From NCBI GenBank assembly GCA_963677815.1, contig OY782499.1, positions 2,789,252 to 2,853,251 of the forward strand: a DNA stretch of 64,000 bases, in the 5' to 3' direction. The position numbers were made by a program, and so were the translations under genes. How positions within the stretch are numbered: position 1 is the stretch's first letter; each line of letters opens with the position of its first letter. Below, piece after piece: positions 1-64,000 of the stretch. The stretch comes from Candidatus Cloacimonadales bacterium. GTDB taxonomy: Bacteria; Cloacimonadota; Cloacimonadia; Cloacimonadales; JAFGVF01. Below the pieces are notes generated by a model. That model did no database searches. It was not told the origin of the DNA and saw only the letters and a list, made by a program, of their open reading frames with translations.

Positions 1-563
1 ATTGCTACTGAATTCCAATCTACATCATTCACTTTACTTTCAATTTCTACAGTAACTTCCTCTTTTGATTCAGGTCTACCTTCAAAAGTGTATTCTTTTT
101 CTATATGTTTTCCAGCTGAAAAAATCTTCATTATTGCAACATCACCTGGGTTATAGGACTTCAATATTTCAGTAAAAGTTTTATTATTTGTAACTTTTCG
201 CTCATCAATTTCATAGATAATATCATTAGCGAATATCTTTTGTCTGCTTGCTGAAGAAGCAGGAACTACACCTGATATCAATACACCATAAGTTAAGTCA
301 TAGTTCAGTTCTCTAACATTTTCCAGGGTTAAATCTTTTGGATAAACACCCATATATACTTTTCCTGAATTAGCACTGTTTACAGTTATTGTTATAGGAT
401 TATCTTCATCTGACATTTTTTCTGCTAAATCTTCCATATGTTCGGCAAATTTTTCCATTTTTTGTTCAAAATTATCCATATTCACTTCGATTTGTGTCTC
501 TTGAGCCAAGGCCATTGTTAATGCTAAAGTCATTAACACAGTAATAATTAAAAACTTTTTCAT
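1..563 (-). CDS. PDZ domain-containing secreted protein (N-terminus present; C-terminal part lies beyond window start)
   Basis: Own translation of the minus strand from ATG 563-561, with GGAGG 5 nt upstream. It gives signal peptide MKKFLIITVLMTLALTMALAQ, then ...YGVLISGVVPASSASRQKIFANDIIYEIDERKV...PGDVAIMKIF (PDZ-like pattern). Absent from the ORF track because the frame is open to position 1. Confidence 0.6.
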   Translation of the reverse strand, partial: MKKFLIITVLMTLALTMALAQETQIEVNMDNFEQKMEKFAEHMEDLAEKMSDEDNPITITVNSANSGKVYMGVYPKDLTLENVRELNYDLTYGVLISGVVPASSASRQKIFANDIIYEIDERKVTNNKTFTEILKSYNPGDVAIMKIFSAGKHIEKEYTFEGRPESKEEVTVEIESKVNDVDWNSVA

Positions 564-706
564 TTTATCCTCCAGTTTTTTTGTTTTCTTTATTTACTAT
601 TAGTGCAAGTAGTGTTCCAAACTTGTTTAATCATCCTAACCTGTTTAATATTAGATATTTACCGATATTTTGAATTATTAATCAAAATTATAAGTTAGGG
701 AATTTT

Positions 707-745
707 ATATCATTTTGATATATAAAAAATATCATTTTGATATAT
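707..745. promoter_or_regulatory. two tandem copies of the 17-bp word ATATCATTTTGATATAT (each containing palindrome ATATCA-N4-TGATAT), 22-bp register; candidate operator pair
   Basis: Perfect direct repeat at 707-723 and 729-745. It lies 145-180 bp upstream of the PDZ-protein ATG (563, minus strand). Confidence 0.3.
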
Positions 746-867
746 TAGGGTAGTAGAATGAACAATAAAGATTATTTGAAGTATCAGAACTGAAAGGGAT
801 TTATACTTTCCCTGGTCTACTTGACTCGACCTTACTTTTCTTTTTCTCTTTTTTTAATGAAAAAGAT

Positions 868-896
868 GCGGATGTGGTCATCCGCTTTCCCAGTTA
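868..896 (+). repeat. hairpin module GCGGATG-tggt-CATCCGC followed by TTCCCAGTTA
   Basis: 7-bp perfect stem. The same module recurs at 53185-53213. Confidence 0.75.
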
Positions 897-898
897 TT

Positions 899-1115
899 GA
901 GCTGAAAGGGGATTGTTTACTCTCCCCGGTCTACACGACCACCCCTCTCAAACGCTCTTACGAGCTGAAAGGGGATTGTTTACTCTCCCCGGTCTACACG
1001 ACCACCCCTCTCAGGCACTCTAACGAGTTGAAAGGGGATTGTTTACTCTCCCCGGTCTACACGACCACCCCTCTCAGGCACTCTAACGAGTTGAAAGGGG
1101 ATTGTTTACTCTCCC
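899..1115 (+). repeat. tandem array of a 63-bp unit, about 3.5 copies (GAGCTGAAAGGGGATTGTTTACTCTCCCCGGTCTACACGACCACCCCTCTCAGGCACTCTAAC)
   Basis: Unit starts at 899, 962, 1025 and 1088 (period 63). A degenerate extra copy lies at 790-831. Confidence 0.95.
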
Positions 1116-1194
1116 AGATTACAATAGAGCTTTAAAAATAGCACTATATTATTCTGCAATCTTCAATAAAGTTCTACTAGACTATCTGGGTTAA
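1113..1194. mobile_element. minimal (about 78 bp) copy of the TIR element family (copy E): both inverted ends without the internal modules
   Basis: CCCAGATTACAATAGAGCTTTA...TAAAGTTCTACTAGACTATCTGGG followed by TTAA. The ends match those of copies A-D. Confidence 0.6.
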
Positions 1195-1209
1195 GTTCCA
1201 TCCTAGTTC

Positions 1210-1266
1210 CTTGATTGTTACTCTCTCAATAAGCTACTGTTATTTAATTGAGTAACTAACAATCAA
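1210..1266. repeat. long-stem hairpin H, copy 1 (CTTGATTGTTACTC...GAGTAAC(taac)AATCAAG-like)
   Basis: Inverted repeat with a spacer of roughly 26 nt. It ends 12 nt from the stop of the OstA-like gene. Copies 2 and 3 are at 21751-21808 and 50699-50756. Confidence 0.8.
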
Positions 1267-1278
1267 TCAATAATAAAT

Positions 1279-2382
1279 TTAATCTTTAATTCTTGGAGCA
1301 GATTTAAAAATATAAGTTCCTTGAATATTCTGGTCTTGTTTAATTTCTTCGATTTTATTATCTTCTGTAAATGTAACTTCAAGCATATTAGATGAAGATT
1401 CATTACGGGAATAATCTTTACTATTAGCTTTTTCTTCTTCAGAAACAATTTCATAGAGGACATTTGTATCAGCTAGCATTGATTTTGGTTTTTTATTTTC
1501 AAAGAAAATATCTATTTTTTCAGCTGTAAGCCAATTGTTATAATCTTGGGATTCCTCAAATGAGAAATCTAAACGACAGTTATTAACAAATTCCACATGA
1601 GATAAATTGTTTTCCACAAAGAGAAGGTTAAAGGTTTCTGCAGTACCAAGCCCAAAATCAGTTTCAATTCTAGGTTGACCTGTAAAGACAGCCTTTCCTT
1701 GCTCATTGTAATAGATTAGAAAATTACTAAGAATTTCTGCCTCAGTCAAGCTTGTTTCCACATTAAACATAGCAACAACTTTGTCAAAATTAGCATGATA
1801 CTCCATCTTTTCAGCAGAGATAGTTAGAGAATCTTTTTTGTTCTCGATAAGAGGATTGATATTCATGTAACCGTAGCCATCATTTCTATGATATTCAAGA
1901 TAACCTGAAGAAGCAGTTAAATTATCTTTTAGTTCTTTAGCCAGAACATTTTTAGAAGCAATAATCTCTTCGACTTTACGATTATAGATGAGAGTATCAG
2001 CTAAGAACTGTCTTTTTAGCTCTTGTTTTGCATTATATTCATAGGCTATGACATTGCCACTAAATTGAACAACTTCTTCTAAATTGTTATAGTAGGCATA
2101 ATCAGAAGTAATTGTCAGGGTGTCCTTTTTCACTACGACATTATTAAACAACTTAGCTGTTTCAGTCTTCTCTACAATAGTTCCTTTATTGCAGAAAAAT
2201 TCTATTTGTCCATATATAAAATTCACATTTCCGTTCATGTTTAGAATATACTTGTCATTATTCTTGTTTAAGACGACATTATCGGCATTTTTAATCTTAT
2301 AACTTTTATCTTTAAGTAGTTCGTTACTCAGTGCTATTGTTGTGCTTGTTACGATTAGAAAAATCGCCAAAAGTCTTTTCAT
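1279..2382 (-). CDS. OstA/LptA-like periplasmic LPS-transport protein (large, 367 aa)
   Basis: Signal peptide MKRLLAIFLIVTSTTIALS. It lies directly downstream of kdsA-kdsC-lptC-like genes, the conserved kdsC-lptC-lptA synteny. The call rests mainly on synteny. Confidence 0.5.
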   Translation of the reverse strand: MKRLLAIFLIVTSTTIALSNELLKDKSYKIKNADNVVLNKNNDKYILNMNGNVNFIYGQIEFFCNKGTIVEKTETAKLFNNVVVKKDTLTITSDYAYYNNLEEVVQFSGNVIAYEYNAKQELKRQFLADTLIYNRKVEEIIASKNVLAKELKDNLTASSGYLEYHRNDGYGYMNINPLIENKKDSLTISAEKMEYHANFDKVVAMFNVETSLTEAEILSNFLIYYNEQGKAVFTGQPRIETDFGLGTAETFNLLFVENNLSHVEFVNNCRLDFSFEESQDYNNWLTAEKIDIFFENKKPKSMLADTNVLYEIVSEEEKANSKDYSRNESSSNMLEVTFTEDNKIEEIKQDQNIQGTYIFKSAPRIKD

Positions 2383-2917
2383 CAGCTACTCCTTGACCTG
2401 ATACTTTTTCCATTTTAGTCATTTCAAGTTTAGAATTTGTTATAAGGTTAAATCCATTTAAATAGGTATTTTGATCCCAATAATCTACTTGTCCAGGACA
2501 AGTAATCCTGTCAGAGGTTCTATCCCAGAGAGCTAAGTCTGTATCTATCTTCCTCAAATCTCCATATTTAAACACAACATTGCCTATTCCACGGATAATA
2601 TTTGATCTATCATCAATAATGGTTGTATCACAGACCACAGTGGAAACAATACCAGTATCCTCTTCAACTGTCATGATATAAACAGAATCGGCTATTGTTC
2701 TTTGTTCTTCATAGTATCTTGTAATAGATCTAGCTTTTAGAAGATATTCTAGTTTATCACCATTATATTTCTTCATTTCCACATTTTGACTATTTTCATC
2801 TGGAGCAGATTTATCCATATCAATCTGAGGTCTTTCAGAAGTGGTTTCACAAGCTGTAAAAATACAAGTGATAAGAATTATTAAGCTAATCAGTAAACTT
2901 TTGAATAGATTTTTCAT
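2324..2917 (-). CDS. LptC-like lipoprotein
   Basis: Lipoprotein-type signal (LIILITCIFTAC), about 200 aa, positioned between kdsC and the OstA-like gene. It overlaps both neighbours (59 and 32 nt). Confidence 0.45.
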   Translation of the reverse strand: MKNLFKSLLISLIILITCIFTACETTSERPQIDMDKSAPDENSQNVEMKKYNGDKLEYLLKARSITRYYEEQRTIADSVYIMTVEEDTGIVSTVVCDTTIIDDRSNIIRGIGNVVFKYGDLRKIDTDLALWDRTSDRITCPGQVDYWDQNTYLNGFNLITNSKLEMTKMEKVSGQGVADEKTFGDFSNRNKHNNSTE

Positions 2918-3413
2918 AGAGTCCTTGAGCTTCTAAGATTAAGTCGATTACTTGTCTAACAGCTCCATCTCCTCCAATTTTCTGAGAGATGAAATCTACA
3001 TAAGCTTTTATAGCTTCTTCTCCATCTAGTGGAGTAGCTGCAAAGCCAGCTCGAGTTAAAATAGGATAATCATTCCAATCATCGCCAATATAAGCTACAT
3101 TATCCCATTCTAAATTAAGTTGATCAAGCAATTCTTGCATTTTCTCTGCTTTATTATCAATGTTTTGATAATAGTGCTTTATCTTTAAGTCTTGGCAACG
3201 TCTTTCTAAGACTAAAGAAGTTCTACCTGTTATCACAGCTGGAATCAGTCCAGCTCTATTTAGCATCATAATTCCCATACCATCTCGAGCTGAGAAGTTC
3301 TTTTGTTCGAGGACCTTGTTATCTTCGGTTTGAATATAGGTTATTTTCCCATCGGTTAAAACACCATCGCAATCGAAGCAAACTAGTTTTATTTTTTTTA
3401 ATTTATCTTGCAT
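2886..3413 (-). CDS. kdsC: 3-deoxy-D-manno-octulosonate 8-phosphate phosphatase
   Basis: HAD motif I VCFDCDGVLTDG, GDDWNDYP motif, 175 aa, adjacent to kdsA. Confidence 0.85.
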   Translation of the reverse strand: MQDKLKKIKLVCFDCDGVLTDGKITYIQTEDNKVLEQKNFSARDGMGIMMLNRAGLIPAVITGRTSLVLERRCQDLKIKHYYQNIDNKAEKMQELLDQLNLEWDNVAYIGDDWNDYPILTRAGFAATPLDGEEAIKAYVDFISQKIGGDGAVRQVIDLILEAQGLYEKSIQKFTD

Positions 3414-4197
3414 TCCATACCCTTAAACAATCGGTTAAAAGTTTTTCCATTTTACTTAGTTCAAACATTGATTTAGCATCACTTAGTCCCTCTTTTGGAT
3501 TAGGATGGGTTTCGATAAAAAGCCCATCAACTAAGCCTGTAGCCAATGCTGCTTTAGCCATCATAGGAACATATTGAGGACTACCTCCAGAGACTTTACT
3601 TATTGAAGGTTGTTGCAGTGAATGAGTTACATCATATATGACTGGGAAATTTGCTTCTTTCATAATAGCAAAATTTCTGAAATCAACTACTAAATTATGA
3701 TAACCAAAAGAGGAACCTCTTTCTGTAAGCATTATTTTACTATTTCCAGTAGAAAGAACTTTCTGAGAAGCAGCATACATATCTTCCCCAGCCATAAATT
3801 GGGCTTTTTTGATATTAACAATTTTGTTACTTTTGCCAGCAGCAAGAAGGAGATCTGTTTGTCTTGCTAAGAAAGCAGGGATTTGTATAATATCAGCAAC
3901 CTGAGCTACTGAGTTAATTTCATTAGTTTCATGAACATCTGTTACAATAGGAAGATTAAATTCAGTTTTAACTTTAGCTAAGATATTAAGTCCTTCATCA
4001 ATACCTAAACCAGTAAAAGAGTCTAAAGAGCTTCTATTGGCTTTTTTATAAGAAGCTTTAAAAACATAAGGGATGTTTAACTTTTCTGTTATCTGCTTAA
4101 TCTTCTCAGCTATTTTCAATACTAGATCTTCAGATTCGATAACACAGGGTCCAGCTAATAGAAAAAAATTTTGGCTATTTTTAAAACTATTATACAT
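3403..4197 (-). CDS. kdsA: 2-dehydro-3-deoxyphosphooctonate aldolase (KDO8P synthase)
   Basis: 264 aa. Has LLAGPCVIES, FKASYKKANRSS and DVTHSLQQP, signatures typical of KdsA. Confidence 0.9.
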   Translation of the reverse strand: MYNSFKNSQNFFLLAGPCVIESEDLVLKIAEKIKQITEKLNIPYVFKASYKKANRSSLDSFTGLGIDEGLNILAKVKTEFNLPIVTDVHETNEINSVAQVADIIQIPAFLARQTDLLLAAGKSNKIVNIKKAQFMAGEDMYAASQKVLSTGNSKIMLTERGSSFGYHNLVVDFRNFAIMKEANFPVIYDVTHSLQQPSISKVSGGSPQYVPMMAKAALATGLVDGLFIETHPNPKEGLSDAKSMFELSKMEKLLTDCLRVWNAR

Positions 4198-4273
4198 CTT
4201 ATTTCCTTTGGGTAATTTTTAGTAGACTTATTTCATGGCAAGTTTAAAGTCAAGAATAATCTGGAAAGAGAAA

Positions 4274-4849
4274 TCACTCTTTATTAGCTTTCTGGACCTC
4301 ATTATATCTATAGCAGGAGATAATATGGTCATTTACCATTCCTATAGCCTGCATAAATGAATATATAATAGTAGTTCCAATGAATTTAAAATTTCTTCTC
4401 TTTAAAGCCTTTGAAATCTTGTCAGAAAGCTCAGTAGATGCTGGAATTTGATCGATAGAGGTAAATTCATTAACTATAGGTTTATCATTAACAAAAGACC
4501 AGATATACTTAGAAAAAGAAGTAAATTCACTTTGAATCTTTAAAATCTCTTGGGCATTATTAATTGCCGCATTAATCTTCAGTTTATTTCTAATAATCCC
4601 CGCATCAAGTAATAATTCTTGCACTTTTACATCATCGAAATTAGCAACTTTGCTTATTTCAAAATTTGCGAAAGCTTTACGAAAGTTATCTCTCTTCTTA
4701 AGGATAGTAAGCCAGCTAAGTCCAGCTTGCATACTTTCTAGAACTAGAAATTCGAATAGCATCTGGTCATCATGTAAGGGAAGTCCCCATTCTTTGTCGT
4801 GGTATTCTTTATAAAGAGGGTCAGATAAACACCAATCACATCTTTTCAT
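4274..4849 (-). CDS. tag: DNA-3-methyladenine glycosylase I
   Basis: N-terminal RCDWC...YHDKEWGLP...LFEFLVLESMQAGLSW, a classic Tag signature; 191 aa. Confidence 0.9.
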   Translation of the reverse strand: MKRCDWCLSDPLYKEYHDKEWGLPLHDDQMLFEFLVLESMQAGLSWLTILKKRDNFRKAFANFEISKVANFDDVKVQELLLDAGIIRNKLKINAAINNAQEILKIQSEFTSFSKYIWSFVNDKPIVNEFTSIDQIPASTELSDKISKALKRRNFKFIGTTIIYSFMQAIGMVNDHIISCYRYNEVQKANKE

Positions 4850-4855
4850 AAAATT

Positions 4856-5839
4856 CTAGACCATCTTTAATACTCTAAGAGCATTTTTATAAAACAACTT
4901 CTCAATCGTATCAATTGAAACATTTCTTTTTCTCAAGAAAATAGCAAAATCTTGATAGAATCCAGGATTTTTAACACCATCAAGATATTTTGAAATACCA
5001 TCAAAATCAGACCCTAAAGCCAAAACATCATCACCAAATTTAGAAGCTATTACATCTAACATCTGATATATTGCAGAATAGCCTTTAGGATAATCTTCAT
5101 AAACTTTCATATCAGCAGTTTCAATAAAGTCAGGATAGAAGTTCAAGCCCATTACTCCACCACGTTTATTTATTTCTTTAATCATATCATCACTTAGATT
5201 TCTTTCATGAGGAACAAGAGCTCTATAATTTGAATGAGAGGCAATTATTGGTACTTCAAGTAAATCTAAGTAATCCCAAAATCCTTGATCAGATATATGA
5301 GATACATCAAAAATCACTTTCAATTCATTGATTTTGTTAGCAAGAAACTGTCCGTGTTTAAGAATACCATAAGGTTCAGTTGCTGATCCTACATAAGGTA
5401 GAGCTCTATTCCAAGTTGGAGCTATAATCCTCACTCCTAATTCTACAAAAATATCTAGTAAATCTAAATCATTCTCGATTAACTCAAGTCCTTCTATAGA
5501 TATTAGAGTTCCGTATTTATCTTTATTATTCTCCCAGTCAGAAGCTGAAAAATATTGATAAAGGTCGATATCTCTTTTGATATCTTGTTTGATATGTGAT
5601 ATCATCTTTAAACCATTATGAAGTGGATTTGTAATTCCGAGCTGACCAATAAAAAGTGATTGAGTTTGCAGTCGGACATTGCCACCAACTAAGGCTTCTT
5701 TAGTTATATCTTCAGTTATCTGAACTTCTTTAGAGGGTTGAGAAGGCATTTTAAAATAAGCCTTGCGTAACCAAGGTAAAGTAGTGAAAAGATCTTTCTT
5801 CATATAAGTATCGGCATGCAAGTCAATTACAGGAATCAT
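4856..5839 (-). CDS. membrane dipeptidase (peptidase M19 family)
   Basis: IDLHADT near the N-terminus, a HSNYRAL-type motif, GSDFDG; 327 aa. Confidence 0.8.
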   Translation of the reverse strand: MIPVIDLHADTYMKKDLFTTLPWLRKAYFKMPSQPSKEVQITEDITKEALVGGNVRLQTQSLFIGQLGITNPLHNGLKMISHIKQDIKRDIDLYQYFSASDWENNKDKYGTLISIEGLELIENDLDLLDIFVELGVRIIAPTWNRALPYVGSATEPYGILKHGQFLANKINELKVIFDVSHISDQGFWDYLDLLEVPIIASHSNYRALVPHERNLSDDMIKEINKRGGVMGLNFYPDFIETADMKVYEDYPKGYSAIYQMLDVIASKFGDDVLALGSDFDGISKYLDGVKNPGFYQDFAIFLRKRNVSIDTIEKLFYKNALRVLKMV

Positions 5840-5847
5840 TTATCCTC

Positions 5848-8016
5848 CTAGTATTCTGAAAATTTGAACATATTTTTTGTAAAACCAAAAGCTAAAAAGT
5901 AATTAATTCTTGAATCTAAGTCATAAGCTATAGCTAATCTAAGTGGACCTAAGGGAGTCTTATATCCAAGAGTCAAATCTAATACCTTATCAGAAGTTAG
6001 AGATTCTGCAGAATCATCAATTTCTCCCTTGTAGAGGAACTGACTACTTAAAGTGGCAAAAAATCTATTCTGATAATTATATTGTAGGCCTAGTCTATTT
6101 ATTTGAAAAGCTTCTTCACTTAAACCATGTTTATCTATACCAGTAAAGGAATCAATACCTCCAATCTCATAAGGAGAGAAGGTGTTACCTAATTCTGCAT
6201 TTATGAATAATCCAGATTCAATTCCTGCCTGCAAAGATAAACAAGAGCATAATTTGAAAGATTTGAATAGATCTATATATACCTTTTCGTATGATTCTTC
6301 AGATATCTGACCTTGGAAAGATTTTTGATAAGACAACATGACTCTATTACCTTCACTTGGAAAATAAATATCATCTAAACTTTCGTGATATGCTTTAAAG
6401 CCTAAACCTGCTGCCCCAAATCTTCTTTGCTGTAAATCTAATTGAGCAACATCTTGATAAAGATTTGATCTATATCCAAAGGAATAGCCCTCCCCCACCA
6501 GGATATCTTTTATAAAAAAACCAAGTCCTAACTTTAAACCATATTCAAGTTTTTTTATTCTAACACTTTTATCCCCATCTTCATTATAATAATATAATTT
6601 ACTTTCTTGGAGATGAGGAAAGATATGATAATAAGCACCATATAGGTCACCAAAATTCTTAACATAATCAATTTTAAGGGAGTTTATTCCTCCCAGCTGA
6701 AGGCTTGTGATAAACTTGGAATTCTTCTGTAAGAGATTATTCATAGTTGTAGTTATTCTTGCTATTAGATCATCTGAAGTGTCATAAATAGCATCAAAAC
6801 TTATAAGTGAATTTCCCCTCTCTTTAGTAACTAATTCGAGGTCATACTTTCCTTGGTTATAATGTAGTTTTGGGTAAACCCAGACAAAATGCTTAGTATT
6901 ATAACATTTCATAGCTGATTCAAGGATTTCTGAATAAGTATAGAAGTTATTATTTTCTAATCCAGAAAAGAGTTTGATTTTGCTATCATGAATTGTTTTG
7001 TTACCTGAAGTTGTAATATTATTTATGAATATTCTTTTAGGAATTCTGTATGTATTAGTTTTACTGCTTAACTTCTTCCTTTCTTTAACAAGGCTCTTTA
7101 ATTCATCAATTTTCTCTCTTGCTGCATCTTCCCCAAACTGAATTATTTCTTTTGCATTTTCGAAACTTGAATTTGAGTAATTATCTAATTGTGGAATTAT
7201 GAGCAAATCAGTTTTTTTTATAGATTCTTCAACCCAAACATTCATATTCAAATTAATTGTTTGATTTAAAACTGCAATAAAATCCTCACATTCTCCCTTG
7301 TCTTTTAATGGTGTACTCACTTTGTTAGCAATTGTGAAGTCTGCTCCCATATCAATTAAAGCTTGCACTGGTAGATTATTCTTAACGCCACCATCTATGT
7401 AAAGCTGATTATCAACTTCAAATGGTTCTAGTAAAGTTGGAAAGGCCATTGATGCACGGACAACGTCTATCAAATTACCTTCACTGAAAGTAACTGCTTG
7501 GCCAGTGATTAAATTAGTTGCATTACATCTAAATGGAATAGGAAATTCATCAAAATTCTCATAATATGCTCCAGTATTAAGATGCTTAGCAAGTTTCTGT
7601 AACATATTATTGCCAGATAGAATAGCAATAGGCATATCTAATGATAAATTTTCATCAATATTGAAATTAGCTGCCCCATATTCAAGCCATCTTTTCTCCT
7701 CAATAAAGAGGTCTTTTCTACTAATTGAATCATCAATATTGCTTCTAAAATCAAGTTTCATAAAGATAGCTTCAATTTCCTTACCTGAATACCCTAGTGA
7801 ATATAGAGCTCCAATTAAAGCTCCAAAAGATGTGCCTGAGACATAATCAACTTCTAAACCTATTTCATCAATAACTTTTAATAAGCCGATATGAGCAAAA
7901 GCTCTTGCTCCCCCTCCACTCAAAGCTAAGCCAATCTTAGCTTGATTGGCTGGCAATGAGAATATCACTAGTAAAGTAATTACAATACCAAGAATTCTTT
8001 TCATACTTTTAATCAA
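5848..8016 (-). CDS. patatin-like phospholipase fused to an Omp85-type beta-barrel (PlpD-like, type Vd autotransporter architecture)
   Basis: Signal peptide, then GLALSGGGARAFAHIGLLKVIDE and GTSFGALIG (patatin G-G-G-x-R and GxSxG), DGG motif. The C-terminal half is beta-rich and ends in an aromatic residue (...FKFSEY). Length is 722 aa, similar as I recall to P. aeruginosa PlpD. Confidence 0.7.
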   Translation of the reverse strand: MIKSMKRILGIVITLLVIFSLPANQAKIGLALSGGGARAFAHIGLLKVIDEIGLEVDYVSGTSFGALIGALYSLGYSGKEIEAIFMKLDFRSNIDDSISRKDLFIEEKRWLEYGAANFNIDENLSLDMPIAILSGNNMLQKLAKHLNTGAYYENFDEFPIPFRCNATNLITGQAVTFSEGNLIDVVRASMAFPTLLEPFEVDNQLYIDGGVKNNLPVQALIDMGADFTIANKVSTPLKDKGECEDFIAVLNQTINLNMNVWVEESIKKTDLLIIPQLDNYSNSSFENAKEIIQFGEDAAREKIDELKSLVKERKKLSSKTNTYRIPKRIFINNITTSGNKTIHDSKIKLFSGLENNNFYTYSEILESAMKCYNTKHFVWVYPKLHYNQGKYDLELVTKERGNSLISFDAIYDTSDDLIARITTTMNNLLQKNSKFITSLQLGGINSLKIDYVKNFGDLYGAYYHIFPHLQESKLYYYNEDGDKSVRIKKLEYGLKLGLGFFIKDILVGEGYSFGYRSNLYQDVAQLDLQQRRFGAAGLGFKAYHESLDDIYFPSEGNRVMLSYQKSFQGQISEESYEKVYIDLFKSFKLCSCLSLQAGIESGLFINAELGNTFSPYEIGGIDSFTGIDKHGLSEEAFQINRLGLQYNYQNRFFATLSSQFLYKGEIDDSAESLTSDKVLDLTLGYKTPLGPLRLAIAYDLDSRINYFLAFGFTKNMFKFSEY

Positions 8017-8521
8017 GAACGATGATATCTACTGAACCAAAAACTGCATCAGCATCAATAATTAATGCTGTTTCATTGTTTGCTGCCCATTTCAGCTTCG
8101 AATCCTTATAAACTTTACCAAAAACTGCGTCAGCTTCTATTCTAACAGGTGTTTGACTCGAAACATATATAATTGCTCTGCCAAATACTGCTGTAACATC
8201 AATATATCTATCTTGACTTGTTACATCTATATTTGTTAATCTTAAAGAGTCTGTGGAAAATACAACATTAAGTTCTTCTGAGTATTCTTCAGAAATATGT
8301 TCTGTATAACCATGATTTACTCTCCGGTTTATCCTATTCCTTTTAGTTCCAAAGCCTCCAATAAGAAGCTGTACACCAAAGATAATTATACAAATTGATA
8401 TAAACACTGTACCTAATGGAAATCTTATACTAGGAAAAAAAGCTTTTAATACTAAGGAAAGTCCCCAGAGTATTAATAAAATTCCCCAAAAAGCAGTTGA
8501 AAAGAAAAAGTTCATTCTCAT
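8009..8521 (-). CDS. membrane protein with LiaF-like (toast-rack/DUF2154-like) C-terminal domain
   Basis: Two N-terminal TM helices. The C-terminus has a repeated AVFG motif (TAVFGRAIIYV, ADAVFGKV, ADAVFGSVDIIV). Confidence 0.45.
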   Translation of the reverse strand: MRMNFFFSTAFWGILLILWGLSLVLKAFFPSIRFPLGTVFISICIIIFGVQLLIGGFGTKRNRINRRVNHGYTEHISEEYSEELNVVFSTDSLRLTNIDVTSQDRYIDVTAVFGRAIIYVSSQTPVRIEADAVFGKVYKDSKLKWAANNETALIIDADAVFGSVDIIVLD

Positions 8522-8561
8522 TCCTCCTCCAAACTTATTTTATTTTTTCTCTTATATAAAT

Positions 8562-8596
8562 AAGAGACACAATACAAAAACTATATTGTGTCTCTT
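8562..8596 (-). terminator. intrinsic terminator downstream of purL
   Basis: 13-bp stem AAGAGACACAATA / TATTGTGTCTCTT with a 9-nt loop and T-rich flanks on both strands. Confidence 0.6.
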
Positions 8597-8613
8597 TTAG
8601 ATTCTGTCAAATA

Positions 8614-10815
8614 TTATTTAATACTATTATACCAACTTGAGAAAAGTTCTTCTTTAGGTATATCTATGATATCATTAACCTTAAATGAATCTCCACTCAC
8701 TTCACCAATTACTGAACAAGTGAAATCTTCACAAATTTCTGTTATAGCTGGAATGTTTTCAGCAACTGTAGAAATTACAATTCGGGAATGGCTTTCTCCA
8801 AAAAGTTCATAATCAGGTCTATTTTCAAAATCAATATCAATTATTGCACCTTTTACACTTGAGTTTGGCAAGAAACAAGATTCCGCTATAGCAACAGCTA
8901 AACCACCATCAGAACAGTCATGAGCAGATTTTATTAATCCCTTATCAATAAGATCTAATACTATTTCATATAATCTCTTCTCTTTATCTAAATCAACAAC
9001 AGGTGCATTACCTAAAATCTTTCCATGAATTTCTTTTAAGAATTCTGAACCAGCAAGTGAATCAGCTTTATCTCCCAAAAGAATAATTACATCACCATCA
9101 TCTTTAAAATATTGATCCATAATCTTAGTATTGTCAGTAACTAAACCTAACATACCAATTGTTGGAGTTGGATAAATAGCTCCGGTTGGGTTTTCATTAT
9201 AGAAAGATACATTACCACCAGTTACAGGAGTATCAAAAGCTCTACATGCATCACCTATACCTTTTATTACTTCAGCAAAAGTCCAATATACTTCTGGCTT
9301 ATATGGATTACCAAAGTTAAGACAGTTGGTAATAGCAAGAGGTTTAGCTCCACTACATACAACATTACGTGCTGATTCAGCAACTGCTCCTTTAGCACCT
9401 TCATAAGGATTTAGCCAGCAGTGTCTTCCATTACAATCAGTTGATAAAGCGAGAGCCTTATTAGTATCTTTAACTCTAACTACACCTGCATCTGAACCTG
9501 GCTCTACCATAGAATTAATCTGTACCATGTGGTCATATTGATTATAAATACTTCTTTTTGAAGCAATGTTATATGATGATAAAAGAGTTAATAAAGCATT
9601 ATTATAATCTTTAGGTTCAGGAATATCTGATAAATCAGCTTGTTGAACTTGATCAATGTAATCAGGCTTTTTAGTCTCACGTTCATACTGAGGAGCATCA
9701 CCACCAAGGACTAAAAATCTAGCAGGTAATTCAGCCTTAACTTGTTCTCCTTCTTTGACTCTTAGCATACCATCATCTGTTACTTTTCCTATGATTTCTG
9801 CATGAAGGTCCCATTTCTCATAAATAGCTTGAACCCTTTCAACATTTTCAGGAGTAACAATCATGAGCATTCTTTCTTGAGATTCAGAGAGCATAATTTC
9901 GTATGGTGTCATACCACTTTCACGTTTGGGAACTAAGTTAACATCAAGTTCAATACCAACTCCTGTTTTCCCTGCCATTTCGCTACTCGAACATGTTAAA
10001 CCTGCTGCTCCCATGTCTTGGATAGCTACAATTACTCCAGCTTCAATAGTTTCTAAAGTAGCCTCTAGAAGTAATTTTTCCATAAAAGGATCACCTACTT
10101 GAACTGCTGTTCTCTTTTCTTCTGACTCATCTGTGAGCTCAACTGAAGCAAAAGTTGCACCATGAATACCATCTCTACCAGTTTTCGCACCAACATACAT
10201 AACATAGTTACCAGGACCTTCTGCTCCAGATTTTGCTAAGTTTTCATGTTTAAGCACACCTACGGCCATAGCATTCACAAGTGGATTACCAGTATAACTA
10301 TCTTCAAAATATACTTCTCCTCCAACATTAGGAACACCAAAACAGTTGCCATAATCAGCAATGCCATCAACAACACCATGCATAAGGAATTTGACATTAG
10401 GACTATTTGGGTTGCCAAATCTCAAGGAATCAAGAACAGCTACAGGTCTAGCTCCCATAGTAAAAATATCTCTAAGGATTCCACCAACACCTGTTGCAGC
10501 ACCATGGTAAGGTTCAACTGCTGATGGGTGATTATGACTTTCAATCTTGAAGGACACAGCTAAGCCATCACCTATATCAACAACACCTGCATTCTCATCG
10601 CCAGCTTTGGCTAACATAGCTTGGCCATCTCTAGGCAGTGTTTTAATAAGTTTGATTGAATTCTTATAACTAGCATGTTCAGACCACATAACTGAAATAA
10701 TTCCTAATTCAGTAAAGGTTGGTTCTCTTTTTAAAGTATCTAAAATAAGTTTCCATTCTTCTTGGTTAATCCCATGTTCTTGAACTATCTCAGGAGTAAT
10801 TTTGGGTTCAATCAT
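8614..10815 (-). CDS. purL: phosphoribosylformylglycinamidine synthase subunit PurL
   Basis: 733 aa. Has [15 protein letters not shown] and the duplicated AIR-synthase-like fold motifs typical of small PurL. Confidence 0.95.
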
Positions 10816-11889
10816 CTATATTACCTCTTTTTTTAATATATCTATTAAGCAGTTAACATTCTTTTCAATAATCTTATAAGCAGTTCTGTATTTTTCAATA
10901 TTTTCTTGGTAAGGGTCATCAATATCTCCCTCTCCTCCACAGAACTCTAAAAGAGTAAATACTTTATGTCTATACTGGGGAAATTTCTTAGCAAAAAATT
11001 CTTTATGACTCTCTTCCATAGTCAGAATCAGCCAACTATCTCTGACAATATCTTCTGTTAATTTTCTTGAAAGATGGCTAGTAGCATCAATACTAGCTTC
11101 AAGTAGCAAGGCTGAAGAGTTGGCAGAAATGACCATTCCATCTTGAAGAACTCCAGCTGAAGCGGTTCTAAAAGGTAAATTTTCATCTTCTATTTTCTTT
11201 TTTAATAGATACTCAGCTATTGGCGAACGGCAAACGTTGCCAGTGCAAACAAAAAGTATCATTGATTTTTCATAACTTTGCTTAATCTCATAAAAAGGAA
11301 GTGAAGCTTCTCGAATACATTCAATTTTGTCAGAGAGTTTAATAATAGTAGAAGCTTGGTCATCAGCGAACCTAAAGGTCTTGTAAGGTGTAAAACCAAA
11401 ATCAAACCAAGACATATATTTTTTTACAATAATTTTTAAGTCGGATTCAGGAGGAAAAGCATTTTGATTAATGCTAGTTGAAGCTATTGGACTCCCAATC
11501 TTATCAATAAAATAGCAAAGTATCGGATTTTGAGGTATTCTGAAAGCTACATAACCATTTTCAGCTACCTTGGAATATCTGGGGTCGGAACACCTCAGAA
11601 CAAAAGTAAGATTACCTGGAGAATACTGTTCTAGTAACCTGATAATCCTTGGAGAAGCTTCATCAATAGCATCAAGAATGGTATTTAGATTTGAGACAAG
11701 AACAATGAATCCTTTTTTTGAATCTCTTGATTTAAGTTTGGCAATTTTATCTAATGCTTCTTGACTATCAATGCTTGCCCCCATACCAAACATACTTCCA
11801 GTATGATGAAAAAAGACACTATTTGGTTGGAAAGATTTCTCAACCATCTTTTCTACATGTTTAAATTTTATATCTTTATAAAGCTTCAA
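10816..11889 (-). CDS. fusion protein: YrdC/Sua5-type threonylcarbamoyl-AMP synthase domain + low-molecular-weight protein (Tyr/Arg) phosphatase domain
   Basis: The N-terminal roughly 200 aa are YrdC-like (...HTGSMFGMGASIDSQEALDKIAKLKSRDSKKGFIVLV). The C-terminal roughly 150 aa carry the LMW-PTP P-loop CTGNVCRSPIAE and a DDPY motif. Confidence 0.75.
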   Translation of the reverse strand: MKLYKDIKFKHVEKMVEKSFQPNSVFFHHTGSMFGMGASIDSQEALDKIAKLKSRDSKKGFIVLVSNLNTILDAIDEASPRIIRLLEQYSPGNLTFVLRCSDPRYSKVAENGYVAFRIPQNPILCYFIDKIGSPIASTSINQNAFPPESDLKIIVKKYMSWFDFGFTPYKTFRFADDQASTIIKLSDKIECIREASLPFYEIKQSYEKSMILFVCTGNVCRSPIAEYLLKKKIEDENLPFRTASAGVLQDGMVISANSSALLLEASIDATSHLSRKLTEDIVRDSWLILTMEESHKEFFAKKFPQYRHKVFTLLEFCGGEGDIDDPYQENIEKYRTAYKIIEKNVNCLIDILKKEVI

Positions 11890-11926
11890 TCTAGCTCCTG
11901 ACCTTAGTTTTTTATCATTTTTTAGT

Positions 11927-13120
11927 TTATTTTACAAAATATATCTTAGGATTAACTGGATTTCCATTCTTTCTTAGTTCAAAATATACAATTGGTCGTC
12001 CTTCTGAATCTGTTCCAGAGACACCTATCCTTTGACCTTGCTTTACTTCTTGTCCTTTACTTGCTACAAGAGAACTGTTATTAGCATAAACAGAAACAAA
12101 TCCGTTTAAGTGATCAATAATTGCTACTTGTCCTCTTGAAGGTACAAGTCCGCTAAAAATAACTTGTCCATCATAAACAGCCACTATAGGACTACCCGGA
12201 GGAGCATTTATCTCTAAACCTTTACTAGTTACTTTAGATAACTGATTAAGTTTAGCACCAAATTCTTTGATTATGTTTCCTTGACAAGGTCTTTTTATCA
12301 AAATATTATTTACTAGTTTTGTAGCATCAATATCATCCCTTGCTTTTATCAAATTATCTATAAATGTTTCAAGTTCTAAGGCTTCTTTCTCTAGTCTTTC
12401 TTTTTCTGACATAAGTGCTTTACGTTGTTTGAGGACCTTAGCTTCCTTCTCACTCAAACTAGCTATTTTACTCTCTAATTTATCTGTAACAGCCTTGTAT
12501 TCATTGTATTCTTGATCAACTTCATCTTGTTGTTTTTGCTTTGATTCTATCTTATCATTAATATTAGATAGTTTGTCCTCATTTTCAGCAATTACATTTT
12601 GAGTATTAAGATAGCTTGTATCTAGTTTAAAAATTACATCTTCTTGGTAGGTCATTAAAGCTTTTAAGAGCATTTTTTTCCGGATATTATCATTATCTGC
12701 TTGGGGTTTATTTAATAAGAACAAAGCTATTAACTCTTTTTCATAGCTATTTTGTAGACTTTGGAAATTACTCTTAGTTTTATATGATTCATTTCTTTTC
12801 TGACTTAAATCACTTTCCACAGTTTCAGCTTGGTTTACCCACCACTGTAAATTGTTTTTTAAATAAGTTTTATCTTTAATTAATTGTTTTAATTTTCTAC
12901 TTTTTCTTTCTTTTTCTTTCTTTGTTAAAGTTTGGTCATTTTTTAGAGCATCTGCTTGTTTTTGTAATTTTTTTATATCTTCCTTGAGAGAATCAATCTG
13001 GTCTTTTTTTGACTTCAGCTCATTTTCTTTTTGAGTTATTTCATCGTTATTTGCAAGTTCATTTCCTAGTAAAATTATATTCCCCATTAAAATTAACATT
13101 ATCAAAACAACTCTAAACAT
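11927..13120 (-). CDS. EnvC-like murein hydrolase activator (coiled-coil + M23 peptidase domain)
   Basis: Long K/E/Q-rich coiled coil followed by an M23/LytM-like C-terminus (GLEINAPPGSPIVAVYDGQVIF...IDHLNGFVSVYAN). Confidence 0.8.
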   Translation of the reverse strand: MFRVVLIMLILMGNIILLGNELANNDEITQKENELKSKKDQIDSLKEDIKKLQKQADALKNDQTLTKKEKERKSRKLKQLIKDKTYLKNNLQWWVNQAETVESDLSQKRNESYKTKSNFQSLQNSYEKELIALFLLNKPQADNDNIRKKMLLKALMTYQEDVIFKLDTSYLNTQNVIAENEDKLSNINDKIESKQKQQDEVDQEYNEYKAVTDKLESKIASLSEKEAKVLKQRKALMSEKERLEKEALELETFIDNLIKARDDIDATKLVNNILIKRPCQGNIIKEFGAKLNQLSKVTSKGLEINAPPGSPIVAVYDGQVIFSGLVPSRGQVAIIDHLNGFVSVYANNSSLVASKGQEVKQGQRIGVSGTDSEGRPIVYFELRKNGNPVNPKIYFVK

Positions 13121-13185
13121 TCATTACTCCACAAGTTTTCTTTTAAATAAAATCTGAGATATTGTCTGATATGTCAAATATAATT

Positions 13186-15039
13186 TCATCTTTTCTTCTT
13201 TCTCTTGTTTTTTCCTGGACCTACTGTATAATTCTTGGTATTCTTCTTACTATTTACTTGTTTATCATCATTATTTTTACTAGGATAAAATTCATCAAGA
13301 AGATTAAGCATTCCAAGTGATTTAAGAGCTTCTATGACGTATTTTTTGTTAGCAGGAATGAACCATTGCACAAGAGCTTTTTGCAAGCGAATATCCCTAC
13401 CCTTAGCCACCAAGATGCTTTTACCTGAATACAGGTCTTTTTCAGTATAGTACATAGCTGTACTTGGGGTCATTGGTGTTGGGTAAAATTCTTGCACTTG
13501 TTCCAGTCTTAAGTTATTCTTCTTTAAATAAAGGGCTAGTTTAACTGCGTCTTTAAGACTAGTTCCAGGATGTCCTACTATGATATAGGGGATGATTTGC
13601 TGTTTTTTATCAACCTGACTAGAATAATTTAAAAATTGCTTAGAAAATTCTTCATATAAGGAGATATCTGGTTTATTCATTAATTTTAAAACTCTAGCAA
13701 CAGTATGTTCAGGAGCTAATTTGAGATGTCCACCAATATATTTTTTAGTAATAGTTTTAATAAATCTTGGGGATTTAAGAGCCAGATCAAAACGGATACC
13801 AGAAGCTATGAAAAGATTTTTTACACCAGGAAGACTAGAAACTTTGTCTAGTAAGTTTATATATTCTTCATGATTATAATCAAAGTTATTGCATATTTCA
13901 GGATAAAGACAGGAAGACCTTTTACAAACTAGACCATCTTTTAATTTGCATGACATACCATACATATTAGCCGAAGGACCACCAACATCGGAGATAGTTC
14001 CATGAAAATAAGCTTTCTTGGTAAGTTCTTCAACTTCTCTAATTATAGAAAGTGGACTTCTCGAGGCTACTTTCTTCCCTTGATGATAACCAATAGCACA
14101 AAAATTACACCCTCCGCCACATCCTCTATGAGCAGTAATTGAATCTCTTATTTGCTCCCAAGCTTTAAGACTTTTGCCTTTATAAACAGGGTGAACATCT
14201 CTAACAAAAGGAAGGGAGTAAATTTCATCTAACTCTTGGCTAGTAGGGACTTCTGCTGGTAAATTATGCTTAATATATCTTGTATTATATTTTTGATAAA
14301 TGATAGAAGATGAATAATTATTCTGGAAAATCTGAGTTAGCTTTAAGAAAGTATTTTTATCAGAACAAAGTTCTGCATCTGGTAATAATTTGAATGGTGT
14401 TGAATTATCAATTTCAGCTACTGATATGAGGGTTCCTTTAATATTTTGCAAAGATTCAACAGGAAAACCAGCATTGAGTTTATCTGCGATTTCTTGGATT
14501 ATTTTCTCCCCCATGCCATAGACTAAGATATCAGCTTTAGAATCTATTAATATTGAATTCCTTACCTTATTACTCCAATAATCATAATGGGAAATCCTTC
14601 GCATAGAAGCTTCTATTCCCCCTATTATTATAGGTTTATCTTTGCTTACTTGTTTAATCAAATTGGTATATCTTATCAAAGCTCTATCTGGTCTAAGACC
14701 TATTTTACCATCAGGAGTGTAAGCATCTTCAGAACGAAGTTTCTTCTGAGCAGTATAATGATTAACCATAGAATCCATATTACCTGCACTTATACCCCAC
14801 ATAAGCCGAGGTTGTCCTAAGGATTGAATATCATCTAATGAGTCTATATTAGGTTGAGCTATTATGCCGACTTTATAACCTCTAGCTTCTAGACTTCTAG
14901 CAATCACAGACGCAGCGAAACTGGGATGGTCAATATAAGCATCACCAGATACTATGATTATATCTAACTGCTCCCACCCCCTCGCCTGCATATCCTTGCG
15001 AGATATTGGTAAAAAGTCTATTTTTTCACTTGCTTTCAT
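13186..15039 (-). CDS. ygiQ: YgiQ-family radical SAM protein (UPF0313)
   Basis: YgiQ-type N-terminus (IIIVSGDAYIDHPSFAASVIARSLEARGYKVGII), Cys cluster RGCGGGCNFCAIGYHQG, K-rich tail. Confidence 0.85.
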   Translation of the reverse strand: MKASEKIDFLPISRKDMQARGWEQLDIIIVSGDAYIDHPSFAASVIARSLEARGYKVGIIAQPNIDSLDDIQSLGQPRLMWGISAGNMDSMVNHYTAQKKLRSEDAYTPDGKIGLRPDRALIRYTNLIKQVSKDKPIIIGGIEASMRRISHYDYWSNKVRNSILIDSKADILVYGMGEKIIQEIADKLNAGFPVESLQNIKGTLISVAEIDNSTPFKLLPDAELCSDKNTFLKLTQIFQNNYSSSIIYQKYNTRYIKHNLPAEVPTSQELDEIYSLPFVRDVHPVYKGKSLKAWEQIRDSITAHRGCGGGCNFCAIGYHQGKKVASRSPLSIIREVEELTKKAYFHGTISDVGGPSANMYGMSCKLKDGLVCKRSSCLYPEICNNFDYNHEEYINLLDKVSSLPGVKNLFIASGIRFDLALKSPRFIKTITKKYIGGHLKLAPEHTVARVLKLMNKPDISLYEEFSKQFLNYSSQVDKKQQIIPYIIVGHPGTSLKDAVKLALYLKKNNLRLEQVQEFYPTPMTPSTAMYYTEKDLYSGKSILVAKGRDIRLQKALVQWFIPANKKYVIEALKSLGMLNLLDEFYPSKNNDDKQVNSKKNTKNYTVGPGKNKRKKKR

Positions 15040-15076
15040 AAAAGAAGTTTCATTGCCTTAGTTTAAAATATCCTCA

Positions 15077-15292
15077 CTATTGAGCATCTACTCTGATAAT
15101 ATTTATTGCTTGAATTCCTCTAGGTGTTTCGATTGTATCAAATTCGACTCTTTCATCTTGGATAAGAATCTTTTGTTGCATAGGATTTGGGGTAACAATA
15201 CTTTTCCAATGTACAAAGTATTCTACATTATCATCTGATAGAATAAAGCCATATCCCTTGTTCTCATTGAACCATTTCACTTTTCCTTTCAT
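15077..15292 (-). CDS. cold-shock domain protein (CspA family)
   Basis: MKGKVKWFNENKGYGFI (RNP1-like) and FVHW (RNP2-like); 71 aa. Confidence 0.9.
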   Translation of the reverse strand: MKGKVKWFNENKGYGFILSDDNVEYFVHWKSIVTPNPMQQKILIQDERVEFDTIETPRGIQAINIIRVDAQ

Positions 15293-15422
15293 TAACTACC
15301 TCTTTTTGGGTTATTTTTATCAAGTTATTAATAACTAACATTTGAGTCAATAAAAATTAAATTTTTATCTTCATCTATTAAGTGAAACGGACTTGCCAGT
15401 ATTAGTTACAGATAAAGACTAT

Positions 15423-15646
15423 TTAACCCAAATAATGCAATAGATCTTTGAGAATAGCACTATATTCTTTTGCAAAAGTAACTTACATAATTCTTCCGAA
15501 TATATATATTATATGCGTAGTTAAGGAATCACCCCCTGTATCCCCCTCAAAGAAGGGGATTTTGCTAAAAGAATATGCACTCTTCGCCTGTGATACGTAG
15601 CTTTAGCGAAGTATTACTAAAGCTCTATTGCACAATCTGGGTTTAA
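15423..15646 (-). mobile_element. TIR element (MITE-like) copy A, about 220 bp, inverted relative to copies B-D
   Basis: Ends are TTAA-CCCAAATAATGCAATAGATCTTTG... and ...CTAAAGCTCTATTGCACAATCTGGG-T-TTAA. The interior contains the AATCCCCTTCTTTGAGGGGGAT hairpin. An extra half-end (GCAGTAGAGCTTTA) lies at 15656-15669. Confidence 0.75.
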
Positions 15647-15739
15647 CCGAAAGGTGCAGTAGAGCTTTATTGGGATAATTGTTGCTTGTATCGATTATTT
15701 AACTATAATTTAAGAAAGAGAAAAGTTAAGGAGCAAAAA

Positions 15740-16129
15740 ATGAATTCTGTAGAAAATCAATTTAGAATCGAATTGTTTAAAAGATTCCTTCCAAGAATGT
15801 GCGAGTTTATAAATAATAATAATACTTATGCTTTTCAGCTAAAGTTTGATAATGATATCTTGACCATTAATAACATTAATATTGATATCCTATACCATGT
15901 TGGTAAACTTGAAGCACTTCTTGAATCTGAGCATGATTTTTTCTTAGGAAAATTTGAAATGCCTATGAAACACAAAGAAGAGTTTCCCTACTTAACTGGT
16001 CTTGAATTATTCATTAGCGAAATAATCAACAAACTTATCAAGAAGAAAATGTTAGACAATATTGGAGATATGCCTATCAACCATCTTAACTACGATTATA
16101 CAGTAAAGGATTTTGTTCAAAAGATCTAG
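15740..16129 (+). CDS. hypothetical protein (129 aa)
   Basis: ATG at 15740 is preceded by AAGGAG (15728-15733). The ORF-track start at 15686 is a TTG inside or adjacent to a repeat element. No recognisable motif. Confidence 0.5.
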   Translation: MNSVENQFRIELFKRFLPRMCEFINNNNTYAFQLKFDNDILTINNINIDILYHVGKLEALLESEHDFFLGKFEMPMKHKEEFPYLTGLELFISEIINKLIKKKMLDNIGDMPINHLNYDYTVKDFVQKI

Positions 16130-16186
16130 GCTTAATTTATCAAAAGCTTAAACTAATTTACACATAGGTTATTTTCAATGTATAAT

Positions 16187-16852
16187 CTAGCGTGAATCTT
16201 TAACTCCTATTCTTTGGCAACCGTCATAGATTGGACATTGACTACATTTTGGTCTTAGCGGAGTACAAAGATTTTGTCCAAAAGCAACAAAGTATGAATT
16301 AAAGTGAATCCAGTATTTAATAGGTAACTCTTTACGTAAGGTCATCTCTGTTTCTAAAGGATTCTTAGTTCTAATCATGCCTAATCTGTTGAATATTCTA
16401 TGTACATGAACATCAACACAAACTGCTGGCTTTTTAAAAGCAATAGCTCGGACTAAGTTCGCAGTTTTTCTTCCAACCCCTGGAAGTTTTACTAAATCCT
16501 CAATTTCATCTGGGATTTGATTATTAAATTTATCTTTTAAGACACTAGGGAGTGCTTTTAAATATTCAGTTTTATGTTTATAAAAACCTACAGGATAAAG
16601 AATTTTCTCTAGTTCTGCAAAAGAAATCTCTTCTAAATCTTGAGGATTAGCTACTCTTTTAAACAATTCTTTACATACCTTAGTAGTTGTTCCATCTTTA
16701 GTTCTTGCACTAAGAATAGTAGCTACAAGAATCTTAAATGGATCTTTTGTTTGAACTTCAATAAAATCAACAACGGGTGTAGGAAACTCTTTAAAGCGAG
16801 CCTCAAGAATTTTATACATCTGATCAAAAGTCATTTTTACCTCTTTTCGCAA
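16187..16852 (-). CDS. nth: endonuclease III
   Basis: HhH-GPD motif LPGVGRKTANLV and C-terminal 4Fe-4S cluster CTPLRPKCSQCPIYDGC. The true start may be the internal MTFDQ (16834). Confidence 0.9.
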   Translation of the reverse strand: MRKEVKMTFDQMYKILEARFKEFPTPVVDFIEVQTKDPFKILVATILSARTKDGTTTKVCKELFKRVANPQDLEEISFAELEKILYPVGFYKHKTEYLKALPSVLKDKFNNQIPDEIEDLVKLPGVGRKTANLVRAIAFKKPAVCVDVHVHRIFNRLGMIRTKNPLETEMTLRKELPIKYWIHFNSYFVAFGQNLCTPLRPKCSQCPIYDGCQRIGVKDSR

Positions 16853-16993
16853 ATTTATTATGCATTTATAAAACTGTCCAGTAAAATTTAGTCTCTCTCC
16901 AATTTAACCTAATTGGTGAATTAGAATTTTAGAGTGGCGTACATATTGTTTACACCCATCTATGGTCAAAATTATAGTTTTTGTGACCAGGAA

Positions 16994-17286
16994 GAGTATT
17001 AACCCCTTTCAGCTCCTTGGAGCGCCTGAGAGGGGTGGTCGAGTAGACCGGGGAGAGTATTTTAACACTAAGTTCGGGCAGGATGCCCGAGTTCCCAGTT
17101 AGAGGGTATTTTAACACCTAGTTCGGGCAGGATGCCCAAGTTCCCAGTTAGAGGGGTATTTTAACACCTAGTTCGGGCAGGATGCCCGAGTTCCCAGTTA
17201 GAGGGGTATTTTAACACCTAGTTCGGGCAGGATGCCCGAGTTCCCAGTTAGAGGGGTGGTCGAGTAGTAGACCGGGGAAAGTATTT
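16994..17286. repeat. composite array: reverse-complement 63-bp module + 4 x 50-bp units (hairpin CGGGCA-gga-TGCCCG + TTCCCAGTTA) + reverse-complement module core
   Basis: TTCGGGCAG starts at 17073, 17122, 17172 and 17222. The flanks GAGGGGTGGTCGAGTAGACCGGGGAGAGTA are the reverse complement of the 899-1115 unit core. Confidence 0.95.
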
Positions 17287-17349
17287 GTTGTCGGACCGTA
17301 GAGCCAAAATCATAGTATAATTTCACCAAAAATTACCATTTTTAGGTTC

Positions 17350-17374
17350 AAAAAAAAGCCTCGCTAAGCGAGGC
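17350..17374 (-). terminator. intrinsic terminator downstream of the C25 protease gene
   Basis: GCCTCGC-tta-GCGAGGC followed by T8 on the minus strand. Confidence 0.8.
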
Positions 17375-17410
17375 TTTATTATCATTCACACATTCCATAA
17401 GGAAAGTGTT

Positions 17411-20400
17411 TTATTTCATCATAATAGCTTTTTTAGTAGCTTGGAATTCATTTGAAACCATACGATAGAAGTAAACACCTGAAGAAACAGGTCTATTATT
17501 ATCATCCATTCCATTCCAAACTATAGTATGATTACCTTGTTTATAGTTATCTGACACCAATGTTTTAACTTTCTGGCCCTTAACGTTATAAACAACAATT
17601 GATACATCACTGTTCTGTTTAAGAGAGAAGTTAATAGTTGTTGAAGGGTTAAATGGGTTAGGTGTATTTTGACCTAGTTCATTAACAGCAACAACTTGAA
17701 CATCATTAGATACAGGAACTGTAACATTCCATGTAGCTATAACAGTAAAGTCAACATCAGAAGCATAGCATTTAACTTGGTATTCGCCAACACTATCAAA
17801 AGTGAAATCTAGAGAATCAGAAACTTCACCTTCAATAACTTCGTTATCAATTTTCCATTCATAAGACAATTCACTATCAACATCAAGAATATCAACACCA
17901 AAACTTACAAAGTTATTTGTTGATTGGAAGTTAGTTGTTTCAGGGAATTTAGCTTGAAGAGATGGTCTATCGTTAACAGGAGTTACAGCAACTAGGAATG
18001 ACACAGAAACTACCATTTCAGTTACGCCATCTTCTGCATAGATAGTTACACTTTCAGTTCCATGCCAGTTATCAGCAGGAGTAACAACTAAGTAACCTTC
18101 ATCATTAACTTCAAAAGATAAGTTTTCTGAATCAGAGAATGAGAACTCTAAGATGTCATTGTTAGGATCTTTAAAGATATTATAAAGATCAATAGATGCA
18201 TCAGAGTGGTCTTCTTCGAAAGTAATATCATTTGGTTGGTTAGTTACAAATGGAGGTAACTGACCAATCTTAGTTGTAATAAAGAGTGCCATTTCATTTT
18301 CAAGAACTTTTGCTGCTTGTGGGTATTGGTTGTTATATGTATATTCTAAACCAACAGTACCAGTATGGTCTTCGATACCTACAGTAGCATATTCACCATG
18401 TGAATTACCACCAGCACTATCAACATTATTAATAACTTTGTATTGTATTTTAATTGGAGCATCGCCTGTTGATGAACCATAGTATTCTGGGTCATATAAA
18501 ATAACTTGGAAAGTTTCTTCATAACTTGAAGAATAGTGATTTCTCCAGTCATTCCAAGTAACAACAAAGTAGTGTTCTGCAGGATCATGAGCTACAAAAA
18601 CTTCACCATAAGAACCTGTAATAAGGTCATCCCAGAAAGGAGCAATCATAGGAGATGCACCTAGAGGACCAGGAAGTCTCCAGTTTCTAAAAGTAGCTTG
18701 TTCAGTTTCACCCATAGCAATCCAACCATTAGAACAGATAGAAATTTGATCATAATCTACGTCATAGAATCTAAAGGTGAAAGGTAAGTCAACTACTTCA
18801 ACTTGTTCTTGGTTATCACCATTATCTGGAAGAGAAATAAGAGTTCCAACACCACCTTGACCTGGGTCAAGTTCTATCCAATCATATTCTGGACATTCAT
18901 CATATTCAGTATCATCTGAATCAAAAATGTAATATCCATAAGCATCTGGACCTAATGGATCAGTAACTGAAGCTGTACCGATTTGAAGACTGAAATAAGC
19001 AGCTGTCTCAAAGCCACCATCTGAAATTTCAAGAATCATTGGAACTAAATCACCAGGTAATAGGTCTTCTGAAGCAGTTATATTAAATCCAGCTGAACCA
19101 GTTCCACCACTAGCAAGAGCTCCAAGAAGAACTTCATCACTATTTATTGTGAGTCTGTTATCTGTTGTAGTTAACATAGCGTTTGCTAATTCTAAAGATC
19201 CGTTACCATAGTTGAATACTTCAAGATTGATTACTGAAGTTTCTCCAGGGCCAAAGTCAGTATTTACTAGTTCATAATCAACAACTTGGATAAGTGGACT
19301 ATGAATAGGAAGAGCAATTTTTCTTTCCCAGCTATAAGTAGCATTTGAGAAGATTATTCTGAATTCTATATCATTTTCTGAAGCCATGTTAGGTACTGAG
19401 AATTCAAAGTGAGTTGCATTTTCAGCATTCCCACCTTGTAAGATAGTACCAAAGTCAGCTGTTGCATTACTAATTACAATACCATTAGAAATAGCTGATA
19501 TTGTAGCAGAGATGTTAGTAACATCAGCAGAACCAGTATTAGATGCTTCAACTGTCAAGTTATAATCATGACCAGGGAGTAAGTAATCAACCTCTGTTGA
19601 ATTTTCTAATATAGTGAAAGAACTTGCATTTACAACAGGAGCTTCTAAACCAAATATTAAATCATATTGTTGAGGTTGATAACCTTCTTTAGTAACGGTT
19701 AATGTTCCTTGACCACTAGCATCAGTAGGAATATCAAAGAAAATTTCACCTAAAGAATTTGTATAACCAGTGTAATAGTCTTCACCAATATTAATAGTTG
19801 CCCATACATTAGTAAGAGGGAAACCATCTTCAGTAGTTTTGACTTTATATTGGTCAGTTCCTAAAGCAATATCTTGGATATATTCAGTATCGAAATATTT
19901 AGGTTGTTCTTTATAAACTCTTAGAGCTGAATCACCAATTAAGTTACAGATAGTAGAGAAGAAATTAACTCTTTCAGGTTTTGATACACCGTAAGCTTCC
20001 CAAAGGTGGAATTTTCCACGATTATTTGCAGCACCCATAGTCCAACCATCTTCTTGGAAGAGATAGCCCATGATACCGCCATTAAGGTTGTTGTTAAAAG
20101 TTGTATGTGTTCCAGAAGTAGCAAGTCCTATTGAACATACACCACCAGTAGGTGAAGATGCTGAACCTGAACGGACAACAGCTTCTGTTACAGATTCACC
20201 TGAATAGAAAGTACCTGTTGAACAAGTTAAAATAACACAAACGGTTAATTTATTAACATTGTTTAAAGATGCAGCTTGAGAAGTTCCCCAACCGTCCATA
20301 CCAATCCAACCACGGTAATTCCAAAAACCAACACCAGCATTCATTCCACTTGAAACTGAAGATGGAGATGGAGAATCACCAAAGTGTTGAATGAAAGTAT

Positions 20401-21583
20401 AATCATCATTATAAGCTTTCATTATTTCTTTAACAAAGAGATTAGTAATTATAGTTGATTGACCTGATGGAGTGGTATCTGCAACTAATAAAGTTCTAGT
20501 GTAATAAGTTGTATCAGGTATAGTTGTTGCTTTTTCATATTTCAAAGTTTTAGTAACTATAGTTGAAAGGTCAATTAAATCATCAATTGAAATTCTTCCT
20601 AAGAAGATATCCTCTAAATCATCATTACCTTCTAACAAGCCATACCAGTGGTCTCCACCAGCACTATAAGAAGAAATAGTGTAAACAGGAATTGAGAAAG
20701 AGCCTGAGCCATCACCAATAAAAGTAACATAAGCAGGAGGATTTTCCCAGTTATCATAAGCATCTTGAATGTATGCTTTAATACTTGAAGTTGAAGTACC
20801 AGTCTGAGTTGTATTAGCAGTATAGACTGTCCAACCTTGTTCTTTTCTCCAATTGAAAAGATTACTTGCAATTGGATTACCTTCTAAAGCTGAAGGATAA
20901 ATATACAGAATAGTAGGGTTTTGGTAATCATCTCTAGTTGTAGGAGCTTGGTAATTTAATAATGTTGACGCGAAGAAATTTTCAAAACTAGCATCAGGTT
21001 TGATAAAAGACCTAGTAATTTCATTTACAGATGGGAGATTATCAAAGGTAATTTCAATTTCTGCTTTCTTAATAATTTCTAATGTATTTTTTGCATCATT
21101 ATACCTGAAGGGGTGGATGATAAAAGATACTAATCTCTTATTTCTTAAGATAGCAGGTTCCCCGATTTGTGCTATTGATGTGGGATAAAATACATCTTTT
21201 GTATATACTTGTTGGTTAAAAGTATAAATTTCTTGTTCATTCTCTCTAAAAGGTTTGATATTGATATTATCAATGATTTCAGAGTCAATAACTCTGATGT
21301 TTAATGATGGATTCCCAGTGTTAGGAATTTCGATAGTTGATGAGTAAAATGGTAGTTCAGGAGATCCAACATCTACTGTTAGGCTTAGTGATTGTGTACT
21401 TACATAGTCGTAAGAAGCAGCACCAATCATTTCTTGTTTGATTTCAAAATCTGGATTTTTGAAAATAATGTTCAAATTTGAGCGACTTTCATTTTCCAAT
21501 TGAAATTGGCCATAAGCTAAGATTGGTGTTAGCAGTATGAACAATCCGAATACTACACAAAAAAAGTTTTTTTTCTGAGTCAT
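17411..21583 (-). CDS. peptidase C25 (gingipain-family) multidomain secreted protease with T9SS-type C-terminal sorting domain
   Basis: Signal peptide and a C25-like core (...AYVTFIGDGS..., ...VILTCSTGTF... candidate catalytic Cys). Then long Ig-like/cadherin-like regions (VNDRPS) and a C-terminal NPFNPSTTINFSL...VSSGVYFYRM...KKAIMMK sorting-domain pattern. Confidence 0.8.
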   Translation of the reverse strand: MTQKKNFFCVVFGLFILLTPILAYGQFQLENESRSNLNIIFKNPDFEIKQEMIGAASYDYVSTQSLSLTVDVGSPELPFYSSTIEIPNTGNPSLNIRVIDSEIIDNINIKPFRENEQEIYTFNQQVYTKDVFYPTSIAQIGEPAILRNKRLVSFIIHPFRYNDAKNTLEIIKKAEIEITFDNLPSVNEITRSFIKPDASFENFFASTLLNYQAPTTRDDYQNPTILYIYPSALEGNPIASNLFNWRKEQGWTVYTANTTQTGTSTSSIKAYIQDAYDNWENPPAYVTFIGDGSGSFSIPVYTISSYSAGGDHWYGLLEGNDDLEDIFLGRISIDDLIDLSTIVTKTLKYEKATTIPDTTYYTRTLLVADTTPSGQSTIITNLFVKEIMKAYNDDYTFIQHFGDSPSPSSVSSGMNAGVGFWNYRGWIGMDGWGTSQAASLNNVNKLTVCVILTCSTGTFYSGESVTEAVVRSGSASSPTGGVCSIGLATSGTHTTFNNNLNGGIMGYLFQEDGWTMGAANNRGKFHLWEAYGVSKPERVNFFSTICNLIGDSALRVYKEQPKYFDTEYIQDIALGTDQYKVKTTEDGFPLTNVWATINIGEDYYTGYTNSLGEIFFDIPTDASGQGTLTVTKEGYQPQQYDLIFGLEAPVVNASSFTILENSTEVDYLLPGHDYNLTVEASNTGSADVTNISATISAISNGIVISNATADFGTILQGGNAENATHFEFSVPNMASENDIEFRIIFSNATYSWERKIALPIHSPLIQVVDYELVNTDFGPGETSVINLEVFNYGNGSLELANAMLTTTDNRLTINSDEVLLGALASGGTGSAGFNITASEDLLPGDLVPMILEISDGGFETAAYFSLQIGTASVTDPLGPDAYGYYIFDSDDTEYDECPEYDWIELDPGQGGVGTLISLPDNGDNQEQVEVVDLPFTFRFYDVDYDQISICSNGWIAMGETEQATFRNWRLPGPLGASPMIAPFWDDLITGSYGEVFVAHDPAEHYFVVTWNDWRNHYSSSYEETFQVILYDPEYYGSSTGDAPIKIQYKVINNVDSAGGNSHGEYATVGIEDHTGTVGLEYTYNNQYPQAAKVLENEMALFITTKIGQLPPFVTNQPNDITFEEDHSDASIDLYNIFKDPNNDILEFSFSDSENLSFEVNDEGYLVVTPADNWHGTESVTIYAEDGVTEMVVSVSFLVAVTPVNDRPSLQAKFPETTNFQSTNNFVSFGVDILDVDSELSYEWKIDNEVIEGEVSDSLDFTFDSVGEYQVKCYASDVDFTVIATWNVTVPVSNDVQVVAVNELGQNTPNPFNPSTTINFSLKQNSDVSIVVYNVKGQKVKTLVSDNYKQGNHTIVWNGMDDNNRPVSSGVYFYRMVSNEFQATKKAIMMK

Positions 21584-21750
21584 ACATTACCTCTATTAAT
21601 TTAGTCTGTATATGTTCTTAGTATAAATCAGCTTAATAAGCTAAAGATTGTCATTAAACTGGGTTTCATGTAATGTTTTTTTAATATGTAAATTTTGTTC
21701 CAAAAGTTTAAAAAAGTTAATTACCTCAGAATATTCTGTCAATTTTAGTT

Positions 21751-21808
21751 CTTGATTGTTACTCTCTCGATTATTCATTGGATTTTTATAGAGTGAGTAA
21801 CAATCAAG
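21751..21808. repeat. long-stem hairpin H, copy 2 (perfect 14-bp arms CTTGATTGTTACTC / GAGTAACAATCAAG, 30-nt spacer)
   Basis: The right arm contains the stop codon (21804-21806) of the M14 carboxypeptidase gene. It lies 170-220 bp upstream of the C25 gene ATG. Confidence 0.85.
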
Positions 21809-22841
21809 GGTTTATGATTCTCAATAGATTAGTCAGAGCACTTCTATGCTTTTTGATAATAGTAAATAAATCATTATTTTTGGGCATAAAGAGAGGAATT
21901 CCATTTGGAGTAATACCCGAAACTTCTATAGTAAAAGCATATGTTCCATAAGTTTTATAAAAATAATCTCTGGCGTAACCATATTTACTTGTTTCTCCTG
22001 TATGTACATGATAATGTCCATCTTTATAGAAACATGGTAGATTCATAGCAAGGCTATCTGCAATACTTTTCATATGATTCCACTCTTGACTTCTCTCCAG
22101 TCCCCAATGATAAGGAAAGAAAATCATCTCTGGATAAGTACCATTTGCAGAGGAGTGATAAAAGAAAGCATAATCAAAATCCATCTTGTCCCCTAACTTT
22201 ATAACTGCTTGAATTTCTGCTTCTGAGCTTGCTCTATTCCCTTTATAATATGGGCATTCAGGGTCATTTAAATCAGCAATATCCCAATTACTCGGGTAAT
22301 TTTTATTTAGATCTACCCCGTCAACTTTCAAGTCAAACACCCCATTAAGATTAGAATCAGTATTATTCTTTCTTTTTAGTGGATATTGTCCAGAATTAAC
22401 AATCTTGTAAGCTTCTGGATTTACCGTTGGAATGATTACAAAATAATAGTTTTTTATTAAGTCTTCTAAATCATTATTTCCCACTAGATCAGCTATTAAA
22501 CCTAGGGCTATCTCTACCCCAATTGGTTCTTCACCATGATGTTGTCCTATGATAAGCACTTTTGGCAAATCTCCAGGGAAATTATAATCCCAAAGTTTGA
22601 CCTTTTTACTCTTCACTTTCTGTGATTTATGGATATGAAAAGCATAGATGGGTAGCTTGTCATTACTTGACTGACCAATTATCTCAATATCTGAAACAAG
22701 TCTATTTTGCTGATGATATGTTAACAAAGTATCACCCAAATTTTCCCAGTTATGATAAGCAGTATCCAAAGGATATTGATTTACTGCTTCAAGCATTAAA
22801 TAAGTTATTAAGATTGTAAGCAGAGCGTAAAATCTCTTCAT
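21804..22841 (-). CDS. M14-family zinc carboxypeptidase
   Basis: Signal peptide and Zn-binding motif IIGQHHGEEPIG (HxxE); 345 aa. Confidence 0.75.
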   Translation of the reverse strand: MKRFYALLTILITYLMLEAVNQYPLDTAYHNWENLGDTLLTYHQQNRLVSDIEIIGQSSNDKLPIYAFHIHKSQKVKSKKVKLWDYNFPGDLPKVLIIGQHHGEEPIGVEIALGLIADLVGNNDLEDLIKNYYFVIIPTVNPEAYKIVNSGQYPLKRKNNTDSNLNGVFDLKVDGVDLNKNYPSNWDIADLNDPECPYYKGNRASSEAEIQAVIKLGDKMDFDYAFFYHSSANGTYPEMIFFPYHWGLERSQEWNHMKSIADSLAMNLPCFYKDGHYHVHTGETSKYGYARDYFYKTYGTYAFTIEVSGITPNGIPLFMPKNNDLFTIIKKHRSALTNLLRIINP

Positions 22842-23608
22842 TAAGAATTTTCCCAGCTTGTAGTAGCTGTAAAGACTTGCTTATTATCCCTAGCAGTTAA
22901 TATTTCATGATGAAAAACTAGCTTCTCATGCTGATAAGTTTTAATAATTATTTCATCAAGATATTTAACTTCTTGAATGAAGTTTGTATTTATCAGTTTT
23001 AGTTGATAGCGTTTATCGAAATATTCAGCTATTGAATCAAGAACCATATCGATATAGCAGGTATTATTCATATGACCATTAATATCAATATCTGAGAACC
23101 TTACTCTTTTACTAAAAGTATTTACTAAAGATTCTCTTACAACTTCTATCTTGCTGAGATCCTCAGAAATAAGCTTAAGGTCATAACTCTGAATAGAATC
23201 CAAATTAACCTTTGTTAAAGGAATGATTCTCCTTTTTAATAGATTAAGAACAAGCCAATCTGAGACAGCTTTTAGTAAAACATTACCATCTTGGTCTGTA
23301 ACTAAGAAGTTTCTTGTGGCGAAGATTTTATTGTATTTATGACTCCAAGTATGAATGGTAAATCTTTCTAATGATTTTGGTAGCCTCTCAATTTCAAGAA
23401 GTTCCTTTGTTAATACCCAAGCACCATTAATTGAAGCAAGATCAGAATAGCCTATCTTCATTGATTCTGAATGTAAAGATGCTACTTCTTGCAGATACTT
23501 GAAAAGATCAGATATTTTAATTGTTTGAAAAAAACTAGTATTATAGGTTTCAACAGCATAAGATTTCTTAAATACTTTTGGATTATTTATCAACTCTACT
23601 AGATTCAT
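22841..23608 (-). CDS. acyl-ACP thioesterase
   Basis: 255 aa double hot-dog pattern (...LFKYLQEVASLHSE...GAWVLTK...; second half RFSDIDINGHMNNTCY). Confidence 0.7.
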   Translation of the reverse strand: MNLVELINNPKVFKKSYAVETYNTSFFQTIKISDLFKYLQEVASLHSESMKIGYSDLASINGAWVLTKELLEIERLPKSLERFTIHTWSHKYNKIFATRNFLVTDQDGNVLLKAVSDWLVLNLLKRRIIPLTKVNLDSIQSYDLKLISEDLSKIEVVRESLVNTFSKRVRFSDIDINGHMNNTCYIDMVLDSIAEYFDKRYQLKLINTNFIQEVKYLDEIIIKTYQHEKLVFHHEILTARDNKQVFTATTSWENS

Positions 23609-24716
23609 AGTTTTCCTCCCATTCTATTAATAATTGTTCCCAAGATTGAGCATTAAGATGTTTTAAGCTCGTAAATGATACACCTAAAAGCCTTACCTTT
23701 CTATTTGTGTCATAAGTATCTATGAGAATCCTTCTACATTCTTTTAATAAATAGTGGTAATCAGAAGTATAAGCTGAAAGGGTCTTACCCCTTGTCAGGG
23801 TTTCAAAATTTGTATATCTAAGTTTTAAAGTTATAGTTTTTACTTCAATCTCTTCCTTCTGGATCTTCTCAACTAGACGGGAAATTATCCTTTCTAAATG
23901 CTTAAACAAAACTCCTAAATCATCAATATCAATCCTAAAAGTTGATTCTTTACCTATGGATTTTCTTGTATGATTTGTAGTTACCTCTCGATTATCAATA
24001 CCTCTTACAAGATAATAATATTGATAGCCTATCTTGCCAAAATTATCTATTAACCAGCTTAATTCCTTCTTTAATAAATCTGCTCCTGTATGAATTCCAT
24101 ACTTTTTAAGGTGGGCTGTTGTTGATTTACCTATCCCGTGAAACTTTCCAATTGGGAGATTAGATAGAACTTTGATAGCATCTTTAGGTGTGATGACGCA
24201 TAAACCATCAGGTTTGTTAAGATCAGAAGCTATTTTAGCTAAAAATTTATTATATGAAACCCCAGCAGAAGCTGTCAGATTAACTTCAGATTTTATTCTG
24301 GCTCTTATTTCCTTGGCTATTATAGTTGCTGAAGGAATACCTAACTTATTATTAGTTACATCTATGTAAGCTTCATCTAAAGACATGGGTTGAACCAAAT
24401 TAGAATAATCCCTAAAAATAGTAAATATCTTCTCAGTAGCTTCTTTATAAGCCTCAAATCTAGGTCTAACAAAAATTCCATGGGGGCATAATTTATGAGC
24501 AGTAGTAGCTGGCATAGCAGAGTGTATCCCATATTTACGTGCTTCGTAAGAACAAGTAGATACTACTCCTCTTTCTCCAACAGAGCCCCCCACAATGACA
24601 GGTTTACCCCTTAATTCTGGGAAATCTCTTTGTTCAATAGCCGCAAAATAAGCATCCATATCAACATGAATTATCTTGCGTATCTCTGATTTGACCTTAG
24701 TTGGCTGATATGGCAT
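23583..24716 (-). CDS. dinB: DNA polymerase IV
   Basis: IIHVDMDAYFAAIEQRD, SLDEAYIDVT, and FLAKIASDLNKPDG motifs. Confidence 0.9.
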   Translation of the reverse strand: MPYQPTKVKSEIRKIIHVDMDAYFAAIEQRDFPELRGKPVIVGGSVGERGVVSTCSYEARKYGIHSAMPATTAHKLCPHGIFVRPRFEAYKEATEKIFTIFRDYSNLVQPMSLDEAYIDVTNNKLGIPSATIIAKEIRARIKSEVNLTASAGVSYNKFLAKIASDLNKPDGLCVITPKDAIKVLSNLPIGKFHGIGKSTTAHLKKYGIHTGADLLKKELSWLIDNFGKIGYQYYYLVRGIDNREVTTNHTRKSIGKESTFRIDIDDLGVLFKHLERIISRLVEKIQKEEIEVKTITLKLRYTNFETLTRGKTLSAYTSDYHYLLKECRRILIDTYDTNRKVRLLGVSFTSLKHLNAQSWEQLLIEWEENYESSRVDK

Positions 24717-24730
24717 TAATGCTCTATAAA

Positions 24731-25237
24731 CTAAAAGTTATCAAAATCTAGAATTGCTGAAGGAGACTTCTGCTTATTTCCACGATACTTCTTTACTAAA
24801 CCTTGCAAGAATTTCCTAATAAGCTGATCTTTGCAAGGCTGATAATGATGATTATCTTTAGCTCTAAACAGGGCACTCAACTGATTCTTCGAAAACTTCA
24901 TCCCTTCTAATTCTAGTACTTCAAGCATATCACTATCCTTAAAGTTTAAAGCTATTCTTAGTTTTCGCAATATCTGATTATTGTCTAGTTCAAGATTCAC
25001 TGGGGGTTGACTTCCATCTTTAGCTTTTCCTCTGCGATAGAGAATTAAACCATTTAGAAAGATTTCTAGAGTTTTATCATCACATAAAAGAAAATTCTCA
25101 TCTTCATCTTTGGCACAAAAAGCACATACTTGATCTCTTGTTAGTTTTAGACCACCTAAATTGAAGATATCTATCAACTTAAAATCATTATAATCTAGAG
25201 CATAACGAAGTTTTTTTATTATAAAATTATTGTTCAT
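24731..25237 (-). CDS. DUF1456 (YehS-like) family protein
   Basis: Two-repeat pattern (IIKKLRYALDYND... / ILRKLRIALNFKD...) and FLNGLILYRRGK, resembling E. coli YehS as I recall it. Confidence 0.75.
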   Translation of the reverse strand: MNNNFIIKKLRYALDYNDFKLIDIFNLGGLKLTRDQVCAFCAKDEDENFLLCDDKTLEIFLNGLILYRRGKAKDGSQPPVNLELDNNQILRKLRIALNFKDSDMLEVLELEGMKFSKNQLSALFRAKDNHHYQPCKDQLIRKFLQGLVKKYRGNKQKSPSAILDFDNF

Positions 25238-25500
25238 TGCTTTTCCTTTGTTTGTTTATTTCTAATTAAGGAGGGGTAATATTTTAGTCAAGGTCTTTTA
25301 AATGTGAGAAGTTTGGGTAAAACAAAGACTGTTCAATCTCAAGCTAGTCCTCTTATAGCTTATCCTTGAAGAAGTGACATGATGATTGTTGTGTTAATTA
25401 TAGTATTTTATGCACATTTTTAAATTTATAGCTCAGTTTTTCAAATTGACTTATAAATACATTCTTGTCAAAATTTCGGATATTGAAATATATCCTCATT

Positions 25501-25780
25501 AATCCTGGAAGGATGCAGATATAATAGGCAGGGTTCGAAGACCCTGTACAAGGAGTCTCCCAAAAACCTAAGCCCCGGAGGGGCGATAATACCTCTTACT
25601 GATTATGTAAATAAGGGTTAAGCTCTCTTTTTATCATGTTTTTTTATGAATAATAAGTACTATAAAAATAAATCTGGAAAAATGAATATTGTCGCCCCTC
25701 CAGGGCTTTACTTGATTTTTTGAATTAATTAATACAGGGTCTTCGAACCCTGCCTATTATATCTGCATCTCTCCGAGATT
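25501..25780. repeat. 280-bp quasi-palindrome (37-nt perfect arms 25512-25548 / 25733-25769, extended imperfectly; inner arm pair 25571-25590 / 25688-25707)
   Basis: GATGCAGATATAATAGGCAGGGTTCGAAGACCCTGTA and its exact reverse complement. Each arm contains its own mini-hairpin CAGGGT-tcgaag-ACCCTG. Confidence 0.9.
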
Positions 25781-26050
25781 TTTATGAATTTACTCACTGC
25801 AACTTGAAAAAAGATGTGTCTTATCGGAAATCCAATCCAATGTAGGGTATATGTTACTAATCATAATTTTTCACCAAGATCAAGAAAACCTAAAGATGTA
25901 CAATATTATTGACATCTTTAAGAAGAAGGTGGCTTGATAATTGAACAGTCTCACTCACCTTTTGTTAGAAAATACTAACATTTTTCTTGACATTATTACA
26001 TATCCTACTTTTTTGGTATAAAATAATTATTAAACAAAAATGGAGTAACT

Positions 26051-28291
26051 ATGAAGAAGTTCACCATAGCTCTGGCAGGTAACCCTAATAGTGGTAAAAC
26101 AACAGTTTTTAATGCTCTAACAGGGGCAAAACAGACCATAGGCAACTGGCCTGGTGTTACTGTAGAGAAAAAAGTTGGTACATATATTGATGGTGATATA
26201 ACTGTCGATGTTGTAGATATGCCTGGGATTTATTCATTTTCTGCATTCTCTGAAGATGAGAAGGTTTCTCGTGATTATATTCTAAGCAAAGATGCGGATT
26301 TAATAGTTCAAGTATTAGATGCGTCTAATCTTCAAAGAAATTTATATTTAACAGTTCAGCTTATAGAAATGAATGTTCCTATAGTACTTGTCTTAAATAT
26401 GATGGACACCTTAAAGGATAAGAACATGACCTTAGAAGTTGAGCATTTTGCTAAACATTTAGATTGTGTAGTAATACCTACTAATGCTAGTAAGAAAGAG
26501 GGTATAAATAAATTAAAGTCTGTTATTAAAGACCACATAGGTAAAGTAAATCCACCAAAATTTGATATTTCTTATGACTGTATATTAGAAGAAGAAATTA
26601 AGATAATTGAAGATACAATTAAAGATAATGCCCAAAATTCAAAAGTTAATCAACGCTGGTTAGCCTTAAAAATACTTGAAGGTGATCCGATAGCAGAAAG
26701 ATATGTCAGTAAGGATATTTCAAAAATAAAAAATGAAGCAGTCGCAAGAGTTGAAAAACATACAGGTGATCCTATTGATGTTGTAATTGCTGATGGACGA
26801 TATGGCTTCATTCGTGGTTTAGTTAAAGATGTTTTAACTATCAAGACTGTTACCAGAGAATCTGTAACAGACATTATTGATAAAATTGTTATTAACAAAT
26901 ATTTAGGAATACCAATCTTTTTATTAGTCATGATGGGTGTCTTTTATTTAACAATGAATGTTGGTGCTCCTTTCATAGATTTCTTTGATGGTCTTTTCGG
27001 TACAATTTTTGTAGATGGATTCAGAGTAATATTAACAAAACTATCTAGTCCGGAATGGTTAACTACTCTACTAGCTAATGGTATTGGTGGTGGATTACAG
27101 ACATTATCAACTTTCATTCCCCCTATCTTTTTCATTTTTTTATCCTTATCTATATTAGAAGATTCAGGTTATATGGCTAGGGCTGCTTTTATTATGGATA
27201 GGTTTATGAGAACAATTGGTTTACCTGGAAAAGCTTTTATTCCTATGCTTGTTGGTTTTGGTTGTACAGTACCTGCTATCATGGCTACTAGAACCTTAGA
27301 AAACAATCGGGACAGAATGCTAGCTATTCTGATGAATCCCTTTATGTCATGTGGTGCTCGTTTACCAGTATATACCTTACTTATAACCTCCTTCTTCTCC
27401 AAAACTGCTGGCTTAATTATGTTTTCTATTTATTTTAGTGGAATAATTTTAGCAGTTCTCTCTGGCTTTTTATTTAAATCAACAATTTTGAAAGGAGAAG
27501 CAGCTACTTTTGTCATGGAGCTCCCTACCTATCATGTACCTACTTTTAATGGTGTAATGCTCCACACATGGAATAAACTTAAATCTTTTATGATTAAAGC
27601 TGGTAAGGTAATTCTACTGATAGTAATACTTGTTTCTTTCTTGAATTCAATTGGCACTGACGGTTCTTTTGGCAATGATGATTCAACTAATTCAGTGCTA
27701 ACTTGGGTTGGTAAAAAAACAACTCCTATCTTCAAGCCAATGGGACTTACTGATGACAACTGGCCTGCAACAGTAGGACTGTTCACAGGTATTTTCGCTA
27801 AAGAAGCTGTGATTGGCACTATGGATGCTCTTTATTCACAACGTGATCCAAATTGGTCAGCTGAACCTGAGATTGATGAAGATTTCTCTTTTTGGGCTGG
27901 AATAAAAGATTCTTTCTTAGCAATCCCTAGTGGATTTGGTTGGATTGATACTGGAGAAGACGAAGAAGAAAGTTCTGCCCTTGTTGGTTATGTGCAAAAA
28001 GGTTTTAATAATGATAAGTTTGCAGCCTATGCTTATCTCTTATTTATTTTAATCTATGCCCCATGTGTAGCTGCAATAGGTGCTATTTACCGAGAGACTA
28101 ATCTGAATTGGACTATTTTTGCCGTAAGCTATCTCACTATTTTAGCTTGGATAGTAGCAACTTTATTCTATCAAATCACAACTTTTGCTGTGCATCCAGC
28201 TTCTTCAATCATGTGGATTGTTATTAGCCTTGCCATGTTCTTAGTATTTTTCATAAGTTTAAAATATAAAAATAAACCTATCATGCAGTAA
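26051..28291 (+). CDS. feoB: ferrous iron transporter B
   Basis: N-terminal G-domain GNPNSGKTTVFNALTG, DMPG, and a polytopic membrane C-terminus; 746 aa. GGAG lies 7 nt upstream of the ATG. Confidence 0.95.
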   Translation: MKKFTIALAGNPNSGKTTVFNALTGAKQTIGNWPGVTVEKKVGTYIDGDITVDVVDMPGIYSFSAFSEDEKVSRDYILSKDADLIVQVLDASNLQRNLYLTVQLIEMNVPIVLVLNMMDTLKDKNMTLEVEHFAKHLDCVVIPTNASKKEGINKLKSVIKDHIGKVNPPKFDISYDCILEEEIKIIEDTIKDNAQNSKVNQRWLALKILEGDPIAERYVSKDISKIKNEAVARVEKHTGDPIDVVIADGRYGFIRGLVKDVLTIKTVTRESVTDIIDKIVINKYLGIPIFLLVMMGVFYLTMNVGAPFIDFFDGLFGTIFVDGFRVILTKLSSPEWLTTLLANGIGGGLQTLSTFIPPIFFIFLSLSILEDSGYMARAAFIMDRFMRTIGLPGKAFIPMLVGFGCTVPAIMATRTLENNRDRMLAILMNPFMSCGARLPVYTLLITSFFSKTAGLIMFSIYFSGIILAVLSGFLFKSTILKGEAATFVMELPTYHVPTFNGVMLHTWNKLKSFMIKAGKVILLIVILVSFLNSIGTDGSFGNDDSTNSVLTWVGKKTTPIFKPMGLTDDNWPATVGLFTGIFAKEAVIGTMDALYSQRDPNWSAEPEIDEDFSFWAGIKDSFLAIPSGFGWIDTGEDEEESSALVGYVQKGFNNDKFAAYAYLLFILIYAPCVAAIGAIYRETNLNWTIFAVSYLTILAWIVATLFYQITTFAVHPASSIMWIVISLAMFLVFFISLKYKNKPIMQ

Positions 28292-28317
28292 TAGGTCTCC
28301 TAACATCCCAGATAAAA

Positions 28318-28348
28318 AGACCTTCTCAAAAGAGAAGGTCTTTTATTT
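28318..28348 (+). terminator. intrinsic terminator downstream of feoB
   Basis: AGACCTTCTC-aaaa-GAGAAGGTCT followed by TTTTATTT. Confidence 0.85.
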
Positions 28349-28569
28349 CAGGCTGTAAACATACCCTTAAAATATAAAATATGATAAAAAAACTGATTTT
28401 ATATTCAAAAAACGAGAAATTTATAAAGTCGCTATATCTTTATACAAACTCTTCACGGCAATGTATTTAAATACAATTTTGTTCGAATTTGAATAAATCT
28501 ATTAGCGATCTCTTTTGGAAAAAAGAGACCAAAAACTCAGAGAAGTTGACTTTGTCAACACTCTGAGAT

Positions 28570-28604
28570 AAAAAGACCTTCTCAAAAGAGAAGGTCTTTT
28601 ATTT
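28570..28604 (-). terminator. second identical copy of the same hairpin; serves as terminator for era (minus strand) and could also act on the plus strand
   Basis: 39-nt perfect direct repeat of 28310-28348 at 28566-28604. An A5 run precedes it and a T-run follows, so it is bidirectional. Confidence 0.75.
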
Positions 28605-28619
28605 TTGAATTATATTAAT

Positions 28620-29510
28620 TTATTTTCTAAAGCCTAATTCATTTAAAGAAGAATTATTCTTTCTCCAATTCTTTTTTATTTTCACAAAGAGTTCAATAGA
28701 CACTTGTTTACCCACAAATTTCTTTAATTCTCTTTGAGCATCTAGTCTGATTTTCTTAATAGATGCCCCTCCTTTGCCTATAACTATAGGTTTTTGAGAT
28801 GCTCTTTCTATCCAAATTGTAGCTGTAATATCGACTTTATCATCTTCTTCAAGGTAAGAATCAATTAAAGTTGCTGTAGAATAAGGGATTTCATCTTTAA
28901 AGTTTAGAAAGATTTTCTCTCTAATAATTTCTTGTGCAAAGAAACGCATTGGTAAATCTGAGAGATCTTCAGGGTCATAAAGAGGTGGAGAGAAGGGTAA
29001 CATTTCGGCAAAGATATCTAAGAGTTGAGCGGTTTTTTCACCTTTAAGAGCTGAAATTCCTTCAACTCTATCAAAATCAGCTTTTAGAAGTTCCATCTTC
29101 TCCTGAGTTACTTCTGGACTAACTAAGTCAATTTTATTCAAGAGTGCTATTTTAGGACTTCTAATAGATTTTAATTCTTGGAGGAGTTCCTTATCATAAT
29201 CAGTTGGAAAATGATTAGCATCAGTGATAAAGACTATCAAATCAGAATCTTTTAAAGAGTTTTTAATAATTTCTAACATCCTATTATGGAGTTCATAACG
29301 AGGTTTTAAAAAACCCGGAGTATCAACAAAGATAATTTGTTTTTCTTGATCTGAATAAAAACCTTTAAGTGACTGTCTTGTTGTTTGTGGTTTTGATGAA
29401 ATAATCGAAAGTTTAATTCCGATTAAATGATTCATTAAAGTAGATTTACCTACATTTGGTTTTCCAATTATTGCAACAAAGCCACATTTGTATTTATCTA
29501 AATCTATCAT
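28620..29510 (-). CDS. era: GTPase Era
   Basis: GKPNVGKST, DTPG and NKID motifs, with a KH domain (VIGKGGASIKKI). Confidence 0.95.
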   Translation of the reverse strand: MIDLDKYKCGFVAIIGKPNVGKSTLMNHLIGIKLSIISSKPQTTRQSLKGFYSDQEKQIIFVDTPGFLKPRYELHNRMLEIIKNSLKDSDLIVFITDANHFPTDYDKELLQELKSIRSPKIALLNKIDLVSPEVTQEKMELLKADFDRVEGISALKGEKTAQLLDIFAEMLPFSPPLYDPEDLSDLPMRFFAQEIIREKIFLNFKDEIPYSTATLIDSYLEEDDKVDITATIWIERASQKPIVIGKGGASIKKIRLDAQRELKKFVGKQVSIELFVKIKKNWRKNNSSLNELGFRK

Positions 29511-29536
29511 TTTTCCTCTGAAATTTTTAGTGAGTT

Positions 29537-30124
29537 TTAAGAACGATACATCATTTGTATCAAGAGACTTTTCTGCTTAGGAGTTGCGGGAAAAATTCTA
29601 GCTCTCCTCCTATCTTCTTTCAAGTATAGATTATAAAAATATGTTGTATTTTCGATTATATTAAACTGGATATTTGCTTCATATTTCACATTATCCATGA
29701 TTAATTTACCTCTTACAGATACAATTTCAGATTGTCCATCATCAGCAATAAAATAGTCCCAAGTCTGTAATTTATCATCATAACCCAGCACATTATTGAC
29801 CGCTAATGCTATTGTCTTTCTTGAATAATCTATATCAGTATAATTAGTATGGTCCCAAAATGAGTTAGGAAGAATAATCAAGAAAGAGTCTTGGACCTGT
29901 TTAATTTTTACTTCTTTAATATCAACAGAGTCTTGAACAACAACAGAGATATTTCTACTTCCAGCTTGGAAAGGCAAATCAATTAAATTACTAATAATTA
30001 TCATAATCACACTGGCAAATATTAGACATAGAAGAGAAAAGATGATTAAATAAGCTTTAGGAATAAGTCTTTTCTTGTTCTTAGGAGCATTATCAATTAT
30101 ATCTTTCATTTCTATTTTACTCAT
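29537..30124 (-). CDS. hypothetical membrane-anchored protein
   Basis: Single N-terminal TM helix (AYLIIFSLLCLIFASVIMIIISNLI). No recognisable motif. Overlaps the miaB stop by 8 nt. Confidence 0.4.
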   Translation of the reverse strand: MSKIEMKDIIDNAPKNKKRLIPKAYLIIFSLLCLIFASVIMIIISNLIDLPFQAGSRNISVVVQDSVDIKEVKIKQVQDSFLIILPNSFWDHTNYTDIDYSRKTIALAVNNVLGYDDKLQTWDYFIADDGQSEIVSVRGKLIMDNVKYEANIQFNIIENTTYFYNLYLKEDRRRARIFPATPKQKSLLIQMMYRS

Positions 30125-31406
30125 GTCTGACTCCTATCAGGGTTCCGGCTGTAGCATCTGTTATTTTAACTTTAACAAAGTGACCAATAAGGTCTCTACT
30201 TCCAGGGAAAACACAAATCTTAAAATCATCAGTCTTTCCAGAAACTTCTTGATCTGATTTCTTGGAAATATTTTCCACTAAGACTTCAACAACTGATCCA
30301 ATCTGTTTTTGATATTTCTCAAGGGTAATTTGTCTTTGCATTTCAATAAGACGCTGTAATCTCTCAAGCCTTATCTCTTCAGGAACTTGATCAGTAAATT
30401 CAGCAGCTTTAGTACCTCTTCTTGGAGAATATTTATACATGAAAGCATAATCAAACTCTATCTTTTTCATGAGATTATAAGTATCCATGAATTGTTCTTC
30501 TGTTTCTCCAGGGAAACCAGCTATTACATCAGTAGTTATAGCAATATCTGGCATTAACTCTCTAAGTTTTAGAATTCTTCCATAAAAATGTTCAGCAGTA
30601 TAACCGCGATTCATTCTTTTGAGAATATCAGAATTACCACTCTGCATAGCAAAATGAATATTTTTACATACTTTATCCGATTCTTGCATAGCTAGCACTA
30701 GCTCATCTGATAAATCTTTAGGATGTGAAGTAACAAACCTTATTCTTTTTATAGACTCAATTTTATTTATTTCCCTTATCAATTGAGGAAACTTGATACC
30801 TGCAAAATCGTAAGAATTTACATTTTGGCCTAGAAGAGTAACATCAGGATAGCCATTCTCACCAGCTTGCCTAACTTCTGTCAAAATATCTGAGATAGGC
30901 CGAGACCTTTCCCTGCCACGAGTATAAGGAACAATGCAATAGGAACAGAAGTTATTACAACCTCTCATTATAGTCACAAAAGCATTTAGTTTACCTTGTC
31001 TAGTTGGATAAATCTCATTATAGATTTCCTCTTGATTAAAATCTGCTCGGATATTATCATCTTTAGCATCTATTATGTATGGAAGCTCACTATACTGGTC
31101 AACTCCTACAACGAAATCTATGCCATCTTGAATTTCTATAAGCTCATCTTGAAGTCTTTGAGCCATGCAACCAATAACCCCAATTTTAAGTCCTGCTTTG
31201 TTTCTTTTACGAGACTTTTCATTAGCGATTCTACCTAAAACTCTCTCCTCTGCATGCTGTCTCACAGAGCAAGTATTGAAAATTATTACATCTGCTTCAT
31301 CAAGAGTTTCAGCTTCCTGATAACCGTTGTTTCTTAAGATAGTTGTGACTAATTCACTATCAGCTATATTCATTTGACAGCCATAAGTTTCTATATAAAA
31401 TTTCAT
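30117..31406 (-). CDS. miaB: tRNA-2-methylthio-N6-dimethylallyladenosine synthase
   Basis: UPF0004 N-terminus MKFYIETYGCQMN, radical-SAM CNNFCSYC, and a TRAM C-terminus. Confidence 0.9.
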   Translation of the reverse strand: MKFYIETYGCQMNIADSELVTTILRNNGYQEAETLDEADVIIFNTCSVRQHAEERVLGRIANEKSRKRNKAGLKIGVIGCMAQRLQDELIEIQDGIDFVVGVDQYSELPYIIDAKDDNIRADFNQEEIYNEIYPTRQGKLNAFVTIMRGCNNFCSYCIVPYTRGRERSRPISDILTEVRQAGENGYPDVTLLGQNVNSYDFAGIKFPQLIREINKIESIKRIRFVTSHPKDLSDELVLAMQESDKVCKNIHFAMQSGNSDILKRMNRGYTAEHFYGRILKLRELMPDIAITTDVIAGFPGETEEQFMDTYNLMKKIEFDYAFMYKYSPRRGTKAAEFTDQVPEEIRLERLQRLIEMQRQITLEKYQKQIGSVVEVLVENISKKSDQEVSGKTDDFKICVFPGSRDLIGHFVKVKITDATAGTLIGVRHE

Positions 31407-31414
31407 TGATTCCT

Positions 31415-32200
31415 CTATACTCTAATAATTGGAGTTGGTTTATATTGGTCTGCAAGAAAGAGGTTTACTTGAGACTTAATTTCATTTAAATAAGAAGACA
31501 TTTCTTTAAGAGCTAATTCAGGAGTATTATTTTTCTCAGAAAGATGGGCTAAGACTAGATTGTTTAATCTATTATGTATTATCTGACTAACTACAGCTAC
31601 AGCTTGTTTATTTGATAGATGACCTTTTGAGCTCTTAACCCTTTGTTTTAACTCCCAAGGATAAGAACCAGTAAGAAGGATTACTTCATCATGGTTACTT
31701 TCTAAAATAAGAGTAGTAGCTTCTTTGATTTTCTCTAACAATAGTTTAGTAGCAAAACCTAGGTCAGTAGCTATTGCTAATTTTTGTTGTTCATTGTTGA
31801 CTTGTTGGAAGATAAAATTACTTGAATCAATCGCATCATGAGATGAAGCAAAGGAAGTTATATTTATATCCCTAATAGAGAAAGAATCTCCTACATTAAA
31901 AAATACAGGAGCTTGGTTTAATTTACCTATTTTCTTATAACAATACGAATAAGTTTGCTCTGAAAAAAAGATGGGAATATTAAGCTTTCTACTAATAATT
32001 CCTGCCCCATTAACATGGTCACTATGTTCATGAGAAATGATTATGCCATTTAATTTACTTGGTTCAACATCAATTTCTTCCATAGCTGTAAATATCCTCT
32101 TAGCTGACAAGCCTGCATCTAGAAGTAGATAAGTATCATCAGTAAATATAAGATTAGCGTTACCTTTACTACCAGAAGATAATACAGAGGTTCTTAACAT
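31415..32200 (-). CDS. MBL-fold metallo-hydrolase
   Basis: ISHEHSDH motif; 261 aa. Confidence 0.8.
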   Translation of the reverse strand: MLRTSVLSSGSKGNANLIFTDDTYLLLDAGLSAKRIFTAMEEIDVEPSKLNGIIISHEHSDHVNGAGIISRKLNIPIFFSEQTYSYCYKKIGKLNQAPVFFNVGDSFSIRDINITSFASSHDAIDSSNFIFQQVNNEQQKLAIATDLGFATKLLLEKIKEATTLILESNHDEVILLTGSYPWELKQRVKSSKGHLSNKQAVAVVSQIIHNRLNNLVLAHLSEKNNTPELALKEMSSYLNEIKSQVNLFLADQYKPTPIIRV

Positions 32201-32203
32201 CTT

Positions 32204-33145
32204 TTACCCTTTATAGTAGAATTTTTGATTTAATTTATCAAACTCTGACCATTTAGAATTATCGGAGCTAGCTTCTATAATTTGCTTAACTCCTGTTACT
32301 TGAGCATCCATATTATCAGCTAAATGAAGAAGATGAGCTTCTAATGTTTGAGGTAGTCTGACTGAACCTTTTTCATATTCTCCATGATGAGCTAAGACCA
32401 TGTGTCTAAGTTTCATTAATAATTCTTTAGGGAATAAATCCACTTTTGCAGCAGTTTCTGTGATTATTCTATCTACTATCACAAAATGTCCAATCAATCT
32501 TCCTTCATCTGAAAAATCAATACCAATAGCAGAATCATACTCATAAACCTTTCCCAGATCATGTAAAATAGCTCCTGTAATTACTAAATCTCTATCTACA
32601 GGATACATATCACAAGCAAAGGCGCATATTTTTGTCACTGAGAGAGTATGTTCAAGTAAGCCACCAGAATAGTTATGGTGCCAACCCTTAGCTGCTGGTG
32701 AAGTAATGAAGAGATTTAACATCTTTTTATCATCGAAAATTAATTTCAAGAGTTGAGCTAAATATGTATTTTGCACTGAATCAACAAAATCAAAGAATTG
32801 GTCTGTAAGTTCTGTAATATCTCTTTTGGTTGAAGGAACAAGTTCAGCTATGTCATATTCCTTAGCTTCCATATTATTAATATCATTTATTGTAATTTGA
32901 ATATTCTTATTGTATTTTATTACTAAACCTTGAATTTGTATCACATCTCCCACTTGGAACATTTCTGATCTTTCAGGAGCTTTTTTCCATACGTTAGCAA
33001 CAACAAAACCAGTAGAATCGGCTAACTTTAAACGGAGAAAATAATCTCTTGCACCCTGTCTGAGGTCTTTTTCTACAACCATATAATAGCTAGTAATCTC
33101 TTGGTTTATTAAGTTAGCTAAATCATTAACATTTATTCTATTCAT
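32204..33145 (-). CDS. OB-fold + HD-domain 3'-5' exoribonuclease (YhaM-like)
   Basis: N-terminal OB-like segment, then HD motifs (GGLLEHTL, ILHDLGK, AHHGEYE). Confidence 0.65.
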   Translation of the reverse strand: MNRINVNDLANLINQEITSYYMVVEKDLRQGARDYFLRLKLADSTGFVVANVWKKAPERSEMFQVGDVIQIQGLVIKYNKNIQITINDINNMEAKEYDIAELVPSTKRDITELTDQFFDFVDSVQNTYLAQLLKLIFDDKKMLNLFITSPAAKGWHHNYSGGLLEHTLSVTKICAFACDMYPVDRDLVITGAILHDLGKVYEYDSAIGIDFSDEGRLIGHFVIVDRIITETAAKVDLFPKELLMKLRHMVLAHHGEYEKGSVRLPQTLEAHLLHLADNMDAQVTGVKQIIEASSDNSKWSEFDKLNQKFYYKG

Positions 33146-33148
33146 TAT

Positions 33149-35068
33149 CTATTTACTCCTCATTATTAACACTTTTGATAAAGGGCTTTTCTCACCGTTA
33201 TCATACTTTGCTTTTATAAAATAGATTCCACTTGCCATATTTCCAGGTAGTTTGATTTTATTATCTTTTACTTTAACAGACTTAACTTTTTGTCCTCTGA
33301 TATTATAAATATCAATAAGTGAAATATTCTTCTTTGAAGTTGAGATAAAATTTAAGTAATTAGCAGTTGAGACAGGATTAGGGTAAGCCAGTAATTCTGT
33401 AGCACTAGCCACTTCATTATCGTGATTAGAAACAAGAATATTATTCTCCAAAGTATATCTATAAAAACTAATTATTTCATTGGTATCTTGACGATAGATT
33501 ATAGCATTCGCGAATTTTTGACCATTCTCACTAGTATATAAACTATCTACACTATCCGTATCATAAGAGAATTCGAAATAACCTTCTCCATCTTCATTTA
33601 ATCTTTCAAAATCAGCATAAACATCACTAATTTGGCTGACAACGAATTCATCTCCTTCTTCAGAATAATGCTTAGTCTTTTGGGAAATAAACACATCCAT
33701 AGCTAAATTATTAGTAAAGGTTTCAAAAACATATCTTTGTCCATAATTAAAGTATGAATAGTAGATGAGACTAGACCCTTCTTCTTCAAGACCTTCATCA
33801 GAGATATCAAAAACTCTAGGAATATAGTAAATATTGTTAAGAAGGTTTTCCTCTAAAGCTTCTAAGTTAAAACTATTAAAATATTTTGTCCCATTAATTA
33901 ATGTAAGAGGGTTTAAGTTAATTCCTAATGATTGATAATAAGAATTTGCATAATCAGAATAGAAGAGTTGGTCAGAACCATCAATCCCGTAATTATAAAT
34001 CATCCAGTTATCTTGAGCTATCTCTCTCTGATTAGCTAGTAAGCCAATAGTTGAATCATAATTACTTGATAAAAAATTCATGATAATAGCAACATCTGAA
34101 TCTTCTTGAAAATTACATATTTTAATCATATCATTATCCATAGAATAACCATCAACATGGCTAAGGAGATTAGTAGTAATTTTGTATTGAGAGTTTTCGA
34201 TAGGAAGTTCCAAATAAATTGGATTTTCCTCATCGCCTTGAGTATCAGACAAAGGTAGCAAAGTCAAATCGACATAAGTATAATTAGTCTCATAAACCTC
34301 TGGATCTGGATGTTGGATTTCAATTTCTAATTGAGCATTAGCTAAAGTTTCTTCTGAATAATTTCTAATCTTGTAGTTATATTCCCACAGGTTGTCGTGG
34401 CTATACTTCAAACTTGTTTCTTGAAGTTCAACTCTTATTGAATCAGCAACAATGTCATAATCAAGATTCAAATAACCTTGTACAGAATATAGGAGTTCCT
34501 GCTGAACATTAATATCATATAAGCTATTGAAGGCCACTTCGCCATTATCAATAATTTTAAAGAAAGAGTTATGTCCTGAACCAGTAGCTGTAGCCATAAA
34601 ATTATTAGAGAAATTAGTTATGTTATCTACTATAATCCAAAGACCTGGTCCTGTATAAGGACTTGACAAGGTAAATTCATTCCAACCACTTTCACTTATA
34701 CTATAGTTCAAGTAGTTCAATTCTGTTACTTCTTGACCAAACAAAGGATCAAATTCAGAATCTTCATTATAAGAAAAGGCCCTGATGTTCACTGTATTAT
34801 CTGGAATACTAGGAAAATATATTCTTACAGAAGTAATTGTCATAGATTGGACATTGGGTCGAAAATCTTCAGCAACAAATTTTACAGCCCAAGTTTCTGA
34901 ACCGTACCAGTGAGAAATTCCAGTTTCATTCTCATAATAAGCTAAGGAATAATCTCTTTGATTGGTTATTATTTCATTCGTTTGGATTCTTTCAAGAGAG
35001 AACAATAAGGAAAAGTTAAACAAGCTTAAGATAAATAAGCAATTAAATAGTCTTTTTAAGTTCATCAA
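33149..35068 (-). CDS. secreted protein of unknown function with T9SS-type C-terminal sorting domain
   Basis: Signal peptide. C-terminus is AYPNPVS...IDIYNIRGQKV...ASGIYFIKAKY... Confidence 0.6.
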   Translation of the reverse strand: MMNLKRLFNCLFILSLFNFSLLFSLERIQTNEIITNQRDYSLAYYENETGISHWYGSETWAVKFVAEDFRPNVQSMTITSVRIYFPSIPDNTVNIRAFSYNEDSEFDPLFGQEVTELNYLNYSISESGWNEFTLSSPYTGPGLWIIVDNITNFSNNFMATATGSGHNSFFKIIDNGEVAFNSLYDINVQQELLYSVQGYLNLDYDIVADSIRVELQETSLKYSHDNLWEYNYKIRNYSEETLANAQLEIEIQHPDPEVYETNYTYVDLTLLPLSDTQGDEENPIYLELPIENSQYKITTNLLSHVDGYSMDNDMIKICNFQEDSDVAIIMNFLSSNYDSTIGLLANQREIAQDNWMIYNYGIDGSDQLFYSDYANSYYQSLGINLNPLTLINGTKYFNSFNLEALEENLLNNIYYIPRVFDISDEGLEEEGSSLIYYSYFNYGQRYVFETFTNNLAMDVFISQKTKHYSEEGDEFVVSQISDVYADFERLNEDGEGYFEFSYDTDSVDSLYTSENGQKFANAIIYRQDTNEIISFYRYTLENNILVSNHDNEVASATELLAYPNPVSTANYLNFISTSKKNISLIDIYNIRGQKVKSVKVKDNKIKLPGNMASGIYFIKAKYDNGEKSPLSKVLIMRSK

Positions 35069-35951
35069 TCATCCTTCTGGAAACTTCAACATCATGTGCA
35101 ATTGCACCTTTTAATTCTTCAATACTAGAATATTTCATTTCATCACGCAGTTTTTTAATAAAACTAGTCTCAACTTCCTGACCATAAATATCTTTGTTAA
35201 AATCCAAGATATAAGATTCAATTTTCTGGTCAAGAGAATTACTGACCGTTGGATTCTTACCAATATTAGTAATAGAATAGTAACTTCCTTGGTTAGTATG
35301 TGTTTGAGATAAATAAACCCCATCGGGAGGAGTTAATTGAGAAGCTGTTAGAGCTTTTATATTTATTGTTGGAAAACCTAAAGTTCTTCCAAGTCTTTTC
35401 CCTTCAATTACTTTTCCCCAAAAAGAGAATCTTCTTCCCAAATAATCATTAGCTTCATACAAGTGACCTGCTTTTATCAAGTCACGTATTAATGAAGAGC
35501 TTACAAGCTTGTTATTACGATAGTAAGCTGGTTCTTGATAAGTCTCGTAGTTAAACTCATCTTCATGTGCCTTTATGAAATCGTAGTCACCCTGCCTATT
35601 TTTTCCAAATTTAGTATCATAACCTAAAACAATAGCTTTGGGATGAAATTTATCTATCAATTCTGTTTTTAAAAAATCGTAAGGAGACATATCTGCAAAT
35701 TCTTTAGTGAAGTTGAGCAATTCTATATGGTCAAAACCACATTTATGCAGAAGAGAAATTTTCTGACTTGTAGTAGTAAGAAGGTATGGCTGAGCTTTTT
35801 CACTCAATGAAACTTTGGGATGGGTTTGATAAGTAACGATTAAGGGTTGACTATGATATTCTTTAGCGACCTGATGGAGTTTTTCCAATAATTTGCAATG
35901 ACCTAGATGTACACCATCAAAATTTCCCACAGTTAAAACAAGATCTTTCAT
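35043..35951 (-). CDS. ribF: bifunctional riboflavin kinase / FMN adenylyltransferase
   Basis: GNFDGVHLGH N-terminal motif and a GFPTINI riboflavin kinase motif. Confidence 0.9.
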   Translation of the reverse strand: MKDLVLTVGNFDGVHLGHCKLLEKLHQVAKEYHSQPLIVTYQTHPKVSLSEKAQPYLLTTTSQKISLLHKCGFDHIELLNFTKEFADMSPYDFLKTELIDKFHPKAIVLGYDTKFGKNRQGDYDFIKAHEDEFNYETYQEPAYYRNNKLVSSSLIRDLIKAGHLYEANDYLGRRFSFWGKVIEGKRLGRTLGFPTINIKALTASQLTPPDGVYLSQTHTNQGSYYSITNIGKNPTVSNSLDQKIESYILDFNKDIYGQEVETSFIKKLRDEMKYSSIEELKGAIAHDVEVSRRMIDELKKTI

Positions 35952-36808
35952 TATTTGAATACCTTTTTAGGTTGTAAAACAGACTTTACTACTTTAGCTA
36001 TACCCTTAGTTTGCTTGTTGTATTTTACGATTACTAACTCAGCATCAGGAAAATTATTAACACTTATCAGCCTCCCATACCAGAAATCTGAATCTTGTTT
36101 TTCATCTAGCTCAATAACTGGACAATCTATAAATTTATCGATTGGCAAGAGATATTCTTCCCAATTCTCAGGAGTTATCATATCTAAATTAACAGCATCT
36201 TCTAGATAAGAATCAGAAACAGATAAACGGTCTAATTGTACTGTTGTAGCAATTGTTCCATACATTTCAGCAATTTGTTCGGTAAGAGAACGGATATAAG
36301 TTCCTTTACTAACTTGGCATTTATAAGTTAGAAAAGGAAAAGAGTAGTCTTCAAGACTAAAATCAGATACAGTTATTGGTCTTTTTTGCATAGCAACATC
36401 TTGATTATTTCTAGCTAATTTATAGGCTCTCTGTCCGTTAACCTTTATAGCTGAATATACTGGTGGCACTTGTTCTTTCAAATTTTCTACTGCTTCTTTT
36501 AGTTTAAGTTCATCTATCTCAATATTATCAAGAAAATCTTCTTTTACCATGCTTCCAGTAGAGTCTCCAGTATCAGTTTGTATACCAAATTGCATTTTAA
36601 CTCGATAAGTTTTATCATAATTTGTTAGATATTGTGCTACTTTGGTAGCCTTACCTACTAAAATTTGCATTAACCCTTGGGCAAATGGATCAAGAGTACC
36701 TGCATGACCTATTTGTTTAATATTCGTAATTTTTCTTAGCCGTCTTATTATATCAAAAGATGTAATACCAACTGGCTTATTTACTAAAAGGACTCCGAGT
36801 TTATCCAT
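35951..36808 (-). CDS. truB: tRNA pseudouridine(55) synthase
   Basis: GVLLVNKPVGITSFD and HAGTLDPFAQG (catalytic Asp). Confidence 0.9.
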   Translation of the reverse strand: MDKLGVLLVNKPVGITSFDIIRRLRKITNIKQIGHAGTLDPFAQGLMQILVGKATKVAQYLTNYDKTYRVKMQFGIQTDTGDSTGSMVKEDFLDNIEIDELKLKEAVENLKEQVPPVYSAIKVNGQRAYKLARNNQDVAMQKRPITVSDFSLEDYSFPFLTYKCQVSKGTYIRSLTEQIAEMYGTIATTVQLDRLSVSDSYLEDAVNLDMITPENWEEYLLPIDKFIDCPVIELDEKQDSDFWYGRLISVNNFPDAELVIVKYNKQTKGIAKVVKSVLQPKKVFK

Positions 36809-37814
36809 AAATCTTTGATTGTATTTCAGCTAACACCCTTGTAATAATATCTTTTATATCACCAATAGCAGTGAAGCCAGAAGCTTTATCATGTCCTCCA
36901 CCACCAAATTTTTTAGCTATAACCTGCACGTTATGAACTTCAGATCTAATGGAAAATTTATATTCAGATTTTGATTTTTCCCAGTAATATAGGACTACTT
37001 CAACATCTTTCACACCCTTTATCCATTGGGTCATTTTAGATGTAGCAGAATCATCTAAATTATTTTCATCAAGAAATTCCCTAGTTGTGAAAAATAACAG
37101 AGTTTTGTTGTCATGAAATAACTTAATAGTAGATAAGCTTTCTCCAATCATCTTGAATTCATTAGCTTCTTTTTGATAAAGAAATTTCATAGATATATCT
37201 GCAGGAATTATCCTGTAGTCAAGCAGTTCACTACAAACATCAAATACTTCTTTATTAACATTGGTATTCAAGAAATTATTTGTATCGTTAATTATAGTAG
37301 TATAAATGGCTTGAGCATAATAGTTTTGACTTTCTTTATCAGCATTTCTAAGTTCATCTTTCAAGACCTGATATATGATAATTCCAACTGAAGTTGCTTG
37401 GTCATCAATATAGTATTCAGCATTATCAACAAGAGTCGTAATGATATGATGGTCTATTACTAATACACTTTTAGCTCTTTCAACTAAGATTTTTGCTTCA
37501 TCAATTCTATCATATCCATGACAATCAATGATTAACAAATTATCATAAGCCATATCTTGTTCAAGAGCTTTGGTATATTTATCAACACCTAAGAAATCTA
37601 GTTTATCAAGTGAATCCCCTTGCAAAACAATATCTAGTTCCATCTTCATTGAAGCTAAAAGTCTTTTTAAACCTAAACAAGCAGCTAAACCATCACCATC
37701 TGGATTGTTATGAGTAATGATAGCAATAGATTCTCCAGCTTTAACTTTGTCAAATATTACATGAAGTTTGGTATGGAGTTCAGATAAAGTATTAATCTTC
37801 TTGGCTTTCATCAT
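36801..37814 (-). CDS. DHH-family phosphoesterase (NrnA-like oligoribonuclease/pAp phosphatase)
   Basis: HNNPDGDGL, DHH and GGGH motifs. Confidence 0.8.
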   Translation of the reverse strand: MMKAKKINTLSELHTKLHVIFDKVKAGESIAIITHNNPDGDGLAACLGLKRLLASMKMELDIVLQGDSLDKLDFLGVDKYTKALEQDMAYDNLLIIDCHGYDRIDEAKILVERAKSVLVIDHHIITTLVDNAEYYIDDQATSVGIIIYQVLKDELRNADKESQNYYAQAIYTTIINDTNNFLNTNVNKEVFDVCSELLDYRIIPADISMKFLYQKEANEFKMIGESLSTIKLFHDNKTLLFFTTREFLDENNLDDSATSKMTQWIKGVKDVEVVLYYWEKSKSEYKFSIRSEVHNVQVIAKKFGGGGHDKASGFTAIGDIKDIITRVLAEIQSKIYG

Positions 37815-38157
37815 TTTCTCTATTTAGTTTATCAAAAATTGATTCTATTTTCATCAAATTGTCTTGTGATTTATCATAATAGAATCTAATATCAGGAATA
37901 ATTCTCATTATTTTAGCATCTGCAATATGTTTTTTAAACTGACCTGATGCTCTTGTTAAACATTCAATAAGTTGGTCTTTTTCTATATCTGAAGCATTAT
38001 CATAGAAGAATATTTTAGCTTGGCGTAAATCTGGAGAGACTTCAACGTCTGAAAAGAAGACACTTTTCAGACGTTCATCTCTAAGATTATATAATACTAC
38101 AGTATTAAAAAGCTTTTTTAATTCTTTCTGTAATCTTAATATTTTTATTGATGGCAT
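37792..38157 (-). CDS. rbfA: ribosome-binding factor A
   Basis: RbfA-like sequence and position after infB. I prefer ATG at 38157, 1 nt after the infB stop, over the longer ORF-track start at 38181. Confidence 0.85.
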   Translation of the reverse strand: MPSIKILRLQKELKKLFNTVVLYNLRDERLKSVFFSDVEVSPDLRQAKIFFYDNASDIEKDQLIECLTRASGQFKKHIADAKIMRIIPDIRFYYDKSQDNLMKIESIFDKLNRENDESQED

Positions 38158-38158
38158 A

Positions 38159-40960
38159 TTACAACTTCTGTTTCTCTTCAACTTCGATGTAAGATTCTAT
38201 TACATCACCTTCTTTGAGATCATTAAAGTTTTCGAAACCTATACCACATTCAGTACCAGCTTTTACAACTTTAACATCATTTGAGAAGTGTTTTAAAGAA
38301 GATAATTTACCTTCATAAAGCATCACATCATTTCTATAGATACGGGCTTTACCACTGTTTTCGATATAACCGGTTTCAACTGCACAACCTGCAATATTGC
38401 CAACTTTTTTAATTTTAAACACTTCTTTTACTCTAGCTGAACCAGTTGATTTTTCCACTAGTTTAGGTGCTAACATACCTTCCATAGCAGATCTAAGCTC
38501 TTCTATAGCGTCATAGATAATATGATAGAGTTTTATTTCAACACCTTCAAGTTCAGCTTGCTTTTGTGCCTTACCATTAGTACGAACATGGAAACCTATA
38601 ATAATAGCATTTGAAGCAGAAGCTAAAGATACATCAGCTTCATTAATACCACCTACAGATTTACGAATAATCTGTACCTTAATTTGTTCGGTAGATAATT
38701 TTTCAAATGAATCACAAAGAGCTTCTACAGAACCATCTGTATCAGCCTTAACAATTAAATCTATTGTAAGTGTTTCGTTCTCTTTTATTCTATCAAAGAT
38801 ATTATGAAGACTTGCCTTATTTTGGAAGTTTTCTCTTTCTCTTCTGATAATTGTTCTTTCAGATGATATGTTTTTTGCAACCTTATCAGATTCAACAACA
38901 TTGAGAATATCACCAGCTTTAGGAACATCATTTAGTCCATATAATCTAGCTACATCAGAAGGTCCTAATTTCTTAAGTTCCTTACCTCTTTCATCTTCAA
39001 GCTTTCTAACTTTACCATAAGTAGAGCCACAGATGATTGAATCACCCTTTTTAATGCTTCCTTGACGTAATAAAACAGTAATAATAGTACCCATGCTAGC
39101 ATCTTTTTCAGCTTCAATAACAATACCTTCACCAGGAATATCTGCTTTAGCTGTGTACTCTTCAACATCACTAGTTAACAACATTAAATCAAGCAAATCA
39201 TTAATACCTTCGCCTGTATGAGCAGAACATTTTGTCCAGAGAACATCTCCCCCATAACCTTCAAGATAAATACCTTTTTCTAGAAGTTGGGAAATAGTCT
39301 TATCAATATTCACACTAGGAAGGTCAATTTTATTAATAGCAATAATAAGAGTAACTCCAGAAGCTTTAGCATGATCTATAGCTTCAATTGTTTGAGGCAT
39401 AACACCGTCGGTAGCAGCTACAACTATTACTGCAATATCAGTAACATTAGCACCACGAGCTCTCATAGCAGAGAAAGCTTCATGACCTGGTGTATCCAAG
39501 AAAGTTATTTTTCTATCGTTATATGAAATCTGATAAGCACCTATATGTTGGGTAATTCCACCAGATTCACCTGCAACCACATTTTCATTTCTGATATAAT
39601 CTAAGATAGAAGTTTTACCATGGTCAACATGCCCCATAATAGTAACAATTGGGGGTCTTTCAACTTCTTCAGCATCTTGGAATACTTCTGCATCTTTATA
39701 GATAATTTCTTCACCTACTTCATCTTCGAACTCATAATCAATACCAAATTCAGTACACATAAGTTCCAAAGAATCACGATCTAATCTCTGGTTTATAGTA
39801 ACCATCTGACCTAGGCCAAAGAATTTTGCAATAATATCAGTTGCTGCAACACCAAGAATATTTGCTAGTTCACTCACAGAAGTAAATTCTGTAATTTTAA
39901 CTACTGCATCCTCAGGAAGTTTTTGTTTTACTTCTTTATGATATTTCTTAACTTTCTTAGTTTTCTTAAGAGTCATTTTAATATTCTTAGAGATTTGAGA
40001 TTCATCAAGCTCTGTAGGAATACTAGTATATTTATCACGTTTTTTTGCTGATTTAATCTTATTTTGTAGGTGTCTGCTTGTATCACCAAAATCTTTCGAT
40101 GATTTTTTACTCTTTCCGAATTTCTTAGAAATCTCAGGTTTATTAGCTAAATCATCTGTTGACGCAATACTTGGTGCAATAACAGTTGATTTGATGTTAT
40201 GAGAATCTCTCTTTTTAGGATCGAATTTACGACCACCATCTTTACCTGCAAAACCTGGTTTCTTATCAAAACTAGGACGACCACCATCTTTATTAAATGG
40301 TTTGCGTCTATCATTATTTTGCTTATCTCCGCGATAGTTACTTCTTCTATCTCTGTTATCATTATTCTTTTGTTGATTAGCTTTTCTTTCTTCAACATTA
40401 TCTGCATGATAGTAAGAATCAGCAGTAGCAGGCTGACTTTTTTTCTTTAACTGAGCTAAAATACTAGCTGTACTAGTAATTGGTATAGCTGTAGTTTTAG
40501 TCTTAGTTTCATCTTTACTATTCTTTGGAGATGTATTTTCTTTATTTTGCTCTTTAGGGTGATTAACTCTAGGTCTTGCATGATTTTCTGTATCACTTTT
40601 TGCTTTACTAGGTCTTTCACTTCTTTTAGCTTCATCTTTTTCTTCTTTAACTATTTCTTCTTTCTTAGCTGTTTTTACAGCATTAGCCCTTTGTTCCTCA
40701 AGTTCTTTTTTCTTTTCTCTTGCTTTTTCTTCTTGAGCTTTCAATTGACGTTGTGCATCTTCTTTATCATGCTTTTTATTAGCTGATATTTGAGCATTAA
40801 ACATAGATCTAATCTTGTTAGCTACGTCTTCATCAAGCAAGCTCATGTGGCTCTTCACTATAATACCTAAATCAGCTAAAGTCTTTTTCAAGGCAGAAGC
40901 AGAAATTTTTAACTCTTTAGCAAGTTCATGTACTCTGGTATTAGACAATATTCCTCCCAA
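38159..40960 (-). CDS. infB: translation initiation factor IF-2
   Basis: K/E/R-rich N-terminal region and G-domain GHVDHGKTS, DTPGH, NKID; 933 aa. Confidence 0.97.
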   Translation of the reverse strand: MGGILSNTRVHELAKELKISASALKKTLADLGIIVKSHMSLLDEDVANKIRSMFNAQISANKKHDKEDAQRQLKAQEEKAREKKKELEEQRANAVKTAKKEEIVKEEKDEAKRSERPSKAKSDTENHARPRVNHPKEQNKENTSPKNSKDETKTKTTAIPITSTASILAQLKKKSQPATADSYYHADNVEERKANQQKNNDNRDRRSNYRGDKQNNDRRKPFNKDGGRPSFDKKPGFAGKDGGRKFDPKKRDSHNIKSTVIAPSIASTDDLANKPEISKKFGKSKKSSKDFGDTSRHLQNKIKSAKKRDKYTSIPTELDESQISKNIKMTLKKTKKVKKYHKEVKQKLPEDAVVKITEFTSVSELANILGVAATDIIAKFFGLGQMVTINQRLDRDSLELMCTEFGIDYEFEDEVGEEIIYKDAEVFQDAEEVERPPIVTIMGHVDHGKTSILDYIRNENVVAGESGGITQHIGAYQISYNDRKITFLDTPGHEAFSAMRARGANVTDIAVIVVAATDGVMPQTIEAIDHAKASGVTLIIAINKIDLPSVNIDKTISQLLEKGIYLEGYGGDVLWTKCSAHTGEGINDLLDLMLLTSDVEEYTAKADIPGEGIVIEAEKDASMGTIITVLLRQGSIKKGDSIICGSTYGKVRKLEDERGKELKKLGPSDVARLYGLNDVPKAGDILNVVESDKVAKNISSERTIIRRERENFQNKASLHNIFDRIKENETLTIDLIVKADTDGSVEALCDSFEKLSTEQIKVQIIRKSVGGINEADVSLASASNAIIIGFHVRTNGKAQKQAELEGVEIKLYHIIYDAIEELRSAMEGMLAPKLVEKSTGSARVKEVFKIKKVGNIAGCAVETGYIENSGKARIYRNDVMLYEGKLSSLKHFSNDVKVVKAGTECGIGFENFNDLKEGDVIESYIEVEEKQKL

Positions 40961-41290
40961 TTAGTGAGTTATTAATTTCAATATTCCATTCGAAAAGTCT
41001 GTATCGGTTATTACAATAACACTCACGGGTTCATGGCCAATACTTTCACCAATACTTTGCATTGATCTTATCTGTATAATAGGGCTTTTCGAATCATTAA
41101 ATTTAGTAATTTTTTTCAAATTATTTTCCGATATGTCTTTACTTATAATTATTACTTTTATCTTTCTATTCAAAGTCTTGAGCATACCTACGCCAAACTT
41201 CAATTTACCTGCTCTCTGGGCAAATTGAAGAAGTCTTATTAGTTTCTCTTCTGTTTTTTCAGCAACCTCTTTAATCTCTTTTGTTTCCAT
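40961..41290 (-). CDS. ylxQ: L7Ae-family RNA-binding protein (YlxQ-like)
   Basis: About 100 aa, sits between ylxR and infB as in Firmicutes-type nusA operons; RAGKLKFG motif. Start uncertain (41290 or 41311); overlaps ylxR. Confidence 0.6.
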   Translation of the reverse strand: METKEIKEVAEKTEEKLIRLLQFAQRAGKLKFGVGMLKTLNRKIKVIIISKDISENNLKKITKFNDSKSPIIQIRSMQSIGESIGHEPVSVIVITDTDFSNGILKLITH

Positions 41291-41472
41291 ATAGATAATT
41301 TTTCTATACATTGGTTATTATCACAAACATAATATCCCCTGCCTGGTAAAAGTCTTTTTAAATCATAAACTAGCTTATTATCCATTACTTGAAATCTAAG
41401 TAGATTTTCCTGATTATCTTTTCTTTTACATACTACACAGGTTCGAATAGGCTTGTGAGATTCACAACACAA
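41239..41472 (-). CDS. ylxR: YlxR/RnpM-family (DUF448) RNA-binding protein
   Basis: PIRTCVVCKRK...LLRF...PGRGYYVC pattern; directly downstream of nusA. Confidence 0.8.
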   Translation of the reverse strand: MCCESHKPIRTCVVCKRKDNQENLLRFQVMDNKLVYDLKRLLPGRGYYVCDNNQCIEKLSIWKQKRLKRLLKKQKRN

Positions 41473-41473
41473 C

Positions 41474-42709
41474 TTAGAAAGCCTCCGCAGACTCTTTTAA
41501 TTTCTCAGCAGTCTTTCTTCCGATGTTTCCTAAGTTACATAATTCATCTACACTTGCTAGATAAATATCTTGAACAGAGGTATAGCCATGTGCTTTTAAA
41601 ATCTGAGCTGTATTAGGGGTAACACCATCTAGTTCAGTAACATGGTTAGTAATTCTTCTCTCTTCAGCTAACTTTGAATTATATTCTTCTTTAGTAAATA
41701 TATCAATATTATAATTAGTTAACTTGGCAGCTAATCTAACATTTTTTCCTTTCTTACCTATTGCTAAGTTCTTATTTTTTTCCTTAACAATAACCCTAGC
41801 AAATTTACCTCTCTCTGAGATGATTACTCTTTCTACTAGGTCTTTTCCAACTGCATTAGCAACATATTCATCACTGTTATCATTAGAAACAACTATATCA
41901 ATTTGTTCCCCATGAAGTTCTTTTCTAATAGAATCTATTCTTAAGCCTTTTGTTCCTAAACATGAACCAGCAGCATCAATATGATCTTTTTCAGTATAAA
42001 CCTCAACTTTAGTTCTAATACCTGGTTCTCTAACAATCTTCTTAATGATTATATCGCCATTGAAAATTTCAGGTATTTCATTTTCGAAAAGCTTTTTAAC
42101 AAACTCTGGATTAGTTCTTGAAAGAATGATGGTTACGCCAGATTCTTTTCTGCGAATGTTAGTTACATAAGCTTTTATGATATCGCCTTGTTTATAATAT
42201 TCTTCTTCTATTTGCTCTTCTGGTGGAAGCAAAGCGGTTGTATAACCGATATCAACTCTAATACCACCAAAACCTTCAGATTTAACTTTACCAGTAACAA
42301 TTGTATGTTTTTGGTTTTCAAAATGGAGAGAAGTTTTGTTAGCATCTTCACTTTTAATTCTCTCTTGAATTGCTTTCTTAGCATTCTTAATAATCTTAGG
42401 ACCAAATTCATGGAAGTGCATTTTTACTTCAACAGAATCACCAATTTCAATACCTTTACCATATTGCTTCTTAGCTTCTGAAAGAGATATTTCTCCTAAT
42501 TCAGAATCTATTGGAACTACAATTTTCTTAAAAGTTGCATAGATATCATTTGTAGCAAAATCAAGATGTATCTTTAATTCGTTTTCAGGTGATAACTTTT
42601 TAGAGATTGTAGAATACAAACTCTCCTTAATAATTTCTGTCAGCATCTCTTTATCGAGTTGCTTGAAGTTAGCCAATTGATTCAATACTACTAATATGTT
42701 AGAACTCAT
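41474..42709 (-). CDS. nusA: transcription termination/antitermination factor NusA
   Basis: S1 and two KH domains plus a C-terminal HhH-like segment. I prefer the start MSSNILVVLNQ (42709), just after the rimP stop, over 42739. Confidence 0.95.
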   Translation of the reverse strand: MSSNILVVLNQLANFKQLDKEMLTEIIKESLYSTISKKLSPENELKIHLDFATNDIYATFKKIVVPIDSELGEISLSEAKKQYGKGIEIGDSVEVKMHFHEFGPKIIKNAKKAIQERIKSEDANKTSLHFENQKHTIVTGKVKSEGFGGIRVDIGYTTALLPPEEQIEEEYYKQGDIIKAYVTNIRRKESGVTIILSRTNPEFVKKLFENEIPEIFNGDIIIKKIVREPGIRTKVEVYTEKDHIDAAGSCLGTKGLRIDSIRKELHGEQIDIVVSNDNSDEYVANAVGKDLVERVIISERGKFARVIVKEKNKNLAIGKKGKNVRLAAKLTNYNIDIFTKEEYNSKLAEERRITNHVTELDGVTPNTAQILKAHGYTSVQDIYLASVDELCNLGNIGRKTAEKLKESAEAF

Positions 42710-42710
42710 C

Positions 42711-43187
42711 TTATCTCTCCTTCTCATCTGAAAAGTCAAATATTGTTCGAGCTTTTTTAATAGAAGTAAAGGATATTACAACTTCTTCTTCATTTTTCTG
42801 AACAACTTTGATAGCTTGTGGGGTTACTTCTGCTAAGGTTCCTTCAATCACTAAACGATCATCTTCAGCTTGATATTTCACCTTAACCTTTTCATTAATA
42901 GCACTTGCATAGTGTTTTTTATATTTTAATTCACGTTCTAGACCTGGTGAAGAAACTTCTAAAGTATATTTATTCTTATAAACATCTAACAACTCTAACT
43001 CTGAGCCAATTAACCTGTTTACAGTTATACAGTCTTCTACTGCTACTCCACCAATTTTTGTTATATATATTAATGCTACTAAGCCATGATTTGTTTGTTT
43101 TTCTTCTACATCATACAAAGCTACACCGGCTTCCTTAGCAGCTCTTTTAGCAACATCTTCTAATATCTTTTCTCTTTCGCTTATCAT
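42711..43187 (-). CDS. rimP: ribosome maturation factor RimP
   Basis: 158 aa with an LEVSSPGLERELK motif; first gene of the nusA-infB operon. Confidence 0.85.
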   Translation of the reverse strand: MISEREKILEDVAKRAAKEAGVALYDVEEKQTNHGLVALIYITKIGGVAVEDCITVNRLIGSELELLDVYKNKYTLEVSSPGLERELKYKKHYASAINEKVKVKYQAEDDRLVIEGTLAEVTPQAIKVVQKNEEEVVISFTSIKKARTIFDFSDEKER

Positions 43188-43215
43188 TATTATACACCTT
43201 TAATAATAAATTAAA

Positions 43216-43245
43216 AACCACTGTTAGCAATTCGTCACAGTGGTT
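43216..43245 (-). promoter_or_regulatory. terminator-like hairpin in the leader of the rimP-nusA-infB operon (candidate attenuator)
   Basis: On the minus strand: AACCACTGT-12 nt-ACAGTGGTT followed by TTTAATTTATT, ending about 28 nt before the rimP ATG. There is no upstream co-directional gene for it to terminate. Confidence 0.45.
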
Positions 43246-43304
43246 AGACATTTTATAAACTTATCTATATCAATATTTTATAATTTTTTCTATTCTATTT
43301 TATT

Positions 43305-43344
43305 CATACTTTTACAGTATTATTTTTTCTTCCTAAACTGTCAA
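43305..43344 (-). promoter_or_regulatory. possible sigma-70-type promoter of the rimP operon
   Basis: On the minus strand, TTGACA (43344-43339) is followed after 16-17 nt by TAATACT (weak -10). Confidence 0.3.
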
Positions 43345-43369
43345 GACCTTCTTTGAATTTTTAAACTTT

Positions 43370-43629
43370 TTAACCTAAATGGTATAGTAGTGCTTTAGTA
43401 ATCCCCTTCTTTGAGGGGGATACAGGGGGTGATTCCATAAAGACCTATAAAATCCCCTTCTTTGAGGGGGATATAGGGGGTGATTCCATAAAGACGTATA
43501 AAATCCCCTTCTTTGAGGGGGATACAGGGGGTGATTCCATAAAGACCTATAATATCCCCTTCTTTGAGGGGGATTTTGCATAAGAATATAGTGCTATTCT
43601 CAAAGCTCTACTGCATTATTGGGGTCAAT
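43370..43629 (+). mobile_element. TIR element copy D with its central 51-bp module tandemly amplified (about 3.5 copies)
   Basis: Left end is TTAACCTAAATGGTATAGTAGTGCTTTAGTAAT; right end is ...CTCAAAGCTCTACTGCATTATTGGGGTCAA. AATCCCC unit starts at 43400, 43451, 43502 and 43553 (period 51). Confidence 0.8.
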
Positions 43630-43727
43630 ACTTTTCCTCTTCATTTATTTATAGGGTCCAAAATTTCAATTTTGGTTCATTTATAAAAAATAACATGAAA
43701 TTTCACCTTGACTTAACTGGGGTTTAT

Positions 43728-43925
43728 GGACTGGAAATTATGGACTGGCGGCATCTTGCCACCAGACTAAACAGGCCTACCGAGCCTGTTGTGGATGCAA
43801 GATGCATCCACTCCATACTTCCATACTAACCCTGCTTGCTAAAAATCTACAAAGATGTCGCTTTCTACCAAGATGTCACTCCTAGCAGAGCTTTAACTGG
43901 CAAAACAAGCATCCCTGCTTGCAAA
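43728..43925. repeat. cluster of hairpin modules (CTGGCGGC-atctt-GCCACCAG; ACAGGC-ctaccga-GCCTGT; GTGGATGC-aagat-GCATCCAC + TCCATAC; CAAGCA-tccc-TGCTTG)
   Basis: Stems read directly. The same flanking words (TATGGACTG..., ...CCACTCCATAC) recur at 55627-55821. Confidence 0.8.
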
Positions 43926-43987
43926 AAATCAAAAAGCAATTATATTATATTTTGTAGAATAATATCTTACAAAATAAGGAGCATTAA

Positions 43988-46858
43988 ATGAAAAATTTAG
44001 GTCTAATCTTGATACCAATACTCTTGTTATTACCCTTCAGTATTTATTCCCAAGTCATTGTTTTAGTTGATAAAGCTGATAACAACAAACTCAACAAGCT
44101 AGAGAATCTCCAAGTAAATCTCTGTTTTGAGATGGATAATTATGTGGTAGTTTCACCTCAAGCTACGGCTGAGTTAGATAGAGCTAAAATACCATATCGG
44201 ATTCTTACTAGTGATAATAGTTCATCACCACTTTATATAATTTCAGCTAAACCTGGTATTAATGTCCAAAAGCAAGCCTATCTGGATAAAATAATCTTAG
44301 ATGATGACATCAGAATTGAAGCTTCTTATGATAGTAAAAGAAAATTACCTCCTCAAGCAGGAATTAAGTTCATTCCTGTAAGGGTCAGCCCCCAGCTTTA
44401 CCAAAATAAGATTCTGACATTCAAGCAAGCAGCTAATATAAATCGTGATTTCGATGAAGCTATAGCAGCTGTTAATGCAGATTCAGTAGCTTATTTCATC
44501 CAAAAGCTAGAAGATTATGAAACACGATTTGCTCTTTTAGACAATAGAAGAGAGATTTCAGAATGGATTGCTAGTCAATTTACTCGTTTTGGTTATAACG
44601 ATGTTGCTATTGATTCCTTTTATGTAGAACAATACAATACTTGGCAATACAATGTCGTATGTACAGAAGAAGGAAGTCAATACCCAGATCAATATCTTGT
44701 AGTTGGAGGGCATCACGATTCAATAATCACTCCTAACATAAATGCTGCCTATACTTACGCACCTGGAGCAGATGATAATGCAAGTGGAAGTGCTGCTGTT
44801 TTAGAAACTGCCAGAGTAATGAAACTTCATAATATTGAACCAAAATCTAGCATTAGATTTATGACTTATGCCATGGAGGAATTTGGTCTTTATGGCTCTC
44901 ATTACGATGCTGAAAATCAAGCAGCTAATAATACCAATATAATTGCCATGTTAAATAGTGATATGATTTCAAACTGTCAGACTGATGATTTTGCTTTTAC
45001 CATGATAACATATCCCGGAACCCAAGCTTTAACAGACATCATTTCTGAAAATTCTGCTGATTTAGAAATGACTACTTACCTTATCGACAGTGCTTCTTCA
45101 GGGTCAGACTCTTGGGCCTATCATTCAAATGGTTTCCCTGCTGTTTTCTTTGCTGAAGAGAATTTTTCTCCTTTCTACCATTCAGCTTATGATATTTCTG
45201 AGAATACTAATCCAGAATATGCTGCCCAATTTATCAAACTAATAGCCTTATCAACCTTCGACATTGCCAATCTTCCCAGTTCTCCTCAAAACTTTCTTAT
45301 CCAAGATAGTGGAGATGGAACAAGTGTTGTAACTTCATGGGATCCTTTAACAGTAGAAGGTGTTAGCTATTTCTTAGAAGTAAAGGATTTGATTACTTCA
45401 AATGTGTTAGAGTTTTCAACAGCTAATACTAGCTTAACTATTTCTAATTTAACAGATAATAATCCTTATCAAATTACCCTATATTCACAAGTGGATGGAG
45501 ATTTAAGTTTTGGTGTGAGCAAGTACATTACCCCACAATCATTACCAAACATAGTTGAAGAATTTACTTATCAAGCAGATCTTTTTCAAATAAACTTTTC
45601 TTGGGCTGCCAATTCAGAACTTGATTTAGCTGGATATAATCTTTATAGAAAACTAGCTGACCAATCTGATTTTAACCTCCTAGCTAGTCTCGATAGTCAG
45701 ACTTTGACATATATTGATAACACTACCGAATCAGGACTTTGGTATAACTATCAGATTCTTGCCCGGGATAATGCTGGTAATGAAAGCCCTTATTCCCATT
45801 CCATAACAGCTAGACATTTAAGTTTTGATTCGGGAATCGCTATTTTTGATTATACTTCTTTTTCTGATAACAATCTTCTTTTCCCAAGTCAAAATTCTGT
45901 TCAAGAATTCTATGAAAATGCTTTAGAGAATTATGATTATGACCTAATCTATCCTGAGCAGTCTCAAGCTATAAAGATTGATGACCTAGGCATTTATTCA
46001 ACAGTAATTATTTTTAAAAATTCTTTTTCTGCTGTAAGTAATCAGTATCTAGCTCCTGTCTTAGAAGAATATGTGAACTATGGCGGAAATCTTCTTCTCT
46101 CAGCTGCAGACCCTTTAAAATTTTTACGTCTGAATAATGATATCTATCCTTCAAGTTTTACTGAAGATGACCTTCCTTACCAGCTATTTGGATTAAGTCA
46201 GACTAACTCAAACTCTACAGCTAGGTTTGCTAGAGGGCAAGCAATAGCCTGGGATATGCCAGACTTAGAAGTTGACCCTGACAAGATTTACCCAACTTTT
46301 AATAATCGTTTATTTAATATTGAGGCTATGACTGCCAATAACCAGAGCCAAGTAACAGGACTTTTCACATATCAATCAGATTCATCTAATGAACTTGAAA
46401 ACGAGTTTGATAATTATCTTGTTGCTATTAGTAAGTCTCATGCAAACTCTGAAGTAATCATAACTTCTATCCCTCTTTATTTCATTCAAGCTGACTTAGC
46501 TAAAGATTTTATGGAAAATGCTCTAACTAGCTTCAATGAAAGTGTAGATAACGATAATCTTGATATGCCACAACTTCTTTCAAGTCTGGCGCTCAGAAAT
46601 TATCCTAATCCATTCAATCCTCAAACTAGTATTCAGTTCACCCTTCCTTCCTTAAGTAATGTTAATCTGAAAATATATAATGTAAAAGGACAATTAGTCT
46701 ATTCTCAAAGAAGAAACAATCTTCAAACAGGACAGCATACTATTACCTGGCATGGAAAAGATAACAATGATAAAGCTCTAGCTTCTGGCATTTACCTTTA
46801 TAAGCTTTCAACTGATACAGGTTTATCTCAAACAAGAAAAATGATACTTATGAAATAA
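43988..46858 (+). CDS. M28-family metallopeptidase with FN3-like region and T9SS-type C-terminal sorting domain
   Basis: GGHHDS and PGADDNASGSAAVLE (M28 Zn ligands). C-terminus is YPNPFNPQTSIQFTL...ASGIYLYKL. AAGGAG lies upstream of the ATG. Confidence 0.8.
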   Translation: MKNLGLILIPILLLLPFSIYSQVIVLVDKADNNKLNKLENLQVNLCFEMDNYVVVSPQATAELDRAKIPYRILTSDNSSSPLYIISAKPGINVQKQAYLDKIILDDDIRIEASYDSKRKLPPQAGIKFIPVRVSPQLYQNKILTFKQAANINRDFDEAIAAVNADSVAYFIQKLEDYETRFALLDNRREISEWIASQFTRFGYNDVAIDSFYVEQYNTWQYNVVCTEEGSQYPDQYLVVGGHHDSIITPNINAAYTYAPGADDNASGSAAVLETARVMKLHNIEPKSSIRFMTYAMEEFGLYGSHYDAENQAANNTNIIAMLNSDMISNCQTDDFAFTMITYPGTQALTDIISENSADLEMTTYLIDSASSGSDSWAYHSNGFPAVFFAEENFSPFYHSAYDISENTNPEYAAQFIKLIALSTFDIANLPSSPQNFLIQDSGDGTSVVTSWDPLTVEGVSYFLEVKDLITSNVLEFSTANTSLTISNLTDNNPYQITLYSQVDGDLSFGVSKYITPQSLPNIVEEFTYQADLFQINFSWAANSELDLAGYNLYRKLADQSDFNLLASLDSQTLTYIDNTTESGLWYNYQILARDNAGNESPYSHSITARHLSFDSGIAIFDYTSFSDNNLLFPSQNSVQEFYENALENYDYDLIYPEQSQAIKIDDLGIYSTVIIFKNSFSAVSNQYLAPVLEEYVNYGGNLLLSAADPLKFLRLNNDIYPSSFTEDDLPYQLFGLSQTNSNSTARFARGQAIAWDMPDLEVDPDKIYPTFNNRLFNIEAMTANNQSQVTGLFTYQSDSSNELENEFDNYLVAISKSHANSEVIITSIPLYFIQADLAKDFMENALTSFNESVDNDNLDMPQLLSSLALRNYPNPFNPQTSIQFTLPSLSNVNLKIYNVKGQLVYSQRRNNLQTGQHTITWHGKDNNDKALASGIYLYKLSTDTGLSQTRKMILMK

Positions 46859-46913
46859 GTTTATTATTTAACCAGATTGGTGAACTGTATTTTAGGGGAT
46901 ATTGCAGATTATT

Positions 46914-47190
46914 TTAGCAAAATCCCCTTTCAGCTCTATAACTGGGAACGCGGGCATCCCTGCCCGCACAGGCAGTTCAACTGACTGTATATCTTCAAAA
47001 TCCCCTTCACAAGGGATTTAACAGCTAACTGGGAAAACGGGCATCTTGCCCGTACTGGGAACGCTCTAAATGACACCTGCGTAACCGCGGGCTGGAATCC
47101 CGCGTTCCCAGTTAGATTAATCCCCTTTCAGCAGCACCCCATCTTTGAGGGGGACACAACAGGGGGTGATTCCATAAACTACGCATATAA
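46914..47190. repeat. mosaic of repeat modules forming the left flank of the accessory segment
   Basis: AATCCCCTTTCAGC; TAACTGGGAA-hairpins GCGGGCA-tccc-TGCCCGC and ACGGGC-atctt-GCCCGT. A 66-nt module (47063-47130) is the inverted copy of 52724-52789. A partial TIR-element core lies at 47128-47190. Confidence 0.85.
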
Positions 47191-47208
47191 CTGGAAAAAT
47201 GGATTAGC

Positions 47209-49647
47209 TTAATTTTGATCCAGAAACTTCTTTCTTTCAATATATCCTTGACGTCTATAATTTATGATATCTTTAACAAATGCAAGGACCTGCTTATTGC
47301 ATTTTCTTAAAACTACTAGATCCTCTGGATCAAACCTTAATGAGAAGATAGCACTTTCTGCATCATACATGAAAATTGATGAATCTCTTTTTGTTAGATA
47401 ATGGATTGGATTCTTTTCAGCAAGTTGTTTCCATTCCTTCTCAGTCCATTCTTTAAAATTTGAATTACTTTCATCAGTTAAATCCTTAGCATTTATTGAA
47501 GAATTATAGAATGTCTTAAAGCTAGCAACAATGTTAGTAATATGTGTTTCATTATGTAATTGATTATCATAAACTAGAGCTAGGATAGTAGGTATTTTAT
47601 ATAGTTTTGTCATTGAAGTTTTTTCTACTTCGCTTAGAAAAGATGCTATTTTAGATTTTTTGATAATCTTAAATGTAGCATTTTCTGGGTACAATGATAT
47701 AAGAAAATCTAACCATGAACCGAACGTTTTTAGATAAATCCTGCCTGGTAGGTCAGATGCTGCATTAAATTCACTTAAAGAATATTTATCATCTAAGTTA
47801 TCTTTAATATCAAGATAATTTTCAATAAGTCTTTGTTTAAGAGGTAATTTTTTATTTCTTAGAACTTCAAAAAGGTGGATAAGTTTAAGCTCAATATCTA
47901 GAATACAGGAAACTGGAAGTTGTTCTCTAGTTTGCTCCCAGGACAAACTAGTTTTCTTTTTGATATCTCTGGGGGTAAGACCTGCTAAATAAGATAATTT
48001 AAAATGACTATTCTTATAATTGCCTACAAAATCTAAAATAATTAGTTTATCTTTGTTATTACTAGTTCTTAAACCTCTACCTAACTGTTGAATAAAAATG
48101 GTAAAAGATTCTGTGGGTCGTAAAAACATAACAGTATCAATATGAGGTATATCAACACCTTCATTAAATATATCTACTACACATAAAACTGATATTTTAC
48201 CTTGAGAAAAGTCTTCAATAATGTTCGTACGCGAGTTTATTCCTGAATGAAGAGCAACTGCGTTAATATTGTTTTTTTGGAACTGATTTGCAGTATAGTC
48301 AGCATGTTTAACAGAGCAACAGAAAGCAAGAGTGCTTTTCCTAGCCTTCTCACGATAATTTTTTATTATATTATTTGCTCTTTGGTCAACCATATAGACG
48401 TTTTCTAATTCATTGATATCATATCGACCAGATCGCCAAGGTATTTTTTCATAATCAATATCATCATAGATACCATAATATGTAAAGGGTACAAGCCAGC
48501 CATTATTAATAGCTGTTTTGAAATTACATTGAAAGGCTATGTTATAATCACAATATTGATAAATATCTTTGTTGTCAAGTCTGTTTGGAGTTGCTGTTAG
48601 ACCTAATAAGAATTTAGGAGTGAAATAGTCTAAAAAAGAAAGATAGCTATTAGCAGCAGAATGATGAAATTCATCAACGATAATATAATCGAAATAATCA
48701 GATGAAAAATAATCATCATTAAGATATATGTTTTTACCGATAGTAGAAATTGAGGCAAATATTATATCTTTATCAGTTTCTTTTATATCAGCATTAAAGT
48801 CTCCAAAACTAGCTTTTGTCCTGATTTTTTTAAAGGTTTCTTTAGCTTGAATTAATATTTCTTGTCTGTGGGCAACAAACAGTACTCGTTTAAATTTTTT
48901 TGAATCAAAGGCTGAGAGGAAAGTTTTGCCAAGTCCAGTAGCCATAACTATAAGTGCTTTATTGAAACCTTCTTTCCTTGTTCTTTCTAATTCATAAAGA
49001 GCAGGAATTTGGCATTTGATTGGTTTGTATTTTGAACTAGTAAGTGGTTGGGGATTTGGATTACTGTCATCAGTTTCAGGTTTAAAATAATGTGAAGGAT
49101 CAAAATCCGGTTTAAAATGTTCAGATGTTATAGGTTTGTATTCCATAAAATATTTTTGAAGCCATTCATCACTGGGATTAAAACTATAATTTTCTACTAT
49201 ATCATCATACTGACTTAGAAATTCTTTTATTGCATTTTTTTCATCGAAAAGTATATTCCATTCTAGGCCAGTTGTAAGAGCTATTTGAGAAATATTTGAA
49301 GATCCAATAACCATCTCTTCACTATCTTCCATGAACTTAAAATAATATCCTTTTATGTGGAATGAAGTTTTAAACTTATTATGATCAAAGATAGAAAGAG
49401 AAAAATTGTCATTATTTAGTGATTTAAGCTTATAAAGAGCTACAGGCTCTGTAACATTAAGATAAGTGCTTGTTAGAATGCTTACTTTAGCATTATTAGT
49501 CAAAGCACGCTTGAGATAACTAAATAATAAGTCAACTCCTGAGCTTTTAATAAAGGAAACACAGAAAATGATTTCTTTTGCAGATGCTAGCTTATCTTCA
49601 AGAATATCTTTAAGTGAGGATTGCTTGGAATTGGTGATAGCTTTCAT
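47209..49647 (-). CDS. PLD-like (HKD) nuclease domain + SF2 (ResIII/DEAD-like) helicase + C-terminal DUF3427-like extension
   Basis: N-terminus has FHIKGYYF...VIGSSNIS (HKD-like). Helicase motifs are I MATGLGKT, II IVDEFHH, III GLTATP and VI QQLGRGLR. A roughly 230-aa C-terminal region follows, in the position DUF3427 occupies in this architecture as I recall it. Confidence 0.8.
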   Translation of the reverse strand: MKAITNSKQSSLKDILEDKLASAKEIIFCVSFIKSSGVDLLFSYLKRALTNNAKVSILTSTYLNVTEPVALYKLKSLNNDNFSLSIFDHNKFKTSFHIKGYYFKFMEDSEEMVIGSSNISQIALTTGLEWNILFDEKNAIKEFLSQYDDIVENYSFNPSDEWLQKYFMEYKPITSEHFKPDFDPSHYFKPETDDSNPNPQPLTSSKYKPIKCQIPALYELERTRKEGFNKALIVMATGLGKTFLSAFDSKKFKRVLFVAHRQEILIQAKETFKKIRTKASFGDFNADIKETDKDIIFASISTIGKNIYLNDDYFSSDYFDYIIVDEFHHSAANSYLSFLDYFTPKFLLGLTATPNRLDNKDIYQYCDYNIAFQCNFKTAINNGWLVPFTYYGIYDDIDYEKIPWRSGRYDINELENVYMVDQRANNIIKNYREKARKSTLAFCCSVKHADYTANQFQKNNINAVALHSGINSRTNIIEDFSQGKISVLCVVDIFNEGVDIPHIDTVMFLRPTESFTIFIQQLGRGLRTSNNKDKLIILDFVGNYKNSHFKLSYLAGLTPRDIKKKTSLSWEQTREQLPVSCILDIELKLIHLFEVLRNKKLPLKQRLIENYLDIKDNLDDKYSLSEFNAASDLPGRIYLKTFGSWLDFLISLYPENATFKIIKKSKIASFLSEVEKTSMTKLYKIPTILALVYDNQLHNETHITNIVASFKTFYNSSINAKDLTDESNSNFKEWTEKEWKQLAEKNPIHYLTKRDSSIFMYDAESAIFSLRFDPEDLVVLRKCNKQVLAFVKDIINYRRQGYIERKKFLDQN

Positions 49648-49648
49648 A

Positions 49649-50221
49649 TTATTTATTTAAAAGAACATTTAACCATTTTTCAGTCTCTCTACCAGGCCTT
49701 TTGTCTTGTGAAATAGTGTATTCAACTAAAGAAAAACCTATCTGCTGATAGTTGAGAGATTCGAACTTTTCCTGAGTATAATCACAAAAAAAACGTCCGT
49801 GACGAAATTCTTCTTTTTTGCCATACTTCAATGATAAAAAAAGATAACCACCATTCTTGAGAGATTGATAGATATTTTTCAGAGCATTAGGCATTTGACT
49901 TGATGGAATATGTAAAAGTGAAGCACAAGCCCAAGCTCCAATAAATCTATCTTGGTATTTAATATCAGCAATTTTTTCATTAGAGATTTTAAGCCCCAAA
50001 TAATTCTCAGCTAACTTAGCTAGTTCTTCAGCTGGTTCTAGTGGTAAGACTTTATATCCATGAGACATAAACACTTTAGAGTCTCTACCTGAACCACAGC
50101 CAATATCCAAAATTTCACCTTGAGAAGGTAAATAAGACATAAAGTAGTTTTGTAGTTTGCTCATATCGACGTTTAAAGTGGATTCAAAATATTCTTGTGC
50201 ATTTTTATTATAATAATTCAT
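49649..50221 (-). CDS. class I SAM-dependent methyltransferase (small-molecule/RNA-type, 190 aa)
   Basis: Motif I ILDIGCGSGRDS and a post-I acidic residue (LPLE). No DPPY/NPPY or PCQ DNA-MTase motifs seen. Its stop is 1 nt from the downstream helicase ATG. Confidence 0.8.
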   Translation of the reverse strand: MNYYNKNAQEYFESTLNVDMSKLQNYFMSYLPSQGEILDIGCGSGRDSKVFMSHGYKVLPLEPAEELAKLAENYLGLKISNEKIADIKYQDRFIGAWACASLLHIPSSQMPNALKNIYQSLKNGGYLFLSLKYGKKEEFRHGRFFCDYTQEKFESLNYQQIGFSLVEYTISQDKRPGRETEKWLNVLLNK

Positions 50222-50518
50222 ATTTTACTCCATAAGCTATTATAGTCTTATAATAATTTTGGATTCAGGTGTCAATGATTATTTCTTCTGAAAAGAATAA
50301 ATATTTTGAAGACTATTCAACCATCAAGCTACCTTCCCCAGCAGCATATTCTTTAAGAAGTCTATAATGTTGCCCATCATTTGTTATTTTTACTTTGTTA
50401 AATAAGTTTAGCTAATAGCATTTACTCTAGGTTAGGATTGCTGAAAAACAAATCTTCTTTCAAGATGTAGTTAAACTTTTCTTAAAATCCCTGAGGATTT
50501 AAGAGGCTTATTCCATTT

Positions 50519-50613
50519 GAGCTGAAAGGGGATTAATACTCTCCCCGGTCTAATCGATCACCCCTCTCAAGCGCCCCAAGGAGCTGAAAGGGGATTAATA
50601 CTCTCTCCCGTCT
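50519..50613 (+). repeat. about 1.5 copies of the 63-bp module (variant GGGGATTAATACTCTCCCCGGTCTAATCGATCACCCCTCTCAAGCGCCCCAAG)
   Basis: GAGCTGAAAGG occurs at 50519 and 50581. Confidence 0.85.
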
Positions 50614-50698
50614 TTAAGAGTGTTGGAAGTCGCTACTGCATGCATGAGAATGGTAAAGTTCATTGATTACCTACTATATCCGAATAGTTATTCCTTTC

Positions 50699-50756
50699 CT
50701 TGATTGTTACTCTCTCAATAAAAATTCCATGATTAAATGAGTAAGTAACAATCAAG
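50699..50756. repeat. long-stem hairpin H, copy 3
   Basis: CTTGATTGTTACTC...GAGTAA(gtaa)CAATCAAG, 120 bp upstream of the 50876 ORF. Confidence 0.8.
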
Positions 50757-50875
50757 AAATTTACTAAAATAAAAATATTTTTTTTTCTAGAAGTGCACCA
50801 ATTTCAGGAAAATGGACCCTATAGTATTGTGTAAGGCTTGCAAGCAAAACAAAAAAATTAAAAAGAGGTAAAAAA

Positions 50876-51340
50876 ATGAAAGTAAAATTTAAGTATGGAA
50901 TCAAGAGTTATTCAGGCACATTAGATGATATGGTATTTGCAAATTTTGAAGACAGAAATGTTGTGATTGGAAGAATGTTACCGGCAGATAGAGAAGCTAC
51001 TCCGCAGAATGAGATAATTGCTAGTAATTCTAGAATCATTAGTACATTTTATAAATCTTTGTCAGCAGCATACAAACAAGATTTAACAGAATACGCTAAG
51101 AAGATGTTTAATTTGAAAGCCTATTCCAATCGCGTGGCTGGTTCTGGTTATTCAGTATTCAATAAGATAATTTGGGCAGCTAATGATGATACAGGAAATC
51201 CATTAGATATATCATCTCTTTCAGCTGACGATATTGTTGCTGGCACTTATCCTCAGATTGATACAATCAAGGCTGCAGTAGAAAATGGATATATACCTAT
51301 GGTAGGAGGTTATGAAGAATTTAATAATCCTCTAGTATAA
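50876..51340 (+). CDS. hypothetical protein (154 aa)
   Basis: ATG preceded by AAGAGG; followed by a hairpin and T-tract terminator. No recognisable motif. Confidence 0.5.
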   Translation: MKVKFKYGIKSYSGTLDDMVFANFEDRNVVIGRMLPADREATPQNEIIASNSRIISTFYKSLSAAYKQDLTEYAKKMFNLKAYSNRVAGSGYSVFNKIIWAANDDTGNPLDISSLSADDIVAGTYPQIDTIKAAVENGYIPMVGGYEEFNNPLV

Positions 51341-51355
51341 ACTAGAAAAGATTTC

Positions 51356-51392
51356 TCTTCCAGGAGTTGAAAAGACTTCTGGAAGATTTTTA
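51356..51392 (+). terminator. intrinsic terminator downstream of ORF 50876-51340
   Basis: TCTTCCAG-15 nt-CTGGAAGA followed by TTTTTA. Confidence 0.6.
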
Positions 51393-51516
51393 TTACAATA
51401 CAATCTGTTATTAGCTGTATGAATGATAAATTATTGATTTATAATAATATAAATATTAGTCATCTTTAGAGAGTCTCAAAAAAACTATTATTTTTTCTCT
51501 TTAAGTAATTTTTTTA

Positions 51517-51545
51517 TTGACAAAATAACTGTATTTATTTATTAT
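51517..51545 (+). promoter_or_regulatory. near-consensus sigma-70-type promoter with no ORF downstream for about 550 bp
   Basis: TTGACA (51517-51522), a 17-nt spacer, then TATTAT (51540-51545). Confidence 0.35.
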
Positions 51546-51857
51546 GTTTTCATTATTAATTAACTAGATGGAGGCGTTTGGAATTTAATAAGAGTAAATA
51601 ATCAAAGATGAGTGGTTTCTACAAGGAGTTAATGGGTATTTTGGGATAATAGGTATGATTTATAAATATGTAAACACAATTTCGTATTCAGTCAGGTTAA
51701 ATTAACTATCATTCAATATTAAATAATTTCAATATTATTATTATTATATTTGATAAAGCTTAAGCGTTTTATTCTATTATAATATGTGATTATACTTCCC
51801 AAAGTATTTAAAAATAAATATACGATATTTCATCAGGGATTGGGGAGTAGAAAATAT

Positions 51858-52081
51858 TTAACCCAGATAGTGAAGAAGAACTTTATTAATACTTGGCTAA
51901 AGCTACGTATCACAGGTGAAGAATGCAGATTATTCTAGCAAAATCCCCTTCTTTGTGGGGGATACAGGGGGTGACTCCATCAACTACGCATATAATATAT
52001 ATATTCGGAGAAATTATGGAAGTTACTTTTGCAGAATAATATAGTGCTATTCACAAAGGTCTTGTGCATTATTTGGTTTAA
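51858..52081 (+). mobile_element. TIR element (MITE-like) copy B
   Basis: TTAA-CCCAGATAGTGAAGAAGAACTTTATTAATAC...core AATCCCCTTCTTTGTGGGGGATACAGGGGGTGACTCC...CACAAAGGTCTTGTGCATTATTTGG-T-TTAA. Confidence 0.75.
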
Positions 52082-52103
52082 GCATAGTTTTACAGGAGTA
52101 TAT

Positions 52104-52718
52104 ATGCAAATAGAAATGCAATACAATCATAAACAAGATTCTCTCATTATTAAATCAGCAGGTCTCAAGGATGTAGTTTTGAAGTCAAGTGTAGGGGCAA
52201 AATCATTATATCATTTAATTAATAATCCAAACAGATCATTTTCTCCGATATTATTAAGGAATATTACTAAAGAAGAGGTTAACTTATCAAATATGATTAA
52301 AGAAAAATTTGAGATTACAAGTAGAGAAGATCAATTATTATATCAATCAATACATCAGTATATACCTGCATCAGATATGAAGACTATAATAGAATGTAGA
52401 AAAAGGTTAAAGGTTATTTTAGAAGAATTGAGGGAAGCAGACTTCAATAACGATATTGGCAGAAGCGAAACACTTGTTGAAGAGAAAGAATTTATTGAAA
52501 AATATATTCATGATTCTGTTAGTGCTAATGGCTCTTTTAGAAACCTAAATAATTCTAAGAGAAATGCAACCAAAGCTCTTCAAAGAAATATTAGAAATGT
52601 TTTGAATGAAATAGATGAACAATCTCCAGAAATATATAAGTTTATTACAAAAAGATTGATAGTATCAACAAATCAGATAAAATATTACCCTGATAATGAT
52701 TATACTAGTGTAGATTAA
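52104..52718 (+). CDS. hypothetical protein (204 aa), possibly regulatory
   Basis: ATG at 52104 is preceded by AGGAG (52094-52098). The ORF-track start at 52029 is a TTG inside repeat element B. Helical, K/E/N-rich. Confidence 0.5.
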   Translation: MQIEMQYNHKQDSLIIKSAGLKDVVLKSSVGAKSLYHLINNPNRSFSPILLRNITKEEVNLSNMIKEKFEITSREDQLLYQSIHQYIPASDMKTIIECRKRLKVILEELREADFNNDIGRSETLVEEKEFIEKYIHDSVSANGSFRNLNNSKRNATKALQRNIRNVLNEIDEQSPEIYKFITKRLIVSTNQIKYYPDNDYTSVD

Positions 52719-52723
52719 ACCAT

Positions 52724-53213
52724 GAAAGGGGATTAATCTAACTGGGAATGCGGGATTCTAGCCCGCGGTTACGCAGGTGTCATTTAGATGGCGGAGAAAA
52801 TCTCCACCGTCCGACAAATACTCTCCCCGGTCTACACGACCACCCCTCTCAGGCGCTCTAGCGAGCTGAAAGGGGATTGTTTACTCTCCCCGGTCTTATC
52901 GACCACCCCTCTCAGGCGCTCCAAGGAGCTGAAAGGGGATTAATCTAACTGGGAATGCGGGATTCTAGCCCGCGGTTACGCAGGTGTCATTTAGATGGCG
53001 GAGAAAATCTCCACCGTCCGACAAATACTCTTGTCCCCGGTCTACACGACCACCCCTCTCAAACGCTCCAAGGAGCTGAAAGGGGATTGTTTACTCTCCC
53101 CGGTCTACACGACCACCCCTCTCAGCCGCTCCAAGGAGCTGAAAGGGGATTAATACAGGGATGCCCGTGTTCCCAGTTATATATGCGGATGTGGTCATCC
53201 GCCTTCCCAGTTA
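52724..53213 (+). repeat. higher-order repeat: about 208-bp unit x2, followed by two TTCCCAGTTA hairpins. Each unit = 66-nt module + GGCGGAGA-aaa-TCTCCACC hairpin + two 63-bp modules.
   Basis: GAAAGGGGATTAAT occurs at 52724, 52931 and 53141. Confidence 0.9.
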
Positions 53214-53340
53214 TAAAGCTGGAAGGGGATTTTAATCCGAGAGAATCCCCATCTCCCTTCGCTAATACATTCTACATAGCTTTAGCCTAGTAGAAAGCTT
53301 CGGAAGAAAAACCGTCGATTAGAGAGCTTTTTCCTAATAT

Positions 53341-53742
53341 CTAACCAAAGATTATTGCTAATTCTCTTTTGGCATTTTCTGGAGAATCCGATGAATGAAC
53401 AGCATTAGCAGTCATTGTATCAGCATAGAGAGCTCTTATAGTTCCTGCTTCTCTTTTAGCAGGATCAGTGTCTCCATTAATTTGTCTAAGTCTTTTAATG
53501 GCATCTTCTCTTTCGAGTTTAACAGCAATAGTAACCCCTGATTCCATAAAGTTCTTAAGGTTAGTAAAGAAAGTCTTTCCGATATGGTCTTTATAGAAAT
53601 CATTGATTAGCTCTTCATCAAAGGTAAAATATTTGAGGTCTTTAATTAGGAAATTATCTTTTTCAATAATTGAAATAATTTCACCAACATTTTTGTTTTT
53701 AACTGCGTTGGGTTTTATGAGAAGTAAAGTTTGTTCAAGCAT
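53341..53742 (-). CDS. ndk: nucleoside-diphosphate kinase
   Basis: MLEQTLLLIKPNAV..., and NAVHSSDS with the catalytic His. The true ATG is at 53742 with GGAGG upstream; the ORF-track start at 53754 is a TTG. Confidence 0.95.
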   Translation of the reverse strand: MLEQTLLLIKPNAVKNKNVGEIISIIEKDNFLIKDLKYFTFDEELINDFYKDHIGKTFFTNLKNFMESGVTIAVKLEREDAIKRLRQINGDTDPAKREAGTIRALYADTMTANAVHSSDSPENAKRELAIIFG

Positions 53743-53752
53743 AAGTCCTCCC

Positions 53753-53780
53753 AAATAAAAAAGAGGGCATTTCAGCCCTC
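53753..53780 (-). terminator. intrinsic terminator downstream of ORF 53807-54127
   Basis: On the minus strand: GAGGGC-tgaaat-GCCCTC followed by TTTTTTATTT. Confidence 0.8.
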
Positions 53781-53806
53781 AAGATATTATTATTACAGTC
53801 GCTCAA

Positions 53807-54127
53807 TTATGATTCCAGAAAATCTAAGGTTGCTACCTTGATTGAAACATCTCTATTGAGGACTTTTGACATTTTAACTTTGTGTTCTAGGATATCTTTC
53901 CAAACATCTAACACTTCATTTTGTTTAAACTCAGAACCTGAATATTGTTTAAGCATATCAACATAAAAAGTATCTCTATCATTTTCAATAAGTGTAATGA
54001 TATATTTAAATCCACCACATGCAAGATCATAATCTTTATATCTTACATCAATCACGCCATACCCTAACTTCAACAAACTATCAAAATTAATCTTGAAATT
54101 CTGGATAGTATTAGTATTATCAGTCAT
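53807..54127 (-). CDS. hypothetical protein (106 aa)
   Basis: ORF only, followed by a good intrinsic terminator. Sits 18 nt downstream of the pilin-like gene. Confidence 0.45.
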   Translation of the reverse strand: MTDNTNTIQNFKINFDSLLKLGYGVIDVRYKDYDLACGGFKYIITLIENDRDTFYVDMLKQYSGSEFKQNEVLDVWKDILEHKVKMSKVLNRDVSIKVATLDFLES

Positions 54128-54145
54128 ACACCCTTCTTAAATTTA

Positions 54146-55501
54146 TTATTCTAAAATTAACCAATCCTGGTCTATCACATTAAATGATTTAATATAATTA
54201 TCCTTGAGTGATTGGTAATTTTCTACTGTTTGAACTTTATTGATTACAGTTTTTATTTCGTTTAAAGATTTGATTCTGCTATCAAGTTTTGCTTTAGCAG
54301 CAAGTAATTTTTCCCAGTTATTAACTTTTTCAGAAATTTCATCTTTAGCCTTTTGACTAGGATTTTTCATTTTGTCATGATTTTCAACAGCATTATCTAA
54401 TGAATTTTTGTTATTTGAAATTGCAGAAGCAATAATAGAATTAAAGTTTTGATAAAATTCAAGGTAAATAGAGATATCTTGATGTCTAAAATTATCTTTG
54501 ATATAAGTTTCAAACGAGATAAATAATTCACGGTCAGATTCTGTGATCAAACTAACATTCAAATCAAAGTCCTCTGGATTAATAGTAGATTTAAAACTAT
54601 TAATAGCTGTGTCTCTTTCTTGAGTAAGAGCAGGAAGCATTTCAATGTTTTCTTGTAAAAAGTTAGGTCCTAGTTTCATGTATTCAGATCTTGGTCCAAC
54701 TTCATAGATTTCATCTTGGATATTATAAATAACTTGAGCACCTTGACTACCAAATTCTTCAGTGGTCTCAGCAACAATAGTAGAATCTGCTGTTAAAGTG
54801 TATGAGAAGTATTTAGCTTGAACTTTATTAAGGTCAACTAAGTTGATATTGCTAAAATTTCTTATTTGATTGTAAGATAAATCATACTGACCATCAACAG
54901 GTTTAAGCCCTTTAACAAAGGTAATAACTTGGATAATTTCGTTATTAAATTGTTCTTCTAAACCAGGAGTAACAAAATCAGCAAATCTTCTTTCAGCTAA
55001 ATCATAAAATTCAAAGAATTTATTGTCTTCTAAGAAAGTTCCTAAATTAGGAAGAACATCATAATCAAAGTTTAATTTAACAAGACTTACATCGTTGACA
55101 TATTTATCAAATTTTGATAAGTAGGCAACTTTTACAAGAGGTCTAACCTCTGTTTGTAAGAAAGTAATATAGTCTTTTTTCTTGGTAAAAGAAAGATATT
55201 TTTTAGCAAAATCTTTTTCGAAATTAACATATTTTAAGAAGTCGTTAACCCCAATATAATATTTAAGTTCTTCACTGTTTAAGCTTTTGATTTCACTTAG
55301 TTTTAGATCCTCAAGTTGACCAGTTTGGTCGTAAGCCTTCAAGATACTATTAACGTTATTCTTCATTTCTCTAATTTTTGGTTGTGCTTGATTAGCCTGA
55401 GTAAATGGCACAATAAATACAATTAAAATACCAACGATCATTACAATCATTAAGTATTCTACTAAAGAAAATGTATGGTCCTTGGTTCCTTTAGCCATCA
55501 T
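54146..55501 (-). CDS. large protein with type IV pilin-like N-terminal methylation/TM segment (451 aa)
   Basis: N-terminus is MMAKGTKDHT-FSLVEYLMIVMIVGILIVFIV (F-S-L-V-E with Glu at +5, then a hydrophobic helix). The residue at -1 is Thr rather than the usual Gly. Confidence 0.55.
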   Translation of the reverse strand: MMAKGTKDHTFSLVEYLMIVMIVGILIVFIVPFTQANQAQPKIREMKNNVNSILKAYDQTGQLEDLKLSEIKSLNSEELKYYIGVNDFLKYVNFEKDFAKKYLSFTKKKDYITFLQTEVRPLVKVAYLSKFDKYVNDVSLVKLNFDYDVLPNLGTFLEDNKFFEFYDLAERRFADFVTPGLEEQFNNEIIQVITFVKGLKPVDGQYDLSYNQIRNFSNINLVDLNKVQAKYFSYTLTADSTIVAETTEEFGSQGAQVIYNIQDEIYEVGPRSEYMKLGPNFLQENIEMLPALTQERDTAINSFKSTINPEDFDLNVSLITESDRELFISFETYIKDNFRHQDISIYLEFYQNFNSIIASAISNNKNSLDNAVENHDKMKNPSQKAKDEISEKVNNWEKLLAAKAKLDSRIKSLNEIKTVINKVQTVENYQSLKDNYIKSFNVIDQDWLILE

Positions 55502-55626
55502 TCCTCCATCTAGAATTTCAATTTAAGCAATTTCACTATCACACTTCATTTTGTCAAAGTATTTTTTTTCTTTTTAGCTAGAATGAGCTTTTTTTGGGAA
55601 AATAGGAGGTGTTACAATAAACTACA

Positions 55627-55821
55627 CTATGGACTGAGACCATCTTGGTCTCAGGTGGAAGTAAGGATACTTCCACTCCATACTCCAAAAATGTGACAGC
55701 TGCATAACCACGGGCTGGAATCCCACGACCCTATGGACTGAGACCATCTTGGTCTCAGGTGGAAGCAAGGATGCTTCCACTCCATATACTTCTGCGTAAC
55801 CACTGGCTAGAATCCACGACC
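55627..55821 (+). repeat. 104-bp unit x2 containing two hairpins each (CTGAGACC-atctt-GGTCTCAG; GTGGAAGY-aaggat-RCTTCCAC)
   Basis: CTATGGACTG occurs at 55627 and 55731. Confidence 0.9.
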
Positions 55822-55831
55822 TCAGGTTAAA

Positions 55832-57238
55832 CTAAGTTAAAGAGTTACTTTTCCATATTACAAACAAATAAATTCCAACTAGAAAAGAAAATCCAGCAAG
55901 ATTAAGAAAAATATTAAAAGAAGGTGTGATATAATAGATTATAATTAAAATTACGCTAGGTAAACTGTAAGCAAATAATTTCATAATGGTTTTTGTGATA
56001 TGACCATTAAGTAGTTTATAAACTAAGCCAATAAATATAAGATGCATAAGAATACTTGCTATGACATAGTAGAGTAAAGCAGTTTGAAAGCCTGAAAAGT
56101 GGCCTAGATAGATAGCAAGAGATTTAACAATTAAACTAATAATCTTATAAATCATTTCAGTATGGGGTAGTTCTAAGACATAAGGAATACTAGATATGGG
56201 GTTCATTAGCATAGTTGTGGCTAATGAAAAAGCAAGAATTTTAACTATTGGAAGTGCTTCATTCCATTTATCACCAAAGATTATTGGAACAAAATTCAGA
56301 ATATAAATTACGAAAAGGAAAAAGAGAGGAAAAGCATAGATAGTAGTAATTTTCAAGAACTTATCAATCTTGAATTTAATATCTTGCTTGCTCATAAAAG
56401 TAAAAGTTGGAAATAAAACCTGTCTAAGAGAGTTACAGGCTAATACAACTGCTTGTCCAATTAGCTGATTTGCTAGATAATAAACTCCTATCAGGATTGG
56501 ATCAAAAAGTATTCCTAGGATTATGACAGGCAAATCATTAATTAACATAGATACAATATTATTTAAGCTAGCAGTCAGGAGAAATCTTCTATTATCCTTA
56601 TAGGAAGTTAGGAAACTTGTAAAAGTCTTGTAAGAGAATAAATTACTAAGAGTCTCTTTGGACAGTTTATAATCCATTATTAGCAGGAGAATAAGCTCTA
56701 CTAAATTACCAAAATAGAATATTATTACCAAAGAATAGATATCAAGCTTATAGAATAAAAAGATAAGAATTAATCCTGAATAAACTATAACATTAATAGT
56801 TTCGATAATTGATAAACTCTTGAACCTTAAACTCTTTTGATAATAAGCCCTTAGAGATGTTCTTAAGATTTCTAAAACTAATAAAGGACTTAGCTTTAAT
56901 AATAAATCTGTTAAGACAGGGCTATTATAGTAACTACCAATATAAGGAGCTAAAAGATATAAGAGAACAGAACTGATAAGTGATATAAAGAAAGAAAACT
57001 GAAAAAGTTCATGAAATATCTTTTTTGTCCTTTCTTTTTTTACTATTAGAAGATCTTGAAAACCTAAAAAAGAAATAGAGGTAAAAATTGCTAAGACAAG
57101 TGAGAACTCTCGAAAAATACCTAAATCTTCCTTGGTAAGTTCTTTAGCTACAAGAAGAAAAACGCCAAATAGAATAGCCTTTCGGAAGATAGCAGTAAAA
57201 AAAGACCACTGGAAAGATTTTAAAGTATTCCTTTGCAT
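55832..57238 (-). CDS. polysaccharide/oligosaccharide flippase (Wzx/MOP-family-like)
   Basis: 468 aa, about 12-14 TM helices, with an N-terminal pattern typical of Wzx-like proteins. Confidence 0.7.
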   Translation of the reverse strand: MQRNTLKSFQWSFFTAIFRKAILFGVFLLVAKELTKEDLGIFREFSLVLAIFTSISFLGFQDLLIVKKERTKKIFHELFQFSFFISLISSVLLYLLAPYIGSYYNSPVLTDLLLKLSPLLVLEILRTSLRAYYQKSLRFKSLSIIETINVIVYSGLILIFLFYKLDIYSLVIIFYFGNLVELILLLIMDYKLSKETLSNLFSYKTFTSFLTSYKDNRRFLLTASLNNIVSMLINDLPVIILGILFDPILIGVYYLANQLIGQAVVLACNSLRQVLFPTFTFMSKQDIKFKIDKFLKITTIYAFPLFFLFVIYILNFVPIIFGDKWNEALPIVKILAFSLATTMLMNPISSIPYVLELPHTEMIYKIISLIVKSLAIYLGHFSGFQTALLYYVIASILMHLIFIGLVYKLLNGHITKTIMKLFAYSLPSVILIIIYYITPSFNIFLNLAGFSFLVGIYLFVIWKSNSLT

Positions 57239-57243
57239 AAACT

Positions 57244-57603
57244 TTACTTTGTAGAGTGTAATCCTAGTCTATTTCCCTCAGTGTCATGGAAAATCGCATA
57301 GAAACCATGATCTTGTAGAGATGTTTTAGCAAGTTCTACTTTCCCCCCAGCAGCTTCAACTCTGAGTAAAATATTATTTAAGTCTTCCCCACCAGTGAAA
57401 TATGGTAAAAACCCTATTTTAGAAGGAGTTAATCCAGGTCCATAAACTAATGCACCAGTTGCTGATTCTGTCTGAAAAATCCCCATTTTATATTCACCTG
57501 CAGCATCTTGCTGAATTTCTATCTGAAAAATCTCACTATAGAACTTACAAGCTCTATCCATGTCTAATACTGGTATATCATACCAAGCTAATTTTCCTAT
57601 CAT
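57244..57603 (-). CDS. VOC (glyoxalase/bleomycin-resistance fold) family protein
   Basis: 119 aa; WYDIPVLDMDRACKFY...; C-terminal FHDTEGNRLGLHS. Confidence 0.75.
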   Translation of the reverse strand: MIGKLAWYDIPVLDMDRACKFYSEIFQIEIQQDAAGEYKMGIFQTESATGALVYGPGLTPSKIGFLPYFTGGEDLNNILLRVEAAGGKVELAKTSLQDHGFYAIFHDTEGNRLGLHSTK

Positions 57604-57620
57604 TTTGTCTCCTTTTTTCT

Positions 57621-57795
57621 TAAATCCCCCTTGGTGAGGGGGAAAACAGGGTGTGTTCCTTTATAATCCCCCTTAGTGAGGGGGAAAACAGGGGGTGTTC
57701 CTTTATAATCCCCCTTAGTGAGGGGGAAAACAGGGGGTGTTCCCTTATAATCCCCCTTAGTGAGGGGGAAAACAGGGGGTGTTCCTTTATAATCC
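57621..57795. repeat. tandem array of a 42-bp hairpin unit, 4 copies + partial (AATCCCCCTTAGTGAGGGGGAAAACAGGGGGTGTTCCTTTAT)
   Basis: AATCCCCC occurs at 57623, 57665, 57707, 57749 and (partial) 57791. Each unit contains CCCCC-ttagtga-GGGGG. Confidence 0.95.
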
Positions 57796-58857
57796 GAGAT
57801 TATACCACTCAACAACTTTACTCTTAAGATAATCAGCAGTTTCACTGTTTATGCCTGTTGGTAAGTATAAGGTATTTTCTGGGCTATCTGAAAAGATCTC
57901 TTGATAGAAACAGAGTGCTGCTAAATAAGTACCTTGCATGGAGGGATGTGAGCCATCTCCAGAGTATAAAGAAACAGTATGTTCATCTTCGAAAACATAG
58001 TTAAATATTTGTCCCACAGGTACAACTATTGCATTTAGGTTTTGACCTGCTTGCAAATAAGCTGATGATAAGCCTTCAATCTGACTTTGGTCGTATTCTC
58101 TTGCCCAGGTCATAAAGAAGCAAGTTTGTGCCCCACTTAAATCAATTAAACTATCAAGTTTACTAGCATAAGTGAAAAATGTATCAGGGTCAAGAATTGG
58201 CATCTGACTTTGTTCCTGTAGGACAACCATGTCCCAGTTTCCATTTAAAATACTTGCTTGAGTACTTGGGTTATCAAAATGATTTTGTAAAGTCATTCCT
58301 CCACCTGTTATAGCTTCAACTTCTATGCTTAGATATTCTTCTGTAGATTGAGCAACACTACTGAACATTACTTCTAAACCACCGTTAGAATAAGTATAAC
58401 TATTACCTATAAAAAGAAAGCGTTCAGGTAAATCAGGTGTAATTTCCCAATCAACAACTATTTCAATTGAGCCTGTATAATCATTTATTACCATTGTTAG
58501 GTTAACTAAAGATGTCTGACCAGGTAATACTTCAACTTGAGTTTCTCCATGGGCTATAATATATTGATTCGAGAATAGATCAACTTCTAAATCCCATAAG
58601 CCTGGATTCAAATCATCAATTGTTCCACTGGCTGATGTTTCAGAGATTTGCAAGTTTCTAGTAAAACTTTCTTCATCTTTACTTAAAGAAACGATAGCCT
58701 GAGTAACAGTAATTTCAAGTTCTTGCAGGGGTATCAAGGAAATATCTAAAGGAATTGAGCCCTTATCTTCACTGCTAGTTTCAGTTGGATTAGAACTTTG
58801 ACAAGCAGAAAGCAAACTTAGCAGGAGAATGAGAATAAGATAGAATAATCTTTTCAC
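57787..58857 (-). CDS. lipoprotein with SGNH/GDSL-like hydrolase C-terminal domain
   Basis: Lipobox LLSAC. An Ig-like N-domain is followed by FLFIGNSYTYSNGG (block I-like) and GDGSHPS (block V-like). Confidence 0.55.
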   Translation of the reverse strand: MKRLFYLILILLLSLLSACQSSNPTETSSEDKGSIPLDISLIPLQELEITVTQAIVSLSKDEESFTRNLQISETSASGTIDDLNPGLWDLEVDLFSNQYIIAHGETQVEVLPGQTSLVNLTMVINDYTGSIEIVVDWEITPDLPERFLFIGNSYTYSNGGLEVMFSSVAQSTEEYLSIEVEAITGGGMTLQNHFDNPSTQASILNGNWDMVVLQEQSQMPILDPDTFFTYASKLDSLIDLSGAQTCFFMTWAREYDQSQIEGLSSAYLQAGQNLNAIVVPVGQIFNYVFEDEHTVSLYSGDGSHPSMQGTYLAALCFYQEIFSDSPENTLYLPTGINSETADYLKSKVVEWYNLGL

Positions 58858-58865
58858 ACTTACTC

Positions 58866-59660
58866 CTAGAATTGATATAAGTCAGGTCTTCTATCACTGA
58901 AAGCATCATTGTGCTCAGTGACTGTCTTATTTAAAGCTTCAGCAGGACTAATTCTAACAAAATTAATAGCTTCTTCTGTTTTACTGAGAGAAGTTAAAAG
59001 TTCTCCTTTAGTGTTTAAGATTTGGCTCATACCAGTGAAATAAAGGTCTTTATCGCCATTAATCTCTCTTCCTATTCGGTTGGAAGTAATAGAGAAGACT
59101 CTGTTTTCTAAAGATCTGATTGTCATTGCCTTTTGGCACCAAGGAAGAACGAGATTAGAAGGATGGGCAATAATTTGAGCACCTCTGAGAGCTAGACTTC
59201 TAGCAGATTCAGGGAACTGCCAGTCAAAACAAATCATCAGCCCAACTTTAACTCCACCTTTTGCAGGGAATACTTGGAATCCAGTGTCGCCTGCTTGGAA
59301 GAATATTTTCTCTTCAAAGAAAAGGTGAGTTTTCCTGTATGTGAAAATTTGCCCATCAGGATTAAATAAAGAGCAGGAATTATAGACTTTTCCTTGATAT
59401 AATTCAGGAAAGCCAATAACAAGACTACAATCTAAATCTTTAGCTAATCTGGTGAAAAGCTGAGCTGTTTTACCTGTTTTCGCATCTTCAGCAACTGATA
59501 AGACTTCTTCTTGACTATTAAAAACATAGCCTGATGTTGCTAGCTCAGGCAAGACAATTAAATCAGCTTCTTGGTCCTGAAGCATTTCTTCTAAATAAGC
59601 TAAGTTTTCATCAACTTTTAAAAGCTTCGGTTCAAACTGTAACACACCTACTTTATACAT
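58866..59660 (-). CDS. carbon-nitrogen hydrolase (nitrilase superfamily)
   Basis: E-K-C triad contexts LPELATSGY, YRKTHLF, MICFDWQFPE. I prefer ATG 59660 (AGGAG upstream) over the ORF-track start at 59690. Confidence 0.85.
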   Translation of the reverse strand: MYKVGVLQFEPKLLKVDENLAYLEEMLQDQEADLIVLPELATSGYVFNSQEEVLSVAEDAKTGKTAQLFTRLAKDLDCSLVIGFPELYQGKVYNSCSLFNPDGQIFTYRKTHLFFEEKIFFQAGDTGFQVFPAKGGVKVGLMICFDWQFPESARSLALRGAQIIAHPSNLVLPWCQKAMTIRSLENRVFSITSNRIGREINGDKDLYFTGMSQILNTKGELLTSLSKTEEAINFVRISPAEALNKTVTEHNDAFSDRRPDLYQF

Positions 59661-59677
59661 AAAATCTCCTTTTTTAC

Positions 59678-60823
59678 TTAAATTTTCCAAGGTAGAAGAT
59701 AGTCTTTAATTTCTTCATTATAATATCTATCAGTCATAGTAGCAATGAAATCTCTTACTTTCTCAGCTGGAGAGAATTTCTCTGAATACTCTTGATTCTT
59801 ATGATTTAGGAATTGCAAGAATATCTTAGAGTTACTATTATTACTTTCAATATCCTGCATATATTTGTCAAAAAGAATATCCATAGACCTGTTAATGATT
59901 TGATTAGCTTGTTTAACATTTTCATCAGTATAGATATACTTATAGTTGAAATTCTTGAGTTTCAACAAATAATGAGATGTCTCTTCATCAAAAGCTATAT
60001 GTTCAGTTTCATAACTATTAACAATTACGCTTTTTACTAAAGTATCAATTATCTGAGAATTAGTATTTCCTAAGAAATCGGTGCAGTCTTTAGGAAGCTG
60101 GTCACTTTTGAGAATTTTAAAACGGACAGCGTCCTCGATATCTTGCCCTATATAAGCTATTGTATCAGATATTCTAACAACACATCCTTCCATTGTTGCT
60201 GGCATCCAAAGAGCATTTTGGTCATTTGTTTTCTTTTCTATATAGTCTTTGATATCTTTCTCTGTTTTGTCTCTTTGGGGTTTTAACACTGTATTATGGA
60301 CTTCTCCATCATGGGAAATAATTCCATCTCTTACCTGAAAAGTAAGATTCATACCTCGTCCCTTCTTGGCAATATGATCTACTATCTGCAAGGATTCAAT
60401 GTTATGGTGAAAGGAACCAATCCCATACTTGCGACAAACTCTTGATAGAGCTTTTTCTCCATCATGCCCAAAAGGACAATGACCTAAATCATGTCCTAAA
60501 GCAATAGCTTCAATAAGTTCTAAATTTAAATTCAATGCCTTACCTATGGTTCTAGAAATTTGAGAAACATAAGTAGTGTGAAGATTTCTATTGGTCATTT
60601 CTTCATCAATTAAATTTGTAAATGAAAAAACCTGTGTCTTCCCATGATATCTTCTATAAGCACCACTGTAGAGTATTCTATCTCTATCTAAGGCAAAATT
60701 TGTTCTGATATGCTCTTTTGGTTCTGCTTTAAGTCGAAAAGCCTGACTATCCTTAAAAGCATAAGGAGAAAGTTTTTCATAAGTATTTTCTACTATTTTC
60801 CTAAATATCTCTTTTTTATTCAT
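59678..60823 (-). CDS. dGTPase-like HD-domain triphosphohydrolase
   Basis: FALDRDRILYSGAYRRYHGKTQVF, and HD motif ALGHDLGHCPFGHDGE. Confidence 0.8.
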   Translation of the reverse strand: MNKKEIFRKIVENTYEKLSPYAFKDSQAFRLKAEPKEHIRTNFALDRDRILYSGAYRRYHGKTQVFSFTNLIDEEMTNRNLHTTYVSQISRTIGKALNLNLELIEAIALGHDLGHCPFGHDGEKALSRVCRKYGIGSFHHNIESLQIVDHIAKKGRGMNLTFQVRDGIISHDGEVHNTVLKPQRDKTEKDIKDYIEKKTNDQNALWMPATMEGCVVRISDTIAYIGQDIEDAVRFKILKSDQLPKDCTDFLGNTNSQIIDTLVKSVIVNSYETEHIAFDEETSHYLLKLKNFNYKYIYTDENVKQANQIINRSMDILFDKYMQDIESNNSNSKIFLQFLNHKNQEYSEKFSPAEKVRDFIATMTDRYYNEEIKDYLLPWKI

Positions 60824-60836
60824 AAGACCTCAATTG

Positions 60837-61088
60837 TTAATCCCTAATTGAGCAGTAGAGCTTTAGTAATACTTCGCTAAAGCTACGTATCACAGGTGAA
60901 GAGTTCAGATTCTTTTTGCAAAATCCCCTTCTTTGATGGGGACACAGGGGGTGATTCCATAAATTCCGCATAATATATATTCTGAAGAATTATGTAAGTT
61001 ACTTTTGCAATGAGTCTTCGCTAAAGCTACGCTCTCACAAGAATAATATAGTGTTATTCTCAAAGAACTACTGCATTATTTGGGTTAA
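60837..61088 (+). mobile_element. TIR element (MITE-like) copy C, about 250 bp, occupying the whole trmB / HD-gene intergenic region
   Basis: TTAA-TCCCTAATTGAGCAGTAGAGCTTTAGTAATAC...core...CTCAAAGAACTACTGCATTATTTGGG-TTAA. Contains an internal duplication of CTTCGCTAAAGCTACG. Confidence 0.8.
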
Positions 61089-61729
61089 GTTACTTTTCTG
61101 TAAAACATGAAGATAGGTTCAAAGCCTTCAGCTCTCTTAATCTCTTCAAAGTATGTTTCGATGTGTCCTTCTTGCTTTTCATAAGTAAAAGATTTTTCAA
61201 AGAGTGAAACAAAGTCTTGCCTTTGCTTAAAATGTTCAATAATCCACTCAGAATAGCCAGGGTGGTCAGTAGCTATTTCTACCTTTCCTCCCTTTTGAAG
61301 CATTATATTTAAGGTATCTATAAAATCTTGATTTATTAAACGATATTTATGATGTTTTCTCTTTGGCCATGGATCAGGATGTTGGATATAGATGACAGGT
61401 ATTGAATTTTTAGGAATAAGTTTACTAATTTCCTTATCTACATAGTGTTTGAGAAGTCTTACATTATTATCTTCAGTTAAACTTAATTTCTTCATTATGG
61501 AAGTAATCCTATGTGGATTCAATTCTATACCAACAAAATTTATATCTCTGTTCTCTCGGCATTTTTGCGAGATAAACTCACCTTTACCAGAACCAATTTC
61601 AATATGGACTGGCTTATTATTTCCAAATATTTCAGCAAAATCAAGAAGTTGGTCTTCTTTAACTTCTATCACAAATTTCTCTTTTCTCTGCTCATAATCA
61701 GCAGGTTTTCGTATTTTTCTTCTTCCCAC
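61085..61729 (-). CDS. trmB: tRNA (guanine-N7)-methyltransferase
   Basis: HIEIGSGKGEF, GIELN, and QHPDPWPKRKHHKYRL signatures. Confidence 0.9.
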   Translation of the reverse strand: MGRRKIRKPADYEQRKEKFVIEVKEDQLLDFAEIFGNNKPVHIEIGSGKGEFISQKCRENRDINFVGIELNPHRITSIMKKLSLTEDNNVRLLKHYVDKEISKLIPKNSIPVIYIQHPDPWPKRKHHKYRLINQDFIDTLNIMLQKGGKVEIATDHPGYSEWIIEHFKQRQDFVSLFEKSFTYEKQEGHIETYFEEIKRAEGFEPIFMFYRKVT

Positions 61730-61745
61730 AATATTCCCTTATTAT

Positions 61746-62345
61746 CTATAATTCATCTTCATCATCATCTTGAAAATCTTGGATTTGCTTAGCTTGAGGT
61801 AGCTCAAAGAAAAGCAAAGCAATACCAATTGCTAAACCGACCATTAGATAAAGATTAAATCCCCTGTACATAATATCCCTAATTATATTTCTAGCAAGTG
61901 GCATCTTATTGATAGCAAATAAACCAATAAAGAAAAGTGTATGTGCAATTATCCCCCCAATAATAAAAATTACATTTTTTAATTTAAATCCATTAACCAC
62001 ATAATAAGCAAGATAGATAACTGCCATCATGAACAAGAAATAAAGGAAGTTAATTGAATATAAGGAAAAACTGTTAAATATTTCGAGCTCACTTGAAGAG
62101 TTTACGGCTGTCAAAGTAGCCATTAGAGCAACTAATAAGCCAAGATATCCCAATTTGTATTTATACAAAATGATATATAAAACATTTGGTATAACAAAGA
62201 TGCTCATCTTAATTGTTGCAGTTAGATAATTTGAGTTTTCTACTTTTCCTGTTACTGAAAAGATATAGTTGATTAACAAGAGAATAAGCAAGGGAGTAAA
62301 TATCAAAGCTAAAGCTTGAAGTGCTGGATGTATTTTACTTTGCAT
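61746..62345 (-). CDS. hypothetical polytopic membrane protein with acidic C-terminal tail
   Basis: About 6 TM helices, ending ...FQDDDEDEL. Confidence 0.5.
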   Translation of the reverse strand: MQSKIHPALQALALIFTPLLILLLINYIFSVTGKVENSNYLTATIKMSIFVIPNVLYIILYKYKLGYLGLLVALMATLTAVNSSSELEIFNSFSLYSINFLYFLFMMAVIYLAYYVVNGFKLKNVIFIIGGIIAHTLFFIGLFAINKMPLARNIIRDIMYRGFNLYLMVGLAIGIALLFFELPQAKQIQDFQDDDEDEL

Positions 62346-62499
62346 AAGATTTTCCTCAATTTATATATATTTTTTACAAAAATACTACGATATTCTAAAT
62401 TGGCAAGTTTTTTTGTTTTCAACTGATAACAGGATGCCCACAGTTCATAGTTACTAACAATTCCTTTAGGAAAAGTACTAAAAGGGCAATTACTATCAA

Positions 62500-63168
62500 T
62501 TATTTATTACGTTTTCTAATTTGGCTAATTATCTTTTGAAATTTTTTCTGAGATAGACTTTCTTTGATTTCTTTAGGCGGAAATTTCTTATCAAATTCAG
62601 CAACATCTTCAGAATCCAAAGCGAAGACTTCATCTTCCCTAAATGAACCAGATAAACCATCTAAGGAATTTGGATTTAGACCTAAGACCTGTAAGGCTGG
62701 ATTATAATAGCCATCACTAGAATAGATATCATATTTTTCTCCAGGAAGAAAAGAAAATCTTCTGTAATAATCTGGATCTCCATATATAATCACAACTTGG
62801 TAAGCAAGTTCTCTAGCTTTTTCTAATGAATATTTTATCAAGTAACTACCATAACCTTTCCCCTGATAATCAGGGTGAATACTCACTGGTCCAAAAGTAA
62901 TAACTTGGTCTACCTTTTCTTGATTAACAAGCTTCGCCTTGCTATACATGATGTTTCCAATAATCTTATCATCTTTTTTAAGAATAAAATCAAGTTCAGG
63001 AATGAAGGCAGATGATTTCCTTAAAAGATGTACTAAATAATGTTCATCACATGCAGGCACATTCACATTCCAAAAGGCCTCTCTTGTAAGGTTTTCAACA
63101 TTAGCAAAATCTTTTTCAGATTCTAATTGGATCTCTATATTCTCCATCATATTATCCTTTTGCTTCAT
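62500..63168 (-). CDS. GNAT-family N-acetyltransferase
   Basis: Acetyl-CoA motif A context IHPDYQGKGYGSYLIKYSLEKAREL. Confidence 0.75.
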   Translation of the reverse strand: MKQKDNMMENIEIQLESEKDFANVENLTREAFWNVNVPACDEHYLVHLLRKSSAFIPELDFILKKDDKIIGNIMYSKAKLVNQEKVDQVITFGPVSIHPDYQGKGYGSYLIKYSLEKARELAYQVVIIYGDPDYYRRFSFLPGEKYDIYSSDGYYNPALQVLGLNPNSLDGLSGSFREDEVFALDSEDVAEFDKKFPPKEIKESLSQKKFQKIISQIRKRNK

Positions 63169-63174
63169 TATCTA

Positions 63175-64000
63175 TTATCTATTATCTATTAATATTTTAT
63201 CTAGGATAGCTCTTAATTTATCTTGTTCAATTGGTTTGGTAACAATCTCATCCATACCAACCTGCAAGCATTTATCTCTTTCCTCTTTAGTAGCACCAGC
63301 AGTTAAGGCTAGAATTGGAGCAAGTTTATTTCTTTTTGCTTGAATTTTTCTAATTTCCTTTGTTGCTTGTAGTCCATCCATTATTGGCATTTGAACATCC
63401 ATAAGAATTAGATCAAAATGAGTGTTTTTGCAAATTTCTACAGCCTCTTTTCCATTAGTAGCAGCTTGAATTCTTGCCCCTGGTATAAGCTTATCTATGA
63501 TAGTTTTAATTAATATCATATTTAACTTAACATCTTCTGCTATAAGAATATCCTGAAGTCCCTTTTCTAAGACTTTTTTACTAGTGTGATGCCTACTTTC
63601 AGGAACTAAATTCTGAGTTTCTTTAGCAAGACCAGTCAACTCACTTTGTTGGGTACGGATATAATTAGCCTTTATAGTAAAATAGAAATTAGATCCCTTA
63701 CCGACCTCACTATCAACCTTGATTTCACCTCCCATTTTCTTCACTAGGAGATTTGAGATTGTTAAGCCAAGTCCAGTTCCCCCATATTTACGGGTGATTG
63801 AACCATCAGCTTGAGAAAAAGCAATGAAGAGTTTTTCTAATTGATTTTGAGGAATTCCAATACCAGTATCTTTGATTGAGAAAGAGAAGGAAGCTTGTTT
63901 ATCATCAATTTCCTTGTAATCAACACTAAGCACTACTTGCCCTTTTTCAGTAAATTTAATAGCATTACTTAACAAGTTTATCAAAATTTGCTTTAGTCTA
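63175..64000 (-). CDS. hybrid sensor histidine kinase/response regulator (C-terminal part; N-terminus beyond window end)
   Basis: HATPase_c N-box (L)INLLSNAIKFT, DTGIGI and GGTGLGL, then a receiver domain ILIAEDVKLN...DLILMDVQMPIMDG...TKP. The frame is open to position 64000. Confidence 0.8.
   Translation of the reverse strand, partial: RLKQILINLLSNAIKFTEKGQVVLSVDYKEIDDKQASFSFSIKDTGIGIPQNQLEKLFIAFSQADGSITRKYGGTGLGLTISNLLVKKMGGEIKVDSEVGKGSNFYFTIKANYIRTQQSELTGLAKETQNLVPESRHHTSKKVLEKGLQDILIAEDVKLNMILIKTIIDKLIPGARIQAATNGKEAVEICKNTHFDLILMDVQMPIMDGLQATKEIRKIQAKRNKLAPILALTAGATKEERDKCLQVGMDEIVTKPIEQDKLRAILDKILIDNR

Follow-up and report, generated by a model that had tools for sequence, protein, structure and literature searches.

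The DNA under investigation, referred to throughout as the window, is a 64,000-nt stretch of a metagenome-assembled Cloacimonadales genome represented by one 2.88-Mb contig. A set of short repeated modules occupies its intergenic gaps. Repeat finding, TRF, and self-BLAST of the window recovered repeats at all 11 of the loci listed in a preliminary description. These loci total 3363 nt, or 5.25% of the window, in keeping with the more than 5% that had been tallied by hand, and 3488 nt of the window are self-similar DNA. The loci built of hairpin modules are ∼50% GC as compared with 32.6% for the window as a whole. Two copies of a palindrome designated P, at 21751-21807 and 50699-50755, add loci that were absent from the original list. 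The features are as follows.

866-896, minus strand: H unit, hairpin GCGGATGTGGTCATCCGC and then TTCCCAGTTA (head TAACTGGGAA on the minus strand)
899-1115, plus strand: A-module array, 63 nt x 3.4 (tandem array), with a degenerate junction remnant at 786-818
1122-1195, plus strand: MITE-T fragment, a solo right end terminating ...CTATCTGGGTTAA
1210-1266, no strand assigned: P palindrome, ∼20-bp stem CTTGATTGTTACTCTCTC...GAGTAACTAACAATCAA with an AT-rich loop, fold z-score -5.1
15423-15646, minus strand: full MITE-T copy, TTAA on both flanks, nested G module at 15521-15561
15643-15675: truncated second terminal repeat, its TTAA shared with the preceding copy
16994-17286, minus strand: mosaic of an A unit (17001-17059), H-containing 50-nt units (array 17057-17257, 50 nt x 4, one H per unit), and a partial A (17248-17283)
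21751-21807, no strand assigned: P palindrome overlapping the stop codon of the gene at 21804-22841
43370-43628, plus strand: MITE-T variant, interior replaced by a G array (43400-43574, 51 nt x 3.4)
43700-43925, plus strand: H-like heads and a W variant with three hairpins (∼43736-43818, TATGGACTGG...CCACTCCATAC), H-like unit at 43894-43919
46914-47190, no strand assigned: mosaic of J, two H (plus), a small hairpin, X/H (minus), a second J, and G (47137-47177)
50485-50613, plus strand: small hairpin and 1.5 A units
50699-50755, no strand assigned: P palindrome
51858-52081, plus strand: full MITE-T copy, nested G module at 51942-51980
52724-53255, plus strand: largest mosaic, block J-H-X-A-A of 210 nt x 2.1 (array 52723-53154), then two H units on the minus strand (53156-53213), a J word, and a small hairpin
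55627-55821, plus strand: two 104-nt units, each a W module plus a headless hairpin/X part
57621-57795, plus strand: G-module array, 42 nt x 4.1 (tandem array from 57623), its terminal partial unit providing the stop codon of the gene at 57787-58857
60837-61088, plus strand: full MITE-T copy, TTAA/TTAA flanks, nested G at 60922-60962, 31-nt internal duplication

The window has 16 intergenic gaps that reach 100 nt or more. Twelve of them contain modules, and two of the four module-free gaps contain other, unrelated elements that are palindromic or duplicated. Within the genes of the window there was no module match. Stop codons are abutted or overlapped at 57787-57795, 61085-61088, 21804-21807, and 52724. 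Each of the four junction words noted at the outset is indeed recurrent at counts far above those expected from dinucleotide shuffles: TAACTGGGAA, 22 matches with at most one mismatch versus 5.6 expected; GCTGAAAGGGGATT, 17 with at most two mismatches versus 0.5; CCACTCCATAC, 4 versus 0.33; and AATCCCCTTCTTTGAGGGGGAT, 7 versus 0. The preliminary description was thus accurate in holding that the long gaps are mostly filled, that coding genes are left undisrupted, and that several modules lie at stop codons. An assembly artefact was rejected, given that independent assemblies from ENA, JGI, and Logan contain these modules too.

The element MITE-T is a genuine MITE (miniature inverted-repeat transposable element). 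It measures 224-260 bp, contains no open reading frame, and carries imperfect terminal inverted repeats (TIRs) of ∼30-45 bp, which in an alignment of five copies read TTAAACCCAGATAGTGCAGTAGAGCTTT... and ...AAAGATCTACTGCATTATTTGGGTTAA. Four full and at least two partial copies lie in the window, and others were observed in L001, L011-L014, L036, and L038 (L numbers denote the fetched loci). The target site duplication (TSD) is 4 bp in length and usually TTAA, with TTAA on both flanks of most copies. Note that the copy at 7455-7620 of L013 is flanked on both sides by TTGA, and thus the 4 bp are a duplication rather than part of the element. The filled site at 60837-61088 reads GTAAC-TTAA-(MITE)-TTAA-CAATTGAGG, and its empty ortholog in L020 reads GTAAC-CTAA-CTGTGAGG; the site is also empty in L036 and L038. 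Likewise, three relatives (L013, L011, and L015) lack the copy at 15423-15646 in their orthologous gap. The interior is variable, with one G module in three window copies, 3.4 in the copy at 43370, and none in that of L001.

The hairpin modules are of a different build. H consists of the invariant head TAACTGGGAA, one base, and a 7-bp hairpin. In an alignment of 15 units, from which a few degenerate copies were left out, the head is invariant as TAACTGG(G)(A)(A), and six of the seven stem pairs display changes on both sides. Of the alignment cells in the stem, 96% are paired, versus 22-43% after a shift of the partner by one to three columns, and the covariation score was equaled in none of 500 shuffles. 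G is the hairpin AATCCCC..GGGGGAT followed by CAGGGGGTG, and occurs as standalone arrays and solo copies as well as in the interior of MITE-T. The 63-nt A unit contains two hairpins, and W is composed of TATGGA, two to three hairpins, and TCCATA. Fold z-scores are -3 for X, -5 for P, and -6 to -7 for W, which at 55627-55821 forms a Y-shaped hairpin pair closed by TATGGA/TCCATA. The mosaic at 52724-53255 gives a z-score of -9.0. The outer H units of the locus at 46914-47190 are inverted, and because of this the entire locus folds into one long hairpin (z-score -6.5). Hairpin modules form head-to-tail arrays and mosaics and also sit within MITE-T, the units within tandem arrays being 96-100% identical. 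They have neither a TSD nor a clean TSD-like footprint. The modules had been viewed as one interlinked repertoire. The linkage holds by virtue of nesting, but at least two mechanistic kinds are involved, namely, a MITE with TIRs and a TSD, and hairpin modules devoid of the latter.

Hairpins that covary and are stable could be, first and foremost, functional cis-acting RNA elements (terminators, 3'-end stabilizers, or attenuators) that are kept intergenic by selection on their transcript effect. In line with such a role, several modules directly follow stop codons or separate genes that run in the same direction within an operon, TTTT comes after G hairpins of one orientation, with three flagged as terminator-like, and at gene 3' ends the solo G copies of the window, L011, and L012 all point the same way. 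Terminator-like sites (hairpin plus T-run) are not enriched, however, there being 14 versus 9.3 ± 3.2 expected in shuffles, and the U-tract is missing from the H, A, W, and P hairpins. As for intrinsic terminators, only a few G hairpins qualify, and orientation with respect to the upstream gene is inconsistent. A, T, and G are found running both with and against transcription, G lies in sense orientation upstream of ispF in L021, and modules are present in divergent promoter gaps. Furthermore, orthologous sites carry anywhere from 0 to 4 copies, the same operon spacers are free of modules in three related species, and in phages these modules are translated as in-frame parts of open reading frames. 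A primary function at the level of the transcript is therefore considered unlikely, and the suggestion that the modules were exapted for termination or 3'-end stabilization was not borne out by these observations.

The phage copies are those of two Mu-like phages, in which modules of the H, A, X, and G-type lie in frame within the linker of a portal-MuF reading frame; the copies in the window are all extragenic. In L017/L023 and L025/L026 the frame is uninterrupted across the modules, and the homologous frame of a third phage (L024) shows clean gaps, and is thus empty, at both module sites. One array replaces native phage sequence, rather than representing a simple insertion, and as judged from this sequence comparison such replacement favors recombination or template switching over classical transposition. 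Scans of viral contigs with the TIR patterns revealed solo MITE-T ends only.

Translation in the phages, together with periods of 42, 51, 63, and 210 nt that are divisible by three and with open frames that traverse two of the arrays, might suggest that the arrays are coding repeats or coding remnants (reading frames 821-1135 and 52955-53290) or, alternatively, degenerate CRISPR-like arrays. The periods of 50, 104, and 32 nt are not divisible by three, however, and the A units of the window carry a stop codon in the very frame used by the phage. Moreover, the candidate frames lie wholly inside the repeats, which occur in both orientations. This explanation is highly improbable. A CRISPR array was rejected inasmuch as the units are contiguous, near-identical, and without unique spacers, and no cas domains are present in the window.

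The same modules are found in at least six other Cloacimonadales assemblies. Module HMMs did not detect them in the more distant Cloacimonadota loci L003 and L015 or in non-Cloacimonadales loci, an absence that could partly reflect divergence inasmuch as the HMMs were trained mostly on window copies. Outside of the Cloacimonadales, no similarity was detected in Rfam or in GenBank plasmids and phages: the latter gave no module match, Rfam gave none at gathering thresholds, and Rfam E-value scans returned only chance hairpin matches, such as mir-315 with an E-value of 0.08 on the P palindrome. Nor was this repertoire found in the literature searched. The modules, which the preliminary description had called unrecognized and lineage-specific, are on these searches just that, being confined to related Cloacimonadales genomes and their phages.

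Turnover among relatives is pronounced. In L020, L036, and L038, the orthologous spacer of 32-37 nt lacks the G array found at 57623-57795, and the spacers that lack this array and the MITE-T at 60837-61088 measure 12-50 nt in three other species. Module content differs at one orthologous gap between two related genomes, L011 and L012. Downstream of ndk, modules and neighboring genes alike differ among the gaps of the window, L020, L021, L036, and L038. The claim of recent activity is upheld by the near-identity of the array units and by the absence of 60837-61088, 57623-57795, and 15423-15646 from three relatives each. The sequence of L019 stops at a mosaic.

Alternatively, the modules could be recombination sites or scars, left by integrating islands and inversions and spread by gene conversion without a dedicated mobilizing enzyme. 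The segment at 46859-53340, which encodes a helicase, a methyltransferase, and two unknown reading frames, is missing from L020 and is bracketed by mosaics that have in common an inverted 68-nt segment (within 52724-53255 and at 47065-47132, 97% complementary). L020 and L021/L022 lose synteny exactly after an H unit, a different island adjoins modules downstream of ndk in every species, ogg is inverted beside MITE ends in L013, and module content in the phage was replaced rather than added. Most loci (60837, 57623, 55627, and 15423) nevertheless lie between syntenic genes with no rearrangement, MITE-T has a classical TSD, and the mosaics have no integrase or recombinase gene nearby. Dispersed repeats are, in any event, expected to lead to rearrangement, which need not be how they originated. 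Scars of this type are accordingly regarded as quite improbable, though less so than coding repeats.

The reading that we prefer, at a probability of roughly 0.7, is that the intergenic gaps have been colonized by a clade-specific consortium of two kinds of non-autonomous selfish repeats, MITE-T and the hairpin modules. Approximately 50 window reading frames were scanned against transposase families without a match, and those remaining were covered by synteny with annotated relatives. Neither a transposase gene nor a RAYT gene was found in the 64-kb window or in the fetched loci. Since the window encodes no transposase, any mobilization must occur in trans, as had been proposed. MITE-T would be moved by a cut-and-paste mechanism through a DDE-type transposase whose gene lies outside of the window in the same genome; its 4-bp YTAR-type duplication recalls, we presume, DDE elements of the IS5/IS701 type. 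The hairpin modules would behave like REP, BIME, and BOX elements, inserting beside or inside existing modules, MITE-T included, which would explain both the mosaics and the recurrent junction words. Following insertion they may expand head-to-tail by slippage or unequal recombination. The hairpin shape and the conserved head are probably the selected feature, and this would fit recognition of a single-stranded DNA hairpin by RAYT or an IS200/IS605-like HUH enzyme, or, alternatively, a template-switching mode of spread. Effects on mRNA, if there are any, would be a by-product.

The repeats represent a new family within a familiar class of genomic parasites, not a system of a new kind. MITE-T resembles the Correia elements of Neisseria and the cyanobacterial Nezha in that all are small and non-coding, with TIRs and a short TSD of fixed length at a preferred target (TTAA for MITE-T). 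All are also dispersed in many copies, occur as solo ends, and insert into operon spacers while leaving genes intact. The sequences are unrelated, however, the Correia TSD is TA rather than 4 bp at TTAA, and the interior of MITE-T holds a variable number of another repeat. In this respect, namely, fixed ends and a variable inner module (G at 0, 1, or 3.4 copies), it is akin to the pneumococcal BOX elements (boxA-boxB(n)-boxC), which are likewise predicted to fold into stable hairpins. MITE-T differs from BOX in its true TIRs and TSD and in an inner module that also stands alone, and only the modular logic is alike, no homology to boxA, boxB, or boxC having been detected by Rfam or BLAST.

H is reminiscent of enterobacterial REP/BIME and of the REPINs of Pseudomonas, which are mobilized by RAYT transposases. 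All combine a short conserved head with a GC-rich hairpin (7 bp in H), occur singly, in tandem, and as inverted pairs, form mosaics with other short motifs, and are clade-specific; the H copies in the window also resemble them in lying outside of chromosomal genes. Whereas REP and BIME carry GTAG at the 5' foot of the hairpin, the H head is TAACTGGGAA with no GTAG present. H stems vary among copies of one genome by compensatory changes, same-orientation head-to-tail arrays are common, and in-frame copies reside in phage genes, all of which set H apart from these families.

The in-frame phage copies, for their part, recall the Rickettsia palindromic elements (RPEs), repeats that are tolerated in frame in protein-coding genes, as here in the portal-MuF linker. 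The chromosomal copies in the window are all intergenic, however, the units are much shorter and modular, and host lineage and sequences are unrelated; RPE sequence families were rejected for lack of similarity in Rfam and GenBank plasmids and phages. The small dispersed repeats (SDRs) of cyanobacteria, attributed to Elhai and colleagues, 2008, are reportedly very short, hairpin-prone, and nested in MITEs and in each other. As in the window, nesting leads to interlinked repertoires that differ between close relatives. The SDRs belong to another phylum and have other sequences, and the repertoire described here stands out for its conserved junction words and long head-to-tail arrays.

The repeats that fill the intergenic gaps of the window form a new family of known kinds, as judged by comparison with Rfam, GenBank plasmids and phages, and the literature searched. 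The window itself has a GC content of 32.6%, with genes mainly on the minus strand. Housekeeping genes include purL, infB-nusA-rimP, feoB, ygiQ, and ndk, and several of the proteins carry T9SS sorting domains. The ~50 open reading frames scanned for protein families gave no matches to transposase, integrase, or Cas families; the remaining frames were covered by synteny with annotated relatives. A preliminary description, made from the sequence alone, had placed repeats at 11 intergenic loci, and repeated DNA is indeed present at each one. Together these loci span 3363 nt, or 5.25% of the window, in agreement with its estimate of more than 5%, and self-similar sequence amounts to 3488 nt. Self-repeats cover 5.45% of the window, rising to 8.2% in its last third, as compared to 0-5% for related loci. 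On the basis of the gene map and seven module HMMs, modules occupy 12 of the 16 intergenic gaps of 100 nt or longer, which bears out the claim that nearly every long gap contains them, and no module match falls within a gene, so that the proposed sparing of coding sequence holds as well. Two of the four module-free gaps contain other palindromic or duplicated elements. The repertoire contributes ~40% of the intergenic DNA of the window, and the loci with hairpin modules have a GC content of ~50% versus 32.6% for the genome. Each of the four junction words proposed earlier exceeds its count in every dinucleotide-preserving shuffle.

An assembly artefact can be discounted, since the same modules recur in other organisms, in assemblies from ENA, JGI, and Logan. 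Short-read assemblies break at the repeats: the Logan contig SRR32608973_36969 ends exactly at the start of the 52724-53255 mosaic. This contig represents a strain of the window species, as its Ndk is 100% identical and its flanking DNA differs by a few SNPs.

One component of the repertoire is a miniature inverted-repeat element, referred to here as MITE-T. The copies at 15423-15646, 51858-52081, 60837-61088, and 43370-43628, together with that at 6289-6488 of locus L001 from another assembly, align as a single element with imperfect terminal inverted repeats of 30-45 nt and TTAA at either side. In locus L013 the copy is flanked by TTGA on both sides, which identifies the four bases as a target-site duplication lying outside of the element. 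The spacer between the Methyltransf_4 and HD genes, which is filled in the window, is short and free of MITE-T in three other species.

Orthologous Methyltransf_4-HD spacers in three other species
L020 and L036: 12 nt, no element
L038: 50 nt, no element

The empty site in L020 reads GTAAC-CTAA-CTGTGAGG, and the filled site in the window reads GTAAC-TTAA-(252-nt element)-TTAA-CAATTGAGG. The copy starting at 15423, with the csp promoter on one flank and a divergent gene on the other, is absent in L013, L011, and L015. Solo ends lie at 1122-1195 and at 15643-15675 in the window, and several relatives have them too. MITE-T thus belongs among the MITEs, an assignment that is well supported by the terminal inverted repeats, the target-site duplication, and the empty sites. 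Its ends may resemble those of IS982, an affiliation that is not claimed here. The ogg gene (HhH-GPD) of L013, at 7778-8425, has the opposite orientation to that in the window, L011, and L012; it lies between MITE-T ends and a long perfect palindrome (8590-8660).

The remaining modules are short GC-rich hairpins. Module H is characterized by an invariant head, TAACTGGGAA, followed by one variable base and a 7-bp stem with a loop of 3-4 nt. The window, one phage, and three relatives supplied 15 copies for an alignment, from which a few degenerate copies were omitted; 96% of the stem cells are paired, and six of the seven pairs have changed on both sides. The pairing falls to 22-43% when the partner is slid by 1-3 columns, and the observed covariation score was matched by none of 500 shuffles. 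Module G consists of the hairpin AATCCCC-loop-GGGGGAT and then CAGGGGGTG. Module A is a 63-nt unit containing one interrupted long hairpin and one short hairpin. Module W, in which TATGGA and TCCATA enclose two or three hairpins, has a Y-shaped predicted fold with z-scores of -6 to -7. Module X (z of -3) and the palindrome P (z of -5) are also structured; A alone and G alone did not fold convincingly better than shuffles. Whole mosaics fold as long hairpins because their outer H units are inverted. The modules are joined by recurrent words such as GAGCTGAAAGGGGATT, which can be followed by an A unit or by an H unit.

Two other interpretations of these sequences were rejected. A sigma-54 promoter would require the H head to have a suitable GG-N10-GC spacing, which it does not, and an integron attC site was discounted since both the GTTRRRY core and an integrase are absent. 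The exact word TAACTGGGAA also occurs within coding regions, with no hairpin following, at 20744-20753, 22743-22752, and 54311-54320, which exceeds the chance expectation for a 10-mer. Two of these words share a 22-nt context encoding AY(D/H)NWEN in C25 and M14 peptidase genes.

The modules nest and turn over. Module G lies within MITE-T once in three window copies and 3.4 times in the 43370 copy, and is missing from the L001 copy, a variation resembling that of boxB copy number in BOX elements; the likeness to BOX is one of modular logic only and is analogous. At 57623-57795 there is an array of 42-nt G units, the last partial unit of which now supplies the stop codon of the upstream gene, in line with the earlier remark that modules abut stop codons. 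The orthologous spacers in L020, L036, and L038 are 32-37 nt long and module-free. The gap downstream of the flippase gene contains W units in the window and a degenerate G/MITE remnant in L020, with nothing recognizable in L036 and L038. Within one orthologous gap, the related genomes represented by L011 and L012 differ in that a 141-nt block is duplicated and a W hairpin is inverted. The gap that follows ndk carries modules in every species examined, and the gene beyond it is different in each.

Genes following the ndk gap
Window: helicase/methyltransferase segment
L020: M28 peptidase
L021/L022: ispF
L036: BREX-like set of genes (island)
L038: acetate kinase

A mosaic lies at either end of the 6.5-kb segment at 46859-53340, and the two have a 68-nt inverted stretch in common (97% identity). 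The segment encodes a RadD/EcoAI-like helicase, a small SAM methyltransferase, and two unknown open reading frames (50876..51340 and 52029..52718), for which there was no Pfam match and no obvious HUH or DDE motif. The segment is missing in L020, where ndk and the M28 peptidase gene are separated by 347 nt. Between assemblies with identical Ndk, synteny is lost exactly after an inverted H unit (L020:10700-10760 versus L021:2470-2530 and L022). The sequences at the break are GGCGGATGTGGTCATCCGCTTTCCCAGTTA in L020 and ...CATCCGCAATACCAGTTA in L021, with the M28 peptidase gene and ispF, respectively, coming next.

Copies were also found in phages. A scan of viral contigs with the H pattern matched the Mu-like IMGVR_UViG_3300042254_000260, in which Portal_Mu, Mu_F, and PBECR2 lie in a single 954-aa open reading frame, accompanied by a small terminase and a CI/S24 repressor. 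This frame (L017:231-3095, equivalent to L023:3001-5775) contains three tandem H units, G-type hairpins, and a further H block, all in frame. A second phage, IMGVR_UViG_3300001336_000216 (L025/L026), ~90% identical, also carries in-frame modules in its portal-MuF frame. Its content at the first place is different, namely at least 2.5 tandem 63-nt A-type units of 21 codons each, followed by X-type and G-type pieces with the reading frame maintained. The more distant IMGVR_UViG_3300028603_000271 (L024; 61% identical) has the same fused frame with clean gaps at both sites. The array in L025/L026 substitutes for some native codons, and it therefore looks more like the product of recombination than of clean insertion. 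The A units of phage and window share a common architecture with compensatory stem changes. Tandem H units also lie between the terminase and portal genes at L026:2737-2867. In the window, the arrays at 899, 43400, 52723, and 57623 have periods of 63, 51, 210, and 42 nt, all multiples of three; array periods of 50 and 104 nt are not. These multiples of three are not statistically significant alone but are suggestive given the in-frame phage copies.

The core of the 63-nt unit, used to scan species-representative genomes, matched only two MAGs, both labelled as Candidatus Cloacimonadales, and the window is accordingly assigned to a MAG of this group. The more distant loci L003 and L015 gave no module matches, and L003, without modules, was the sole useful relative in an IF-2 scan of metagenome contigs. 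Viral contigs yielded no match to the A-junction pattern or to a degenerate pattern of the terminal inverted repeat, and the exact terminal word gave one chance coding match and one solo end. BLAST searches of MITE-T against GenBank plasmids and of the largest mosaic against GenBank phages were likewise without matches. The repertoire was not recognized in the preliminary description, and Rfam searches (gathering and E-value) gave chance hairpin matches only. Literature searches by taxon and by sequence words returned nothing relevant, the 10-mer matches being unrelated primers, and no repeat family for Cloacimonadota is described in the literature searched.

The hairpin modules work like REP/BIME elements but do not carry the GTAG head, and the in-frame property of RPEs is displayed only by the phage copies. 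We adopt a REP/BIME-like selfish-repeat model for them. The selected feature would be the head together with the hairpin shape, new copies would land beside or within existing modules, and arrays would expand via slippage or unequal exchange. A RAYT or IS200/IS605-type HUH enzyme is a tentative and rather doubtful candidate for the mobilizing agent, the alternative being template switching with gene conversion. An exaptation for termination, as initially suggested, fails as a general explanation: terminator-like sites are not enriched, with 14 present versus 9.3 ± 3.2 expected, and only a few G hairpins qualify. Nor is there a consistent orientation bias, with A, MITE-T, and G lying both ways with respect to transcription of the neighboring units. 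In L021 a W-G-H-W-G mosaic is situated directly upstream of the ispF ribosome-binding site. Where modules lie within operon spacers, they are presumably co-transcribed and may influence the mRNA.

A more far-reaching reading, which we consider quite improbable, is that H, G, A, W, and X are previously undescribed self-targeting mobile hairpins. A clade-specific enzyme could recognize the TAACTGGGAA head and the hairpin shape, and insertion at the junction words of existing modules could build the mosaics and arrays. Such a system could permit in-frame invasion of phage coding sequence, and the 42, 51, and 63-nt periods could reflect selection in coding contexts. If true, the modules would mark the conflict between Cloacimonadota and their phages or serve as a weapon in it.

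The Cloacimonadota are abundant uncultured syntrophs of anaerobic digesters, and a familiar phenomenon is now observed in this new lineage. The repertoire adds no new principle; it is another independent case of REP/BIME/BOX-style modular hairpin repeats, here with a MITE and with a tolerance in coding DNA like that of RPEs. Synteny breakpoints and the borders of defense islands are marked by the repertoire, which also provides a ready marker for strain typing and host-phage linkage because the same modules occur in Mu-like phages of the same habitats.

Other elements were noted as well. In L012:5400-7520, a group II intron (RVT_1/GIIM frame 6165..7430) is inserted just past the C25 peptidase gene terminator and is missing from the otherwise near-identical L011 locus. 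A palindromic element of ~280 nt, present as a single copy in the window and unrelated in sequence to the modules, is found upstream of feoB at 25501-25780. Its terminal inverted repeats are 48 nt long, and a further inverted repeat, AAGCCCCGGAGGGGCGATAATA / TATTGTCGCCCCTCCAGGGCTT, lies inside it. At 28310-28604, a segment of ~215 nt is positioned between two identical 39-nt terminator-like hairpins. Its Rfam matches were sub-threshold chance matches only. The segment is ~88% conserved in another species (L002:1160-1375), next to a module mosaic and with a different terminator-like hairpin at its end. It may represent either a small insertion or a conserved gene for a small RNA.

Follow-up and report, generated by a model that had tools for sequence, protein, structure and literature searches.

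The locus described here raises the question of what a small SAM-dependent methyltransferase does beside a nuclease-helicase, and whether the two form a restriction-modification pair. Both genes lie on the minus strand of a 64-kb window, the whole stretch of 64,000 nucleotides of Candidatus Cloacimonadales DNA that was analysed. The gene of the 190-aa class I methyltransferase (MTase; 49649..50221) is the upstream member, that of the 812-aa nuclease-helicase (47209..49647) the downstream one, and the junction between them reads ...AAA TAA T ATG AAA..., with 1 nt from stop to start. The original prediction of two adjoining open reading frames is confirmed, together with this junction and all the motifs quoted for them. 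The 1-nt gap supports the proposed operon, in which the two genes are translationally coupled. The surroundings of the cassette within the window are housekeeping genes, and of the ORFs that flank it, one encodes an M28 peptidase and two encode small proteins that lack annotation.

The nuclease-helicase and its C-terminal region

The 812-aa protein carries a PLD/HKD nuclease domain (aa 19-148; 49204..49593, minus strand; Pfam PLDc_2, 9.2e-8) together with a helicase-like ATPase of SF2 (aa ~207-545; 48013..49029, minus strand), the latter matched by ResIII (2e-36) over aa 207-356 and by Helicase_C (2e-15) over aa 427-528. Its best PDB match is SauUSI, a Type IV restriction enzyme of S. aureus that depends on ATP (7CLG; phmmer, E=2.8e-78), collinear over aa 2-673, and PADLOC places it in mREase_IV, "Type IV methyl-directed restriction enzyme" (3.5e-83). 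Homologues form a family of ~770-815 aa, and in a 26-member alignment of this family the HKD residues H97/K99 and G115-S-S-N118 are invariant, as are helicase motifs I (T237-GLGKT242), II (D325-E326-x-H328-H329, DEFHH), III (T351-ATP354) and VI (Q520-QLGRGLR527). The helicase motifs and HKD element first read from the letters are thus borne out, and the H97/K99 element aligns to the HxK motif of SauUSI. Like SauUSI, the protein has an N-terminal PLD/HKD domain with HxK and GSxN, an SF2 DExH ATPase and a helical coupler, and on these matches we assign it to the SauUSI family, with nuclease domain and ATPase both intact. The architecture had been called experimentally uncharacterised, which is incorrect: PLD, SF2 ATPase and DUF3427 together make up SauUSI, whose biochemistry was reported in 2011 (PMC3141236) and structure in 2021 (PMC7913695), and which is modelled in PADLOC.

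Partial matches point to other identities. RadD is the best NCBIfam match of the protein (4.1e-40), which would make it a DNA-repair helicase and not a defence nuclease. However, the score of 137.6 bits stands against a 720-bit cut-off and covers the ATPase only, a PLD nuclease is missing from RadD, it is SauUSI that the protein matches over its full length, and the distribution of the nuclease-helicase is patchy and mobile, not that of a core gene. We regard a RadD-like repair helicase as exceedingly improbable. DISARM DrmC and Mokosh share the PLD nuclease fold with the window protein (PADLOC DrmC, 1.1e-5), but the DrmC match is limited to the PLD domain (NCBIfam, 18 bits versus a cut-off of 133), and neither the DISARM components DrmA/B/MTase nor a Mokosh MkoA-type helicase are present. 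Membership of RadD, DrmC and Mokosh is ruled out by scores and architecture.

It is in the post-ATPase helical coupler region (aa 546-812; 47212..48012, minus strand) that the protein departs from SauUSI. This C-terminus had been described as DUF3427-like, a description that we do not uphold. Neither the whole protein nor the C-terminus alone matches DUF3427 in Pfam, even at E<=10. The C-terminal ~267 aa match only the coupler part of DUF3427-bearing relatives (hhalign 98.7%, E 1.6e-16); the match takes in columns 31-240 of the 406 in the template, and columns 241-406, the last ~165, have no counterpart. The phmmer alignment to SauUSI extends to SauUSI residues up to 688. In the AF2 model the region is helical (pLDDT 90.2) with no SRA beta-barrel, and it has no Pfam match and no significant PDB fold match. 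The window contains neither a separate DUF3427 gene nor a second nuclease-helicase paralogue.

By alignment and model, the SRA/DUF3427 5mC reader of SauUSI is absent, the protein stopping where this domain starts in relatives. Type IV enzymes of the SauUSI family are defined in part by cutting 5mC/5hmC DNA in an ATP-dependent manner. Since it lacks the reader, the enzyme cannot work exactly as SauUSI does, and it may not be modification-dependent at all. This defines a readerless SauUSI subfamily.

The methyltransferase as a nuclease partner

The MTase has the Rossmann-like fold and GxGxG motif I of class I SAM-dependent enzymes. Motif I reads ILDIGCGSGRDS, and its SAM-binding residues D39-G41-G43-G45 are invariant in the family, as are R46, K132, R143, R175 and R178. 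Pfam matches to Methyltransf_23/25/11 are above cut-off (1.7e-11 to 2.6e-10), and those in NCBIfam are generic (TehB, UbiG, BioC-like) and all far below cut-off. The top Foldseek match of the AF2 model (pLDDT 96.8) is RPA2492 (PDB 3E23; TM 0.90; sequence match 2e-17), a structural-genomics SAM methyltransferase that is the closest relative in both sequence and structure; being uncharacterised, it gives no functional information on the MTase. Further structural neighbours are the toxoflavin N1-MTase, NTMT1 and Trm9/Bud23, and there are no DNA MTases among the top 50. DNA-MTase catalytic motifs of the DPPY/NPPY or PCQ type are absent from the sequence and from the family alignment, the motif IV region being WACASLLH, and the 190 aa contain no target-recognition domain. 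This agrees with the earlier view that the enzyme is not a DNA-type MTase: its modelled fold resembles those of small-molecule, protein and RNA MTases, unlike DNA ones.

Generic Pfam and NCBIfam matches and a housekeeping neighbourhood would be expected of a housekeeping small-molecule MTase lying by chance beside a stand-alone restriction gene. Our neighbourhood census argues strongly against such a coincidence. Of 80 loci, 25 have the MTase next to the nuclease-helicase; both gene orders occur, the loci come from eight or more phyla, and the groups with the pair are Fusobacteriota, Chloroflexota, Bacillota, Spirochaetota, Alpha- and Gammaproteobacteria, Desulfobacterota and Cloacimonadota. 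It is upstream in 18 loci (fused in one), directly downstream in five, divergent in one and further downstream, at 2.8 kb, in the remaining one. In the reverse census of 80 MTase loci, 35 adjoin a PLD-helicase and 23 an unrelated HNH nuclease (HNH_4), so that the same MTase serves both SauUSI-like nucleases and an unrelated one. The enrichment of small MTases beside such enzymes, for which a census had been proposed, is therefore real, and given the rarity of this MTase family (about 1,100 clusters among 5.8 billion proteins) the pairing in 25/80 loci is far beyond chance. There are three independent fusions of MTase and nuclease-helicase (P0016, L051 and a Polaromonas plasmid gene), the two genes move together on chromosome and plasmid, and the pair is kept in all eight close relatives (8/8) in differing chromosomal contexts. 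The MTase is a dedicated, co-inherited nuclease partner, and chance proximity is effectively refuted, with hardly any probability left to it.

We are thus confident that the locus encodes a defence nuclease of the SauUSI family and that the MTase is its genuine partner. While the enzyme is already known, the partnership appears undescribed; no account of an MTase partner of SauUSI-like enzymes was found in the literature searched. Counting against the reading preferred below, the MTase gene in one genome comes after an ADP-ribosylglycohydrolase gene.

That the MTase is fused or translationally coupled to the nuclease implies that the two associate physically, as would be expected if the MTase were a regulator with the nuclease-helicase, or some other protein, as its methylation target, or a SAM sensor that frees the nuclease on phage SAM depletion. 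The protein N-terminal MTases NTMT1/2 are among its structural neighbours, and partnering two unrelated nucleases is what a generic regulator might do. Nevertheless, the nuclease shows no sign of a methyl-acceptor motif, relatives of SauUSI act as single polypeptides (PMC3141236, PMC3874153), and regulation leaves unexplained why the MTase alternates with, and is fused to, nucleotide hydrolases (see below). We consider a regulatory role improbable.

The accessory slot and the case for DNA modification

An accessory enzyme gene adjoins the nuclease-helicase in 67 of 80 loci, and such a gene is typical of the family: SauUSI itself has a linked pyrophosphohydrolase gene (PMC3141236). In sister loci the slot is occupied by MazG-like (33), HIT (15) and NUDIX (12) proteins, and the MTase occurs together with MazG/HIT in just 1/80 loci (Fisher p=3e-9, the loci not being phylogenetically independent). 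The window contains no MazG, HIT or NUDIX gene. The accessory type has changed repeatedly across the core tree, and the parts can be joined: NUDIX-MTase fusions are seen in P0239, L157 and L125, the last adjoining a 1048-aa PLD-helicase, and in L030 a MazG-like domain is fused N-terminally. Whereas the accessory enzyme of SauUSI is a NUDIX/pyrophosphohydrolase, that of the window locus is a SAM methyltransferase, a chemically odd stand-in for a hydrolase of the kind that fills the slot in sister loci, represented by the SAUSA300_2432-type pyrophosphohydrolase next to sauUSI and by the MazG-like DCTPP1. To speak of a system of a new kind, as the original prediction did, was an overstatement; the locus is a variant of the SauUSI family, for which the accessory slot had already been noted in the form of the pyrophosphohydrolase gene.

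Could the MTase nonetheless mark DNA? In an unconventional restriction-modification pair, it would be recruited by, or ride on, the translocase and mark host DNA, and the nuclease would attack unmarked DNA, much as happens with Type I, Type III and ISP enzymes. An enzyme without a 5mC reader fits such a scheme, as do the tight coupling and the three fusions; the conserved basic residues of the MTase could bind DNA, and one homologue (P0230) carries the NCBI name 'DNA methyltransferase'. There is also a precedent in MANTIS, where MtsD, a SauUSI-like PLD-ATPase module that has no target-recognition domain, acts together with an MTase; restriction of unmethylated DNA is its proposed function (preprint 10.64898/2026.09.23.753747). 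However, MtsD also lacks the 'additional linker' domain of SauUSI, while the window protein keeps its coupler (same preprint). MANTIS comprises four to five genes, among them those of an AAA+ protein of the ORC/Cdc6 type and of a DNA MTase that is a DPPY N6-adenine enzyme, whereas the window locus has two genes and its 190-aa MTase is not of the DNA type; the required MANTIS partners MtsA (AAA+), MtsB (DUF3870) and MtsC are absent among the neighbouring ORFs. The nuclease-ATPase-coupler layout with MTase activity is also found in Type ISP enzymes (LlaGI/LlaBIII) and in CglI/NgoAVII, CglI combining a PLD nuclease and an SF2 motor. In these systems the MTase is a canonical DNA MTase that has a recognition domain, and it is unmodified DNA that is restricted, at defined sites; neither is evident at the window locus.

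Classical and MANTIS restriction-modification alike involve a DNA MTase with (D/N/S)PP(Y/F/W) or PC/ENV motifs and a recognition domain, and the window MTase has none of these. An enzyme of the SauUSI family would be expected to have no cognate DNA MTase; here an MTase does adjoin, but one that lacks DNA-MTase motifs and DNA-MTase structural neighbours. The same MTase accompanies relatives that retain the DUF3427 reader (L041, L043, L048 and L069), and in other loci its place is taken by MazG, HIT and NUDIX hydrolases, enzymes that are unable to mark DNA. Taken together, this makes a restriction-modification pair unlikely.

Mobility of the cassette and a possible role in nucleotide metabolism

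Copies of the cassette are also carried by plasmids, with integrases, IS elements and TA genes next to them, and the behaviour of the module is that of a mobile defence cassette. In this respect the predicted defence-type module stands, supported by its plasmid locations and varied contexts; against it, the 64-kb window has no further defence-like genes outside the cassette. Divergent from the MTase gene lies the gene of a 154-aa protein, p154 (50876..51340, plus strand), a homologue of which (43-58% identical) is beside the pair in six of seven clade loci, no two of which share a chromosomal context, and was seen once without the pair. With only 52 clusters in the database, the p154 family is a lineage-restricted, frequent companion of the cassette, and p154 has no match in Pfam, NCBIfam, PADLOC, PHROGs or PDB. 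That it might be a detached SRA/DUF3427 reader, an idea prompted by Lutz et al. 2019, was rejected at the sequence level (hhalign probability 0.2%, sequence unrelated). A 229-aa ORF without family matches (52029..52718, plus strand) follows p154 in four clade loci; its homology begins at about aa 23-28, which makes the ATG near 52104 the probable true start.

The cassette is flanked by blocks of inverted repeats at 46903..47190 on the left and 52723..53233 on the right, with 97% identity over 68 nt between 47065-47132 and 52928-52995, among others. We rejected these as cassette-specific termini: the same motifs occur in the window at about 15.5, 17.1, 43.4 and 60.9 kb, which identifies them as dispersed REP/MITE-like elements. 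Scans for sigma-70 promoters and terminators gave counts equal to those of shuffled sequences.

On balance we lean towards a mobile defence nuclease of the SauUSI type, accompanied by an accessory enzyme that is dedicated to it and whose target is probably nucleotides, not DNA. By analogy with SauUSI (PMC7913695), the 812-aa protein would form a dimer by way of its PLD domains, the two copies together making up a single active site, and would be driven along dsDNA by ATP hydrolysis before it cuts. The MTase would not mark self DNA, but would more likely modify a nucleotide or a nucleobase-like small molecule; a role of this type is suggested, if only circumstantially, by MazG, HIT and NUDIX enzymes filling the same slot, and also by the fusion of the MTase to NUDIX. 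Naming a nucleotide or small molecule as the actual substrate is tentative, and we would not yet call it probable. The accessory enzyme might either exclude modified nucleotides from host DNA, so that self-restriction does not occur, or drain the supply of modified nucleotides of the phage. Pool sanitation has a precedent in human MazG-like DCTPP1, which acts on 5-methyl-dCTP (PMC4491611). The possible modification independence of the readerless enzyme weakens the logic of sanitising modified nucleotides for the window locus itself. The accessory enzyme is probably dispensable for cleavage, by analogy with S. aureus, where the SauUSI-linked nudix/pyrophosphohydrolase was not required for restriction in one unpublished deletion (PMC3312211).

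A wider generalisation, which we consider possible but rather unlikely, is that SauUSI-like enzymes and an unrelated family of HNH nucleases share an interchangeable 'nucleotide-pool arm', either a MazG-like, HIT or NUDIX hydrolase or the MTase described here. The MTase would then alter a nucleotide or nucleobase that is modified or of phage type, so as to bar it from host DNA or to starve the phage. In staphylococci, SauUSI is the chief obstacle to both horizontal gene transfer and genetic manipulation, and relatives of the enzyme are widespread. If the accessory enzymes do act on nucleotide pools, restriction of modified DNA would be linked to the control of modified nucleotides. The pool arm, if true, would add to modification-dependent immunity a layer not described before, and would account for the pyrophosphohydrolase linked to SauUSI that has been puzzling since 2011.

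A nuclease-translocase of the SauUSI family without its reader

The cassette comprises two minus-strand ORFs lying where the original prediction had placed them, the 812-aa nuclease-helicase at 47209–49647 and the 190-aa methyltransferase (MTase) at 49649–50221. The junction reads AAA TAA T ATG, leaving, as predicted, one base between the MTase stop and the downstream nuclease-helicase start. Pfam recognises PLDc_2 (aa 19–148), ResIII (aa 207–356) and Helicase_C (aa 427–528) in the larger protein, and Methyltransf_23/25/11 in the smaller. The HKD and helicase motifs reported earlier hold across the family: in a 26-member nuclease-helicase alignment, H97, K99, G115–N118 and helicase motifs I, II, III and VI are all invariant, and on sequence the enzyme therefore looks catalytically competent.

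This architecture had been described as experimentally uncharacterised, which is wrong, as the 812-aa protein is a member of the characterised SauUSI family. PADLOC matches it to "Type IV methyl-directed restriction enzyme" (3.5e-83). Among solved structures the best match is 7CLG (2.8e-78), with which it is collinear from residue 2 to 673; the MANTIS preprint (10.64898/2026.09.23.753747) attributes this SauUSI structure to Tumuluri et al. 2021. SauUSI consists of a PLD nuclease (1–191), an SF2 ATPase (221–617), a helical coupler (618–805) and a C-terminal SRA-fold reader (806–953) that forms the core of Pfam DUF3427 (PMC7913695). The window enzyme shares the first three but lacks the reader, and the label "DUF3427-like" has to be dropped. 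Neither the whole sequence, nor the C-terminus alone at E≤10, matches DUF3427, and the AlphaFold model of residues 546–812 (pLDDT 90.2) is nearly all helical with just two small hairpins; Foldseek returned no significant PDB match to this coupler model. A profile-profile comparison to DUF3427-bearing relatives, limited to the region after their ATPase, scores 98.7% probability (E=1.6e-16), but the match is confined to template columns 31–240 of 406. The last ~165 columns, corresponding to the reader, have no counterpart in the window enzyme in this comparison, and the protein is thus a readerless SauUSI, its catalytic motifs intact. At E≤1e-10 it matches around 8,000 database proteins; most of the nearest 120 are 770–815 aa long and lack a DUF3427 annotation.

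A dedicated methyltransferase partner of non-DNA type

The MTase is a real, dedicated and co-mobile partner of the nuclease-helicase. Among 80 genome loci encoding nuclease-helicase relatives (31–43% identity), a full-length homologue of the window MTase (26–43% identity) adjoins the nuclease-helicase in 25: upstream in 18 (one of them fused), directly downstream in five, at 2.8 kb in one and divergent in one. These MTase-linked loci span Fusobacteriota, Chloroflexota, Clostridia, Spirochaetota, Desulfobacterota, Cloacimonadota, Chromatiaceae, Pseudoalteromonas and Rhodobacterales. Conversely, when 80 metagenome loci were fetched by the MTase alone, a PLD-helicase adjoined it in 35 and an unrelated ~350–400-aa HNH_4 protein in a further 23, many of the remaining contigs being too short to judge. 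The enrichment that the original prediction called for is thus present in both directions (25/80 and 35/80). In-frame MTase–nuclease-helicase fusions have arisen independently three times (database protein P0016, locus L051 and an IS-truncated Polaromonas plasmid gene). The clade to which the window belongs retains the pair in 8/8 loci (49–67% identity), in a different chromosomal neighbourhood each time; the locus is a mobile cassette and not the conserved, syntenic core gene that would have told against the original prediction. Plasmid copies adjoin integrases, transposases and a HipA module.

Some contexts of the MTase family differ from that of the window. The HNH proteins, an uncharacterised family, are a second recurrent partner (L084:3902-4999, L083:5269-6444, L128:5546-6724, L171:5596-6621 and ~20 more), combining a Cas9-type HNH_4 motif with an unannotated N-terminal ~230 aa, in some loci within NUDIX–MTase–HNH operons. 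At odds with the nuclease-partner pattern, the Lysinibacillus composti gene (L085:4123-5600) starts 2 nt after an ADP-ribosylglycohydrolase gene, with no nuclease nearby. In Jannaschia (L035:5600-6000), the MTase preceding a DUF3427-type enzyme is split into 133- and 82-aa fragments, as if the partner gene were decaying next to an intact nuclease-helicase.

The MTase is of a non-DNA type. DPPY and PCQ motifs, which the first reading of the sequence did not find in the window protein, are absent family-wide, the motif IV region being WACASLLH, and no DNA MTase occurs among the top 50 structural neighbours of its AlphaFold model (pLDDT 96.8). The nearest structure is the uncharacterised RPA2492 (3E23, TM 0.90), followed by toxoflavin N1-MTase, natural-product MTases, protein N-terminal MTases and Trm112-type tRNA/rRNA MTases; the family is marked by a distinct set of invariant positions, several of them Arg or Lys. 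An alternative is that the two genes form an unconventional self-marking restriction-modification pair, for which MANTIS, where the readerless SauUSI-like MtsD works with an MTase, offers a precedent. However, DNA MTases carry DPPY/PCQ motifs and a recognition domain, while the window MTase lacks both, its 190 aa leaving no room for the latter. Another alternative, in line with the protein MTases among its structural neighbours, is a regulatory role in which it methylates a protein or senses SAM.

Companions and repeats around the cassette

Divergent from the MTase lies p154 (50876–51340, plus strand), a 154-aa protein often followed by a 229-aa ORF (52029–52718, plus strand); neither has a recognisable domain. 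A p154 homologue (43–58% identity) adjoins the pair in 6/7 loci of the clade and occurs once without it (L174). The p154 family comprises only 52 clusters, one named Candidatus Cloacimonas, and both proteins are lineage-restricted, usual companions of the pair in Cloacimonadota-like genomes. Sequence comparison shows no similarity of p154 to an SRA reader. In the divergent intergenic region, a 27-nt inverted repeat (50696–50759; 81% complementary, 10-nt loop) could be an operator or terminator.

The 6.3-kb segment lies between inverted copies of REP/MITE-like repeats, which are dispersed and also found elsewhere in the window. These GC-rich motifs fall into two families, CCCCTTCTTTGAGGGGGAT and TAACTGGGAACGCGGGCATCC, at 15540, 17081–17250, 43400–43580, 46903–47190, 50479–50599, 51924–52014, 52723–53233 and 60925. 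They are sometimes arranged in ~50-nt tandem arrays and cluster round the cassette as long inverted repeats. ORFs 43375–43581 and 52955–53290 are spurious products of the repeats. Directly downstream of the cassette of a close relative (L081:10668-13158) are an AAA_15/AAA_21/SMC_N ATPase and two small ORFs, which may be a second defence system.

An interchangeable accessory slot

Clustering of immediate neighbours in the 80 genome loci revealed, besides the small MTase (25/80), a 108-aa all-α, MazG-like NTP pyrophosphatase (33/80; PRA-PH in 26/26 and MazG-like in 18/26 aligned members, with weak PDB profile matches to YpjD and MazZ), a HIT hydrolase (15/80; PF01230, 1.6e-22) and a MutT-like NUDIX protein (12/80; PF00293, 2e-19); no accessory was detected in 13/80. 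The MTase co-occurs with MazG/HIT in one locus only (Fisher p = 3e-9, not a true probability because the loci are related). In a tree of the PLD and ATPase core, MTase-linked genes fall in at least four separate clades and MazG/HIT sub-branches are nested within the window-type MTase clade; the accessory has therefore been swapped repeatedly. The MTase is found with three C-terminal types, the readerless window type, a Peptidase_S24-like type (7/7 of these ~970–1140-aa proteins) and genuine DUF3427, and is fused to NUDIX in three cases (database protein P0239, L125 beside a 1048-aa PLD-helicase, and L157).

Several relatives depart from the window arrangement. In MTase-linked proteins of Chromatiaceae, Pseudoalteromonas and Cloacimonadota (L037, L039, L045, L047, L049, L050, L051), an S24/UmuD-like C-terminal ~180 aa replaces the SRA reader of SauUSI, so that these proteins may be under LexA-like control by self-cleavage that RecA stimulates. 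Proteobacterial relatives of ~1000–1026 aa (L030, L032, L036) have a HIT gene upstream; L030 carries a MazG-like NTP-pyrophosphatase domain fused N-terminally, where the MTase is fused elsewhere, and in L032 a MazG-like match lies immediately upstream of, or inside, the gene start. Eighteen loci encode a second, longer PLD-helicase paralogue beside the retrieved gene, which is the short readerless form in L003, L005, L014, L017, L021, L026, L052 and L054; the longer one carries DUF3427 in L003, the one checked. This suggests a heterodimer of reader-bearing and readerless subunits at such loci. No such second paralogue occurs in the 64-kb window.

By analogy with SauUSI, the nuclease-helicase would dimerise via its PLD domain, and ATP would drive translocation followed by double-strand cleavage, for which the MTase is probably not required. 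The slot that the MTase shares with nucleotide hydrolases, and the fusions of its family to NUDIX, suggest that its substrate may be a nucleotide-like small molecule; the MTase would then either keep modified nucleotides out of host DNA or attack the phage's supply of them.

The accessory slot itself is already known: a pyrophosphohydrolase/NUDIX-like gene is linked to sauUSI and at least 60 relatives (Xu et al., PMC3141236), and its deletion gave no relief of restriction (Monk et al., PMC3312211). The literature searched contained no description of the MTase partnership or its alternation with nucleotide hydrolases, and as far as it shows, the MTase as an alternative occupant of the slot is new, as are the three NUDIX–MTase fusions. 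For these nuclease-helicases, conserved pairing with a small MTase of non-DNA type, in alternation with nucleotide hydrolases, is genuine.

Follow-up and report, generated by a model that had tools for sequence, protein, structure and literature searches.

The window, by which we mean the whole 64,000-nucleotide stretch of DNA that was analysed, is a 32% GC chromosome segment carrying housekeeping genes and T9SS-type secreted proteases; no tRNA or tmRNA genes were found in it. At 55621-55821, two diverged repeat units (104-bp units; unit 1, 55621-55724; unit 2, 55725-55821) sit between two minus-strand genes, a polysaccharide-biosynthesis gene (55832-57238) and a pilin-like gene (54146-55501). 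They lie 11 nt downstream of the stop codon of the former and upstream of the conserved promoter region of the latter. Each unit consists, in order, of TATGGA, hairpin A, hairpin B, TCCATA, and a third hairpin of type D. In both units, hairpin A is CTGAGACCA-TCT-TGGTCTCAG and hairpin B is GTGGAAG[T/C]A-AGGA-T[A/G]CTTCCAC. The features of the site are as follows.

55628-55682, plus strand: dimer 1, with tag TATGGA (55628-33), hairpin A (55634-54), hairpin B GTGGAAGTA-AGGA-TACTTCCAC (55655-76), and inverted tag TCCATA (55677-82).
55732-55786, plus strand: dimer 2, with the architecture of dimer 1; hairpin B is the C-G allele GTGGAAGCA-AGGA-TGCTTCCAC (55759-80).
55694-55727, minus strand: D-type unit 1, CGTGGG-ATTCCAG-CCCGTG plus GTTATGCAGCTGTCA; homolog of 47071-47104.
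55786-55819, minus strand: D-type unit 2, decayed, with a 1-nt deletion in the stem.

The initial annotation had described the 104-bp units and a compensatory change in the second hairpin, T55662>C55766 matched by A55669>G55773. These coordinates and bases are correct, and the two paired positions are the sole differences between the 49-nt A-B cores of units 1 and 2. The proposed AAGGAT loop had to be redrawn, since the stems extend through the A-T closing pair and leave loops of TCT and AGGA. The substitution was also not an event that occurred in situ between adjacent copies. Outside the core, the two units are separated by a 12-nt indel and about nine substitutions, several of them unpaired, and are therefore diverged family members rather than a fresh duplication. 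Both hairpin B variants (T-A and C-G) were found again in other genomes (T-A also in L007, L008, and L014), indicating that the adjacent copies carry two old, widespread alleles. In D-type unit 1, both stem changes relative to 47071-47104 are G·T wobbles on the minus strand.

The region of the two units is predicted to fold strongly on either strand (fold z of -6.1 on the plus strand and -5.8 on the minus strand). The consensus promoter/terminator scan of 55400-55950 called no promoter or terminator-like site, and no U-tract follows A or B, so that the GC-rich hairpin plus U-tract of an intrinsic terminator is absent from this interval. By eye, TGTTACAAT at 55611-55619, which precedes dimer 1 by 9 nt on the plus strand, looks like an extended -10 element, which the consensus promoter scan did not call. 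The Rfam 15 covariance models gave nothing at gathering thresholds in the window and chance-level matches only (E >= 0.7) in 55500-55900. The 210-bp region of the two units had no match in GenBank phages or PLSDB plasmids.

Read on the strand that carries the pyrimidine loop, the basic unit is a 5' tag followed by a 7-9 bp GC-rich stem ending in CA, a 3-4 nt loop TCY(Y), and then TG. Types A and B carry TATGGA as their tag, types C and D (TA)ACTGGGA(A/G)N. Type C comprises nCGGGCA-TCC-TGCCCGn and others, and type D is a variant with the loop ATTCYAG. TATGGA stands 5' of A, and 5' of B on the reverse strand of B; the A-B pair is thus two tagged units placed tail to tail, with outward-facing, complementary tags. 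Neither this dimer architecture nor the flanking tags TATGGA/TCCATA and TAACTGGGAA had been recognised in the initial annotation. A tag was found before every apex hairpin read in this direction. The conserved loop reported earlier stands as an apex that, together with one tag, is common to at least 16 different, unrelated stems and is constant across species, phages, and base compositions. The loop itself, however, varies (TCT, TCC, TCCT, TCCC, CCCT, TCTC, and TCAT); the invariant part is the CA...TG closure formed by the last stem pairs, C-G and A-T. Likewise, stems said to differ entirely do so between types, whereas within one type the outer stems are fixed (CTG..CAG and GTGGA..TCCAC) and the inner 3-5 bp are variable. 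Units were found singly, as tail-to-tail dimers, in direct tandem arrays, as inverted pairs, and in mosaics with other modules.

The apex CA-Y3-4-TG was present in 34 of 63 perfect GC-rich hairpins, on at least 10 different stems, in 204 kb. Perfect GC-rich hairpins with a stem of 7 bp or more number 20 in the window, compared with 1.1 in shuffles; nine of the 20 have the apex, compared with none. The window has 15 copies of TAACTGGGAA, with 0.27 expected, and 12 of them are in intergenic arrays. Three exact copies lie in coding sequence without a hairpin (20744-20753, 22743-22752, and 54311-54320; 0.27 expected window-wide) and may be remnants or in-frame relics. The nearby pilin and TfoX genes had prompted a reading of TAACTGGGAA as a DNA-uptake sequence, which was rejected because its copies are clustered in few arrays. 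Tags always hold GGA or GGGA and loops are TCC, TCT, TCCT, or TCCC, making tag and loop complementary (e.g., 55628-55654, 46939-46967, and L039 355-428). The tail ATCTT found 3' of C-type hairpins repeats the apex motif. Two further structures were discarded. A three-way-junction RNA with P1 formed by TATGGA/TCCATA shows no covariation in P1, where pairing is an automatic consequence of inverted tags, so that the outer "helix" needs no separate explanation; kissing between the A and B loops amounts to pyrimidine versus purine loops, likewise without covariation.

Further copies of the family in the window are listed below.

43739-43817, plus strand: split A-B dimer, with TATGGA, A CTGGCGGCA-TCT-TGCCACCAG (one C·A), an inserted hairpin AACAGGC-CTACCGA-GCCTGTT, B GTGGATGCA-AGA-TGCATCCAC, and TCCATA.
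17066-17252, minus strand: four tandem 50-bp C-type units, CTAACTGGGAAC plus T(C/T)GGGCA-TCC-TGCCCGA.
46937-47061, plus strand: two C-type units, GCGGGCA-TCCC-TGCCCGC and ACGGGCA-TCT-TGCCCGT.
47079-47116, minus strand: inverted C2/D-type unit, CTAACTGGGAA plus CGCGGG-ATTCCAG-CCCGCG.
52737-52981, plus strand: two C2/D-type units inside a 207/210-bp tandem array.
53170-53215, minus strand: two tagged units facing those at 52737-52981, downstream of ndk; one is GGCGGATG-ACCA-CATCCGC.
861-898, minus strand: tagged unit, TAACTGGGAA plus AGCGGATG-ACCA-CATCCGC, with a T-rich tail.

T-rich tails are confined to the GCGGATG-ACCA subtype. The inverted unit at 47079-47116 and 47024 bound a 91-bp composite (47025-47115) with 11-bp inverted tags. 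Several other repeats share the window. A CCCCC/GGGGG hairpin module forms tandem arrays at 57623-57795 and 43400-43574 (42 bp x4 and 51 bp x3.4). A 63-bp tandem repeat family (TACTCTCCCCGGTCTACACGACCACCCCTCTCAGGC...GAGCTGAAAGGGGATT) occupies 899-1115, 50519-50613, and 52819-53154 and creates the spurious ORFs 821-1135 and 52955-53290. A 57-nt AT-rich inverted-repeat family (1210-1266, 21751-21807, and 50699-50755; CTTGATTGTTACTCTCTC…GAGTAAsTAACAATCAA) keeps its stem constant and varies in its loop of about 20 nt. At 28315-28344 and 28571-28600 there are two identical 30-nt terminator-like hairpins, 256 bp from each other, and a mirrored CAGGGT/ACCCTG hairpin pair is located upstream of feoB (25529-25546 and 25735-25752).

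Dimers were collected from other genomes with a pattern that left the inner stems and loops of A and B free. The scan of GTDB genomes found the repeats in the Candidatus Cloacimonadales MAGs OY829950.1, OY782831.1, and JAEKNW01; the strict dimer pattern gave none in viral contigs and three real copies in metagenome contigs, the other two of the five matches there being chance. The resulting alignment comprised 18 dimers from about five Cloacimonadales genomes plus metagenomes. In this alignment, 98.6% of the cells were paired and 6 of the 24 pairs showed changes on both sides (27 cells), a level reached by 0 of 500 shuffles and not approached by any slid register. The inner stems were AGACC, AGGGC, ACAGC, GCAGC, GCAAC, and GCGGC for hairpin A and AAGC, AAGT, and ATGC for hairpin B. 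G·T intermediates between alleles were also seen, namely a B of L015 with T·G, which stands between C-G and T-A, and an A of L008 with G·T. Among 33 non-identical C-type units, both-side changes affected six of seven pairs (38 cells, with 16 different 5' arms), again exceeding all 500 shuffles; since these units had been selected for pairing, only their pair-type diversity counts as evidence. Judged against shuffles, covariation across genomes is therefore positive in both alignments, and the central suggestion of the initial annotation, that constraint acts on pairing rather than on stem sequence, is borne out.

The remaining mismatches are strongly one-sided. Counted on the tag-bearing strand, with the dimer sense used for A-B, stem mismatches were about 14 G·T to 1 A·C, with few others; the ratio becomes about 11:3 if B is read on its own tag strand, because the two G·T cases of hairpin B lie on the dimer sense strand and off that tag strand. 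Such an excess of G·T on one strand suggests that the units act as a single strand and not as a duplex site, and at either ratio a duplex-only role or pure templated correction is unlikely. The hairpin must form on a single strand, and its stems are free to change as long as pairing is kept.

The scan for C units identified two related IMG/VR viral contigs, L025 (IMGVR_UViG_3300001336_000216) and L026, with 12 and 15 units, whose head genes are Mu-type (portal, MuF, protease, TerL, major head, and tape measure). Phage units often begin where the upstream gene has its stop codon. Both contigs have units in the TerL-portal junction, which is empty in the next relative, L027. In L026 (IMGVR_UViG_3300042254_000260), an array runs in frame (…STGIADIPVGITGNTGFPAAITGNAGIPARTGS…) between the portal and MuF domains of a 954-aa ORF (11554-14418) that ends C-terminally in a PBECR2 nuclease domain. 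Over 72 nt, this portal-ORF array is 98.6% identical to window positions 46938-47009, showing recent exchange between phage and chromosome. A single DNA strand carries all 27 units of the two contigs, although local genes run antisense to about half of the clusters. The unit strand is the TerL strand and is C-rich (GC skew about -0.17) whatever the gene direction, the skew being negative even in a plus-strand gene block. The family extends further. One distant genome, with a marker protein of 45% identity, combines this tag and apex with the stem GTAGCCA/TGGCTAC, and its units follow a stop codon and precede a canonical terminator. In viral contigs of 61-68% GC, a less strict scan picked up ACTGGGAGC plus GCCGGCA-TCC-TGCCGGC and related units, including a TTCCAG loop variant; perfect pairing at the free positions rules out chance there.

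Copies are gained and lost at orthologous sites. In the sister genomes L016, L017, and L019, the gene order glyoxalase, polysaccharide synthase, pilin-like gene, and ndk is kept and the downstream promoter region is conserved, and the A-B-D array is absent from the same spacer. Compared with orthologs, the arrays at 57623-57795 and 60832-61088 are insertions into 13-35 bp spacers, the former in a spacer of about 35 bp inside a conserved operon. Downstream of ndk, the module set differs in every species compared. Some dimers are nevertheless retained at orthologous sites in two species (L001/L003 and L006/L009). Because units are absent in sister genomes and variable in number between close phages, no gene depends on them. 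Filled and empty sites, when compared, showed no duplication and no definable target-site signature. The roughly 6 kb at 47209-53340, between ndk and an M28 peptidase gene, is absent in L016 and L017 and has repeat arrays on both sides. Its products are a type IV restriction-like PLD-helicase (47209-49647), a methyltransferase, and two hypothetical proteins; the segment resembles a defence island that was inserted into a hotspot of repeats.

On chromosomes, units tend to follow transcription. About 13 C-type clusters are sense and 2 antisense to the gene whose 3' end precedes them; between convergent genes, the clusters face each other, and in L039 and L004 the units come after the stop codon and before a canonical intrinsic terminator. 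Of 12 loci with A-B dimers, 9 have them in sense orientation, or 7 of the 9 clear ones after orthologous loci are merged. At the present site, the D units are sense and the dimers are antisense to both flanking genes. The strandedness check suggested earlier thus gave a bias relative to transcription for C-type units, but no rule for replication, as a replication-strand rule based on GC skew was inconsistent between the window and the phages. No single rule covers both the chromosomal pattern, which goes with transcription, and the phage pattern, which goes with one DNA strand.

Selection on RNA could by itself give rise to the chromosomal pattern, and in 3' UTRs it has to be taken seriously, whether as a partner of the DNA-level reading or as its rival. 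As a rival, possible in our view but on the unlikely side, it would make the units mainly RNA elements, that is, sense stem-loops of 3' UTRs or intercistronic gaps that shield transcripts, end them, or mark where they are processed, with tag and apex perhaps read by an RNA-binding protein or RNase, and spread by duplication or recombination without a dedicated transposase. The co-orientation of about 13 of 15 C-type clusters with the preceding gene, the facing arrangement between convergent genes, and the position of units before terminators in L039 and L004 fit this account, as do the sense-strand excess of G·U-type over A·C mismatches, the dimers kept at orthologous sites in two species pairs, and the phage units placed directly after stop codons. 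It accounts poorly for dimers that are antisense to both flanking genes and for phage clusters that are about half antisense yet all on one DNA strand. Units missing at sister orthologous sites and varying in number between close phages also speak against it, as do the lack of a U-tract after A or B, the lack of an Rfam family match, and the one array that is translated in frame.

The units might instead be conventional MITEs, which derive by deletion from a DDE insertion sequence and use terminal inverted repeats (TIRs) to move as double-stranded DNA. A MITE-like element whose TIRs are about 27 bp long (TTAACCY..AAT..GCAGTAG..CTTT; 43364-43628, 51852-52081, and 60832-61088, with a remnant near 1120-1200) is indeed present in the window and is inserted relative to orthologs, the copy at 60832-61088 occupying a 13-bp spacer that is intact in three sister genomes; this element carries the hairpin module AATCCCCTTCTTTGAGGGGGAT plus ACAGGGGGTGATTCC. 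The 11-bp inverted tags of the composite at 47025-47115 could be taken the same way. A MITE, however, has TIRs of at least 10 bp and a target-site duplication, and the inverted tags of A-B are just 6 bp with no recognisable duplication. Single units and direct tandem arrays lack inverted ends, neither the window nor about 840 kb of related loci showed an insertion sequence, and the strand uniformity in phages and the G·T asymmetry would be unexpected under duplex transposition. We regard this origin as very improbable.

Palindromes are known substrates for templated mutation, so that intrastrand template switching (quasi-palindrome correction) or gene conversion could restore the arms and mimic compensation with no structural selection. 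Conversion could indeed account for the adjacent difference in hairpin B, both alleles of which pre-exist in the family. Neither process explains why tag and apex stay fixed amid at least 16 stems across phyla-level GC differences, or why mismatches are almost exclusively G·T on one strand, and this reading is still harder to credit. Scarcely credible, finally, is the idea that the arrays give RNAs which soak up a CsrA-like protein as sponges or decoys, through the purine-loop apex CA(A)GGAUG: the CsrA consensus (SELEX RUACARGGAUGU; CsrB repeat CAGGAUG) fits both hairpin B (GCA-AGGA-UGC) and C units read on the reverse strand (GGGCA-GGA-UGCCC), and tandem arrays look like multi-site sponges, but GGA is present in only about 18 of 34 apex loops (AGA, GAGA, ATGA, and AAGG are common), the CA/TG closure is more conserved than GGA, C units are gene-sense on the UCC strand, no promoter was predicted in 55400-55950, and no csrA was seen in about 840 kb of related loci.

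Among known systems, the closest likeness is to the REP/BIME elements of Enterobacteria and Pseudomonas, whose stem-loops have a terminal GTAG (or CGTC) tag and are mobilised by RAYT/TnpA_REP; their genomes encode a RAYT (Y1/HUH) gene, typically with repeats on its flanks, and their dimers are head-to-head, tail-to-tail, or head-to-tail. REPs are defined as stem-loops with a 6-9 bp stem and a 2-5 nt loop, occurring singly, as dimers, or clustered (PMC3733652); the 7-9 bp stems and 3-4 nt loops described here fit these limits. Degenerate GTAG tags such as GTGG have been reported, CTGG and ATGG not (PMC3733652). Both families combine a GC-rich stem-loop with a conserved single-stranded tag on one side, are extragenic and of high copy number, show compensatory stem variation, and differ in presence or absence between relatives. 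Two stem types in inverted orientation recall Y and Z, tandem amplification recalls BIME-2, and mosaics occur as in Escherichia coli. Unlike those elements, the present ones have (C/A)TGG-type tags, TATGGA and (TA)ACTGGGA(A/G), which are neither GTAG nor CGTC, and an apex CA-TCY(Y)-TG common to many unrelated stems. Their host is 32% GC, they are abundant and strand-uniform in phage genomes, and no RAYT was identified in the window and about 840 kb of related loci. The tag CTGGGAGC matches six of the eight positions of GTAGGAGC, the head of the Pseudomonas putida REP consensus.

REPINs, the REP doublets of Pseudomonas fluorescens, are similar in that the replicating unit consists of two inverted REP-like units and stem changes are paired in populations. 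In a REPIN, the inverted REPs are mutually complementary and form one long hairpin, whereas in A-B dimers the two stems differ (CTGAGACC versus GTGGAAGC), each folds on itself, and only the 6-nt tags are complementary. Rickettsia palindromic elements (RPEs) are likewise hairpin repeats of a low-GC genome and resemble the in-frame array of the phage portal-MuF ORF, but they are longer (about 100-150 bp) and have a different tag, and in-frame insertion is exceptional here; RPEs are CGTC-tagged and are not known to have a dedicated transposase. Pneumococcal BOX and other modular repeats share the modular mosaic, the variable number of tandem sub-units, and the stable fold when transcribed, but BOX modules lack a shared tag-plus-apex code and free-stem covariation of this kind. 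The ends of IS200/IS605 elements (the IS608 hairpins) are recognised as a folded single strand, as proposed for the present units, with an orientation tied to one DNA strand as in the phages here; the left and right hairpins of IS608, however, are direct and flank tnpA, whereas the present pairs are inverted and enclose no gene. The literature searched contained no description of these repeats and nothing relevant on repeats, RAYT, or CsrA in Cloacimonadota.

The initial annotation had also suggested a hairpin-recognising protein. That 16 or more unrelated stems, from different species, phages, and GC contents, have one apex in common does argue for a trans-acting hairpin reader. A candidate gene was not found in the regions covered: Pfam searches of nearly all ORFs of at least 90 aa in the window gave no HUH/Y1 transposase, other transposase, or CsrA-like gene, and tblastn searches of related loci totalling about 840 kb, which cover only part of any one genome, gave no Y1/HUH, DDE, or CsrA match (queries: YafM, IS608, IS200, a COG1943-like protein, and CsrA). 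Nor did Pfam, PHROGs, PADLOC, and NCBIfam reveal a hairpin nuclease among the hypothetical ORFs beside arrays or among phage ORFs.

On balance, we lean towards reading the locus as a local cluster of a lineage-wide REP/BIME-like family, made up of non-autonomous hairpin elements that are handled as folded single-stranded DNA by a trans-acting enzyme and whose survival is shaped by selection on RNA. We infer an enzyme that cuts and rejoins units; it would recognise folded single-stranded DNA through tag and apex and would most likely be a RAYT-like Y1/HUH transposase. Tandem amplification would afterwards build the arrays, and transcribed units would persist best in sense 3' UTRs, where an RNA hairpin may be harmless or useful.

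A more speculative proposal, which we think distinctly unlikely, is that the tag (GGA/GGGA) and the complementary apex loop (UCC, UCU, UCCU, or UCCC) are the halves of a recognition code for a hypothetical single-strand-specific enzyme, not a classical GTAG-RAYT, that moves units on one DNA strand. Such one-strand movement would account for the 27 one-strand units in two phage genomes. The proposal would also define a third tag class of REP-like elements, present in Cloacimonadota, their phages, and unrelated high-GC hosts, for which in-frame insertion is possible.

The upkeep and movement of REP-like repeats are still debated, and knowledge of them comes mostly from the GTAG elements of Proteobacteria. 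The family described here separates the variables, as tag and apex stay constant and stems vary freely, with covariation, in a low-GC uncultivated phylum, in its phages, and in high-GC contigs. Arrays of these units are hotspots of assembly and annotation error, as in the spurious ORFs noted above, and mark the insertion sites of islands. The contrast between strand-uniform phage copies and sense chromosomal copies sets DNA-level against RNA-level explanations within one system, and the recognition target, tag plus apex on a folded single strand, and its reader become directly testable questions.
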